A stretch of DNA of 64,000 nt from Hydrolagus colliei (GCA_035084275.1 CM068760.1:7688001-7752000), one strand, 5' to 3'; counted from the stretch's first letter, positions 1 to 64,000 are shown. Notes: generated from the letters alone by a model not told the origin. Translations and numbers: made by a program.

Positions 1-111
1 CTTGGGACATCCTTCCCGACGTGAAATCCCTTCCGCACTCTTGTCAACACATCATATAGCTTTTTCTCATTACGCAAAGGATAAGGGATCCAGTTCATTA
101 CCTCTCAACTC

Positions 112-430
112 TTGAACTCTTCCATCATTCACTTATTGAAGTCGCAGGATCTTCGTCGTTGTTGCTTTGGCTGCCAAGTTTCTATCACATTTTTTTTGCA
201 GGGAAGGTATATATATATTTTTTTCTCTCTCTCTCTTATATATCACATTGATTCAAGACAAGTGACACAATGGGAACAGGTAACAGCAAGAAAAGCCATC
301 AGATTTGTTTGCAACAACTCAGGTATATTGCCCAAAGCTTCGCAGTTCCTTTTCTTTCACGTCAAGTCGCTAATTGGATATTGGAAAGTGGAAAGTTGAT
401 ACGAATGAGTTTCATTGAAGTCACCTTGGA
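112..430 (+). mobile_element. Ancient LINE ORF2 C-terminal fragment (CR1/Crack-like)
   Basis: ORF 112-399 reads YIYIFFSLSLIYHI...TARKAIRFVCNN...SQFLFFHV, resembling the YxxxxxSxLxY...QKKAIRxI...PLFxxL post-RT segment. Confidence 0.4.
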
Positions 431-1046
431 GCCAGTTCAGCCTGAAGGAGATTTTCCCCTCCCATTTACCCCCCAAATCTCCAAAGGAGATTCAATTGAA
501 ACGCTATTTTAACTTGTCAAGGAAAAAAACAAAAGGGTTAAACCCATCTCCTCAGCCCGGGCGGTGAGGAGATTGGGAAAAGCAGCTGCTAGATTTGTGT
601 GTGTGTAAAAAAAATTGCGCATCAGTAAGGCTGAGATTCAGACCTCTATGTGCTTGCTGAGGTCAGCTCATTTCCATTACACTGCAACCTGCTCGTTAAT
701 TAATTACTCATTAAACTAATCATAGCTGGTGTACTTCACATCAGGAGTCAGAGAGCATCCTGTAATTATAGGGAGGACGGCGGAGTACACTGCAGCGATT
801 GGGAGTGTCAGGGAGCACTGAATCATTAGCATGAGGCATTCCAGCAGGATGGTGAGTAAGTGAGCTGGACTGTGAGGGCAGGCGCTCTAATGATTGTGAG
901 CAACGCGGAAGGTCACATTATTGCTTGATATCCGTCGGTAATTGTGAGCGTGGGGCTGATCGTTCGCGGGCTTTTCATTCCTCACCGTAAATGGAGTCCG
1001 CAAATAGCTCTGGCCACGCTGTGCGCCAAGAAAACTTTCACACGAT

Positions 1047-1087
1047 GAGAGAGAGAGAAAGAGAGATAGAGAGAGAGAGAGAGAGAG
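1047..1087 (+). repeat. (GA)n microsatellite
   Basis: Imperfect GA dinucleotide run seen directly. Confidence 0.95.
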
Positions 1088-2677
1088 GCGCGATCCCGTA
1101 CGTAGGAACCAATTCTCAACACAAGCGGAGCAGACACATCATTGCGGATTTACCTGCTGGACCCTTTTGTTGACTTACACCAATTCATTAGAGGATGGAT
1201 TAGGTTTCGATATTCAAGTCTAGGTAAAAGCGAGCGCTGATCACTTTATCAATTTGGAAAGGGGGGGGAAAAACTAGTTTTGTGAACTTTGAATTAATCC
1301 CCTGAACCGTGGGCACAAACGGAACCTCAGTTTCTTACGTGTAATCACGGCCACACATGGATTAAACAGATCCTATTTAAACACTACACATTTACGTTCA
1401 TCGGCCATTATCTTAAAAGCCGGTAAACATGGCAAGCCACTTGACGCAAAGAAGTAAGCTTTGCACCGTATTAGATCAGAACTTTCTTTCTTTTAAAAAA
1501 TTAACCTGATATAAATAATTTTGCATCAGAGTTTGGTTTTTTCCGCCCACCCCCCACCTCCTCCCACATTTAGTCAAAAACATTTCGAGCAACTTTTGAG
1601 AAACGCCACTTCCTGCAATCTCCTCAACTCCCTCAGGGTTCTTCAATAAAGACTAGTAGAAGAAGATGGAGAAGGGAATGGAGGGCGAGAGGAGAGGGGC
1701 AATTGGGAGGGTTGAGGGCCCATGTGGTGTGTCCTGGTTTGGGCCAAATAACCTGTTTCCGAGCTCGTATCATTCTGCTTCACAACTCTGTCTAAAGCTC
1801 CTGCAATGTTAAGCTTATTTACTTTATAAAGCAGTGTTTGGTTGCTTTAACATGAGAGGGACCAAATCCGCCATTGCAAAGCTTTACACGCTTCCTTAAC
1901 TCACTTTATTTTTGTACAGCCAGTCTCAAAAATACCTCACTGCAGACAAGGATGCGGGGGGGGGTGGGAGGGGGGAGATGAGAGCACCTTTCCTCCTATG
2001 TTCTGCTTCTCTGAACTGAAGAATTTAACATGAAGTGGGAACAGCACAGGCAAATGTGTGTGTGTGTGTGTAAAAAAAATCATTGTGGACATCTTTGTGA
2101 TCAGTTGAGTCTTAAAAATAGAAGAGCTGTATAAAATATCGCTGCATCAAGCACTTGTTCCCAACAGTCAAAGGTAATTCCAAATCAGTTCACTCACGCC
2201 GAGCACTTTTTGGTAACACAATAAAAAAAAGGGAAGCGCAGATAATTGCTGCACTAACACAAGATCATTCTGAGCCACTCGGGAGAGCGAAGGGGTTTCA
2301 TTTCATCTTCCTACTCAGGCGGCAATGTGGAAAATCTATACATCACAATCCAGAGCATTAGTGATCATTTGGTGTTATGATGCTACTGTGCATTTAGTCA
2401 TCATTTTAAATACCTACATATATATATATACAGTCAATTCACATTACAGTATATTCTTTGAAGCGCTTTGAGACATCGATAAGATGTGAAAAGCCGCTAT
2501 ATCAAACGCGAGGATTATTTTAAAACGGTACTTCCTCTAAATGTAGCACCACAAAGCCTGACTGAGAGCCCACTTGGTTAAATGGAGACAGCTCCCTCTA
2601 TCCTGCAATCTCCCAACGGAAGTTTCCCCAAAGGTACATATTGAGCAAAGCAACAGAATATTACTTCCATCTCCATC

Positions 2678-2982
2678 GTGAGATCTGTGTTCGAATCCAG
2701 TCAGGTCAGGACGAAAACTTGGGCAAGTTTCCTTACTTCACACACACATACTCACATGCCTAATAATAATCCTTCTGAAAAAAACACACTAATAATAAAT
2801 TGATCATTTTCAATCCACGACTGTTTGTGGGGGACGCTGCTGTGCGCAATTGGCTGCCGCGTTTCGCCCACAAATGTACAGTCAATTCACTTTACAGTAT
2901 ATTCTGTGAAGCGCTTTGGGACATGGATAGGATGTGAGAAGCGCTATGTCAATGCAAGGATTATTATTGTTATTATTATTAT
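2678..2982 (+). mobile_element. tRNA-derived SINE (family A), 5'-truncated
   Basis: B box GTTCGAATCC, TTGGGCAAGTTTCCTTAC body, GCTGCTGTGCGCAATTGGCTGCC...AATGCAAGG(ATT)n tail; matches the copies at 13213 and 62094. Confidence 0.93.
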
Positions 2983-4356
2983 CTCCACTGATCAGTCCTG
3001 CCACACTGAACATGTCGGTGACACAGGAATCATTGGGTCCAATTCAGTTTTCAGCACCTTGAGACATCCTCCCGACGTGAAAGGCGCTGTATAAATGTAA
3101 TTTTGTTGTTGTTCTTGTAGATCTGTATTCAGGGCAAACATCTGGAATGAACATCCTTGTATCCTTGTGATCCTATTAATAGTGACCTCAAACAGGAGTT
3201 GCTGGTAAATAATGCATCGCATTTCAGATTGATAGATATGCCATCATGGATTTTATTCTCCTGGTTAAAATAACCGATATTTTAATATAAACCTATCGAT
3301 AACCATCTTTTATTTGTAATTATCTACAGAGTCAGTGTGGGTGATGGTCTCTGAATGGACCCATTCGTAAAGAAAGGATGGAGAATGAATGCAAGTGCCA
3401 ATGCAGTAAGAGGCTAGATACGAAGAGAGAGAGAGAAATCTCAACGAGGTTTATTATCGGATCATAGATGGCAGTGGACAAGACGAGGGAGTTCTGACAC
3501 ACATTTCGCACTGAAAACAAACCTGCGTTACTCTCAACCTCGTGATCGCCGGGGTGAAGATGGTATGATCGGCGGACGAGAAAAGCAGAAGGTGAACGTT
3601 GGGAAAAACATTTTGCACATCACCGAGCAAAGTCTTATTTCTGAAACTCAAAACTGCCACTGTTTTATGTTAATGCAGTTATCTCTCCTGGTCAGACCCA
3701 CTGCAACTCAAAAATCCATGAAGAGTAACAAGCGGCTATGAAATTCGCTGCAATCTCCAGCTCTTTTTCATAGTGGAATGTTCCAGGGATTGTGTTGAGG
3801 ACAACAATTGTTCCTAGCTAATAATAAAAAAAACACACACATGTCACAAAACGCCTGCCAGGCTCAACCTCAAAAATTCCAAGCCCGAAAACCTGGGATC
3901 AGACGTTCAACAGAAAGCAGTCATTTCTGAAGAGGCGGATTCACATGAGTGTTGAGAATGTTTTTTTTATGAAAAAAAACAGAAATGCGCTGTGCCAAAG
4001 CCTTACCTGTTCCTCCATGTCATTGGATTCTCGTAAACGTTGTCAAGTTCGATTGAGTTAAGCCACAACGGTTAGACAAATAGGCCAATTTTTTTTTTAA
4101 AAAATCACACATTTTGCCCGCCCCAAAGCTGAAAGGAAGGTGGATGAGCAGCTAGACAGGAACGAATCCTGCAAAATGCACAGCCAATCCGCTTTACAGG
4201 TTATCCTGTGAAGAGCTTGGAGACATCTCAATGAAATGATAAGACCTCAAATGCAAGGCGTATTATTATTATTATTATTATTCCCACTGTTCAGAACTCT
4301 GGATCTCAATACATTTAAGCATGTAACTTGGAAACGAAGCATCTACTGTCAGCTCA

Positions 4357-5105
4357 TTGATTAGCCCGGCTCAGTTGGTAGCATTCTCATCCTTCAGAAG
4401 GCTGTGGATTCAAGTTCCTTCCTCTCCAGAGATGCCATCAATAATAATAATAATAATCATAATCCTTGCATTTGATATAGCGCTGTTAACATTTTATCAA
4501 CATCTCAAAGCGCTTCACAAAATACACTGTCAAGTGAATTGACTGTGTATATTTGTGGGCGAAACTTGGCAGCCAATTGCGCACAGCAGCGTTCCCCCCC
4601 AACCGCCCACAAACAGTTATGGATTGAAAATGATAAATTTTTATTATTGTGTTTTTTTGGAGGGATTATTATCAGGCGTGTGTGGAGTAAGGAAACTTCC
4701 CCAAGGTTTCGCCCTGATCTGCCTGGATTCGAACATAGGTCTCACGCTTGTAAGGTGAGTGCTCTAACCACTGAGCTACAGGAGCTCTTTGGAAGACACA
4801 TTAAAACCGAGGTCCATTCTGCCTTAAAGATCGGGTGGCACGGTTCAAAATGAGGCAGGATTTTCTCTCAGTGCCCTTTGCATCATTGCGTTGGCTTGTT
4901 TTATATTTTATTCAGAAGGTTGTCAATATATTTGCTAATCCCCCCAAATAAAATTTACCATTCAATCCACGGCTGTTTGTGGGACATTGCCTGCCACATT
5001 CACCTTCAAAATATACTCATTCTGCTTTACAGTTAATCCTATGAAGTGCTTTGAGATATCTTCCGGTTGTGAAAAGACGCTATAACAAATGCAAGTTATT
5101 ATAAT
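4357..5105 (+). mobile_element. Older Deu-domain-type SINE split by a younger SINE
   Basis: tRNA-like head GGCTCAGTTGGTAGCATTCTC...GGATTCAAGTTCC (4368-4420). After the insert come the Deu-like TTAAAACCGAGGTCC... and the L2-type tail ending CAAATGCAAGTTATT. Confidence 0.65.
4440..4787 (-). mobile_element. tRNA-derived SINE (family A), full length
   Basis: Reverse complement has the GAGCTCCTGTAGCTCAGTGGTTAGAGCAC head, B box GTTCGAATCC, and an (ATT)n tail. Confidence 0.96.
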
Positions 5106-5279
5106 AGTATTAGCACCTATAATCATCTTATAAACATTTTTTAATTTTTAAACACCCTGTATTTTACATCAAAAGCCTTTTGTGAAGTAGAGGTTCCTGA
5201 TAAAGTCGAGAGAATGAAAACTAATATCCCCCTGACCGATTAAACTGTACCTCAGGAGTAACCGCGCACACAGGAGAGA

Positions 5280-6480
5280 AGATTTTGAGAAGCCTTCAAC
5301 TGTCATTCTCGGGGAAATCAATTAACACCGAGGAGGTTCCAAAAGAATGAATACAGGCAAAAATCTGATTCCCACATCCATTAGGCCGGCCTGATTAATT
5401 AAAAAATAGAAATGGAAGAGTGGCTTTGTGAAATTAATAAACGACGGGCAACACTGCTTCACAGGGGATGGAGTTTGATCAACTTCGGATGCTCTTTTTT
5501 TTTTTGACACTGCCAAACTGTAAGGCAGTGGGAAACTATGGTTCACTTACGCTTCCAAAGACACCCGATAAAATAATAGAAATTTCTGCCTTTGATAGCA
5601 CCTATAAATTCAAAAACGTCTCAACGCGTTTTACAGTCATTCCTGTCAAGTGCAGTCGCTGTTCATTTTTGGCCAATACCGCAGGCAAACTTGTGTGCGC
5701 GTACACACACACACACATAGCAAGGCACAGCGAGCAACCAATTTATCGGGAGCGTTTGCCATTGATACTGGGAGAAACGCACATTTGGTTTCACAATAGT
5801 GTAACAAGTGCTTTAACATTAAAGAGGCAAGTCGGAAGCGATTTGGTTTAACATCTGATCCAAAGAGCAGCCTCGCCATTATTGCTGCACAACCGGACAT
5901 CGTTGGGTCTCCAGGGTAACTGAGCGGTTGAATCAGCACATGGTTGAAGGGCAGGGAGGGAACGGTAAGGAACCTGTTGCCCACTGGCCAGAAGTGGCCC
6001 ATGGAAGCTCTTGGGCCTCAAAATATTCTCAAAACATTTGCACGAGTCTCGCTGAATCTGTGTTCGATTGGTAGCTTTTGTTTTAAAAAAAAAGGTTATT
6101 CCCCTTTTTTAAAATAATTATAATAATAATTCTTGCATTTGATATATGATTTATGCCGTGACTCAAAAGAAATATTCAAACAATAGAAAATCTATTTTGT
6201 TGACTGACCATAAATGTTGGTCAACCACCTGGATTGCAGTATCAGGTGATGGTCGGGTAAATGGATCAAGGTATAAATAGTGTATTGGGCTTAGACGAAT
6301 GTTGCTCGGAAGGTAAATCCGAGGGTACCAAAAGTATCCTCCAGACACAAGCTTCTCTCTGTGTGTGGCTGATGGAAACACATTCTAAATACTTCAAAGG
6401 TGAGAGGTAGTACTGTACTTTCAGAAGCATTTTGCCTGTGATCCGATTCACATTGTAGTCAGGAAGCAATGTCTATTTAG
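5280..6480 (+). mobile_element. Degraded CR1-like LINE RT region
   Basis: Colinear: SINTEEV/KRMNTGK, GNYGSLTLPKTPDKIIE (NYRPISL..KIxE), VTSALTLKRQV, LLLHNRTSLGLQGN, *ISTWLKGREGTV (WIxxWLxGRxQxV), VAHGSS (VPQGS), LKRNIQTIENLFC*LTINV (LQxDL..W..W). Confidence 0.65.
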
Positions 6481-6939
6481 CTTTTCGCAGTCCCGAACCA
6501 AAAACATAAATTATTTTTTTAAAAATAAAGTTAACAAACAGCATTAGGCTGAGAGAGCCGCGCTGCATTTATATGACTGCACATAAGACCGAAGTGTCTG
6601 AAAACTCCTGACGCCACTAAATTTTATTTAAATCAATCAATTTGTTTACCGTTGATGCTGTTTGTAAAACACACGATAAATCCTTCTTCTGTCACTGGAT
6701 GGCAGGAGAACCCAGAACAGACTGGTGAGTGATTTGACTCGTTTAACAGTGTATCACAGAGAGGGAAGGAGGTGGAAATTAGAGCGGGGCTCGCTCTGAG
6801 ATAAATTAGGCGGCAGTTTATATTGTGGGTTGAATTTACTGGAGCGAAAAAAATATATATGCCACTAAAGCACAGTGCAGTAAGGCCAAATGAACCCAGT
6901 CACACACAAAAAAAAATCAGCCCACTACTGCTTGCTGTG

Positions 6940-8070
6940 AAATCAGGTTGTCACAAGTTTATTCATGTGGTTTGTCCAGCTAAGACCATTCTTTCCATCG
7001 AGGTTTGCCTTGCCAGGTTAAACATGACCCAAACCTGATAAGAATCCCCTTCCCCAATGATTGACATTGTTAGAACCCGCTAACTGCGGCCACATCTCTA
7101 CGTTACTTCGTCCTGTTTGGGCGTAAACCCGTTTGAAAGCCTTGATCAAGCCAGAAGCGAGAGGTAGATCTGGGTTGGTAGATGTATACCTCAAAAAGTC
7201 CGGGAAAAACACCAATTATATTCCGCGTAACACAACTTCAAATGACTAAAGGAAATTGTTTTTAATTTTATTTTCCCATTACACTCCACTGTACAAAAAA
7301 TTCCTGCGAAGTGCTTTGAGACGTCTCAACGACACGACACAGTCCTGTGTCAAATGCGAGAATTATTTATTATTTTCCCCTTTCTAGGTTTCCCCCCCAT
7401 CATTTGTGCAGCCCTTCGGGACAGCGGATGAGACACCACCCTACAACCCCTCCCCCACACCCCCGCCCCCCAACAAGCCAATTTGTATACATTATTTCAT
7501 ACCTCACTCTCTGATTCTCAACAGTTTCTGTCAGGCTGGTGATTTGCATGGCTATCTATCTTTCCCCAGTGATGGCAGGGCTGAGAGACAGAAAGCATCC
7601 TGTGGAGACTGGAGAATCATGGGTGTCACTCTCGTTTCACCACTTACTGGTACATGACCGCACTACATCATTGCACTAGCTTGTTTTCATTTTATTTCAG
7701 AAGGTCATCAATTTCCCACCCACCCACCCACACAACCACCCACCCATCCACCCCCACACATATATATTTTCTTTAAAACTTTTTCTTTTTGATCTCTCCC
7801 ATGGAACGATGGAGCACAGCATAAATCAAGAGAACAGATCGTATCAGGCTGGTAATCTCCGTCCAAATTGGACCAAGGAGAAGCTGAGATTCTGTTAGCT
7901 GTACGTTTATCCCTGAACTAGAGCCGCAGAACCTCATCCGACATACTGTGCATTTTATGGGAATCTCAAACAATGGTTTTTTGCACGGTGCGTGAAAGGT
8001 TATTTGTGTACATTTGATTATCGGACCAGGGATACTTTAGTAAAGCTATTATTTGGTAGGAGACACAATT
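6940..8070 (+). mobile_element. Degraded L1/Tx1-like LINE ORF2 C-terminal part
   Basis: VCPAKTILSIEVCLARL...SPSPMIDIV, then LIKPEARGRSGLVD (~7142-7183, LxxPxxxGGLGLxD), later FC*LYVYP*T and WFFARCVKGYL...KLLFG (CCHC-region-like). Confidence 0.45.
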
Positions 8071-8687
8071 GACTGGCATCAATCCAGGAAACGGGCAGGA
8101 TGCGAACAAAGATATGTGTTGGTACCACTAGAGCATCTGTTATCCGAGTTGGGCAAAATGCGTGTCTGAACGAGTCCCCTGCTGGCATTTTGAAATTAAC
8201 CCGGAAAAAAACTAGTTAAATATCGAAACTAACCTGTGGAAAAAAAAAGGGGGAAAACAGAGATAATCTCACTTTGGGCACGGCTTTGATTGAGGATCCT
8301 CTTAGGACAACAAAACAACAACTTGCACTTACATATATAGCTCACTCCATGCTGGGTAGCGTTTCAGAGCTCTGAGGACTTTGGCTTGCATGTGGATTCA
8401 GTCTACGTTGCAGATGGCTTTAGCATATGGCAAGACGAGTGCATTTCTTTGCACAGGGGCTAAACAATGGAAATACCTTCTTCATAAGGAGATACTAGTA
8501 TCATCTACCTTGCTACTTTAAGAATATTAAGAGTAAAATCAGCCTTTATGTTAGAGATGGAATCAATATCTATGCGTCAAGGCATGTCCACTGTCTGCAG
8601 GTGAACCACAGTAATTCTATTTGCCACGAAAGGAAATTTGCAGAGCAGCAAAACTGAGCAAACAGCGTAAATACTAATTTGCAGGTA

Positions 8688-8926
8688 CTGGTTAGAGCAC
8701 TCGCCTTGCAAGCAAGAGACCTTGGTTCGTTTCCAGGCAGGGTGAAAGGCGTGTGGAGCAAGTTTCCTTACTCCACGCGCCTGATAATAATCGCTTAAAA
8801 AAACAAATAATAAATTGGTCATTTTGTATCCATGACCGTTTGCTGGATGCTGCTGTCGCATTTTGCCTACAAATCATAGTCAATTCACTGTACAGTATAA
8901 TCTGCAAAGCGCTTTGAGACATCTAG
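8688..8926 (+). mobile_element. tRNA-derived SINE (family A), partial
   Basis: GGTTAGAGCACTCGCCTTGCAAG head, GCAAGTTTCCTTACTCCACGCGCC body, tail to GCGCTTTGAGACATC. Confidence 0.9.
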
Positions 8927-9295
8927 AAGAACAATATATATATATATATATTTAAAAACCTTAATAGCGGCATTCAAGAGAAATGACAGGTTCACACCTC
9001 CGTTTGAATGATTGTCAACATTCAGCCATGATAGTAGATGAACACTGCTTCCGTCGCAGCTTGTGAAAAGAAATCTTCAACAAACGACTTTTAAAAAAAA
9101 ACAGAAAATGATTAGTGTTTGCAATTTCATGGCTGTGGGAGAAGTAGAGCAAAGAGAGAAGGACTGGTAAATAAGAACACAGTCATGGTTTACGCCTAGG
9201 AGAATTTGCATGCAGGATTAAACAGGCAGGTATTGACTCAACATCCCAGAGAAACATAGAAATAGGAGTCAGCCATTCAAGCCTGTTCCACTATT

Positions 9296-9588
9296 ATAAT
9301 AAAATAATAATAATCCTTGAATTTGATATAGCCCTTTTCACATCTTCTAGATGTCTCAATGCACTTCACAGAATATACTGTAGAGTGAATTGACTGTATA
9401 TCTGTGGGCAGCGTCCCCCACAAACAGCTGTGGATTGAAATTACCAATTTGTTTATTGTGTGTTTTTTGAGGGATTATTATTAGGAGTGTGGAGTAAGGA
9501 AACTTGTCCAAGGTTTCACCCTGACCTGCTTGGATTCGAACACAGGTCTCACACTTGTATGGCGAGTGCTCTAACCACTGATCTACAG
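9296..9588 (-). mobile_element. tRNA-derived SINE (family A) inserted in a CR1 3' end
   Basis: Near-full SINE on the minus strand; flanks (~9250-9292 and ~9600-9685) look like the two halves of a CR1 3' UTR. Confidence 0.9.
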
Positions 9589-9859
9589 AGTAAACTGTAA
9601 ATTCATGGCTCATCTGTAATTCAAGTCAAATGACATGTCTTTGCCCCATATCGCTTGATACCTTGACCTAACAAATATCTATCCTGTGGACTGGACTCGA
9701 GGAGAAGCATGGTTGAGAAGCAGGCTTGTCTTTTAAACTATGGTTCCACTCCTAAAAGCAGACACCTTCTGACTATGACTCCAGTGTGTGCTTGTTAAAT
9801 GTAATGTTAATGTAAAGTGCATTGCGAGGTGCTTAGGTGTTTGACCCATATAATCGAGA

Positions 9860-12030
9860 TTAATGAAGGGATCTCCTTCTTACTTCCCAAAAGAGGCTGC
9901 TGAAGTCCACCCCAAAGTGTTTCAGTCATTAATTATAGTGAATGGATGTTTTTTACCACAGAAAGTAAATAAAAAGGTGACAGAAAAAGGTGTCAAAAAA
10001 TGGAGTGCCGCTTTATTAGATAGGAGAGAATGTCAACTGCAATTAAACTGGATTGAGCCTTTGCAAGATTAAACGTTGCGTTCAACTGCAGGCAAATTTG
10101 CAATGATATTTGAGACAATTAATTTGTACTTAGAGTCATCACTTTCATCCTGTATCTTTAATTCCCGTGTCCCAATTTTCTTTTTTTTATATATGTATAA
10201 ATTGGCCCTCATTCCTTCCAAAACCAAGTACTGTAGCATTCACCATTATGGAGGGCTTACAGTTCACCTGCTGTCTATTAGCTCACAAACTGAGAGGTAC
10301 ATCTGCAGAATGGACTGATGTAATAATGGGGTGGGGGGCAGGGTAGCTGCATATTGGTCTTATAGGGCAGGAAAGTCCCCAAATCTCGAAATCATGCGCG
10401 CAATTGGCTGCCGCGTTTCACCCGCAAAATATACAGTCAATTTATTGACAGTATATTCTGTGAAGTGGTTTGAGACATCTCAAAGATGTGATGAGGTGCT
10501 ATTTATTATCAGTATTATTATGATTAGCAAAAAGGGAACACCCTCTCCCCCACTTCCCCCCACCCAATACCCCCTTGGTGGCAATGGACCGTTGCTTTGA
10601 AGCCAATAATATAGAAGTTAGAAGTTATTCTCTATTAGTACAATCAATCACCAGTCGCTGACAATTTTAGCTATCAATGATCCAGAACGTTAGTCTTTGC
10701 ACGTGAGTCATTTACATGCTTTACACGCTCCCTCTCTAATTACACTCTTAGTAAAGTTCTTTCTTTCTGCTTTTAAATTGATCAGAATTTTTTTGAAGTA
10801 ATAAATTTAAAATGAGGAGCTTGCAATTTGCAGCTGAAGCAAAAGAGAGGATTTTTTTTCAAACAGAATCTGCAAAGTACATCTTTGATTTCTTTGTATT
10901 GTTTAAAGTTTCCTGTGTCAGCTAAAAGATTTTAAATGTCCAACCCAATATTGAAAAGGAGGCAAAACATTTTTTTTTACAGCTGCATGATTGACCTCGT
11001 GACTGTGCAACCAATAGAGGCAGCCAAAATCATAGCTCCTAAATAGCTGTGTGGGTTGTCACGTCTGTCAAATGTAGGGTGAAAATTAGTTAAAAATTTA
11101 ATTAGGAATGATTTTAAAACCCAGGAATTTATCGGGTGACAAAATTGAACACAATATCTGGCCTATTAGTTCATTGCAGGTTCAGTAATTTCTCAAATAC
11201 TAATCTTTAAAAATCTTTTCAAATGCTGTAACCCTCACTTTTCTTACACGACTCAGTCCCTACCAGTGTTTGGGTTTGTGTAGAAACATACAGAAAGCTT
11301 ATGGCGATCTTCAGTGAAAGACAATGACATCTCAGAGGGCATCTTATGTAGGCACACTTAAAGAGATTGAGAATGTAAACCCAGAACTACATACCAAGAC
11401 AGCAAAACAATATACCGTAATAATAATAACCCTTGCATTTGATATAGTGGCTTTTTCACATCTTATCGACATCTCAAAGCGCTTCACAGAATATACTGTA
11501 AAGTGAATTGACTATATATTTTATGGGCTAAACCCGGCAGCCAATTGCACACAGCAGCGTCCCCCACACAAACAGTTGTGGGTTGAAATGACCAATTTAT
11601 TATTGTTTTATTATTGTTTTGCCCTCAAGGGATTATTATCAGGCGTGCGTGCAGTAAGGAAACTTGCCCAAGGTTTCGCGCTGGCTGTCGAGGAAATGAA
11701 CCCAGGTCTCCCGCTTGCAAGGCTTAAAAACCGAGTCAAAGCTAAAATTCCTGTTCACACGACAAGCAAAAACAAAGCATTGTCGGCAAGCTGCCTGACT
11801 TTAATACAAATAATACATTATTTGCAAGGCTCCTTCAACTTGATGATGCTTTTGCCTTCTCAGACATTTGCCAGTAGCTACGGGATGAATAATCAACAAG
11901 ATGCTTTCCCTGAGTCTCGCGCTGCCCAAATTACCAGCCATTTCAGTTCCCCTCCTCGGAGTTGCTTTTACTTTTTATCTCTCAGTTGCCCTAGAGCGGC
12001 AACAACATTAAACTGTTTTTTGGCAGGGAG
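9860..12030 (+). mobile_element. Degraded CR1-group LINE RT and C-terminus
   Basis: FPKEAAEV..FQSLIIVN, LNWIEPL, STAGKFAMIFETINLYLESSLSSCIFNSR (SKIFE..LSxxxxGFR), YKLALI, ILAINDP (~10665, FINDL), RAATTLNCF (~12000, AxSLNxFK). Confidence 0.5.
11417..11722 (-). mobile_element. tRNA-derived SINE (family A)
   Basis: Tail-to-head match to the family A consensus on the minus strand. Confidence 0.93.
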
Positions 12031-12475
12031 TTGTCAAGACAATGTACAGATTTTTTAAAAAAAGAGCTTTGCATTTTTTAAAACAAGATTGTTCCTGTTA
12101 GCAACAGTAACCTATCAATACCTTCTCTGAAGCCCATAAGGATTGCTGCTGACTGGACTCTATCCATCTGCCACACGTGCGGATCTTGAAATGGCTATTT
12201 GGTCTGCACGGTGATAGATGGTAAGGGAAACAAACATTGCCTTTGATGAATAGAAACCGCTTAATGTGCTCACTATGGAGCTACTACTAATAATAATAAT
12301 AATGCTTGCATTCATTATTGCGCTTCAATTACATATTCAAGACGTCTCAAAAGCGCTTCACAGAATATCCTGTGAAGTAAATCGACTGTATATTTTGTGG
12401 GTGAAACGCGGCAGCCAATTGCGCGCGGCAGCCTCCCCATCATCTGAACCAATGAAGTGATTTCACATCAGCTCC

Positions 12476-12476
<1 letters not shown>

Positions 12477-12534
<58 letters not shown>
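12477..12534 (+). repeat. (TG)n microsatellite
   Basis: Pure TG run of about 29 units. Confidence 0.98.
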
Positions 12535-12536
<2 letters not shown>

Positions 12537-13212
12537 TGCTCATCATGTCTCAGGGTTTCGCTCGAGGGCAGAGATGTCAGGTAATTCACTGTGATGACAC
12601 GTTCGAACGAGCAGGAGGGAATCGCATCAGTTTAGTTTGCAAGTGGACTATCTTCTCTGACCATCTTCTCAAGTAACAGAAGCCAGATTGCCGCGCACTT
12701 TGCATTTGGCTAACCAAAGTCGAACACAGTCGAAATTTTTGTCATCAGTTAGTTGTCACTCCAGGGCAGTGTTATCGCATTCATCCGCAGCAAGCAGAAG
12801 TGGCTGATAAGACGGATGTTTGCTTTTTAAGTGGTCATGGTCCAAGAGAACTTTTTTTTTGTTGCCTTCAAATGATCTTGGATTATTTAAGACCGAAGAA
12901 GAAACAGACACTTAGCTCCTCATGTTCACAAATCATGTGCTGGACCACAGTATTTACGGGCGCCTTTTCTTCCCCACCCTTCCATCGATAAGGTGTCAAA
13001 TCAGAAACTGACCTTACAATTCTATCTGGCTTATCTCATTTTCCAATGACAAATCGTACCATGCATCCCCTTTAGCCATTGAAAGAAAATTCTGCTCCCT
13101 CTTGAAACTGCCCGCCGAACTGGCCAGTATTACTGTTCGCATTCTCGGTAGCAACACTGAGCTTCCAACTGGAAAGTGGGCAATCCGTCATGTAAACCAG
13201 GACGTTTACAGT

Positions 13213-13547
13213 GGAGCTCCTGTGGCTCAGTGGTTAGAGCACTTGTCTTGCAAGCTGGGGAGACCTGTGTTCGAATCCAGGCAGGTCAGGGCAAAACCAT
13301 GGGTAAGTTTCCTTACTTCACACGCCTAATAATAATCCCTCCAAAAAAAAAACAATAATAAAATTGGTCATTTCAATCCACGACTGTGTGTGGGACACTG
13401 CTGTGCGCCATTGGCTGCTGCGATTCGCCCACAAATATATACAGTCAATTCACTTTGCAGTATATTCTGTGAAGCGGTTTGGAACGTCAATAAGATGTTG
13501 AAAGCGCTATATCAAAAATGCAAGGATTGTTATTATTATTATTATTA
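13213..13547 (+). mobile_element. tRNA-derived SINE (family A), full length
   Basis: GGAGCTCCTGTGGCTCAGTGGTTAGAGCACTTGTCTTGCAAG with A box TGGCTCAGTGG and B box GTTCGAATCC; ends AATGCAAGGATTG(TTA)n. Confidence 0.97.
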
Positions 13548-14114
13548 CCAAGTTACCGAGTCGGCTTGGTCAGATTAGAGCTGCCAATTCAAGCTTGGCT
13601 TGAATGTGGTCGACCTACTTCGATCTCCCTTTGAGTGAACAGGGCCTAGACTTTCCCTGGGGTGGGGGGGGGGGGGGGGGGGGGGGTGGCAGGGGCAGAG
13701 AGAGAGAGAGCAGGTGAAGTGACTGTGGGCTTTACTCTCCCGACGGCCGTGCTTACTTGTTTGCCAGGTAAAGTGGATAAAAGTGCTCGCCATCAGGGCA
13801 TCAGAAAAATATTAGTAAATTTTGTGGAAATGCAACCCACCCACTCTCCACCCACAGCTCATATGCTCAGCTATCGTGCATTAATCCCACACGATACGTA
13901 CCGCCCGCGTTTTGTCTGGAAAAAGAGGAGAGAGAAATAGATAGCTGCACTGTCATAACAGAGGACGAATTTGGTTAACAATTTCGGTGTGAGACATGAC
14001 TCTCTATCAGAACTACTGATGTTGGCTTTACAGTAGGTGGCCGCTGATGGCACTGTGGCGACCTGGCAAGAGGAGGTTAAAAGAGGGAATGGCTTTAGAC
14101 TGGAAGTGATAGAA

Positions 14115-14362
14115 TTATCATAATATAATCCCTGCATTTGATATAGTGCTTTTCACATCTTATCGACGTCTCAAAACGCTTCACAGAATATACTGTAAAG
14201 TGAATCGATTGTATATTTGTGGGAGAGCCAATTGCGCACAGCAGCGTCCCCACAAACAGCCGTGGATTGAAATGGCCGGTTTTATTATTGTGGTTTTTTT
14301 GGGACTATTACTATTACTAGGCATGTGTGTGTGTGTGTAGAATAAGGAAACTTGCACAAGGC
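14115..14362 (-). mobile_element. SINE family A, 5'-truncated, abutting an L2 3' fragment (14363-~14500, minus)
   Basis: SINE tail and body up to GGAAACTTGCACAAGG, then an L2-like GAAGAGG..TTTTGAG...CCTTGAAG segment. Confidence 0.85.
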
Positions 14363-14599
14363 TTGGTTGAAGAGGACGATTTTGAGACGAGCCTTGAAGA
14401 AGGCAAGGAAATGTCGGATGGAGTTCTAAAGGGTGGAGGCAGAGAGGCTGAAGGTGTGCCCGCGGGGGTGGGCAGGTGCTGGGAGGGGGATGTGGAGGCA
14501 TCTGAATATGCCTCTTGATGTGCAGGGCGCTGTACAAGTGTAATTTTGCTGGTGTTGTTATTATTGTTGCCTCACAATTCATATGCAGAACCCTGCAAA

Positions 14600-16200
14600 A
14601 TCCATAAGGTGTACAAGAGTAGGTCTGATTTGTAACTTATATCTTGGTCTGTACTAAACCCAAGAGAAAGCGTGCACAATTTTCAATCAAAGCAAATTGT
14701 TTTATTAATTTTGTTTAAACTAAAAGTTTCAGGCAGGAGGACGCCACCAGTGTATTAATAACTAGGTTTGGCAATAGGCAGCTTCAGTGACAACATGGTA
14801 TGTCTGTGAGTAAAACTTTCTTTGAATTATTTATGAAACAGAAATATATATATATTGAAAGTAGTTTTTAGCATGTTGTGAGTGGACACGAGCGCCCCCC
14901 CCCCCCCCCCCCCACACAACCCACCCCGAGTTGTACTGTCTCTATTTGTCCAGTGTTGCGTTCGAAAAAGGTCACTGTTTTTGTGTCTCTGGACGAGAGA
15001 AGTTTTCAAGGACCAGTGAGTGGATGACCATTGCAATGGCATTAAATCAGTGCTGGAGATTGTACATCATACAGTTCAATTATCCAGCTGCAGAACTTGG
15101 CCTCCAGACGCCGAGATTGACAATGATTTTCCCGACTGAATCATGTTTGCAGCAATCAGGTTCAGATAGGATCTGGCCCTCGAATGTCAAGTTCAAAAGA
15201 GAACTGGCACCTGACTGCTTAGACTTTGCAACACGTTTGCTCGTTTGCTAATGATTTGGTGGCCGAATTAGACTTCCAGTGGTGAGGGGATGGTGGTGGT
15301 GGGGGGGGAGCTCGACAATAAATTTGCACCAGGACCAAATGGAAGAGCAATGGGAGAATCGACGAGGGTTTTCGTAACCAGAATCAATTCTCTCCCCGCC
15401 GCCAGTGATCGACAATAATTTCTTACACGGAACAGAATTGCTAGGCAGCGGAGATTGACGGTGATTGGTTGCTTAATTAGACCTCTAGTGGGAGAAGATG
15501 AAGAACGCTCTTCATACCAGAACCGGACCTGCGACCAGCGGGGGGGGGGGGGGGGGGACAATCAAACACGCCAGGCGTGATCCCGAGCAATCCGTGCACT
15601 AATTTATTAGTACAGACTTCTGACTGCTTATCACGGGACAACATTCCCCTGCAGGTTACGCGGAATGAATCCATAAAGAGGCGATGCCTGTGGACTAATG
15701 TAGATAAAGTGAGTACTTTGTGCAAATTAAACTAGAGAACAGATGCTATTTGATTAAATACAATTCAGCGAATGTGTAGAAGCATTAATTCTCTACCAGG
15801 CAGACTTTTTTTTTTGTCGTTAAAACAGCCAAATGTTACGAGTCCCGTTTGTAGCCGTGTGTCGTACACACGTAAAAACAATTCCCTCACCGGTCACCTT
15901 TACCTGAACAAATAAATCGCAGCCTCTGTGCTCTGGCAGAACATACAGACATATTAGAGCTTAGCTCCAGATTACAGTATCGATTGTGTACAGTAAAATC
16001 TCAATTAGAGTCTGATAGTAGCAGCTGGAATCACAAGAGTTGACTGCAAGACAGCAGTGAAGATTGATTGGTGTCCAGAGATAGCCGGCCAGGTAGAGAC
16101 GAAGCTCAGAGTCATTAACCAGCTTAAGACGGACACGGAATCTTGAGTAGGACAACTTCACATTATATTGAACCCTTCAAGTATTGAATGTCCCTTGGCA
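14600..16200 (+). mobile_element. Degraded RTE/RTEX-like LINE RT region
   Basis: GSFSDNMVCL (STxDNIFxL), LYCLYLSSVAFEK (LYCxFxDxxKAFD), TMIFPTESCLQQ (FxxxxGLxQG), GESTRVFVTRINSL (AESxxGLQxxLxxL). Confidence 0.5.
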
Positions 16201-17174
16201 TTTTCAGTTCAGGTAAACACTCAAACAAACAAACCCCCCCCAAAAAAAAATCACTGTGAATTTTAGAAGGTTAGAGCCCCGACAAAAAGGGACTTGCGCA
16301 GGAAACGTGATCGGTTTGGTAATATTTTCAGAAATCTAGTAAAACCTTGGGATATTGAAATAGTCCTTCGTCACTCAGGAGATTTCTGCCAAGGGCGCTG
16401 GAGGTCAAACAATGAGTAATGGCACAGATGTACATCTCACTCCCAAGCAGCTCTGCGTAAACCCATGTTTGAATACAATTGGGAGTTTCGCAAAAGTGGC
16501 GCGAATTTGCTTTTAACGGCAATCAAAGGCCCTGCACCGCCCGCCTCAGTGTTCGATACATCAAAACATCAATTTGAAAAATTTAAACTTGGTTTGAAAC
16601 CCAGCATTACAATGAACAACAAAATCAATTCGCTCAATTTGTAGCATAGCAAACACCCCCTTCACTAACCACTCCCCACCCGAATCCCTACCGCGGGCTC
16701 AATCAGAAGTTTCAGGGATCAAGATGGTACTCTAAAATGCTAGAATTGCTGCGCCACAACATGTGAAGGTTTTGTCTGTTGTTCGACATGTTTGTCTGTG
16801 ATTTGACATTAAAACCCACAGATTTGGGGAACGCTCCATCTCCCTCCCTCCCTCCCCCCCCTCCCTCCTCCCATTCTCACCTAAAGACCTTCCTTTTGGA
16901 ATACTTGGAATACAATCACCTCATCCCTCTCTCCCTGTCCGCCTGGCTCGGGGAGTCAGACTCTGCCACTGTTAATCACTCCTGGACGTTACCTGGCATG
17001 ATGGGGCGTGATACAAAATGAAAGTGTTTGTGGTTGTGAAAGATCTTATGATGTTAAACAGCGAGAAGCGTTCTTGATTTCCTCGCCAAACCTCTTCTCT
17101 GTGGAGAGAATGTGCGCTCAATTGCAGACACAGGGAGATTTCCATGCAAAGATGACCATCAGTCTGGTTTGAAT

Positions 17175-17472
17175 AATTTAATAATAATCCTTGCAATTGA
17201 TATAGCACTTAAAGCGCTTCACAGAATATAGTGTAAAGTGAATTCACTGTATTTTTGTGGGCGAAACACTGCAGCCAGTGGCGCACAGCAGTGTCCAACA
17301 AACAGTTGTGGATTGAAATGGCCAATTTTATTATCGTTTTTTTTTCCCCTGAGGGATTATTATCAGGTATGTGGAATAAGGAAGCTTGCCCAATGTTTCG
17401 CACTGCATGGAATCCAACCCGGGTCTCTCCCTTGCAAGGCGCGTGCTCCAACCACTGAGCTACAGGACTCCA
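17175..17472 (-). mobile_element. tRNA-derived SINE (family A)
   Basis: Minus-strand copy with A box (TAGCTCAGTGG) and the family tail. Confidence 0.93.
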
Positions 17473-19642
17473 CAGTGAACAACAAAGTCTTTCCTGATGA
17501 TGCAGTGGTGGGTTTCTGCACGTGTCAGATAACCAAACAGAATCCAAGACACATTTAAGATACAATAAAAACAAACAAAAAATAAATAAACTGTTTCCAA
17601 GAAAACTGAACAAAAGATTCAAAGCTAAACGACTCAAATTGGATACAAATCCTCTTGCTTTGATTCCAGACCAAGTAAAGACATTAGATTTTGATGGCAT
17701 GGAGGAAAAAGCTATATACAAATATGATCAGACCCATTTCACAGCTGTGGAGAGGGGGGCTGATGGTGACATTATTCACACAAGCGTAGCTTACATTTCC
17801 ACCCAAGGTGAAGAAGCAAAACGACAGTGGGAGGCAGATATAAAAACCTATAAGGTAAATGAAGAAGTGGACGTGTTTTCCAAGTATCTAACAGTGCTAT
17901 AATTTGTTACTCAGTAAATATGCCTATGTGGGTGTTTGTGTCGATTTGAATTTGCGAGAATGTTTATGTGCAAGTTTGTGTTGTTGGCATGGTTTTTTTT
18001 TAGTGTGTTCCTCAGAGTTTCACAAAGCTGGAAATCGGATTACCTGCAGACTGGCATGTGAATTGTACTTAGACCATAATGGAACAGAAGCACATCCACC
18101 CCCTTCAAACACATAAAAACTTACAGCTATCAACCGCAGTTCATCTCTGGAACAACATCCACCGCATTCAGACGCAGTTCTCGTACAGAGGCAGGCAGGC
18201 AAGAACCCGTTGAAGGATTTTTTAAAAAAGTCAATCTGGGATTTTTTTTAAAAAAATTTAACCCGCTCAATTGAAGCCTAGTAACTCTAGAGAATTCAGG
18301 GAGAGCAGCTTCCAGCTGTGGCTGAAACCCAACAAGAAACAGCTGGTCGAACGCAATGTCAGAACTGTACACATTGTGTTCCTTAATCATTGCTGGTGAT
18401 AATTAAGGATTGGAATGAGTTTGATAATACCCCCAAAGCTGATCTGATGCCTCCAAATCCATAGCTTTATTGACGCGCCGCTTTAGGGAATGAGAGAACG
18501 TCCATTGCTTGGGTTGGAATCGCATTCCAACTTTGTGGCAGCCAAGTGTCATGCAAAACTCATCAAGTAGTCTCACCACCAATGAAGATAGTGGGGGTGG
18601 AGAATCAAATTGCGAACATGTAATTAGAGATCCACCTCAGAGCTACTGAGCTACAAAATTGGATATTTAAAACCATGAAAGAAATAAAATGCTTCGAGAT
18701 TACATTATGTAGCTACAAGCGCAATCAATGATTTAATACGATAAAGAAATTAACTTGCACTATGAACAGTTATGACAGATTGAACGAGATATGGGTGAAA
18801 TGCATTTGTATGGTTAAAGCTTCAAATCATCCTCATGTCCTTGAACAGATGGGAGAGGAGGTGGCAGGTACCAGCCTCCTGGTACTAAGAACATCTGTTA
18901 TCGTTAGATGATGCTAATTGCCAACCGATAGGGAATCTGTGTCTCTATTCATTGGGGGGTCTGCAGCAAATGGAGCCAACTGAATTAGATTGGTTCCAAC
19001 ACTTTCGGACGCAAATGGTTTTTTGGCACAAAGACTTGGCTCGAGTTCAAAAGGAAATGGTAAAAAAAAAAGAAAACTCTAGTGTGAAAAGGGGTCGTAT
19101 CTATGGAGCAGGAAACCTACCCATTATGCCATACAAGTGTAAATATTTACATCGGATATACATCCTGCATGGTCTAGAAATGGATAAGAGCATATACTAA
19201 CCCTATCTAACACAAAGGTAAACCTGAATGACGGATACATACACCCACGGATTAAAAATGGAACCAAGAGATGGTTAACTAAGCAACTTCAGAACTAAGA
19301 TGGACACCAGTTGACTATCCTGACAAACGTAGTAGACAACCTGGTACACTACAGGCACACCAGACCCATCAGCGCGAAAAGTCGCCATCTCTACACCAAG
19401 CCAGCACGAGCTCAGGTGTGTACGCTATGGGATATGTTGATATTGCTGAGCAATCACAGGACAAAGCTCTGGCGAGGAGTGGGTAGCAGTAGTGCAGGGT
19501 ATTGAGGGACCAGCTGGGTACAAGCAGAAACCCAAAGTGCTACAAAGCCACCGACTGAATTTGATATGGATGCAACCCTCAGAGGAGCTGTTTCCAAGTA
19601 GAAGCTACTGGATTGGTTCAGTGGGAGTTTCCATTGCATCAC

Positions 19643-20404
19643 AATAATAATAATATTAATAATCCTTGCATTTGATATGCATTTGATGCTTTTCACATCT
19701 TCTACACTGTGTTTCAAAGCGCTTCAAAGAATATACTGTGAAATGAATTGACAGCATATTTGTGGGCAAAATGCGGCAACCAATTGCACACAGCAACGTC
19801 CCCCACAAATTCTATGATTGAAATCATAGAATCCTACGGCATAAAAGGAGGCCATTCGGCCCACCTAGTCTGTGCCGGCTCTTTGAAAAGAGCAACTCAA
19901 TCCCACTGCCCAGCTCTCTCACCACACCTAACAGACCTGTTCTCCCTAAATAAAGATCTAATTCTCTTTTAAAAGCTGTTATCGAATCGGCCTCCACCAC
20001 CTTTTCAGGCAATGCATTCCAGATTCGAACAACCCGCTGAGTGTAAAAAATTCTCCTCACCTCCCCTCTGCTTCGTTTTGAAACTATTTTAAATCTGTGA
20101 CCACGAGTCACAGATTCGCCCACCAGTGGAAACAGTTATTCCTTATTCACCCTGTCGAATCCCCTCATGATTTTATAAACCTCTATTGGGTCTCCTCTCA
20201 ACCTTCTCTGTTCTAAAGAGAATAAACCTAGCCTATCTAGCCTTAACGTCCTTTCTATAGTGTGAATAACCAATTTGTTATTGTTTTTTGGGATGGCAGA
20301 TTATTATTGTGCGTGTGTGTGTGTGGCCCTGACCTGCCTGGATTCGAAACATAGGTCTCATGCTTGTAAGGCGAGTGCTCTAACCACTGAGCTACAGGGA
20401 TTCC
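19643..20404 (-). mobile_element. SINE family A split by a CR1 insertion
   Basis: Tail half at 19643-19823; head half at ~20268-20404 ending CCACTGAGCTACAGG. Confidence 0.9.
19824..20243 (-). mobile_element. Young CR1 LINE 3' fragment (ORF2 C-terminus + 3' UTR)
   Basis: ORF reads TRGHRFKI...RRIFYTQRVVRIWNALPEKVVEADSITAFKRELD, canonical CR1; GGGCCGAATGGCCT 3' UTR and ATTCTATG terminal unit. Confidence 0.96.
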
Positions 20405-20599
20405 ACATGGTCACTTGGATAACTTAGAGAAGTCCAGCATTCAGCTAAGCTGTATGGCCTCCCACATTGGCTCATGTAATGGACAAGTGCTCTCCTGTAC
20501 TGCGATTTCTGATGGACAACGGTGACTGGAATGGAGTTACAGTTAACCACACAAGTTACAGACGAGCATTATGCCCGTGCATCGAGGCTTTAAACTCAC

Positions 20600-20790
20600 A
20601 GACTTGGTTGACAATGCAATGCTGGTGGGGGTGGGGAGCACTGTAACGGTTGAAGGCACCATCCATCGGATGAGACGTTAAATCCTAGTCAGGTCTATCT
20701 CTTTCAGTCGGGCATTCAAATTCCGTGGCACTACTTTGAAAAGAGAAAAGGGATTTTTTTTCCTGGTGGTCCTGGCAAACAATCCAGAAA
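20600..20790 (+). mobile_element. Deu-domain SINE fragment
   Basis: CGGATGAGACGTTAAA...CCGTGGCACTACTTTGAAAAGAG...GGTCCTGGCAAACA matches the Deu core of AmnSINE1/SacSINE1-type elements. Confidence 0.75.
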
Positions 20791-23700
20791 AAAAAATAGG
20801 TGTGTTTTTTTTTACTACTCTTTGTGAGAGATTTGCACTGCACATTCGGGGGGAAAAAACACAATTGCTGCAACATTGCAATAAATCCTGTATGTCGCGC
20901 TTTGAGTAGTCTACGCAAGGAGCAATTTCACAAGGCATTCAACTATGAGCTTCCCTTAGAGAATGGTCATAAGCGACAAATTCCTAAACCTCACACCATG
21001 ACCAACGTTCCTAAGCAGGAACAATGTAGGATTGCTGTTGGTCCTGCAGAAGTAACAGCAGAACCCTGCCACTAAGAGTAATGAGTCCGCAGTACACACT
21101 GGCATCACTGTTACCCGCTAATGTAGGTTGAAGACCTACCATCATTGCGGGACTGCAATGCCTTTGCTGCCATTCCCCAGAGCTCTTAGTTGAAGTATGA
21201 GATGCCTTAGCAAGATGTGTCCACCACCAGCAAGGAGACAAGAAGGATGAGGTGCAAGAGCAAACTACTGTGCATCGAACGCGTCCACAAATCACCACCG
21301 CAAAAACTCGCTAAAATAAACATTTGTTTCAAATAATAATTTGTGCTCGGTCATTCTTCAAGCGTGCCTTGAGAATAAGGAGTTGCCGATGGGTTTATCG
21401 ACGAAGAGAGTCTTGAGATGATACCTAAAGGAGGAAAGGCACGGGGCGAGGCGGAGAGACTTCGGGATGAAATGGTGCTCAATTGTAGGAATTGCTGAGA
21501 GCAGCATTCAAGATTGACAATTTGTCTTTACGTGTGATATCCCAACGGCTCGCGATCATTTGCACTCTTGTCTTGTTTCACTAAAAACAATAACTTACTT
21601 TTGTAGCTGAGTTATACTGTTTAACAAGGGAATGGAGAATCTTAATCCATTGGTGGGGTGGGTGGAGGTGGGGAGGGTGCGGGTACGGATGGGCAGACAG
21701 AGGGTATTAAGGAAATGGTGAAAGTGTATTGGAATTAAAAGATCCGCTGGAATCCAATATACTGGACCAATAGGCTTAATGGGCTGAATAACCTCGTCTT
21801 GTTCCCTCTATTACTCTTCCCACAAATATGTCTCTCTTGCTCTCTCGTTTTTGTATATTTCTTTCTTGGACATCATGGATCAAACAGGTGGATGATTGCG
21901 CTCCTCAATCTAACAAGGCTGTTCATTTATATACAGAGCCAGTAATGAAATGCATCCCACTTACTAAACCTACTGTACTTAATGGCCTTTCAAAGAACAG
22001 TTTGCTTCCAAGAATGCTCATGTCTGTGTGTGTGTGTGTGTATGTCTATCCACCATATCTCTGCCATCTTGGGTAAAACTCCAGAGATAACTTACAGATG
22101 GAGACATATAGCCAAGTCAGTCAATCATAGTACAAAATATTTTTGTTGAGAATATTTATATTTAAAAAAAGGAAGTTAAGTTTTGCGAATTTTTAAATCA
22201 ACAAGACCTCTAGACTGCCCAAACTCATTATTTTATTTGCTTCTGTTTTCACGGGTTTAACAGCAAACCCGGGCCCAAACTACTTTTGCCTCTGTTTTCA
22301 CAATCTGCAGCAAAGCTATGGCTTGGCTTTACTGTAATAGCTCCATTGTCTGCAGCCGGCAAAGTCTCAGCTGCCAGTTCAGATTAGCTGTTGATAAATG
22401 GAGACTTCAGTTGTCGCGGAGGACGGTGGTGCAAATCTCATTGGTGATAGATCAAAGGGAATTTGAAAATCCCACAGAAAGAGGCGCAGCGGCGCAGTGG
22501 TAACGAGCACAGCAGCCACAGTTTCCAGTCACAAGCCTGCCCGAGGCTGCTGATATTACAGTACTGTGAAGACTTAAGAGCAGTGTTCAATTGCTACACT
22601 AGATGGAGCACCTTGCTACCAGCCAGACTGGAAAGAGGAACACAGCAACGTTAGCTCCCATTGTCCAGTTTACACTGATCTCTCTCTTTTTTTGTTGCGG
22701 AGATTCAGTGGCTAAACGCAACCCCCAACCCCCACAAATTGGAAATTAGATTTGAGCCATACGGTTAAAAGAAGTGATTTGTCCTGGAAGCCGAATCCCT
22801 TCAAGTCCTGCCATCTCTCTACCTCTCCATTCCACCACCACTGCCTCCCCTGCCTCGCTCCAGCCTCCTGTTTATCCCTCATCCATAATTGGTGGATTTT
22901 CTTTCATCAAGTACACCCTAATATTTTGGAAATCTTTCTCTCCGCCTAGCCGTCAACAACAGTTTTAGATCATACCTGAAGACTTTGTTTAATGTCGTGT
23001 GTGTGTCTTCCTCCCTCACCTCCCATCCTCGGCTCAACATCAGGCTCCACTACCGTTAACAACAACAACAACTTTGATTTATATAGCGCCCTCCACGCCG
23101 GACAGCTCAGAGCGCTTTGGTTGAACATCAGGCTCCACTACCATGAAGATGCTTTGAAACACTCCCAAGTCACTACCAGCATGAAGAGCGCGATTATAAA
23201 TGCAAGTTGTCAATGTTGTTGTTACTGGGACCACTTTGAAGAGGTATGAAGAATATCAGCATCCAACCAACAATAATAGTCCCTTCAAATTCATTACACA
23301 GATAAATTAGCTTTGTCCGAATGTTAATATCCCTGCATTTGAAAATCTTTGCATTTGATATAACGCTTTTCACGTCTCCTAGACTGTGTCTCAAAGCGCT
23401 TCACAGAATACACAGTACTGTAAAATGAATTGACTGTATATTTTGTGGGTGAAATATTTAAAAAGGGGGCAGGGTGAATATTGTTAAGAAGGTTTGGCTG
23501 TACTCCCAACATTAAGAGACTAATAGTCTACTTGTACTTGCAGAGAACTCGCCTCACTCAGCCCACCATGAGAAAACATCTTTCATTGCTGAAAGTGGCA
23601 TGGCATTTGCTTGTGGCAATGTGTAACATGCAATTGGGAAACCAGTCTGGGTGAGATTGTTAGGATCTTCCTTCCCCTTCCGAGCAGAGGCGTAGATGAA

Positions 23701-25571
23701 AATAACACAGATACAATGCTTGTACATCTACCATCTGGGAGCTTGCAAAACAGTTTCTTATCTCACGCACCAAATGTTTTCTCTAAAATAGGTTTCGGTA
23801 TGGATCCAGATACTCAACACAAGGAGATGAAAAGCAGCCACGTTCTTTCTTCTATTTTCCATTAGTCATGGATGTTTTTAAATCACTTCTTTTCATGTAT
23901 TTTTTTTGGGGGTGGTTGAGGTGGGTATGGGCGCTGTTTGTCTGGCAATGTGTGTGTAGGTCCCAAGTGATCTAGCAAAGACTTTTCCTCCACTCAAGTG
24001 CCAGCCTTAACCTTTTACAATTCACACTTGAAAGACTCCAGTTTTATAAAATCTCTGAGCGGATGTCTGAATATTCTTGATAGCTTATCCCTGGAACCCA
24101 ATTACAACAAAATTTTATTTAATTCTATGACATTTTCACCGTATTAGGAGTTGACTACCAGACTATCATCGATCGTTTGAACCAAGTACTTTGAACCAAG
24201 AAACAAATTTCCTGTTATTCGTATTAAATGAAGATTTAACTTATTTGTCATTCGCATCAGGAACCGGAAAGAGCTTTCACTCTCATTTTCACACATTATC
24301 ATCCACACATAGGTCTCTTTGAAATGAGTTGTTTAGATTTATTTCTTATATCATTTTAAGCAAAAAAAAAGTGGAAAAACGCAAAATTTTGGTCTGGAGT
24401 ACCTTAAGTCCCCCCTTAAACTGGTTCTGAAGTAGATTGCGTTGATTAACTTCACATTATAAGGACTGTTGTCTTGAAACAGATGATTTGTGGTAGTGGA
24501 GCCAAATGGCTAAGACTCCATCAACAAGTTTAGTAACACAAGACATTATTATGTGCAGGCAGAGTAATTAAAAGCATCATTTTTCTTTATTGAACCTCAA
24601 CATACACTCGCATGGACTTGTGACATAAAGGAAAATAAAATGAAAGCCTTGGACTGAAACTGGATGACAGTGGCTGTATTTGGTTTGCTTAGAGCAAACT
24701 TGGTCACTGCTAAAAAGAGTGTTCCTACCTCTAACGTTACAATGAGGAGAGTTCATTCTATGCTCAGTTAGCTCAGTCAACAATTTATAGAAGAGCTCGT
24801 GTCGGCTCAAATCTTTGTGGAGTGGAAGATGTCGATGTTGGTTTCCGAAGTAGATCAAAGCAATGTTATGCAAACTTTTAGACCCACTAAACTGACAAGA
24901 CATTATCACCAATCCATTTTTGTTTTTTTTAAAAATGCTGAAAAGCATTCCATTATTTTAATAATTTACACATGCTTCCACCAATCTTTCTCTCCAGCCT
25001 CAATGGATGCCAGATTTGAAAGGTAGTCTGACTGATGAGCAAGAGACGTATTTTGGGGGTCTAAATTGCACAGAGATAATATAGATGGTGACATGGTTCA
25101 TAGGACAGTCACTCAGTGTAAATAACCGGGTCTCTGGTAGTGCAATGTCACAGGAGAGAAGGCGTTTTTAAGATGCTAATGAATGGACTTGCGCTGTAAG
25201 GGAACATGGATTAAAAAAAAAGGTTGGTGAGTGATCCCTCCCTCCTCCCTGGTTAACATTTCCGTGGAAAAGTACATCAACAACAAAATTACCCATGTAT
25301 CGCGCTTTTCACGTCAGGAGGACGTTTCCAAGGCGCTTGCTCCTGTTCTCAGGGAAAATGCTTCTGAAATGAAAGTGATCAACCGCGTGACATGGTGAGT
25401 GCAGGAATAACCAACACATAGGGGAAATAAAAGCCACACAGGAACTAAAAAACATAATAATACCTGCAGGTAATCCAGAAGCGCTTTGAGACGCGATAAA
25501 ATGTGAAAAGCGCTATATTAAATGCAAGGATTATTATTATTAAAATCTTCAGTGAAGGGTTGAATGATCTT

Positions 25572-25728
25572 CAATTGCTGGGGAAACTCAGCAGGTCAAG
25601 CAGCATCCATGGAGAAAGGAAAAAGAGTCAACGTTTCCTTTCTCCATGGATGCTGCTTGACCTGCTGAGTTTCCCCAGCAACTTCTGTTTTCGTTTCAGA
25701 TTCCCAGCATCTGTAGTATTTTGTGTTC
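25572..25728. mobile_element. Penelope-type palindromic terminal repeat with 14-bp target-site duplication
   Basis: Perfect 48-bp inverted repeat (25575-25622 / 25634-25681, 11-nt loop), flanked by direct repeats GGTTGAATGATCTT (25558-25571 and 25729-25742). The Penelope label is from recalled similarity to shark repeats. Confidence 0.8.
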
Positions 25729-25878
25729 GGTTGAATGATCTTTATTGACTGGGCATGCTCATGTTGTCCCTCCCATCCACACCCCACACATCCCCCCCCA
25801 CCAAAAAAAAAAGGCATTGGACAAAGTGACACATGAGAGATACCTTTGCAAAATCATGTCAGTGGCTATCAAGTAAAA

Positions 25879-25920
25879 TACAGATTAAATTGCTGAGTAC
25901 AGATTAAATTGCTGAGTACA
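25879..25920 (+). repeat. 19-bp tandem duplication
   Basis: TACAGATTAAATTGCTGAG x2.2. Confidence 0.9.
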
Positions 25921-28900
25921 TAAAATGAGGCAGGTCTGAATGGGGTAGAGTGGCTAAAGAAGGGATTTGAATGAGCGCTTTAGGATTCATTGTATCTTCC
26001 CAAATGGCCTGGATTTTCCCATTAAGTGCAAGGTGATTAATTACACTTGCAAATGATACCAAATTAGGAAAAGAGGGCAGGAGGAGTGGTGGTAGTGGGG
26101 GGGTGGGGGCGGTGAAATACTCATGAAATCAGAGGTGGCAGCCAGGATTTTACAGAAAGATTCAATCACTGCACGCAATCTTCATTGATAAATTGAAGTT
26201 GATTCGTGATTAATGCAAATACCGCACATGGAAAAGAAAAATAAGAGGTATATGTTCTTGCTAAGATTTTAAAGAACTACAGAAGCTTTCAAAACGTGTG
26301 CTTAACATTCATGCACACATACACAGTCATCCCACTTCACAGTAAATCCTGTGAAGCACTTTGCCACGTCCTCACAAAGTAAAGAGAGTTGTACCAAATG
26401 CAAGGATTATTATTTATATTGATAATATTATTGTGTATATTATTATTTATAAGACAATGGTTTTAAGGTTAAGACCATGGGAAACATTAGGCCTCAGAAC
26501 TATTAAGTTAAAAGCATCTGGTAACAATAGAATCAAGTGTGGCTTCAGTAACAGCCTCTCATCACCAAGTTACTCACACAAAATATACAGTCAATTCACG
26601 TTACAGAATATGCTGTGAAGAGCTTTGAGACGTCTCGAAAATGTGATAAGACCCTATCACATATATCAAATGCAAGCATTATTATTATGGGAAGAATGGG
26701 GGGGAAATAGAGGTCTGAGTTGGTGGAATTAAACTCCAGCAAAAGTCAGCACCTTTGGTACAAGGAGAACAAAGAGAGAACAAAGGGAAGCTAGGTTTCT
26801 TTTTGAATCCTGTCAATCTTACAATAACTCCCCAAAACAATACTTTTGAATAAAGCTCAGATAGCATTTAATATTCCTCACAACAAAGATGCTTTTGACA
26901 CACAGAGAGAGAGAGAAAGAGAAAGTACATCAACGACTGCACGGAAATTTGAATACATCTTTTTTTAAAAAACATTTAAAAAAAACTCCTCTCACAAATA
27001 GATTGATAATAGAACTCTGCAGAGAACAACTGTTACACATTATTCTTGAATGTCATGCCAATTTCATGAAAAAAAATTCCTTTTCCAAGCTTTCATCTCT
27101 TAAAACTTCCCCCAGAGAGATGAAACGGTGTGCTTGCAGACTAAACCATCCAATATTCTTGTGGATGGAAGAAAATCTGTAAACTTCATGCAGTAAACTT
27201 AATTGCATTGTTGCTGATTAAACAACAAAAATTACACTCCTTTAAATAATTTCCACCTGCTTTTAACAATTATACAAAATGATTTAGTGCTACAATTTTG
27301 AACAGGTTTAAAAAAAAATCAATGCTGATTCAATGGATAAGGACGACACAAAACACTAGATTATTCTTAACGTAATTTAAGATGTGTGCACTCGAACACA
27401 GTGAATGCCTAGTTTGACAACCTCTTCAGAATTTGATAGCATCACTGTAAGTTTTAATACACTGAACTTTAGTCACAGCCACATAAACTGCAGCATTTTA
27501 TTTGGTAAATGTGAACAACTTGCGAAATGTTCCGGGCATCTGTCAAATTACATCACAAGATGTCCTGCGTGTGTTCATTTTACTACCAAATCATCACCCG
27601 GTGCAAGCATTTTGAATTAAAATCACAAACTAAAAGGCTAAAAACCAATTGCAACAAATTATGCATCAGAAAAGAGCAATTAAACATTAATGTGCGGAAT
27701 CCAAATTCACAGTGAGCTTTAAGTTGCTCTTTGATTGTACTCGGGGAACTGCACGAAGCTGTCCTGTTAAACAGGAGACAGTTAAAAGCAAGTCAGCAAT
27801 ATGTCTATTAAAATAATCTCACACCAGGCCCAGAGGCAGCAACTTCTGCCTTCTTCCTTGATGCACTTTCATTATTTAAATCTTTAATATTACACAATAT
27901 TGTAAAGATAATGCAGAGAAAAAGGGCTTACTTCACATTGTAAGGGCAGCTGGGATTTGGGAGAACCCTTGTCAGAGAGGAAGCTGTTGCAGTGTTAGCT
28001 GGTTAGAATCCAGCAGTTACCCCCCAAGCCCTAAAGATAATAATAATATTATTATTCCGATTTTTAAAAAATTTATGTAGTCACTCCATCTGTGACTGTT
28101 TATGGGATCCTGCTGTGCCCAATTGGCTGCCATATTTCGCCCCACAAAATAGCACACAAGGTGAAGTTCTTTAAGGCGTCTCAACGACATGATAAGGTGG
28201 CTCTATCAAACACAAGGATTATTATTATTCTAACACAATTCATGCGTGTTGGCAGTTCAGCGCGTGTATAATAAGCCTTTACCGTTCGTCTATCAAATCA
28301 GTTACTCCACTTTACCGTACATCCTGAAGCCTTTTGAGACATCCTCCAGTGTGCAAGCCAGCAAATCAAATGGCAAGGATTGCCATTGATGTTATATTTA
28401 AGCTCTCCGTAGAATTCATTTGCCTAGATGTGTCGAGAGTAATCGTGGAATACAAAAATCAGAAGTGTGTCAACGATATTCGCAAGGTTCGATGCCATTG
28501 ATTTACTCTTGTAAATAAAAACAGCGACTTTAAATAAACTGATCCGGTCGAGTAAAATTCTTACCCACTTCCCTAGGTAGGGGCGAAAAAAATATATTTT
28601 AATTTTAAATTGTGACAATCAATTGCTTAAAAAGTAACAACGGAGTGAGTTTGCCTTCCAATATTCATCTAGACCAGAATTGACGATTGATAATTCAATA
28701 TACAATTCACAATGGTTGACCCGAGTTATTCCCAATTCCGATTTTAATTCGGAATGAATCCAAAATGCTCTTTCTTCGTGCACGTGACTGGGCTACCAAC
28801 AACAACTTTGATTTATATAGACGCCGGATCAGAGCGCCTACCACCAACTAGCTCACCAACAGAGTGGCATCCACAGCTGCCTGTAGGGACTATAAACCTT

Positions 28901-29149
28901 GTGCAAATAGAAATCTAACGGGAGAAATTTTAAATCTTTCCCATCCCCGTAACAACCGTAACAAGGACAAATGATGGTAGCTCTCACAGATATAGTAAAC
29001 CGGGCTCAATAAGTGACGGCTGATTCCTCGCCTGAATTTTGTCACACGAACAGGAAAAAATGCCCGGGCAGTGGTTGGCTGATCAGTGGGAGATTTCCGC
29101 AGGCAAGAGAAACAATCTATAGCACTGTGCAGACATTGTCTAGAGCATT

Positions 29150-32100
29150 GTTGGAATGCTGGGGTGCAACTGTGTCAGATGTACCAATCATAGCCGCATA
29201 AAGGACATCTGAGAGTAGATTGGGGCCTAGGGTAAAGCCACCCCCATCTATTCACACGCATTGAATTGGACCACAGGATCAAGAGATTGGTACTTTTTTC
29301 AGCCAACATCACAAGCTACGATATCACGCATCACCACTTGGTTAATGGCATAGTTCTTGTGAAATGCTGTTGTGAAGGTGAATGACAGGATGAGCTTTCC
29401 TTATAGATCTTGCACACCAGCTTCCACACCCCCCCCCCCCAACCCCCCCACACTTATTCCCAGCCAAGATCTGATAGGATCCAAGGTACGTGTAACTGAA
29501 GGGAGATTACAACCCTTATAATAGAAGCAGCGAGTGGGCAAGATCGCAGTCAATCTTACTTGACAGAGTTATTAACTTGGCATACTCAGCACTGATAACA
29601 CACCATTTGTTTGCCCACTGTCCAATTCCGTTTATATCTGCCTGGAGTGATGTGTCACTGTTTGTCTTGCAGTTGGGGGATTTAACCGCTGTGCGGAGGA
29701 TATCATCATCAGCAGAGAATCCATCACTCCTGATGACCTTCATCAGGTCGTTGATGAAGATGACAAACAGAGTTGGGGGTGGTGTGGGGGGGAGGGGGGG
29801 GTGCGATCCAAACATGTTGCCACATCGGATCCCGCCGCACATTATGGAATACCACAACACACCGGGTCATTTATCCCGTTAAACAGTCGCATTCAACGAG
29901 GACATCACATCAGTGGTTCAGCAGCTCATGAGATGTATTCGAAGACAACAGGCTCTCAATGGACTTTCGCTCCACTAGGTTTAAGACGCATGGCCATGCT
30001 GACAGATAGGCCTTCCGCTTTAAGTTATTGACTGGCCATTTTAGAGAATCTCTGGATCATGAAAATGGAGTCATCGATTGGTGAAGCTACATTGGTGACG
30101 AGGAGGCAATAGGTAGCCCAAAAATTCACATCTGTTTCGGATCCAATCGCGAAATTTAAAAACAAATTACCTTCGTAAAATTTTGATAAGTTTTAATTTG
30201 AAACACGGTTTTCTTAGCAGAAACCTCTATGAGGGAATTCAAGCCTTTGGTTCTTGAGAATTCATAAGAACTAGACTACAGCCTCTAGTCACTATGGTTT
30301 ACCCCATAAATAATTATCAGGCCAATTGCTGATAATTTCTCTGCATCCTTTTCACAAGATAGGCAGTGAGTTCTTAACTCAATGTTGAAAACAGATTTTG
30401 CCATCTTCCAACAGGCTTTGGCGTACATGTGTGCAAGACCATCTCTCAAGACTTGTATTCAGAGGTGTGGGGAGAGAGAGCGGGAAATTGGGATTAGGAT
30501 TGGCGGTTTCTTGGAAGGCATAACACCGACAAATAATAAACAAAAGGGCCAAATGGCTTTGTGCGTACATAAATTTCTACGGTACAATTCATAACCAGGC
30601 ATTTCTCGTAATAAGACCAGAGTCCTGCATGTTCCAACACCAACACAATCATTCTGGCAATCTGACATCAGTTAATTTGCCAGTTTGGCCCGGCGCCTTG
30701 TTCACCTATGTTTTACCGCTGTCTCGCAAGTGACATGGTGAGTGTCAAGTCAAAACAACCCTTGCGCTCCCTTAAGTTTTCTCTCGGCAAAAAGTCCAGC
30801 CCTGCAATTGAATTTTTTAATATATATATATATATATATATAAACCTCCCATGTGGTGAGGTACTCCGAAATTTATGCATTTATGTGTATTGAGCTTCAA
30901 TGTACCAGTCGTGATGGCAGCCCAGAATGCATGCTCCCTATCAAGCTCCCTGACGCAAGCCCCCTGACCCCTGCCTCTTCCCGTTCCACACTCGGCTCTT
31001 CCCACACCCGGGAATCAAGAGAGATGTGAAACGACCGTGGGATTTGTGTGCGAGGCACAAAAAACAATGATCGGTGCGGTCAAAAGAATCCGAATTTAGT
31101 GCTCGCTTTAGATTCGCAGGCTGTGAATACAGTCCGGGGATTGATTTCAAGCAGTGCTCTGTTCGGAATTTAAATACGCACAGGTTTTTTTTTGCCTGTA
31201 ATCATTTGCAAAGGAACATTACACATGATTAAAACTGTTGTGAAAGTAATATAATTAAGATGGAGCAGCTTTTCATCCTTTTGACAGCATGATAAATTAA
31301 AAGACTGCGCGTCCCTATAGCAGCACACTCAAAATTCTGAAATTATAACTGGGTTATGTGTTTAATAAGGACACACATATGGAGCCAGATTTTCTGAGGT
31401 ATGAAGGATTGTGCTGCACTTGCTAAATAGCCTTAAGGAGCAATCCATGACTTTCAGTGGTCGATATAATCCACTATCAATATTGATTAATCAGTGGTGT
31501 GTTCGCTAAACATTCGCTAAATATAAATATTGATAACATATTTTCTTAAAAGTCGTATGCTTGCAGCAAAATTCCTTCGCAAATTGCTCAATTAGGTTAC
31601 CGACAGGGCAAGGCTGAGGCGTTTCTGCTGAATATTGATCATCGTCAAGCCTGACTCGAGTTTCAGGCTTGATCAGAAACCCTTTCATCGTTCTTAAGGC
31701 AGAACTTTTCCTTCTCAAATCGAGGGCAAGATGGAAAAATATCGCTTTCTTTAGTCTCAACCTTGGGTGGATATACCTTTTAACACAAAGGAGCGGGGAG
31801 GTTAAAGCGCTCTAAATATGCTACCACACATAAAAGGGGACAAAATCATTGCAAGTGTTTGGTTAGAGGAACTGCATATATGGGGGATAAACACTTATGA
31901 GGCAGCCAACTGTGCCCAACAGGGAGAGTGGGGGTTGTTTCTACTTGGTCTGTTTTTCACACCTCTCCTCCTCATCTCTCCCAGCTCTGTCTCATCTCAC
32001 TCCCTTGCCAGCCATTCGGTGGTGGGGGGGGGGGGTGTGGGGGGTGATCCTGGGATTGGTCTCTCCCAGGATCACTCACTCAAACCCGGTACTTGGACTG

Positions 32101-34380
32101 GTGTCTCACTGGTCCAACAATAATAATTATTCTTATGATTGTAATATATTGGTTGGGTTTCATTTGCGATTAGTTGCCAGATATCTTGAATGATTGAACT
32201 CATGAGGGCACTGAATCTCGGAGTGAAAGGAGTGATCTACATCTGACCTGCAGAGCACCCAGATATGCCACCAGGAAGGAGAGTGGCACAGGGTGAACTG
32301 CCAACTCAGTCAGGGGTGCAGCTCTCTCAGAGTTTTCTCACATCCATAGTTTACAGCATCTACTCAGAGAACCAAGACCCCTTTGTATTAATGGTCATTT
32401 CATGATCCTGTTAAAAGAGCTTTCGCCACAACTCCAAATGAACTGCCTAAGTATACAAGGCTGTACAGTTCAGTTTTGTGTGTAGCATCACTGTAGAATT
32501 TGGTAAATCCACTAAACACGAGAATGATAGAAATGCTGAAACAATTGAAACAAATGAAAACATGTCCCTCATCATTCATTAGAGCAAGTCTCTTAACTTG
32601 CCCGCTGCTTCTTTGTGTTTTTTTTAAATAAAGCGTGTGTGTTGACAAACCACAAATTGAGATTTTATATCAGACTTCTGGCATCATGGCCTGGGTTGTG
32701 TATTTTTTTTGTTTTTAAAAAATGCAGATATTGTACATAATCCCATGTGTTTTTTTTCTTTCAAAGATCCACGCACATCATTTGCAATGTTTTTCCATTG
32801 TTACATAAGTATCAGCCTGCGTTTTCTCATCTAATCCTCCAAGAGTGTCTGGTGAAATCAAACCACTATAACAATCTCTTTCAAGAGGACAAATAAACAC
32901 TACCACCATTTCATCTACATCACAGCTGGATTGATTGAACACAGGAGCGAGTGATGGGTTGATATACAATAGCACTGTTCCATTCCTCGGATCCTCGCAA
33001 GTTAATAAATATAACATCAGTTTAGCAAAATCTCCATAAGAGTTATGCACCACACTCAGTTCCACCCTCGGTCGCCGCGCTTTCAGCCACTCCCCTAAAC
33101 TCTGGAACACATTCTTCCTCTATCCCTCCTACTTACCCATATTCAGATCGCGCCTGAAGACCTTGCTATGCCCACTGTCACCTCACCAATACTCCCCCCC
33201 CCCACCCCCCCAGCTCAACGTCACGCTCTGGTATTGTGAAGCGCTATGGGACTGCTCCCTGTGTGAGGGGCGCTATGGAAATGCAAGTTATTACAATAGG
33301 TAATAGGTAATAGTTTCGCCTCTTCCCTTTCCTCTTTCAAGGCCGATTTGAAAACTTTCCTCTTCGATCGTGCCTTTTGTTCCACCCCAAACTCTTTTAC
33401 CTCCCCTTCGTGTTTCACCCCTTCCCAAACACTCCCCTCCCAGCTCGGGTCACACGCCTCTTGTTTAGCGCCTTGGGACGTCCTCCTGACGTGAAAGGCG
33501 CTATATAAATGTAAATTGTTGTTGTTGTTGTTGTTGAGCACATATTACTAGCGTCTGATTTCCTCGTCTTGCCTCAACACATCTGGGCTAGTAGGGGTTA
33601 CCTGCCACCTGCCATTGCCTCCAGGTGAGGTGATCTGAGCCAAGTTAATACAGTCCCAAGATTTGAATCTGGAATCTTGCCAGTTCTTTCAGCTCAGTAC
33701 TGTATATTTGTTGTCCACCGAGCCAGGCACCATTGCAAGTCAATGTCACCTAAGTTCTCCGTCCTCTGCTGTTGGTGCCTTCAATCATGTTTGCAGCCTA
33801 GTTTTAAAACCATAGCACAACAACTGCACCAAACAATTTGCTCTAAATGCCTAAAATGGGCTTTCCTCATTAACATATATTTTTTTAAAAACAAAAAACT
33901 ATTTGAATTTTGGATGACCTGAATCCAAATAATTTCAAAGATAAAATGTTATCCACTACAGAGGTTTGTCAGAACATAAATTGAGTTGACATCACTGTAA
34001 GTCAGGCTTCACATCATGTTTTGACTGCCGTGTCCTGTTCTCTCTTTCTCTCTCTCTCTCTCTCGTGGCCACTAAATCCTCAATCTCTTCAAACCCACAA
34101 ACGGTTAAGCAGGCAAGGTCGGTTTGTGAGAAACTACTAATCTCAACACAAATCAGAATGCCATCCCTGCACCTGGCTGCAGTGAAGCGAACAGTCACTT
34201 GAGATCCCTGGCACAGCAAGACAAAGAAGGATATCAAGGAGCCCGAATGATAAAGTGGAGGGCATGAAAAGTTTTCCAATCATTCCAACATCGTGTCTGT
34301 AACCGAGAAGGACATCTGGCTTCATGGTGCAATTTACACATCCCTTGACTTCATCCGTCTCCTGAAAAAACGCTCCCATA
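29150..34380 (-). mobile_element. Near full-length ancient CR1-group LINE (ORF1 + APE + RT)
   Basis: ORF1: VRFTAARCRDGIL..EDLVATRERE (34200-34050). APE: GTNSRG, EDPRNGTVLLYI, RLALMN. Then IEQFAKEF, LINIDS..RLFSKC..QKDEK..NYITF, VVFEYIS*A, GGIRCGNMFG, PTLFVIFINDL..FSADD..LQADINGIGQWANKW (29780-29610), LDPVVQFNACE. Confidence 0.8.
33060..33537 (+). mobile_element. Two tandem L2 3' fragments inserted in the ancient LINE
   Basis: GGTCGCCGCGCTTTCAGCC...CTCTGGAAC (GxRAFS..LWN) and tails ending GGCGCTATATAAATGTAAA(TTG)n. Confidence 0.85.
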
Positions 34381-35009
34381 TTGGCAAAATTCTATTATTG
34401 CACATTAGGCACACTGAGTGTCTGTTTATAACAGACATACTCATTTCCCTTTCATAAGTAGTTTTCAGTCCAACACCAAACGCTTAGTATTCATTTTATT
34501 GCCTCTCTCCTGTAAATTAATGGAATGTTTGTGTTGAATGCTTTGTTTACTAAGGGATCAGCAAGGCAGACAGACTTCATCTATAGAGCTAGAAAAAGGT
34601 TTGTTTAATATATTGCCAATATTGTACGTTGTTTTCTGATTAAATGTAATTGTCTCATAACTATTTTGCAGAAAAAGGCAATCCACGATTATTTAATACT
34701 AAAACATAAGGTCAGAGGACCATTGCCACATAAAACAAAGAGCGAATTTTCTCCAAATGCACATCTGTCCGAAACACTAAATATTTCAAAGAACCTTTGC
34801 TCAACGCTCCTAAATTGTCCCGGCCCCATTTAAGGTTTTCCCAGAAGTGTATACACTTATGCCTGGTGTTTATCAATCAAGTCAGCCATTGGATGGCAGG
34901 CAGGATGAAAAACAACAGAACATGAAGACATACAAATTTATGCCTGCGAAAATCAATTTTGAGTGGCAGACACCAGGATATATTTTTATCCACCACCCAC
35001 CCCCCACCC

Positions 35010-35190
35010 CAAGATGGTGAATAATGACTGGAACGCATTACCAGGAAGGGTGGTGGCGCCCATCACACTGGGCTTGTTTAAGAAACAGCTGGATGCTGTG
35101 ACGGGGCTGATGGGAAGGTGAGTATTGGTGAAGGATGGGATTAAACAGGCCAAACAGCCTTGGTGTCATCCAAATTGATATTGTATTGAT
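35010..35190 (+). mobile_element. CR1 3' fragment
   Basis: TGGAACGCATTACCAGGAAGGGTGGTGG..TTTAAGAAACAGCTGGAT (WNALP..FKKQLD). A similar fragment lies at ~45080-45320. Confidence 0.85.
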
Positions 35191-36977
35191 ACAGCCCTGA
35201 TGGGGAAATTATACCAACCCCACAAATCTGCTTCTGCCCATTGTCCCTGACAGCTCCAATGCATCTTGGCACTGCACTGACAATGGCTAAATTTGCTTTT
35301 TTTTTTCATGAACGACAGCATATTTTAAGCCTTTTGTGACATTAAATCCGTACGGTTGCGCCATGCAATTTCACTTGCAGGACTTGTATCTTCCTTGATA
35401 AAATAAAATACTAGGATTACTGTATCCCATCTTTGGGTCTGCCATTAGCATCTTTGCCTCCATTGCTGTGACATTTCATCTCCTGGTCTGTACATTGCTG
35501 AATCTCCTTCCATTTACTGCCGCTCTAGGTATGCATTGATGTTTGCTGCCTCTGTTCCTACAACACCCTAATCTCATAGTCTACCGTGGCCTTCGTTACC
35601 ACAGTAACTCATCTCCGGTTCTTAACAGTCAGATTGGTGGTAAACACAATTAATTAGGAATGTGCCCAAGGCAAATCCAGCTAGTCCAAAAAGCCACGAA
35701 TACAAAAGATGCATCATGTCCAACAGCTCGGCTGTTCCCTCGCATGACAGCAAACAACCCACAAATACTAGGAACCCTCTGCGTAAAATAACAGCTTCAG
35801 TGCTGAGAAATGACATCAGACTAATCCCACACGAAAATAAATCCATGTAATGGAAAGTGATGACAGGGGCTGACATCTGAAATTTGGATGATTTAGAGAA
35901 TCCTGAACATTCAAGAAAATTGCAGGTGATGTGCAACAAGTTTTGGATTTTCTTTTTACATCTACACGGCTTTTTTTTTTTGGTGGGAGTGGGGAGTGGG
36001 GGCAGATGCCTGACACTCACGCAGGAGGCCAGGGCCATGCTTAACAATATCCCGATTAGGACTGAATTCCACATATTCCTGCCAAAATTCCTCATCTGGA
36101 ATGGTGTGCGCGCTGCCTTCCCAGAGGGACGTCAGCTTTTCTTTATATATAACCTCGTCCTGGAACATTTATGCACAGGTTGGCGAAAGCCACGGCTTGT
36201 GGACCCCAGAGGTGTATTACGGATACTGTTGGGAGTTTAACCAGCTAACGCTACATGCAATAGTCTCCCATTGTGTGTACTGTCTGACAAACCTTCCATT
36301 GTTTATCCAGTTAGGAACCATCCTATCCTTGAAGGCACAAATCAAGACCTGTCTCTTTGACCATGCCTTCAGCCAACCTCTTACCTCTCTGCCCTCTACC
36401 CACCCCCACTTATCTCCCAGCCTCCTTGATCCCAAACCCCACCATCACTCGAGTCCTAATCCATGGCTGTTCAGCGCCCGGGGACGTCCTCCCGACGTCC
36501 TCCCAACACAAAAAAAAACACTTAACAAATGTAAATTTGCATTGTATTGTTACTTTAGTTTGCTGGATTAACAGAAGCGGGAGTGAGAAGAAACCATGCC
36601 TCCAGTATTTTCTATTCTGGGAAAACATAATGCCAGACAAGCTTTGACAAAAATAATACCTGCATTACTGACTGACATTTTTAAAGGAAATATATTGGCC
36701 AGATTCAGTGCATGTCCAATCTGCACCACAGAATCAGCCACCGCAGAAAGGAGATAACTGGACTCATTGTGTCTATAATACATTGCCAGCATTCAACTGG
36801 AACCATCTCCTATACCACTTTCCTCAAAAGGTTTTACATCTTTATTCTGCACTTTAGACTTCATCTAATTCTCTTTTAAATGGTGTAATTGATTCGGATT
36901 CAATAGCCACTTGTAGCAATACATGATGTGTCCAAATCACCCTTTGTGTGAATAAAAAAACTCAAACTTCGAGAATA

Positions 36978-37240
36978 CAACAACAAAATGACATTTATAG
37001 AGTGCCTTTCACGTCAAGAGGACATCCCGAGGAACGCTGAACAGTCAAGTTTGGACCTGAGCAAGGGGGAGGTGCAGGGTAGAGGGGAGGGAGAATTTTG
37101 GGAGGAGAGAGAGAGAGAGTAGGGAGAACGGCAGAAGGCACGATTGAAGAGGAAGGTGTTGAGACCGGGCTTGAAGGAGGTGAAGGGAGGAAACGAGGCA
37201 AAGGGACTGTGGGATGCAGTTCCAGAGTGTGGAGGGCAGA
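36978..37240 (-). mobile_element. L2 3' fragment
   Basis: (CAA)n start, CCTTTCACGTC..GGACATCCC tail, GTTCCAGAG (LWN) on the minus strand. Confidence 0.8.
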
Positions 37241-38263
37241 GAGTGTGGGGGCAATAACTTTAGATGCTCATTTAGCAGTTAGCAGAAGTAATCTACATGC
37301 CCACCAAGCACAGATCCATTGGAAGCACCTAACAATGCCTGTGTTGGACACTGCCGTGTGCAAAAATTCTCTGCCGTATTCACTTAGAGAATACACATAC
37401 ATTATAATTCTCAGTAAAATCCTTTTCAGCACTTTGACACGTCTTGTCAACATAATATACTTTGTAGATGATCTAACGGGTGGTGGGGGGATTTGTTGGC
37501 TGTTAACCATTAACATTCCAGAGGTATGCACATCATGTAGCACTCCGAACAAAAGGAAATATGATAATACAATAGTTATGAGTGTTTCGCGCAGATATAT
37601 AGTCAATTCATTTTACAATATATTCTGTGAAATGCTTTGAGACACAGTCTAGAAGACGTGAAAAGCGCTATAGGAAATGCAAGGATTATTATTATTTATC
37701 GTTGTGTTTGATATAGAGTTTAATTACATCTTCGAGACGTCTCAACGAGCTTTGCAGGATATACAGGACTATAAAGTGAACTGACTCCATAGTTCACGGG
37801 GCGACACATGGCACATTGATGCTTCAGAAGGGAAGAGGAAGATGTGAGTTCAGAACTTTACCGAAGGTGAATTTCACACCAATGGCCATTCCATGACGCA
37901 CGCTCGCACTTCTCCAATGCTGGACGAAGCCATTCCTCGTTGCGTTGACCAGCAAAGGCTAGATTGACTGCCCTCCCATTGGATCCACAATCATAAAGAA
38001 AACTACTTCATAGCTTGTTTAACCTGAGCTTTAGGATACAAAAAAAAAGATTTGCAAACTGATACACAGTAAAGAGCTTGTAAATTAATCCTCACCAAAA
38101 CAAAATTGTTCAAAACTTCAACAGTTACACAATAGCCTTGGGTCTCACACGTTGGTGACTTCATGTGGATTTTTCCTTGCGCTTACGTTAAGTACCATGC
38201 ATTTAAAATGCCACAGATAACATTGGTCATACATTTCATTGCTGTATGATGTGCGTGTGGTGT

Positions 38264-38294
<31 letters not shown>

Positions 38295-41068
38295 GGTCAA
38301 GGCAGGGAAGAGGAGCGAAGCCTTTGCTGTGTACAAATTGGCTGCTGCTTTCAAGAACAACGACAACTACTTGCATTTACGTCGTGTCCCTCACACAGCT
38401 CCACATTCCCGGAGAGCTTTCATGTACAAACATACACAGTTACCACACTTCACAACAAGTCCTGTAAAGTACAGTACTTTGAAGGCGTCTCCAGCTAAAC
38501 CTCCACACACAGAGAATGCGACGATCATTATCACAAACGACTGTCGGGGTCAGAGCATCCGAAGAGTGAGCAGAGAAGCTTTTCCTTCGCATTCCCATTC
38601 CTCAAGTTAAAATACCAGCCAGCGTCACGCACGAACTTGACTAGAAAAGCAATCGGCGGACGAGGACAGAGGTTTAATATTAAAGGTGCACGTCTTGTTC
38701 AGAGATACCCAGCCTCCTGAGCAGAAATGCAATGCCCGCCGCAAGATACACAACATTAAATAGATGGGGTGGTGGGGAGGGGGGGGGGGGGGTTCTAGGG
38801 ATTAAAACCATACATGCTATATATTAAAAGCAGTGAAGCGCAAACTCTCCCGCACCATCGTAAATATCAGCCTGTCAAATCGCTCACAAATAAACACCGT
38901 CAAAAGTTAAGAGTGAAATCCGATCCCACCCAACGGACAAATGAGACGTTAAATTTAGTCGGTCGGTGGCGTTCTGCATTTGCATCAGGCGTTTTTTTTA
39001 AAAAAAAATCGGGAAAAGGAGACTAATTCCTCGTGAAATCATGCGTTAAAAGTGATTAGGCAGAAGCTTTGCTTCTCCCACGTTGATAGACGCAACATAC
39101 CTGTTACTGCGCTGTCAATCAAGTGACCGTGTTCCACTTTTACCTCGCACGTTTCCTCGGCTCTGATGAAAGATTTTTTTTCCCCACCAACCAACCAACC
39201 TCCCAACTCCGCTTCTCCTCCTGTTTCCCTGTAGGAAATCTGTGACTAATGAGAGTTTCCAGCGCTCACTCCTCAGCTCCTGCCTGTCCCATTATCATAC
39301 ATCATCAACCCGAGCCACCCATTGCCAACACAGCTGCTCCCTCTGGAATCAGTAGCCAATCACCTGCCACAAACCACCTCCTTCGACATCACATCGGGAG
39401 GGTAAAAAAAATACAGAGAACCATGAGAAAGAGAGAGTGAGTGAGTGAGTGAGTGCGAGAGAGAGAGAGTGAGGGAGGGAGGGAGAGAGACTGTAAAAGC
39501 GCAGCGTTCGTTCAAAAGTGTCCAGCTCCAACGCAGACATGCATGAGTCTGTGGATGAATCTCTCCCTCCCCGGCCCTAAATGCAGCAGAGTGGACTTGG
39601 AGGAAAAATCTGGCAAAGTGTATTGTCCAAAGCAATGTCCAAACATTAATCTCTCAAACACGGTATTTTTTATACACCCACCTCCACACCCCCCCCAACC
39701 CCCCCCCCCCCCATTCCAACACCTCCCCAACTCCTTCCAAAGATGTATATATTTATATATATATATACATATATATATTTATTGTGAGGCGTAGATTTGG
39801 TTTTTGCTCGGAGCGTATTCTATCTCCAGGCACAGAAATGTTATCTCGAGGCAGGTGATGAGACTTTCTCTCCCCACTCCCACTCCCAAGACTATATTGT
39901 CTTCCATTGATATTATAATACTCTGATAGTTCAGATTGCCACAGCGCCGACAGTCCAAGGAAAACAAAAGCCTTTCACAATTGGTTTCCAACCAGTTAGG
40001 TCAGCCTGTCACCTCATATGATACTGACATAGGCATGGCCAGACAGAATATCCCTGTCTGTTACTCACTGCTGTATATCTCCCCCCAATGCGCACCGTGC
40101 CACAACAACAACAACAAGTTGTATTTATACAGCACTTTTCACGTCAGGAAAACGCCCTAAGACCCTGAACCTTTTGTTCCTCTGTGAATGTGCAGCATTA
40201 ATTTACACCCCCTCCCTCCCTCCCACCCACCCAGATAGGTTCAGGCTCTAGTTCAAAGTGGTTTGAATAACAAAAGTATCGTTTCTTTCCAAATTAAACC
40301 CGTGAAGACACATGCGGATTAGATTAGCTGTGTGTGCTTCATCTGCGTTAAAAAGAAATGTCTTTTGACTTTCGCTCGCAGTAAGAATATCCTTAGTCCT
40401 GAGTATCAAAGTCAAACCTTCCTCCCAATTCCTATGGCTTCACCTGTTCATACTTTTAGCCCCCATTTAGACGGCAGCTGCTGTTTTCCTTTTGTGGATA
40501 ATTAGCAGAAGTTACTGAATTAATTGCGGTGTCTCGGAGCAGCCATGCTCGCACTGATGCTGTGGTGGAGTAAATTCTCTCACCTTCAGGGTGAGGGTTG
40601 AGGTTTGTTTTCGCACCAGAGCAACGGGAGGTGTGTAAACAGCCGTGGTGTCACCAACACTATGCGTTTAGTCCAGGATACATTGCACTCAATGATCCTG
40701 CTCGTCTCTGTCTCTCTCAATCTATCTTCCAGAAGAACATGTAGCAGAAACACCCGAGTACTGAAAATTTTAACCAGTCTTCAAATGTTAAGACCATTTT
40801 CTCTTAAAACGTAAATTGGCTAGAATTGTGGAGAATTTTCTTTTTGGAATTCAATCTTAAAAGAGCTGCTTCCGAATTGAGGACTGAATTTCCAAGACTT
40901 TTTTCACATTCTGTAAATTTCTTAAATCCCTAGGCAAAATGGTCCAGAGAAAGGGGTTAGGTTTCTCACTTTTCCCATAAATACACACAATGATTTGAGT
41001 TTGAGGTGTTATAATGAATCAACTGCATAGACAATTTGAAATAGTCATTATTGCCTCCATCTAAACTA

Positions 41069-41286
41069 CAATAATCCCTCCCAAAAAAAACACAATAATA
41101 AAATTGGTCATTTCAATTCACGACTGTTTATGGGGGACGCAGTTGTGCACAATTGGCTGCCGCGTTTCACCTACAATTGTATAGTCAAGTCACTTTACAG
41201 TATATTCTGCGAAGCACTTTGAGACACCGTCTAGAAGTTGTGAAAAGCGCTAGATCAAAATGCAAGGATTATTATTATTATTATTA
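41069..41286 (+). mobile_element. SINE family A, 3' half
   Basis: ATAATCCCTCC...AATTGGTCATTTCAA...AATGCAAGG(ATT)n. Confidence 0.9.
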
Positions 41287-42299
41287 CATTACTGGCTGGA
41301 CACCTGAGCTGAGGGTGAGAGATGAAGGCAGTGGAGAGAGAGGGAAGGAGACCGAAAGCGCGGTCTGTAACACTACGCCTGATGCGGAGAGAGAGAGAGA
41401 GAGCGTGAGAGAGAGAAAATAGTCACACGTTTTGATGCCTGACGACAGACATCAACTTTTTGAGGATCGGCTTTGGGGGGGAGTGGGGGGGGTGGGGCTT
41501 GTGAGCAGCGAGGAAGACCGAGCAAATGCTGAAGGCTGCCAGCGTTGTCAATATAACAAGTTTATAAAGTTCCGAGACGCGGTGTGTTCAATATGACCCT
41601 GGGACAACTGGAAGAGGTGTCCTCCAGCTGCACTCTCCGAGCACCTGAAATCCCTTCTCACCTAATTAAAAGCACTGCTCATTAAGCTGCACTCGCTCCA
41701 CTCTTTAACATGCAGGGCCAGGAACCAGTGTCTTGCATCGCCCGTCTTTATAAACAGGCACCCAAAGGCCTTCGAGGCAGCCCACTAAATCACCGCTCTC
41801 TTGTGTTAATCCACTAATGGTCTTTCACCCTTTCCTCCAGTGATTGAGAGAGGCTGGAGGGGGGGGGGGAAACATTCCCGTGGGGTTATGCGATAGAAAC
41901 AGCGCAGAAACGAGTTTGTTTTTGATTTTTTCGAAAGGCCGTGTTTAATAATAATATTAGTAATAATCATGATCATCATTGCAGTTCGTACGACGCCCCT
42001 TATCACGTCTTCGGGACAGTTGCTTCTTACGTTTAAACAAATGATTAGAAAATAATTTAAATATCCCCTATCGCAAACTGTGTTTCACATCTGCTGCCAC
42101 ACAATTTTTTTTCTCTCTGTTCCTTAATGGGCAGGTATTAGAATATTTCTGTTGCAGTGGCCAGTTTCTGATTATCCAGAGTACAGTACAGCTGAGTCAA
42201 ACTCCCTCTTTCTCTCTCTCGCTTCTCTCGCGTTGCTTTTAAAATTTGCTACGGAACCAGTTTTAAACAAAAGGGACTTAGTCGGCATCTGGTGGCTTT

Positions 42300-45200
42300 C
42301 AAACTAAACCATTCTTTACGGTATATTTGCAGAACGTCCATCCTGTAACGTATCTCGTCTTCAATGCGAAATGCACTATATGGCTTTGCTTGCTTTGATT
42401 CTACGTTATTGGTGCATCGGAATCCAGAGTTAAGACCTCGAAGGCTCAGTTGAATTAACCAGCTTTATGTAATTGCGAAATGGAAAGAGGTCGAAAGTTG
42501 GTGGGAGGCGTGGAGAATATTGATGCTTCCATTTCGCACATCATCCAGCCCTATGGGTCTTCAAAGTGAAGGCAGCCAACTTCAGTGGCAATTAATGTTG
42601 GGACTATAAGGACATTAATGCTGTGCAAAGATAGAAAATGTAGAAACTTTCAACACAATTTGTCCCATTGCACTTGTCCAGTCCTACTTTTTAACCCCCT
42701 TTTTCAACTAAAGCCTTCTCCTCTCACATCCATGCCATGATCTGCTCTGCCTTCCCTCACCTCCATAACATTGACCGACTTTGCCATTACCTTGCCTCTC
42801 AGGCCGCTGAAACTCTTTATTCATGCCTCCATTGCGTCCAGGTGATTCAGATCTTTTGAATGATTTGTTTGATTAAAAATACAAACGCTACCTGATTTGA
42901 GATGTCAACGCACACCGTTAAAGGATCAAATACAAGAGATTATTATCATTATTACTATTCTTATTATTATTATTGTTATCATTTTTATGGGCACAGAGAG
43001 AAGCAGATGCTTTGAGAGGTTAGCGCCATGTTTGACACAATGGATACAGGGTATTCTTGCTGTTTTACCGCAGATCTTTTGGTTCTGACTTATGTGCAGT
43101 ATAAGTATGTAATTTATCAGTGTCCAGCAACAGACAATTCAGTCCAGAGAATCAGCTACTGTGGCAACTTTAATAGCACTGAGCTAATGAAATAATACAG
43201 TGGTGGACAGCTCTCGTACATTCAGCACTCCGAACCTGGCATTTTAACAAAACTGAATTAGATTTTTTTTGTTTAAAAAAAAGAGATCCACTTTTTGTTT
43301 TCCCAAAGGATAATTGTTCAGGAATGACGTCTTTTTTTTTACACCAATCTGTGATATACCATGGGTTATGGGTTGATGCTTTGATCACCAGTGGCATCCT
43401 TAAAATTGTTGCTCAAACAACTGAGATCGGTGCGTGTGAGCAGATCTCTGGAGGGTTGAGTTATTACAACTGCGAATAAGAACCCTTGCATTTGATATAG
43501 CGCCTATCACACCAGGATGACATCCCAAAGTGCTTCACAGTAAAGTGGAGTAACTGTGTGCTTTGTGAGTGAATGTGGCAGCCAATTGTCCCACAGACAG
43601 CCATGGAATGACTGACCAATTTTATTTGGGCGACTGTTGGTCAGGACATTGTTAGAAGCTCTCTTCTCTTTACGGATATCAACAGGGTATTTTTAACCTC
43701 CATCTGAGAAGGCAGACAAGACCATGGTTTAAAATCTCATCTGAGGGACAGACATCTCATCCAAAGGATCTCAGATTACATCAAGGAATGGGCATTTATA
43801 AATCTTCTTGCAAAATATTGCAGAATAAAGTCCCAAAGTTGAGTGAATGTGGCACGTAATACTTAAATCATGCATTTGATGTAACAATTATAATGTTGAA
43901 ATGTCTCAAAAGCAATTGCTGTCAAGTGTATTTGTAGGCCAAACTGGCAGCCAATTTGCATTCAACAAGGTACGACAAACATAATTTACCTGGATGATTG
44001 TTGTCCGGGATATTGGAAGAAACTCCCATTTCTTTTCAAACACTGCCTTAAATAGATGGGTGGGCAGTAAAATCATTTAACTTCTTATCTGTAGGACACA
44101 CAGCTCCGATAATGCAGCACTCCTCCCAGCCTAGATTGTGAGATCAAAATCCTAATGTGGGGTCCTTGACTCAAGAGGCGAGAGTACCAGCAAGTTGTCA
44201 TCCTTGAGAAGATTAAACCAAGCCACAGATCCCAAATCAACTGAGGTACTGTACTTAAGACGGAGAGAGAAAGGCAAGCGCATTGAGGTACATGGCGAAA
44301 AATCCGGGAGATGAGATTTGGAAAATAAAAAGCTGTCATGAAATTAATAAAATAGTCTTGAAGGCTTGAAGAGTCACAAAATCCGCACAATTGGTGTGGA
44401 ATGAAGACAGGCTCGTTGTTCCATCTGATCCCACGTCTCCAAAACAACAACTTACCATGTGCGGCTGTGTGGCCCACGTATCTCCAGCGAAAGTGTGCAA
44501 ATGACTCCAGGTACTGCTTATCATGCAATCCGCCAGCCTAACTGACATCTGTCAGCCCCAAAGCAGGCGTCTCTCTAGTGAAATGTGCTTTAATGCTACC
44601 AGGAGAGTCGTGTTCTGTCAGATGATAACAGAGAGGAATACAAAGCTAAGTGCAGACTGCTGCGTGGACACAGGGGGAACGTGGTGTTATGGTCCCTATG
44701 GAGCGAGAAACGGGGAAGATCTTTCTGGCTTCATCGTTGAGCATCGCCTTTAGAGAGGAGGAAGAGAAGCGTTTCGCCATGCCGCTCTCCCTTCAGGCGC
44801 TAGAGCCCGGATGAAAACGGGAACTGTGACCGCCGCCGTCACGTAAAAATTACGATAGGGTTTAAGGCAACAATTGGTCCGAAGACCTACAGGCTGAGGA
44901 GTTAAGCATCTCAGTCACTGGCTTTCGGAGTTCTGATCCTCCCATGGCTTCCAGATCGGGTTTTTAGAATTACTATTGCCATCTTCTACAAGAGCATAAA
45001 AAAAACTTCTGACTGGACGGAGAAAAAGGGCAAAGGATGACAAAGTTCTGGTCAACTTGTGTTCGTCAACTTTTGACAAATAGCATTTCTTCTTCTTGAC
45101 ATAGAGGGTAATTAGGTAGTGGAACGCATTGCCAGGAAGGGTGATTGAGGCCAGGAAGCTGAGATTCATTTTGAAACAGCTTGATTGTGTGATGGAATGC

Positions 45201-45790
45201 TGGGGGTGGGGTGGGGGGGGCGAGAGGAGTGAGGGGAGGTGGATATTCTGAAGGGATAAGAATAGATGATCTGAAATACCTGTTTCATCCAAACCAACCC
45301 TGTTTTCCTGTAATTTTTTCCACCTGGTCTCGTCAACAAGGAAACAAATCCGAAACTCAGCCCCCACCGCCCTCCCCACAAAAAAAATTCCATCGTTCCT
45401 TGTTCTCGGAGAACCACATCAACAGCCATGAAAGAAAAAAAAAGCACCAGTCCTAAGCTTGTATTTCCCCTTTCCCTCTCTATTAATGTATTTTATGTCA
45501 CAGGTGGGCATCTCATTTCCCACTTTCATCTAATCTGAACTGTGCAATCATGTGTTTCTTGACATTAATGACAATCCTAAGATATGTAATATCTCAGCCT
45601 CCAAAATGCACGTACTGTACTGTATTTCTTTATTGCTGATGGGGGGAGAAAAATTGCAGTGCAGAGCTTTCTGCTGGCAGCGAAATTTGCCCCAACAACA
45701 TTGTGAGTTTCCCAGTAAACAGGTGTGTAGGGGTGTCAAGGTGGAGTGTAACTGCACGGCTGAAATGGCAATAAAGCAACTCGACAACTT
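42300..45790 (-). mobile_element. Ancient CR1/Crack-like LINE ORF2
   Basis: HKLTRTL..SFFY..NSKNPIWK, ISLERRLLWG*QMS, HDKQYLESF, IPHQLCGFCDSSSLQD, LSLSVLSTVPQ, KYYVPHSLNFGTLFCNILQEDL (~43865-43797, GVPQGSxLGPLLFxIYINDL), ITDWCKK..GKTK, KICGKTAR, SLVFDPLTVC..IQK, APIT*NQ. Confidence 0.75.
43478..43770 (-). mobile_element. Older Deu-domain SINE
   Basis: L2-type tail plus the Deu-like GGTTTAAAATCTCATCTGAGGGACAG; a head-side fragment of the same type lies at ~44090-44192. Confidence 0.75.
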
Positions 45791-45869
45791 AAGCAGTTGT
45801 TATTCACATCCCACAATCTATAACTTTGTAAAAAAAAAAGTCAAATTAAATCAAATCAGGTATGTGAAG

Positions 45870-48350
45870 AGTCACTGAATGCGAGGACTCCGGCTCCTTC
45901 AGTGATAAAAATGAAATTGCATTGGTGTGTTGGTCTTGCACCATTTGCTTGCTGGTTTGAGATGTGCTGACTTCCTAAAAGCAAGATGTACTGTAACACA
46001 AGCTGCTTCTATAAAAGAAGATGCAAGCCAAGCTCATTTTCGCTGGTGACTGTTGCAACCGCGATAATCCTTGCATTTTGATGCAGCGTTTTATCGTATG
46101 GAGATGTCTCAAAGTGTCTCAAAAGATTTCACTGTGTATTTTGTTGCAGGTACTGCACCCACTCGGCAGGCAATTTGCGCACAACGACGTCCTGCAAACA
46201 ACAACAACAACTTGCGTTTGTGTAATGCCCTTCACCCCAGGCCAGTGCCTCGGAGCTATGAAGTGAGCCAGCAATTTTATTTTGGGGGTGGGGAGGTGGG
46301 GAGTAGGATTGATGGCTTTGCATGCTCTAAAATGCAACATAAAAAGAGTAAATCTACATACCAGTGGTACTTCCTCCCCTACAGTGCTTCACTGAAGCTG
46401 AAATCGATCTCATTTGTAAGATCAATGAGGCATTCTGATTTTACATGCTACTGTACCTGTCGGAATTAAAGCGCATTCAGAAAAATATACACACACTTTG
46501 GCTTGCATTGAAATCCAACAGGGTTTATCTTTGGGAGAAAGTCCATTCCCAAACGTCCTGTTGGAAGCGGTTGCGTTGATGTCTCGAAGTGTCCTCTTTC
46601 ATCTTCTACCTTCTTGACAAAAGGATAGCTCGACCGAAATCTTAACGTGAAGGATTTTAAATAATAATTCACCGCCACCTCCCCCACCACCCTGCCCCCA
46701 CCCTGCCCCCACCTTCCCCCACTCCCCTGGCACAAATGTTATCATTAAAGTAAGCTTGCCTTTCACAATAAACGGTGGGTCCATTGAAGACTGGAATGTC
46801 CCCCTGACGTGAAAGCATTATTTTTATTGACCCAAACCCTCCGTGCTGGTTAGCAGAGTACCCAAAGAGTCAACAGAATATTCACAAAACGTGCCCAGAG
46901 TATCCAAGCCGCTATTCATTTGTGTGAGAGACCATCATATCTCACCCTCACACATGTAGTCCCACTGAGTTATGGATCTTTTAAACTTATGAAAGAACAG
47001 TCGTATCTCACTGTCACTGATGAGATATTACATATTTACTTGCAGAAATCCTCTCCCGCTGAATGATAGTGTTATCCTCCAGACTTGTGCTTCCGTTATT
47101 TCACTGTTTCGCCCACAGAATAGACAAGTCGGTTGAACTTCGCAGTATGTTCTGCGAAGCGCTGTGAGACGTCTCGAAGATGTAATGAGGCACGATATCA
47201 AATGCAAGGATTATTATCAGTATTATTACTGTTAGTCAGATTCACTAGGAAATGACTTCAATGATTTAAACTCTCAATAAAATCCAGACATCATCATCTT
47301 ATAACAGTAAAACATGTTTTTTTAACCTCACTCAACAGGTGCGGAACAAAAGCAATAATAATTATATGACTGCTATCTACTTGGATTATTTTACATATAA
47401 TTGGACCACAAAATGCACAATTATGACACTTTATGGTGCCATCCTTTGAAGCAGTATGCGGTGTCCTCCCAACAGGTACCCAATGCAAGGATGCTTCTGA
47501 TTATTTTATTCATGTTTAAAACACCGCCACTGATTCCAGAGGGAACGGAATAATGTAGATAAATGCCGCGTAGGAGTTACAGAGCACACAATTGATTTTC
47601 TACTGATTTTCACACCGATTCCAAGGTTTCTATTTACAAAGCGCATATGATGAATAGTAAAAACCCATCATGGTTCCATGATGTGGGACGTCTGCGCGAT
47701 GTGAAAGGCTCTCTATCAATGTAATATTGTTGTTGTTGTTGTTTCCAGGGTCATGGGAACGGAAAAAATTATGATCAGGTTTTGGTCCTTCAGCTGATGG
47801 AGTGAGAATGTCATTGTCTCATAACAACAACAACAACAACAAAAATTACACTTATTTAGCGCCTTTCACGTCTAGGCATAGTCTGAAATACTCGGGTCTC
47901 TGCACGATCCTTGCTTCTTTACTGCAGTCAGGTAGATGTGGGCATAATCGAGTACAATGAGTCAACTGTTTAAGCCACGGAATGAAAGGAAGAATAATAA
48001 TCCTTGTGTTTGATATAGCGCCTTAACCAAGCCAAACTGAGACTTCTCAAAGCATGTTTCAGAATATCCTCCTCAGTGAATTGACTGTATGTGTTTTGCG
48101 GGTGATAATGAGCCTTGTTACCAAAATCATCATTATTATTATGATGATGATGCAGACATATGCGGTAGCATTAAGCAAACATAGTTCCTAAAATCATCTG
48201 TGCAACTGATGATTTTAGGAACTGTGCAACTGACTGCTTAGAAGGACTATTATGCAGAAAAGGGCTTGACAAAAATGCCGAGTGAACCAAAATATCATCC
48301 TCCTGCAAAAAGTAGGTATTTTAGGAAGCTCAAACATCACTAGGAAAAGT
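45870..48350 (+). mobile_element. Ancient R4/Dong-like LINE (RT + CCHC + restriction-like endonuclease)
   Basis: RTPAP, *LPKSK, RID..HKKSK, IEIQQGLSLGESPFP (RGIFQGDSLSP), HLLP, EY/QRVNRIF..AIH, DKCRVG..HTIDFL..FTKR, VMGTEKIMIRFW, VDVGI..TE*KEE, LLQKVGILGSSNITRK (LQKxALLGTAxILRK). Confidence 0.75.
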
Positions 48351-48569
48351 AACATTCATCCATGTATAATGTGGTGTTAATGGATGGACATGCAGAAACA
48401 TGTGAGCAGGTAACTTACGACAATACTAGCAAGGCTCAGCCAGAAGAGTGACAGTGGTAGTGGGTGGGGGAGATCGGGTGGGGGGGGGGGTATATGCCAA
48501 TAGGGATGTGTATTGGCAACATAACCCCGCTACCAAGCTGGCTGCAACCAAGGATTTACCTGCAGGGAT

Positions 48570-49930
48570 CAGCCGAGGGAATCTTCCCAGCACGTTTAAC
48601 ACTGCATTAAAGCAATGAATCCTCTGAACCCTTCCCTCTGCCTGTCAGTCCGAATGGGTTTAATCTTGTTAAAACTCTGTGAAACTACATTAGCACATTG
48701 ATTGATTGCCTTTTACATGTGGGTATTACTGTATTAATAAAAGCATGGACTCAGGTAGCAAAGAGGTAGGAGTGACTATGCACGGAGAGCTTTAATTTAT
48801 GCCGTGCAAATCAGGCGCCCTGTTCACCTCTGAATGCCATACAAAATTAATGTATATGATTGAGAACTGCTGTACTGAACTAGACAGAAACTGCAATACC
48901 AATTTATATGATAAACTTGGATTTAAAGGGAATGATACCTGATTACCTGGATTAGCTAAAAGATTTGCATTGGAACATTGTACAGTATTGAGTGAACACT
49001 GATACCACGCGCACAGTAATGAGAGCCGCAAGTACTGATATGAATGTACACTGGTTTTAAAGGTGTATACTTGATGTGCTAGGGCTTAAGAATAGTGTGT
49101 CCTCCATCATGGACTAAATATAGTTCTCATTTCAAGGATCTCATTGATCTACAGTGCTTTTGAGTGCCTTTACCTCGCACTGTGCTGGCTGAGGATCCCA
49201 ATCATGTGGCTGAAAGGTGGAAATGTTCTTCACCTTCTCCTTACCATTCCCCTTCCCCCACCTCCCCCCCCCCCCCCCCCAACCCCCACCACCATCATCA
49301 TCACCATCGCAACAACAAAATAACAGCAATTTGCGTCCATGCCATTGCACGGGCAATAACTGAATCTTCTCCTCTACCTTCCTGAAGGTCACGATGGATA
49401 AAGTGCTGATTGAAGTAGAGTAGACAGTCATGTCCACTGTCTCACAAGCCTATTTTCCCACACAGTTTCAAGCCATGATGTTAGAATGTGCCTTTGATTC
49501 TGACTCTAAGACATAAGTCCCTATATTTTAACAAATGCCGCATGTAGTACTCATCTTACACTTGAGGTTGGGGTGTGGGTTGGGGGATGGGTGGGGGGGG
49601 CTGGTGTGGGTGTGGGGAGACAAACTCTCTTTGCGGAACAGGATCATCTGATTCCCTCTCAGAACAAGAGTATCTATCTTCAGTCACAATGGAGCGCTAC
49701 CACTGTACATTACTCAGCTGTATGATAGTTTAGCTTAGGTGAGCAGTCTGAAGCTGAAGCGAAGCATCAGGTTGCATGCAGAATGCTTTATTTATCACAT
49801 AAACACGAGGTCCCAGCATGAAATCAAACAGATCAGTCTTTACCTGCCAACAACATTTTAATATGATCTGTCAGTGAAGAAGTTAGATGTCTTTTGCTTT
49901 TGAAAGAAATGTCATCAAATACCTAATATC

Positions 49931-49979
<49 letters not shown>

Positions 49980-50200
49980 GTGTATATGCATATTATATCA
50001 TGCAAGCTGGTCACTTTGGTACTTTATTAGCTGAAAAAAAACGTTCCACAGAATTAATTGGTAACTTAGATTTATGTGGGGGGGTTTTGGCATCAAGTTT
50101 GTAGCAATTTTGGAGAGTATACTTTATTGTCTATCACTCTGAATTATTGCTAACAATATAATTAGGTGTCCATAGCCTCTTACTCGGTGTAATGGACAGG
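48570..50200 (+). mobile_element. Degraded CR1-like LINE RT region
   Basis: QHV*HCIKAM, LLKLCETTLAH*L, KAW, SIRLHAECFIY (IRLFADDCxIY, ~49765), QQHFNMICQ*RS*MSF (LQxDL..W..WxMxF). Confidence 0.6.
49929..49982 (+). repeat. Compound (TC)n(TA)n microsatellite
   Basis: Seen directly. Confidence 0.95.
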
Positions 50201-52159
50201 CACATTTTTATTTCCATGAACGTGCAGATGATTTAGAATGCTTTCAGCCTGCAAAAACTAAAAGTTCGGATGCTACACGGAAACCAGGGCAGAAGAGGAA
50301 ATCGGGATCAGGATGGGTGGCTTCTTGGAAGAGCAAGAGAAGACATGAAATAATGGACTGAAGGACCAGTTATAGGAACAATTCACCATTCCAAAGGCCT
50401 TTCACGTTAATCTGGATCATCTGAACCTCAATTAATTCATCAATCTGAACCATTAACATCTCTCCTGAAGACCCACATCTCTAACAATGTGACTAACCCT
50501 CAGTAAACCACTGGAGCAGTGGCTTTGTTTCTGATCTACTTTTGGGCTAAAAAACTCACAAGTTCTGATCCTCAGCAAGCGTGTAGGATTAATCAGGGGC
50601 CAGCCATCACAATGGTTGTCTAGGAGCACCCAATGCCACTGGAACTTCGCCTTCTGACACCAGTTTGAGGGGGTGGTTGACGAAAATGGTATAAATCACA
50701 ACTGCCGCGGTAGATCTGGGTTGGATATGTGAAGGGCTCACAGGCTGATTCCTTCGTGAAAGCTCTCCCAGAAACTTTCCATTGACCCTATTCCAACATT
50801 ATTAACGAACACGAAAACATAGATGTACAGATAGCATTGGCACAGATTTGGCCAATGGCGTCTGTGTTACTGATACCTGATTTTTTCTAAATCACCCTTT
50901 TGTTATTAATCCTACTGTGCATCTCTCTCTTCCTCCCCCCATGCTACGCACAAAAATAAATAAATTCTAGTGACCCCAAGCTTTGGCTTTTGTCAACGAG
51001 CATCTAAATACTCTTCTGAATTAGCTAAGCAAAGTGTATTCCAGACACAGGGAGGTTTTCCTGTGTAGGTAGGGAGGGTGACAGACATGTGTGGAAGACC
51101 TCCCCTCACACACATATGCTTTAACAGTTTTATTGCTATGCAGCTCATCAGTTTGGAACACTTCTATCGATCCACAACCAACAGCTACTTGTGTAATAGA
51201 TTCTGATTGCAAGAGTTGCAGGTTAACGAAATAAGGCAATAGATTTAATAATAAATAATAGATTCGGGTGTTGAACTTTTTTTCATATTCCTCGTAAAAT
51301 GGAATATGGACTGACTATGCTCCCATCGATAAGAGTTAGTACACGGCATCCATGTAATTTTTGCTTGACTTTGCCCAGTGTTAATCGGTAGCAACAGTTT
51401 CAACAACTTGAAACTGATCAAAACAAAGTCAGGCTTCACGTAATGTGTCAGAAACACCTTTCATTCACACGCTATTATTCAAACAATGAGAAAAAAAAAC
51501 TCTTAACCCACAAAACAAGAGCAGAGCTTTCCATAACATTGCGTAACATTAAGGCCTTTCTGTCAGGTTGAGAACAAAGCTTCCCCACCACAAACAACCC
51601 CCCACCACTGAATTTGTAATTGCAAAGCATAAAATACCAGGCTTTCTGACTGCAATATAAGTTGTCTAATTGATACTCAAATTTCATCATTAAAACCAAC
51701 AGATAAAGCACACCTCAAATTGCTTCCGTTGAAACTTCTCAATTCAATTTAATCTAATACTCTCAGGGGGATTCGGTAGGCAGGGTGCATCTCTCCAGGG
51801 AGAGAGAGAATGTATTCTGTTCAGATACAAGGATATTTCTATGTGTAGGTGGCATACATTTGGGAAAAACTCTCCAATTTAATCTAAAATGCTACCATAA
51901 CCACCATCCTGTGTTAATACTTGTTTTTTTCAAATGGAATATAAATGATAGAACCTTTTTTAGTTTGGATGTGTTCGGTGTATGATACAAAAAGATTAAC
52001 AAACTTAAGACTGTCCAAACCAGACTGAGAGAAGAAATTCTCACCTTCAAGACCTCCCTCCCTCTCCGACCCCCTCATTCCCCAATCCACCATTTGGTTA
52101 CTCAGCTTGACTGCTGGTATCGAGCTTCTGTTTGTCACTCGCACTCTCCACTTACTCCA

Positions 52160-52440
52160 CCATCGGTTGTCTCGCTTTCAGCCACTACGCCCCCAAACTT
52201 TGGAACACTCAGTCCCTCCGCCTTAAACCCTAACCACCCACCCCTTACCTCTCTTGGTTTTTTCAAGCCATACATTAAAACCTTCCTTGTCGACTGTCAA
52301 ACTTACAAACAACTCCCCCACCCACACCCACCACCCCCCACCCCAGCTCGGAGTCAGGCTCCGCCACGGTTAAGCATTCTGAGATACTCCCCTGCATGGA
52401 GGGCACTGTATAAATGGAAGTTGTTGTTCTTGTTGTGGTT
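52160..52440 (+). mobile_element. L2 3' fragment
   Basis: CGCTTTCAGCC..TTTGGAAC..AAAACCTTCCT and tail GGCACTGTATAAATGGAAG(TTG)n. Confidence 0.8.
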
Positions 52441-52629
52441 GTGGAAGAACAGGGTCAATCGACTTCCGCTGGTCAGGCCTGATACAGAAACCGACAGCTC
52501 TTTGGAACGCACCAATCTAAAGTTCAAAACTAATGTTAAGAGCTGTCTATTTGGTCTTGATTTTGCCAATACTCCACTCTCCAGCTTCAACTCCCCCTTC
52601 CCTCAACCCCCCACTTCATTGAGATAATT

Positions 52630-55600
52630 ACTGAATGTTGAAGATCAACACTTTTCTCAATGCTGCTGTAGTTCTGCAAGCCTTGATGGTTGAATACGAG
52701 AGGATGGTTGAAGCTGGCCTTATGCCAGCCATGTGTGTTGTCATTTGCTTATCTGCGACTGGAGGGTGTACGAAAGCCTCAAAGATTACAAACGAATAAA
52801 GGAGAGCAGCACACACCGGTGAACCTGGGAAGAGCCTGACCTTTCTGCCAACGTATCTGTCATGTACAGCGCATTCCGCAGATTTCATGCATTTTACACC
52901 AAATTCATTTCTTATTAGGGTAAAGACATGTTGCTCTTAAAAGAGTTGATTTCATTAGCCGTGTCAACTATACCCAGAGAGCCGGTGTCGAATCTGCAAG
53001 GAGATAATAAAATTCCTGTTTCGCAGCTAAAATGCCCTGCAGCAGTTTTGACAATTTACATACAGAAAAGGAAACGCATTTTAATTTGCCGTGAGCGTGG
53101 ATGTGGGATATTTTTCAAGCAGCGAAAACTCCACTGGCCCCAGGTTGGATCGGAACCAAATTGGAACGAACCATTCTGCACAAATGTATCCACTGAAGAA
53201 CAAATTAAGTATCGGACATGCAGTTTCCGCACAGGGATCAACTTGTTCCTGTAGTTCGCCCCCTATTCCCTTCCAACATTCAAAATCCAATATAAACGCC
53301 TGACTTTTCAACTGTACTTTTAGTTACCTCCCACTCCCCAACTCAGGCTCCCAGTTATCTGAGTGACACTCTTTGACGTGTCCAATCGCTACAAAAGGTG
53401 CCATATTAACCTAAACTCTGGTTGTTCAGACCGAAACCATGAGAGCCTCCAATGTGTGTATGGTTTGGCAGGTCCTCCCGACGTGAAAGGCGCTCTATAA
53501 ATGTAATTTTGTTGTTGTTGTTGTGGGTTACGGCTCGCAAGAAGTTCTATTCTGTTGCCCTGGGAAGTATGCAAGGTGTCAGTATGAGATGAGTAAATAT
53601 GCCTGGTGAGGTTACGAATTGGTGTGTAGACAATGTTTTATTGTTTAAAATGGTCAGTAGATAGATCTCCCCGGCTGATGTGGAGAGGTAATTTGATTTG
53701 GAAAAGGTTGGAGACCATTTTAGACAGGAACCTCAGTCAGCCTTTTTTTTTTCACACAACGCCCCCCCCGTCGTCGTCCCCGTCCCCGTTTACACCAATG
53801 TGGACCTTCCCCCTGGACTAAAGTGTAATGGTTTTTCTAGACAAGTAATCAGCATCCCGGGGTTTGGAAAACCTGTCCCAGAATTTGAAAATTTCACCCA
53901 GCGTTTGTCTGACAGATGAATCGGAAAATGTCTGGTCTGGTCACAGGGCTGACGTGGCAGGGGATAGGAACGTGGGAAGGTGTTGACGTTCATTTTTTTG
54001 TATATTCCTCTGGCGTGGCACTTGTGCAAGGTTTAGTCACTGCACGTTCTCTGGCTGGGAAGTAGACAGGAAATAGATGACTCTTTACTTCTGGCTCTTC
54101 CTTGCAGTTGCCGATGATTAATGAAGGCTATTTTTCTCCAAGTCTCATTCTGTTACCGTCAGAGTTAAGTGGGTTGCAGACAATAACAAACAAGCAACTG
54201 CCTTGGCCTGGGGCAGCCAAGCGCAAACCTGGGCACAAATCATATGCGACGTGTATAGTCAAAACACATGGAAGTGGAAATGCAGCTGCTGGACAAGGGT
54301 TTGGGTTAATCCAGAGAGGCAGAGGGAATCGGCTATCTGAAAGGGATTTCTCCTGTGAATCTACTGGAGGGTTTAATATTTCAAGGATTTTTCATGCCGT
54401 TCAAACCATTAGCGGAATTCCAAGTCACAGCTATGTGTTGTTCCGTCCTGGCAAGTCGAGGGAACACCATGGTAGGGTCCAAATGGATTAGCCAATGCCC
54501 GCAAAGAGAGACTTGTTACGCAATGGACATTTAAAGTGAGGAAGTGGGTGATAGTAAATGGTTAGTGAGTCAGTAAAAGCAAAGATTTTTTTTGCTTCTG
54601 AGATTCTCAACAATGTGATAATGCACGATATTATCCACAAATATATTTCACCCACAAATCTACAGTCAATTCACTTTACAGTATATTCTGTGAAGCACTT
54701 TGAGACGTCAATAATATGTGTAAAGCGCTATAGCAAATGCAAGGATTATTGTTGTTACTAAAGTAACCTGTTGCAGGTATACCCAGAAATACTGTGGTCC
54801 TAATTTGAGGACGTTTCTGAAGAGGATAACCCAACAAGGAATCCAAGTCTCGGAACCCCTTCTAGTAGTCAGAAATATCTCGTATTCAATATTGAGTTCC
54901 CACTAGAGCGACAGGAATTCACAGTAGTTGGGAGTTGTCGCTTTCGAAGGAATATCTAAGCAAGTGGTTCATTGAAACAGATTCGCAGATTAAAGTTTTC
55001 TAAAATTAGATATTGATTTATTATTAGTAGTAGTATTTATTTGCTTGTTTATTTAATTGATTAACATAAAGTCTGGGACAATACAGAAGATTTATAAAGA
55101 ACTAAAACAGAAGCAGGATGCAGACCTTGAATCTCACAACATTAAATCAGTTCACATTGAAAATTAACTGCGCAGGGAGGAGTGGGTACACAAAGCCCAG
55201 TGTTTAAGCTGGTTAAAGGGAATCAATCATTTGACGTACAGTGACTGCAATATTTGGGGGACAAGAAAACAAAGATTGGTTTGGGGAAAAGGCAGTCAAA
55301 GAACCAATGACATGATACAAGTTAAAGTACACTGTATGTGATCAGTACAAGGAGATCTTTATATTTTGCTTGGTCAACTAGAAAGGACTATCACCTGATG
55401 CAGTAAGTATTGACTCGACTCAAGCATTTGAAAGGGAACTTAATTAGTTCCTGATTCAGCAAAGAGGAGAGGATATGGATTTGGGTTAGGGAGCAAATGA
55501 AAAATGGTCAAATGGAGCTGGATAATTGACGAAGCTATATATTCGTTTAGCAGCTTTTTCTCATTCTTTGCTGCACTCCGGGACAGGATGAGATGAAGAA

Positions 55601-55750
55601 AAACAAATTGCCAACAGAGATTTGATTGTAATTGATGGCGAATCCTTACATGTAAAATTAATTTTAAATTAGACCGGTGTTCCAATTGTGGTAAATAATA
55701 GCTCTTCATCTGACCATTGATTAAAATCCATCAACAAATCTAATTATTAA
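52630..55750 (-). mobile_element. Degraded RTEX-like LINE ORF2
   Basis: PECSKE*EK (PWFDxECxxxK), CPILNLFFSG..FSLLEK..TLTA, FSCETGILLS, IFEAFVHPPV..KACRTTAALRK. Confidence 0.5.
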
Positions 55751-58700
55751 ACACCTGCTGCTTGCTTCGTTTATTTAATAAATGGTTGCAGGAAGTGCGG
55801 TTTAATTCAAATTAGCAAGTTTAATTCAAGTTGGTTATGGTGAAAGACAATTACAATGTGCTCGGGTTCATTTGTGTTTAAACATCTATATCGCCACAGC
55901 AATGCTAAAAAGTTCTACCAAGATCGAGTGAACTGACGGAACAGTGTGGTTAAACTGAATTGCATCCTCACCCTGTTTTGCTAGGTTCCTGTAGTGCTTT
56001 CACTGGGGATCTTCTCCTTAGCCGAACAATTCTTCACACCACGAGTAATATAACTCTAGCATCTCAAAATAATGCCTGTAGCTCAGAATCCCCATTTGCT
56101 AGTCAAAGTAGGCAGGATATTTTCCAAATCGCATTCACCACTACATGCTTCATTCTCCAGTACTGCGCCGAAATTGAATGAATTCACTTGATTTAAATTA
56201 AAGCACCTTGTGAGATTTGATTTCAAGTAAAAGAGTCAGTTAAAAGCCCAAGTCCCACATTGGGAGACTTTGAGCTCATAGTCTGAGCTGCATTACTTGG
56301 AGGTGTCACTTCATAGCTATTCATAGCTTTGGGCTCTGGCCTGCTCCATATCCCCCAACCAGCCCGCCCACCATTAGCAGTCAGACCTTCAGCCTCTCCT
56401 CCCCCACAACCCTATGGAACTCCATCCCACAGTCCCTTGAGCCTGGGCACAAATTGGTTGTCATTTTTGCTGACAAATAGACAGTCACTACACATTACAG
56501 AAAACTCTGTGAAACACTTTGAGAGTTTTCATCATCGCCCTGTCTGGAATCGAACCCAAGACTTTCACTCGTGTAAGTTAAAGATCTTATGACATGAGAT
56601 CAAAAAGTGAAGGGATTTTCTTCCAGTATCCTGGTTGACAATCCTTCAGATGAATTGATCATGCATTTTATAACTGTGGAATGTGGAAGCGGTGTAGAAA
56701 TTTGTCTAACCAAATACAAACTAATAGTCATTAAATCTGTCAGCAATTATCTGGGAAGTATTTTGAGATGTTTCCACATTATAGTTTCTGTATCAAATTC
56801 TGTATCAAATGAATCCACATATCGTTCTGAAACATGAGTGCTGAGTTTTTCACTTGCGGAAATAAATGTATTTTTAAAAGCTGGGTGGGCCCTAATCACA
56901 TCACATGTGAGGGATGGGCGAAGAGCCCAAATTCTAAATCAAAGTGACAGATTGTATCAAGGCAGGTTAACAATTTTCTGTTTTCTGCCATTTCACGAAT
57001 CCTATCACAAGTCTCCCCCCACTCTCCCCAAATGTCACAGCGGGTGGCAAACAAAATCCTGCTGCCTCTGGCTATAAAACAGAAAGAAACAAAGGGTGAT
57101 TTACATTCATATATACATTAACTTTAATTGTGTCCATCCAAGCACACGTTGTTGAGTCAAATAAAGTTTCACAGATTCCACAGATCCACCTGACCCTGGA
57201 AAATCCAGAGACTATTTTGCCTTTGATGTGCACTGTTCATTTTGACTGTGTAATGAAGAAGGGTCAAGGTAGCTGTATGCTTATAATGTCGCAGAAAATT
57301 GGAGCCATGCTCCTTAATGTGGGCGAAATTAATGTAGAAATTTCACCTGTGGCAAATGCAATGGTTAGGAGTTGCTGTCACTTTGCCTTGTGTTTTGTGA
57401 CCTTCAATTTCAGAGGCTGGAATTTCAACCCTTAAAGAATCCAAAAGCCACAATCTTCGGCATATTGATCTTTATCAACCCTCCTCAAAGTGCGTGTGGC
57501 CCTAATCGATTTATTGCTCAGCACTGAAAAAAAGTAGCAATTAATCTTTTAAAACAAACTCCTGACCTGCGATATTTCAAACAAAATACCCAATTCCTTG
57601 TTAAAATGCAATTTCAAGGTTTACAATTTTGAATTACGCATTTGAAATGTCATTGCCAATTGTGTTACTTGCTTCTTTCTGAAAGACGCATTCCCACAGA
57701 GGTGATAGCAGCTAAATCCTCGCAATGTATTTCACATTAGTTATTCAACCCATGACATAATTCATTGAAACAGTAGAAGACACATCATTTTGCCAATACA
57801 ATTTAAGGTGTAAAGTCAGAAGCTTGAACTTCTGAACGCTACATTTTAATTAGAAATCCATTTGCTGACAGAATTTAAAATGTATGTTGTTCAATTTGTG
57901 ACTTAACTTCAAAAGGTATGGAGGGTAATTAGTTTATCCAGCTCCCTTTCAGGAACTCATTCATGTAATGTGACACAAACGTAAATTATTATTGCTTATA
58001 GCAAAATGAGGTAGTTACAATGAAATAAGAGATTATATTGCCTAGAAGGATCTGATTCAAACACACACATACAGTGCTACCAAGGAAGGGGTTATTGCTG
58101 ATTTAAATAATCCACGGGCATCTCAGACTTTTGAAATGCATGGTGCGTCTTCACAGCCGCACAAAGACTGTTCCTTAGCGCAGAATACAGGACACTTAAA
58201 TTTCCAATGTCATGTTTTCAGTGAAACAAAATGATTTTACATTGACATTATGTGTATAAGATTTGCCAGACCAGCAAATCAAAGGCTCGCGCACGTCAAG
58301 GCTGCAAATTGGTGAGAGTGCCTGAAGATGGGAGGCTCCGGTACTCAGTGACTGCTGGTGAAGTTCATGGTGACATGCTATTACTGTCCCTGAAGGTAGA
58401 AAACCTGTTAGTTCTGCTATGGAGTTTCATAAGCTTTACATCTGCTGAGGGTGCCTGGAGGCAACAACTCTCCTGGTGAGCTTCAGTGGCTGAAGGCTGC
58501 GAAAGATTTGTTGGGGAACGCAGGATTTTGCATTCCTTACGAGAAGGTTCACTAACTCCAGAACGCACGTCCTCTCTTGGGTCAAAATCGTTTCTTCCCC
58601 TCAAACTCAGAAAATAGTTTGAGCAGAAAGATTGACTTCTTTATTTACTTTATTTTTGAATAACAGTCCTTCCTTCCTTCCACCTTTGTTGTTTAACGTG

Positions 58701-58854
58701 AGAAATTATCCTGAGGGGAATGTGCACATCAGATGACATTATGATACTTCACTGACCTGATGTGAAGCATGGAATGAGAAAAGGCCATTCAACACAAGAT
58801 CACACAAACAGTTCAGATGAAGAATGTCCTTTTGGCTCTTCTGTTCTCATCCTC

Positions 58855-59100
58855 GGGGACTTTGAGCTAACAGCTCATAGCCTGACTCTACACTGCAGTA
58901 CTTGGGATGTGTATGTGCTGCATTGTCGGAGGTCCTGTCCTTCAGATAAGATATTACACCGAGATCTTGTCTGCCTCTTCAGGCATTAAGAGCAGGTTTG
59001 TTTCTCCCAGTGTCCTTTCCAACAAACCCCCCCAATTGGAACTGGACATCCATTTCAAGGCGCTCTATCAAATTCAAGAATTATTATTATTATTATTTCT
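58855..59100 (+). mobile_element. Older Deu-domain SINE fragment
   Basis: TGCAGTACT..GTGCTGCATTGTCGGAGGT..TTCAGATAAGATATTA..CCGAG, then a tail ending in (ATT)n. Confidence 0.7.
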
Positions 59101-59574
59101 CATATTAATCATCAGATTAATGGTGTCGATTAGCCCTGTGTGGAAGGCTATATAAATCTTTCCCCGAGTCCTTGCTGAATCCCAAAGGGGTGGCACTACA
59201 ACAACAACAACAACAACAGTAAATTACAGTTGTATATCGCCTTTCACGTCAGGACATCCTCCCAAAGAGCTGGTAAGAAGCCAGTGTCACTATGAGTCCA
59301 AATCATCCCCTCCTCAGAAAAGCTAAAGCCAGATTTTAAATAAGAAATTAATCTTTCTTCAGAGATTTTTAATTTTTTTTGCAAATTAATCGGCTTCGAT
59401 GATTCTGAGGAGAATAAAGCAGAATAAAATTTGAAGCATTAAAGCTATTTTAGGCAGTAATGGAACTCGGTACTGAGCGGTTGAACAGCTGTGTTCTGTT
59501 GAGGATACTTGAAAACATGAGCTTGAGGTCGATAGTTCTTTCTGGATTTTTTAATACTGAATTAAACAAAAATA

Positions 59575-59755
59575 AATAAATTTATAACTAAATTTCAATC
59601 CACAACTGTTTGTGGGGACGCTGCTGTGCACAATTAGCTGCCGCATTTTGCCCACAAATATACAGTCAATTCAATTCACAGTATATACTGTGGAGCGCTT
59701 TGAGACGTCTAGCGAAAAGTGCTGTAACAATTACAAGGATTATTACTATTTATTA
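59575..59755 (+). mobile_element. SINE family A, 3' half
   Basis: TTCAATCCACAACTGTTTGTGGGGACGCTGCTGTG...CAAGGATTATT. Confidence 0.9.
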
Positions 59756-62093
59756 TGGTTTCCTCCACTGAGTTGCAGCTGTTTCTGTCAGTCACTCTCC
59801 TTAAATTGGCAAACAAAGAATTTGTACATTGGAGTTGTTGTCTGTCTTACAGGGCTCAATGATAGACAACAGGATAATGATAGCATAATGATCTTTTCTT
59901 TTTCCCCCAGCATTAATGATGTTTTCTGGTTTAAGAATACTAAATATTGGATTACCCCCAACAAACAGACTCGTGTCATTTAGATTCCCATCAGGTTTGG
60001 AAATGAGTTTAATTAAAGCAGTAAGCTATTAAACAGTGCTGATCAAACCACAATGCAAATGTTTGTATTCCAAACAAATTCATCTTAGCATTCACAGCAG
60101 TCTCTGGCTGTCAGGGCCGCTGTAAGGTTTGCTTGTTGCTTGTCAAAAGCGTATCAGAATGCAGTCACCTCGAAGTGCCTTTTAATGAGTTGTACAACCG
60201 CAATGTTAATGGAAAAGGTAATGACATTGGGAAGTGTGGGGATGGGGAATGATTCAGGGAAGCGATGACATGGGACGATGGGTTGACACTGGAGATGGGA
60301 TGAAACCGGCAATCGAATGGGATGCAATGACATTGGCTATTTTACGGAATGACATTGCTGCTACTGCGACTTGACACACTGCAGCTATCCTTCCACGGAC
60401 ATTGATATTTTCATGTCCATTGATAGGACACCCCACCTGTCACAGTGTCCTATCAATGAAAATATTAATGTTTCTAAACCGTATCCATATTGTACTCAAT
60501 GATAATCGGAGAAATAACAATCACGCTCGCAACTCATTACAGCTGAATGTACAAATGGTCTATTGTTTAATATTCAAAACAGTTTGGAAACACTGCCCTA
60601 TTAAATTCTAATGCTACTTACAAGTACAGCAGATTAAAATAGGATTGTAAATCTGGTACATTGTGACAGGAGCCACACATGAAGTATGATGCAATTTTGC
60701 ATTGAAAACCAGAAGGCATAAAATAGCGGAGAAAGCAGTGATAAATATTTAGTGCTACATGGTGGAATTTATGTATATATACATATATATTTTATATATA
60801 TGCACATTTTTATTTCTGTCTCTTTGAAAAAATCAGCACATGAAACTATTAATTTTCTGTGTCTCTAAATCTACATGCATAAGAACAGCACTGGTCCATA
60901 TTTTCAAATATTAGGTATCTAGGGATGGCAAGATCCACAATAAACATGACACAGATTTAGAATTGCATTAGACTTTCAGTGCCTCTTCTTAAACCCGTCC
61001 AATTTTTGCTTCGCCTGAAAGAAAGGAACGTTGGCAGTTTTCAACTAGATAGAAGTTGTTTTAAATAACAGATAGTTAACATCTTACCAGAGGCAACATT
61101 CACCGCCATTAATTAACAAATAAAGGCAGGTGGATTCATCAGATTGAAATCAATGCTTTTACTGGGCTACTGTACTTCCTCACTCACTACTTTCCTTGGC
61201 TGTTTGAGAATGTGAAATTGACTGATGGAATAGTAGCAGAAATGGTCAATGTATTTAAGAGGAACTTTGATGTCCATTGTCAAGGTAGAGTGGGAATAGA
61301 AGGTTAGGAGGGAGTCTTATTATTAATAATATTGGTAGTAGTATTATTAGGATGATTGAGGGCTCGAGCGAAGTGTAAACACCAACCTGAACTGCTCCTG
61401 TGATGTATATATATAAATAGGTCCATGTAATTTTATGCACCACTGACTTATCAGGTAACCTGTTATCAACTGCCAAGGCTCCCAGTTTTTGAGTCTTTGA
61501 CATGTGTGTTCAGTTAGCAACAGATCCACAGTTTCTACTCTCATCCACGAGTTCTCACTGTTTCCAAGAGGAGGTGAAAATTTGAAGCCCCCTCTTTCAT
61601 TTCTTCCAAGTTTTATCATGGCTTCCTATCGTACTGAGAGCAGCGTCGCTTTGTGCAAATTGACAGTTGAGCCAATCTTGCTTTCCTTGCCAATCGCCAG
61701 TCAGCAGGTTTTTTTTAAAAAAATATTTCCCCCGCCACCCTCCGTCTGTTAATTAGCAATCAGTCAAAGTTTTTAAAAAATTGGCGGGTGTCTCAATTTC
61801 TTTTGGCACATTTGAAGTTGTCCTGGAATAAACATTTATTTACATTCCAGAATAACAATCCTGTGAGACTGATGGTGTGTGTGCGAGAGTGAGCCTGGCT
61901 GGAACTCCCTTCCTCACTCCCTTCGCCTCGGCCCTTCTCTTGTCCTAGTTTCAGGTCTCGGCTAAAGACCTATCTTTTCGGTCTTTTCGAACACCACGCC
62001 TTCGGTCACTTTCTCCCCCTGCCCCCTGGCTCGGGCATGGGATCCATTATTGTGAAACGCCCTCCCGGCGTGGAGTCAGGGCTCTATATATGT

Positions 62094-62438
62094 GGAGCTC
62101 CTGTGGCTCAGTGGTTAGAGCACTTGTCTTGCAAGCTGGGGAGACCAAGCTGGGGAGACCTGTGTTCGAATCCAGGCAGGTCAGGGCGAAACCTTGGGCA
62201 AGTTTCCTTACTCCACACGCCTAATAATAATCCCTCAAAAAAAAAAATAATAATAAAATTGGTCATTTCAATCCACGACTGTCTGTGGGACGCTGCTGTG
62301 CGCAATCAGCTGCCGCGATTCGCCCACAAATATATACAGTCAATTCACTTTACAGTATATTCTGTGAAGCGCTTTGGGACGTTGATAAAATGTGGAAAGC
62401 GCTGTATCAAATGCAAGGATTATTATTATTATTATTAT
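62094..62438 (+). mobile_element. tRNA-derived SINE (family A), full length, inserted in an L2 tail
   Basis: Intact A and B boxes; 14-bp internal tandem duplication; host L2 tail runs ~61890-62093 and resumes at TAAATCCAAG(TTG)n. Confidence 0.97.
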
Positions 62439-62639
62439 ATAAATCCAAGTTGTTGCTGTTGTTGTTGTATGGCAAGAGGGGGAAGAGACAACCTGAAATT
62501 GGCCCCAATGAGATTCACTCAATGTGACGAAACCAAACTTTGTGGCCCCTCCAAAAAAAAACATCTTTCCCCTGATCCCCAGAACAAAATTGACAGCCGA
62601 TAACTTATTATTATTAACAGCTGGCAAAACATATGAAAG

Positions 62640-63600
62640 CTCATGTCTACCAATGACTTCAAGGGAAGCCTAAGGCATCAATTGTAATGGAGGTGGACAG
62701 GTGAGCTGTGAGGGGTTCTGGATACATCTCTCTCAGAGCCCAGTGCCTCGTGTCATTAAAGTGCATTTTCGAATGAAAGGGCGGTGGGAGGAACATGGTG
62801 GGTGGGGTGGGTGTTGAGGTGATGTGTCGGGGGGAAGAGAGAGAGAGGCAGAGGGAACTGAATTAGTCTAAGTGATTAACCATACAGGGATATTATAACT
62901 CAGATGGGAGCAGATTGACTGCAGCTTTCTCTTCACCTAACGACTGTGCCAGCATTTTAAACACCATGGAGTCACCACACTGATGGTGTTGATTAATTTA
63001 AAGCTGTTAGAGACAGAGGACAGTCGGCAAACCATCAGTTAGTTACAGCTGCTGTCGCTCCACATTCCTGCCACACATCTGCTTCCAGCTCAATTAGTCA
63101 TCTGTCAACATCTCCACCAGCAAAAGAGAAGTACATTCTCTCACCAGGATCTGAAAGCAATTCATTTCTCCACGCTCTCTCTCTCTCTCCTGTGGAAGGA
63201 CAACCTTTTTTAAGCTCACTTTAATTATCTTCCCTCCGGGCTTGGTTTAAACAAAACCGTTGTTGCTTCGCACATGCGAAAGGGAAAGTTAGGGGGAGGG
63301 TGGGAGGGGAGGAGGAGAATAAAAAAGAGGGGTATCCATTAAACACTTTCTTTAAAGTTACACTTATCCCTCAGACCGCTTCAGTCGAACTTGTCGATTT
63401 TCGCCACGGCTATTCCATTGCTGTAAATATAACTCAAATCTAAAATAATCCTCCTGTGCCAAGTGGAAACTGTAGAAGGTTTGTTCCGGATTGTAATTGA
63501 AAGGCTCTGGATCTTTATGGCTGCTGGAAGCAATGGTTAAGGTTTGTAACTGGTTGAGTAATCCTCCTATCGTTTGGTAAAAGCAAATTGCTTAAACACC
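62640..63600 (-). mobile_element. Degraded Crack/CR1-like LINE RT region
   Basis: NHCFQQ, IILDLS..KFD*SGLRDK..ESV, NELL..YFSFAGG (NDL..LFADD), N*WFADCPLSL (WFxxNxLSLN). Confidence 0.55.
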
Positions 63601-64000
63601 AAAGCAAAATAAATAAATTCAATAAATGGTTTGTTTATTTCAGATCTCAATTATTACGCATTTGAAATACAGAAAATAAACCACTGAGTACTGTTGCTAA
63701 CCCAATACCAATTAGGTATTTATACTTACCACTACCTAAAGCATGTTTTTCCATTTGCTGTGTTGTTGTTTTTATATATATACATATACACTACAGTATA
63801 TAAAAAAATACATCATTGTAATTGTTGTATTATACTGTTACTTACCTCAGAGCCGAGATGCACCTGCTTGCAAGGTACACCTGTGTATATGTTTTAAAAA
63901 CAATTAAAAACTTGGCTAAATTGGAAGTGCATTGTTTTTATCAAATGTTGGACTCCTTCCAGTTTTGTCAATTTTCTCAGTTAAAACCCTCCTAACAGGA

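Follow-up and report, generated by a model that had tools for sequence, protein, structure and literature searches.

The closest described system is the chimaera genome itself. Frith (2022; PMC9004415) dealt with protein fossils of transposable elements (TEs) in 'Lagerstatte' genomes, which evolve slowly, and the part of that paper drawn on here gives 105,995 such fossils in chimaera, 31,098 of which (29%) are absent from RepeatMasker. With a genome of 910 Mb, these figures correspond by arithmetic to a density of about 7 fossils in 64 kb, with about 2 lacking annotation. Tables 4-5 of the same paper, which concern human data, indicate that CR1, Crack, RTE-X, Dong-R4, and Tx1 fossils persist from early vertebrates. 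The elephant shark genome, in the portion of Chalopin et al. (PMC4350176) used here, is described as rich in short and degenerate elements and dominated by LINEs and SINEs. Its SINE2-1_CM is a tRNA-derived SINE that shares its 3' end with a major LINE, CR1-2_CM (PMC1845163, PMC3747384). Another relevant lineage of the CR1 group is Zenon, known from elasmobranchs, coelacanth, and hagfish and distinguished from all other CR1-group elements by its poly-A tail (PMC13343379). Chimaera is not named as a Zenon host in the accessible part of that paper, and a literature search brought up no title about a Zenon from chimaera.

Here, we analyse a single window of vertebrate DNA, probably from a chimaera, by which we mean the whole stretch of 64,000 nt. 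The content of the window closely matches the density expected from the published Frith figures. The approach is also like that of Frith, in that DNA is compared with proteins by a frameshift-aware search, a reversed control is used, and the object is the same; no difference from the accessible part of that work is shown. As in the elephant shark, an abundant tRNA-derived SINE carries a LINE-shared tail; the likeness to SINE2-1_CM and CR1-2_CM is one of arrangement only, and those elements each account for 7-8% of the genome in elephant shark, and the SINE makes up 11% of the window. The presence of a few decayed LINE fragments in chimaera DNA is a phenomenon already known. The window is, in our judgement, likely to be ordinary, mostly non-coding chimaera-type DNA with layered dead retroposon insertions and few fossils, in which reading by eye leads to an overcount.

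Retroposon families and other features of the window

The window has 42% GC and a CpG observed/expected ratio of 0.52, and its 48 stop-to-stop ORFs of at least 100 aa reach at most 236 aa. Nucleotide family models were built from copies within the window, and the reversed window, used as a control, gave no match to any of them. In nhmmer searches the SINE model produced 51 hits (7,228 bp), the L2-like tails covered a further 3,044 bp beyond the SINEs, and CR1 3' ends gave four hits (1,139 bp), so that the three together occupy about 11 kb. Non-family DNA amounts to 51,546 bp, of which 49,353 bp remain after the 2,193 bp of low-complexity DNA are also subtracted. The main features are collected in Table 1.

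Table 1. Positions, strands, and supporting evidence of retroposon-derived features and candidates
Feature	Position	Strand	Evidence
Representative full-length tRNA-headed SINE, ~345 bp	62092..62438	+	family model; 3' tail common to L2-like tails
Longest L2-like 3' fragment	36099..36558	+	nhmmer family, 0 reversed-control matches
L2-like 3' fragment	14338-14568	-	nhmmer family
L2-like 3' fragment	16827-17039	+	nhmmer family
L2-like 3' fragment	22960-23227	+	nhmmer family
L2-like 3' fragments, two copies	33058-33538	+	nhmmer family
L2-like 3' fragment	36974-37249	-	nhmmer family
L2-like 3' fragment	52049-52443	+	nhmmer family
L2-like 3' fragment	61891-62092	+	nhmmer family
Young vertebrate CR1 3' end: ORF2 C-terminus and 3' UTR, one in-frame stop	19828..20249	-	tblastn E 3e-44
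Older CR1 3' end	34979..35174	+	leave-one-out nhmmer E 0.001
Older CR1 3' end	36738..36970	-	tblastn E 4e-5; leave-one-out E 0.02
Older CR1 3' end	45006..45293	+	leave-one-out E 1.4e-4
Possible very old CR1 3' piece	55379..55444	+	28.2 bits vs control maximum 22.3 (3 controls), C. milii CR1 query
Second short repeat, copies	4782-4930, 5747-5895, 20587-20785, 43597-43768, 43988-44138, 56522-56635, 58862-59063		nucleotide family model
Fossil A: decayed ORF2 of the CR1 group, from RT core to thumb	29132..30250	-	protein search and profile scans
Fossil B (probable): N-terminal part of CR1-group RT	63335..63703	-	same broad reference group as Fossil A
Candidate, vertebrate-CR1 RT motifs by eye	25814..26252	+	27.2-27.4 bits, E ~0.3 per window; E ~1.9-4.9 in other runs
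Candidate, CR1-group RT N-terminal motifs, colinear	19100..19550	-	29.0 bits, E ~1.4; outside top hits in two other runs

The SINE has a tRNA-like head, and all three Rfam tRNA matches lie in SINE heads. Its other end shows homology to the 3' end of a LINE: in a pairwise alignment, a SINE tail and an L2-like tail match over ~75 nt, and the SINE and L2-like family models cross-match each other. SINE copies longer than 90 bp (n=36) share 70-95% identity with the consensus of the family, a spread that points to insertions over a long time span. The LINE tails are called L2-like on the strength of their translated C-terminus. A 113-aa open frame at 32778-33119 (-), the first part of which is L2-like tail DNA, has no match in Pfam or PDB and is compatible with chance.

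The only protein match of the young CR1 3' end is a Callorhinchus milii UniRef entry, to whose CR1 part it is 72% identical. This match and the elephant-shark-like pairing of SINE and LINE tails make a chimaera-type source probable. When ten CR1 3' candidates were subjected to a leave-one-out nucleotide test, four were recovered at E<=0.02 and one at E 0.13, and five had no match. The test recovered neither the possible very old piece nor a by-eye CR1 3' end at 9255-9690 (-), which is cut in two by a SINE at 9298-9590. In a C. milii 'Ig-like' entry among the references (P0002; UniRef A0A4W3GVX2), the first ~125-140 aa are a CR1 C-terminus, which is probably an artefact of the gene model.

A second short repeat, older and ~200-260 bp long, gave 8 hits (1,043 bp) and none in the reversed control; it is possibly an older SINE core. 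The window also holds an inverted repeat whose two 48-bp arms (25575-25622 and 25634-25681) match perfectly and are separated by a loop of 11 nt; it lies within a 171-bp element at 25558-25742, whose flanking direct repeat begins with 14 identical bases and resembles a target-site duplication. Presumably a similar palindromic repeat occurs in shark genomes. Read from the sequence, an exon-like segment of 185 nt at 17670-17854 (+) lies in a 133-aa open frame, with a pyrimidine-rich AG acceptor on one side and an AAG/GTAAAT donor on the other; it has no match in Pfam, PDB, or the ESM Atlas. An ATG...AG/GT at 270-279 is phase-compatible with this segment, and on account of the two the window may lie inside a host gene.

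Frameshift-aware search for reverse transcriptase fossils

Strict LINE motif counts are similar in real and reversed DNA. Pfam detected no reverse transcriptase (RT) or endonuclease in 29 ORFs out of the 48 with at least 100 aa, in one X-read frame, in 300 of the 329 stop-free segments of 55-99 aa (the other 29, beyond 58.3 kb, being outside the scan), or in 21 X-read frames from 7 candidate blocks. There is no RVT_1 match even for Fossil A, the clearest fossil of the window, so that the Pfam negatives carry no weight and, together with the motif counts, call for a better test. PDB searches with pieces of the window returned nothing relevant.

The stop-free piece 29519-29866 (-) of Fossil A served as the first query against 1.84 billion proteins. 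Its best matches led to ~120 CR1-group ORF2 proteins and two LINE-bearing contigs, one of the CR1 group and one that we take from its translation to be I-like. From these references, codon-level frameshift-aware profile aligners were built in best-path and sum-over-paths versions. Controls were the reversed window and 14-30 shuffles preserving local composition; Markov nulls ignore local composition and overstate the excess. The reference set covered CR1-group and I-like proteins, with vertebrate L2, RTE, R4, and Tx1 ORF2 outside it, and its seeding with Fossil A favours the lineage of that fossil. During reference retrieval, a plasmid tblastn gave 13 matches, 9 of them annotated as group II intron RTs, and none was used. 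Intact eukaryotic LINEs were seen at L001 3088-6675 and L002 93-4148, short contigs ascribed to MAGs of bacteria, where they are probably host contamination.

The power of the scan was estimated by simulated decay in 30 trials, using profiles from which the element in question had been removed. At 0.4 substitutions/site, a 600-nt RT piece reached at least 27 bits in 100% of cases for the CR1-group element and in 83% for the I-like one; at 0.5 substitutions/site and 300 nt, 77% and 43% were detected. With such power many CR1-group or I-like RT fossils would have shown up, and RT fossils of CR1- or I-type in a dense layer are excluded up to ~0.4-0.5 substitutions/site. Outside these two types power is low: scored on L1 ORF2p, an intact CR1-group ORF2 gets only ~70 bits, and on R2 proteins 33-36 bits, the latter meaning that the profile scan has little power for R4/RLE elements. 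Loose gap costs allowed shuffled DNA to reach up to 56 bits; looser gap costs and post-hoc chaining brought more noise and added no block.

Fossil A is interrupted by stops, frameshifts, and one low-complexity insert. Its stop-free piece has 19 matches at E<=0.001 (best 4.9e-6), 17 of which contain RVT_1, and the best match also has an APE domain. With standard gap settings Fossil A reaches 66-86 bits, and the best control scores are 31-35 bits; the initial protein search was unbiased, and the alignment runs past the seed piece on both sides. Judged by protein similarity, Fossil A is certainly an old CR1-group RT fossil. Its 5' limit near 30.25 kb was set by single-protein alignments. The alignment ends short of the APE region and no APE endonuclease was found upstream of the RT, which would fit 5' truncation. 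At the other end it stops near 29.13 kb, and a short GTT-type tail on the same strand, at 28792-28833, may come from another insertion.

The references closest to Fossil A belong to an invertebrate/protist-type CR1 lineage (the P0003/P0023 group), whose ORF2s score 70-76 bits, as against 45 bits for a frog CR1 and 23 for the I-like element. Against moth proteins that we take to be Zenon-type, Fossil A scores only 24-27. In an RT tree that contains no labelled Zenon it falls within an open 26-row group, on a long branch (1.97) and with no starred set. Taken by itself, the idea that A and B record an extinct Zenon-like CR1 lineage in chimaeras is a tentative reading, which we regard as rather unlikely, though more likely than the wider version of it considered below. 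The lineage of Fossil A is possibly the sole new detail of this locus.

Fossil B scores 37.0 bits by the best path, where the highest of 14 shuffles has 34.8 and the reversed window 30.1, and has an E of ~0.07 by sum-over-paths. Other settings give E ~0.27, 1.2 (mix profile), and 3.6, and owing to these weaker values it is graded a probable, not a certain, RT fossil. Below these two lies a band of weak hits. At 28 bits or more there are 8 real blocks, A and B included, versus 2 in the reversed window and a shuffle mean of 2.4 (maximum 4 among 14 shuffles); in another run, at 26 bits or more, there are 4 versus 0.53 in controls. With an excess in two runs, the number of real fossils is probably above two. 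The sum-over-paths scan, however, confined the excess over controls to A and B, and at 24 bits or more the counts converge (20 real, 17 reversed, 17.0 mean shuffled). Perhaps at most ~3-5 further blocks are real. Weak hits that recurred at 17.66-17.90 and at 44.6-44.9 kb fell on differing profile regions from run to run and were therefore treated as composition effects.

Apart from RT, profile scans for APE gave a best match of E ~1 per window, none above noise. Sparse motif chains for RTE, RLE, APE, and generic RT, a low-power test, yielded best E values of 0.23-1.5 per window and nothing beyond shuffles. By clade, the best RTE-type RT/C-terminal chain, from motifs of low power, had E 0.53; for R4/RLE the best low-power chain had E 1.5 and a CCHC regex found 0 in the window; and for L1/Tx1 the generic RT chain gave E 0.23, again at low power, while one frame at 18.0-19.64 kb had no PDB match. 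By-eye L2-, CR1-, and RTE-like candidates were seen, for example, at 42.68-42.85, 48.78-49.10, and 8.38-8.68 kb, with matching references not in the library. Among the clades named, support in these comparisons is limited to CR1-group lineages.

Extent of the fossil layer and its interpretation

A sequence-only reading of the window had held that most of its 'unique' DNA consists of eroded LINE fossils, with APE, RT, and RLE motifs in about 14 blocks from about five clades. Its core survives, since Fossil A and probably Fossil B are eroded LINE fossils hidden in such DNA and invisible to Pfam, but not its scale or diversity. A and B together account for 1,488 of the 51,546 non-family bases (2.9%); the six weak hits add 1,627 bp and thirteen by-eye intervals 2,724 bp, which brings the most generous sum to 5,839 bp, or 11.3% at most. 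Two blocks are supported instead of about 14, a comparison of totals since that reading listed no coordinates, and in the frameshift-tolerant search, made with CR1/I-type references only, most blocks do not rise above the reversed and shuffled background. The RT motifs are borne out in A and probably in B; APE and RLE gave no signal beyond controls, the RLE test being of low power. As for the clades, the supported pieces all belong to the CR1 group, and the others were probed only by the low-power motif test.

The window shows how readily by-eye reading through stops and frameshifts creates motifs. The reversed window, in which no real ORF can exist, itself yields colinear RT-like strings; one of them has a GVPQGS-like motif and agrees at 12 of 26 conserved columns, compared with 14/32 and 6/17 for real borderline blocks. 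Moreover, TGA and TAG (3,803) are commoner than TGG (2,167), so that taking stops as Trp lifts chance Trp matches 2.75-fold. The by-eye candidates at 19.1-19.55 and 25.8-26.25 kb looked persuasive yet failed to clear the controls.

Some further readings have to be weighed against this. If most of the unique DNA were LINE debris of about five clades, eroded past detection by CR1/I-type references, the excess of weak RT hits, the plausible by-eye motifs, the degenerate elements of the elephant shark (PMC4350176), and the early-vertebrate clade fossils in the available part of Frith (PMC9004415) would all be accommodated. We consider this highly unlikely, because supported, weak, and by-eye pieces together fall so far short of the non-family DNA, real and control blocks are nearly equal in number at 24 bits or more, and there is no excess of APE or of RTE/RLE motif chains and no gain from chaining. 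Equally doubtful is its boldest form, in which more than half of the leftover DNA is LINE debris past ~0.5 substitutions/site, including RTE/RTEX, R4, and Tx1, and A and B represent an extinct Zenon-like CR1 lineage in chimaeras that is shared with sharks and predates the holocephalan-elasmobranch split. At the opposite extreme, chance might explain all but the obvious SINE/LINE tails and Fossil A, as the E of 1.2-3.6 for Fossil B in some settings would allow; this is improbable given that Fossil B stands above 14/14 shuffles and the reversed control, and that the 28-30 bit band is in excess.

Between these lies the reading that 10-15 short real LINE fragments of several clades make up 10-25% of the unique DNA. 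The CR1 and L2-like 3' ends, A, B, and the weak band already total that many fragments, and some by-eye candidates would belong to clades outside the reference library. Half of the CR1 3' candidates, however, went unmatched in the leave-one-out test and another was matched only at E 0.13, and the sum-over-paths excess stops at A and B; we hold this reading to be possible, though on balance doubtful.

The preferred reading, of ordinary DNA with layered dead insertions, would account for the window as follows. CR1-group LINEs copy by target-primed reverse transcription, and the copies are usually 5'-truncated. This mode of copying makes 3' ends dominate, and a 3' bias is indeed observed, in that the multiple decayed LINE pieces of the window, which lie on both strands, are mostly from the 3' end. 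CR1-group LINEs would have been inserted in this way, and a tRNA-derived SINE that took an L2-like LINE tail would have become the most abundant repeat; the shared tail is observed, and mobilisation through it is likely. Each copy would then have gathered substitutions, frameshifts, and stops under neutral decay, and SINEs and microsatellites inserted later would have broken it up. Two older RT-bearing fragments, A certainly and B probably, and perhaps 3-5 more, would remain readable, and most other by-eye 'blocks' would come from free choice of frame together with stops taken as Trp. Roughly 45 kb of the window would lie outside this retroposon account.

Should readable LINE debris make up most of the 'unique' DNA in chimaera, the repeat content of slowly evolving vertebrate genomes would be badly underestimated, and the early vertebrate mobilome could be read one locus at a time. 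The present window displays a smaller, published version of this picture, with a few fossils in 64 kb, of which standard annotation misses about two. Within it, the range of Zenon-like CR1 elements could, through the lineage of Fossil A, come to include chimaeras.
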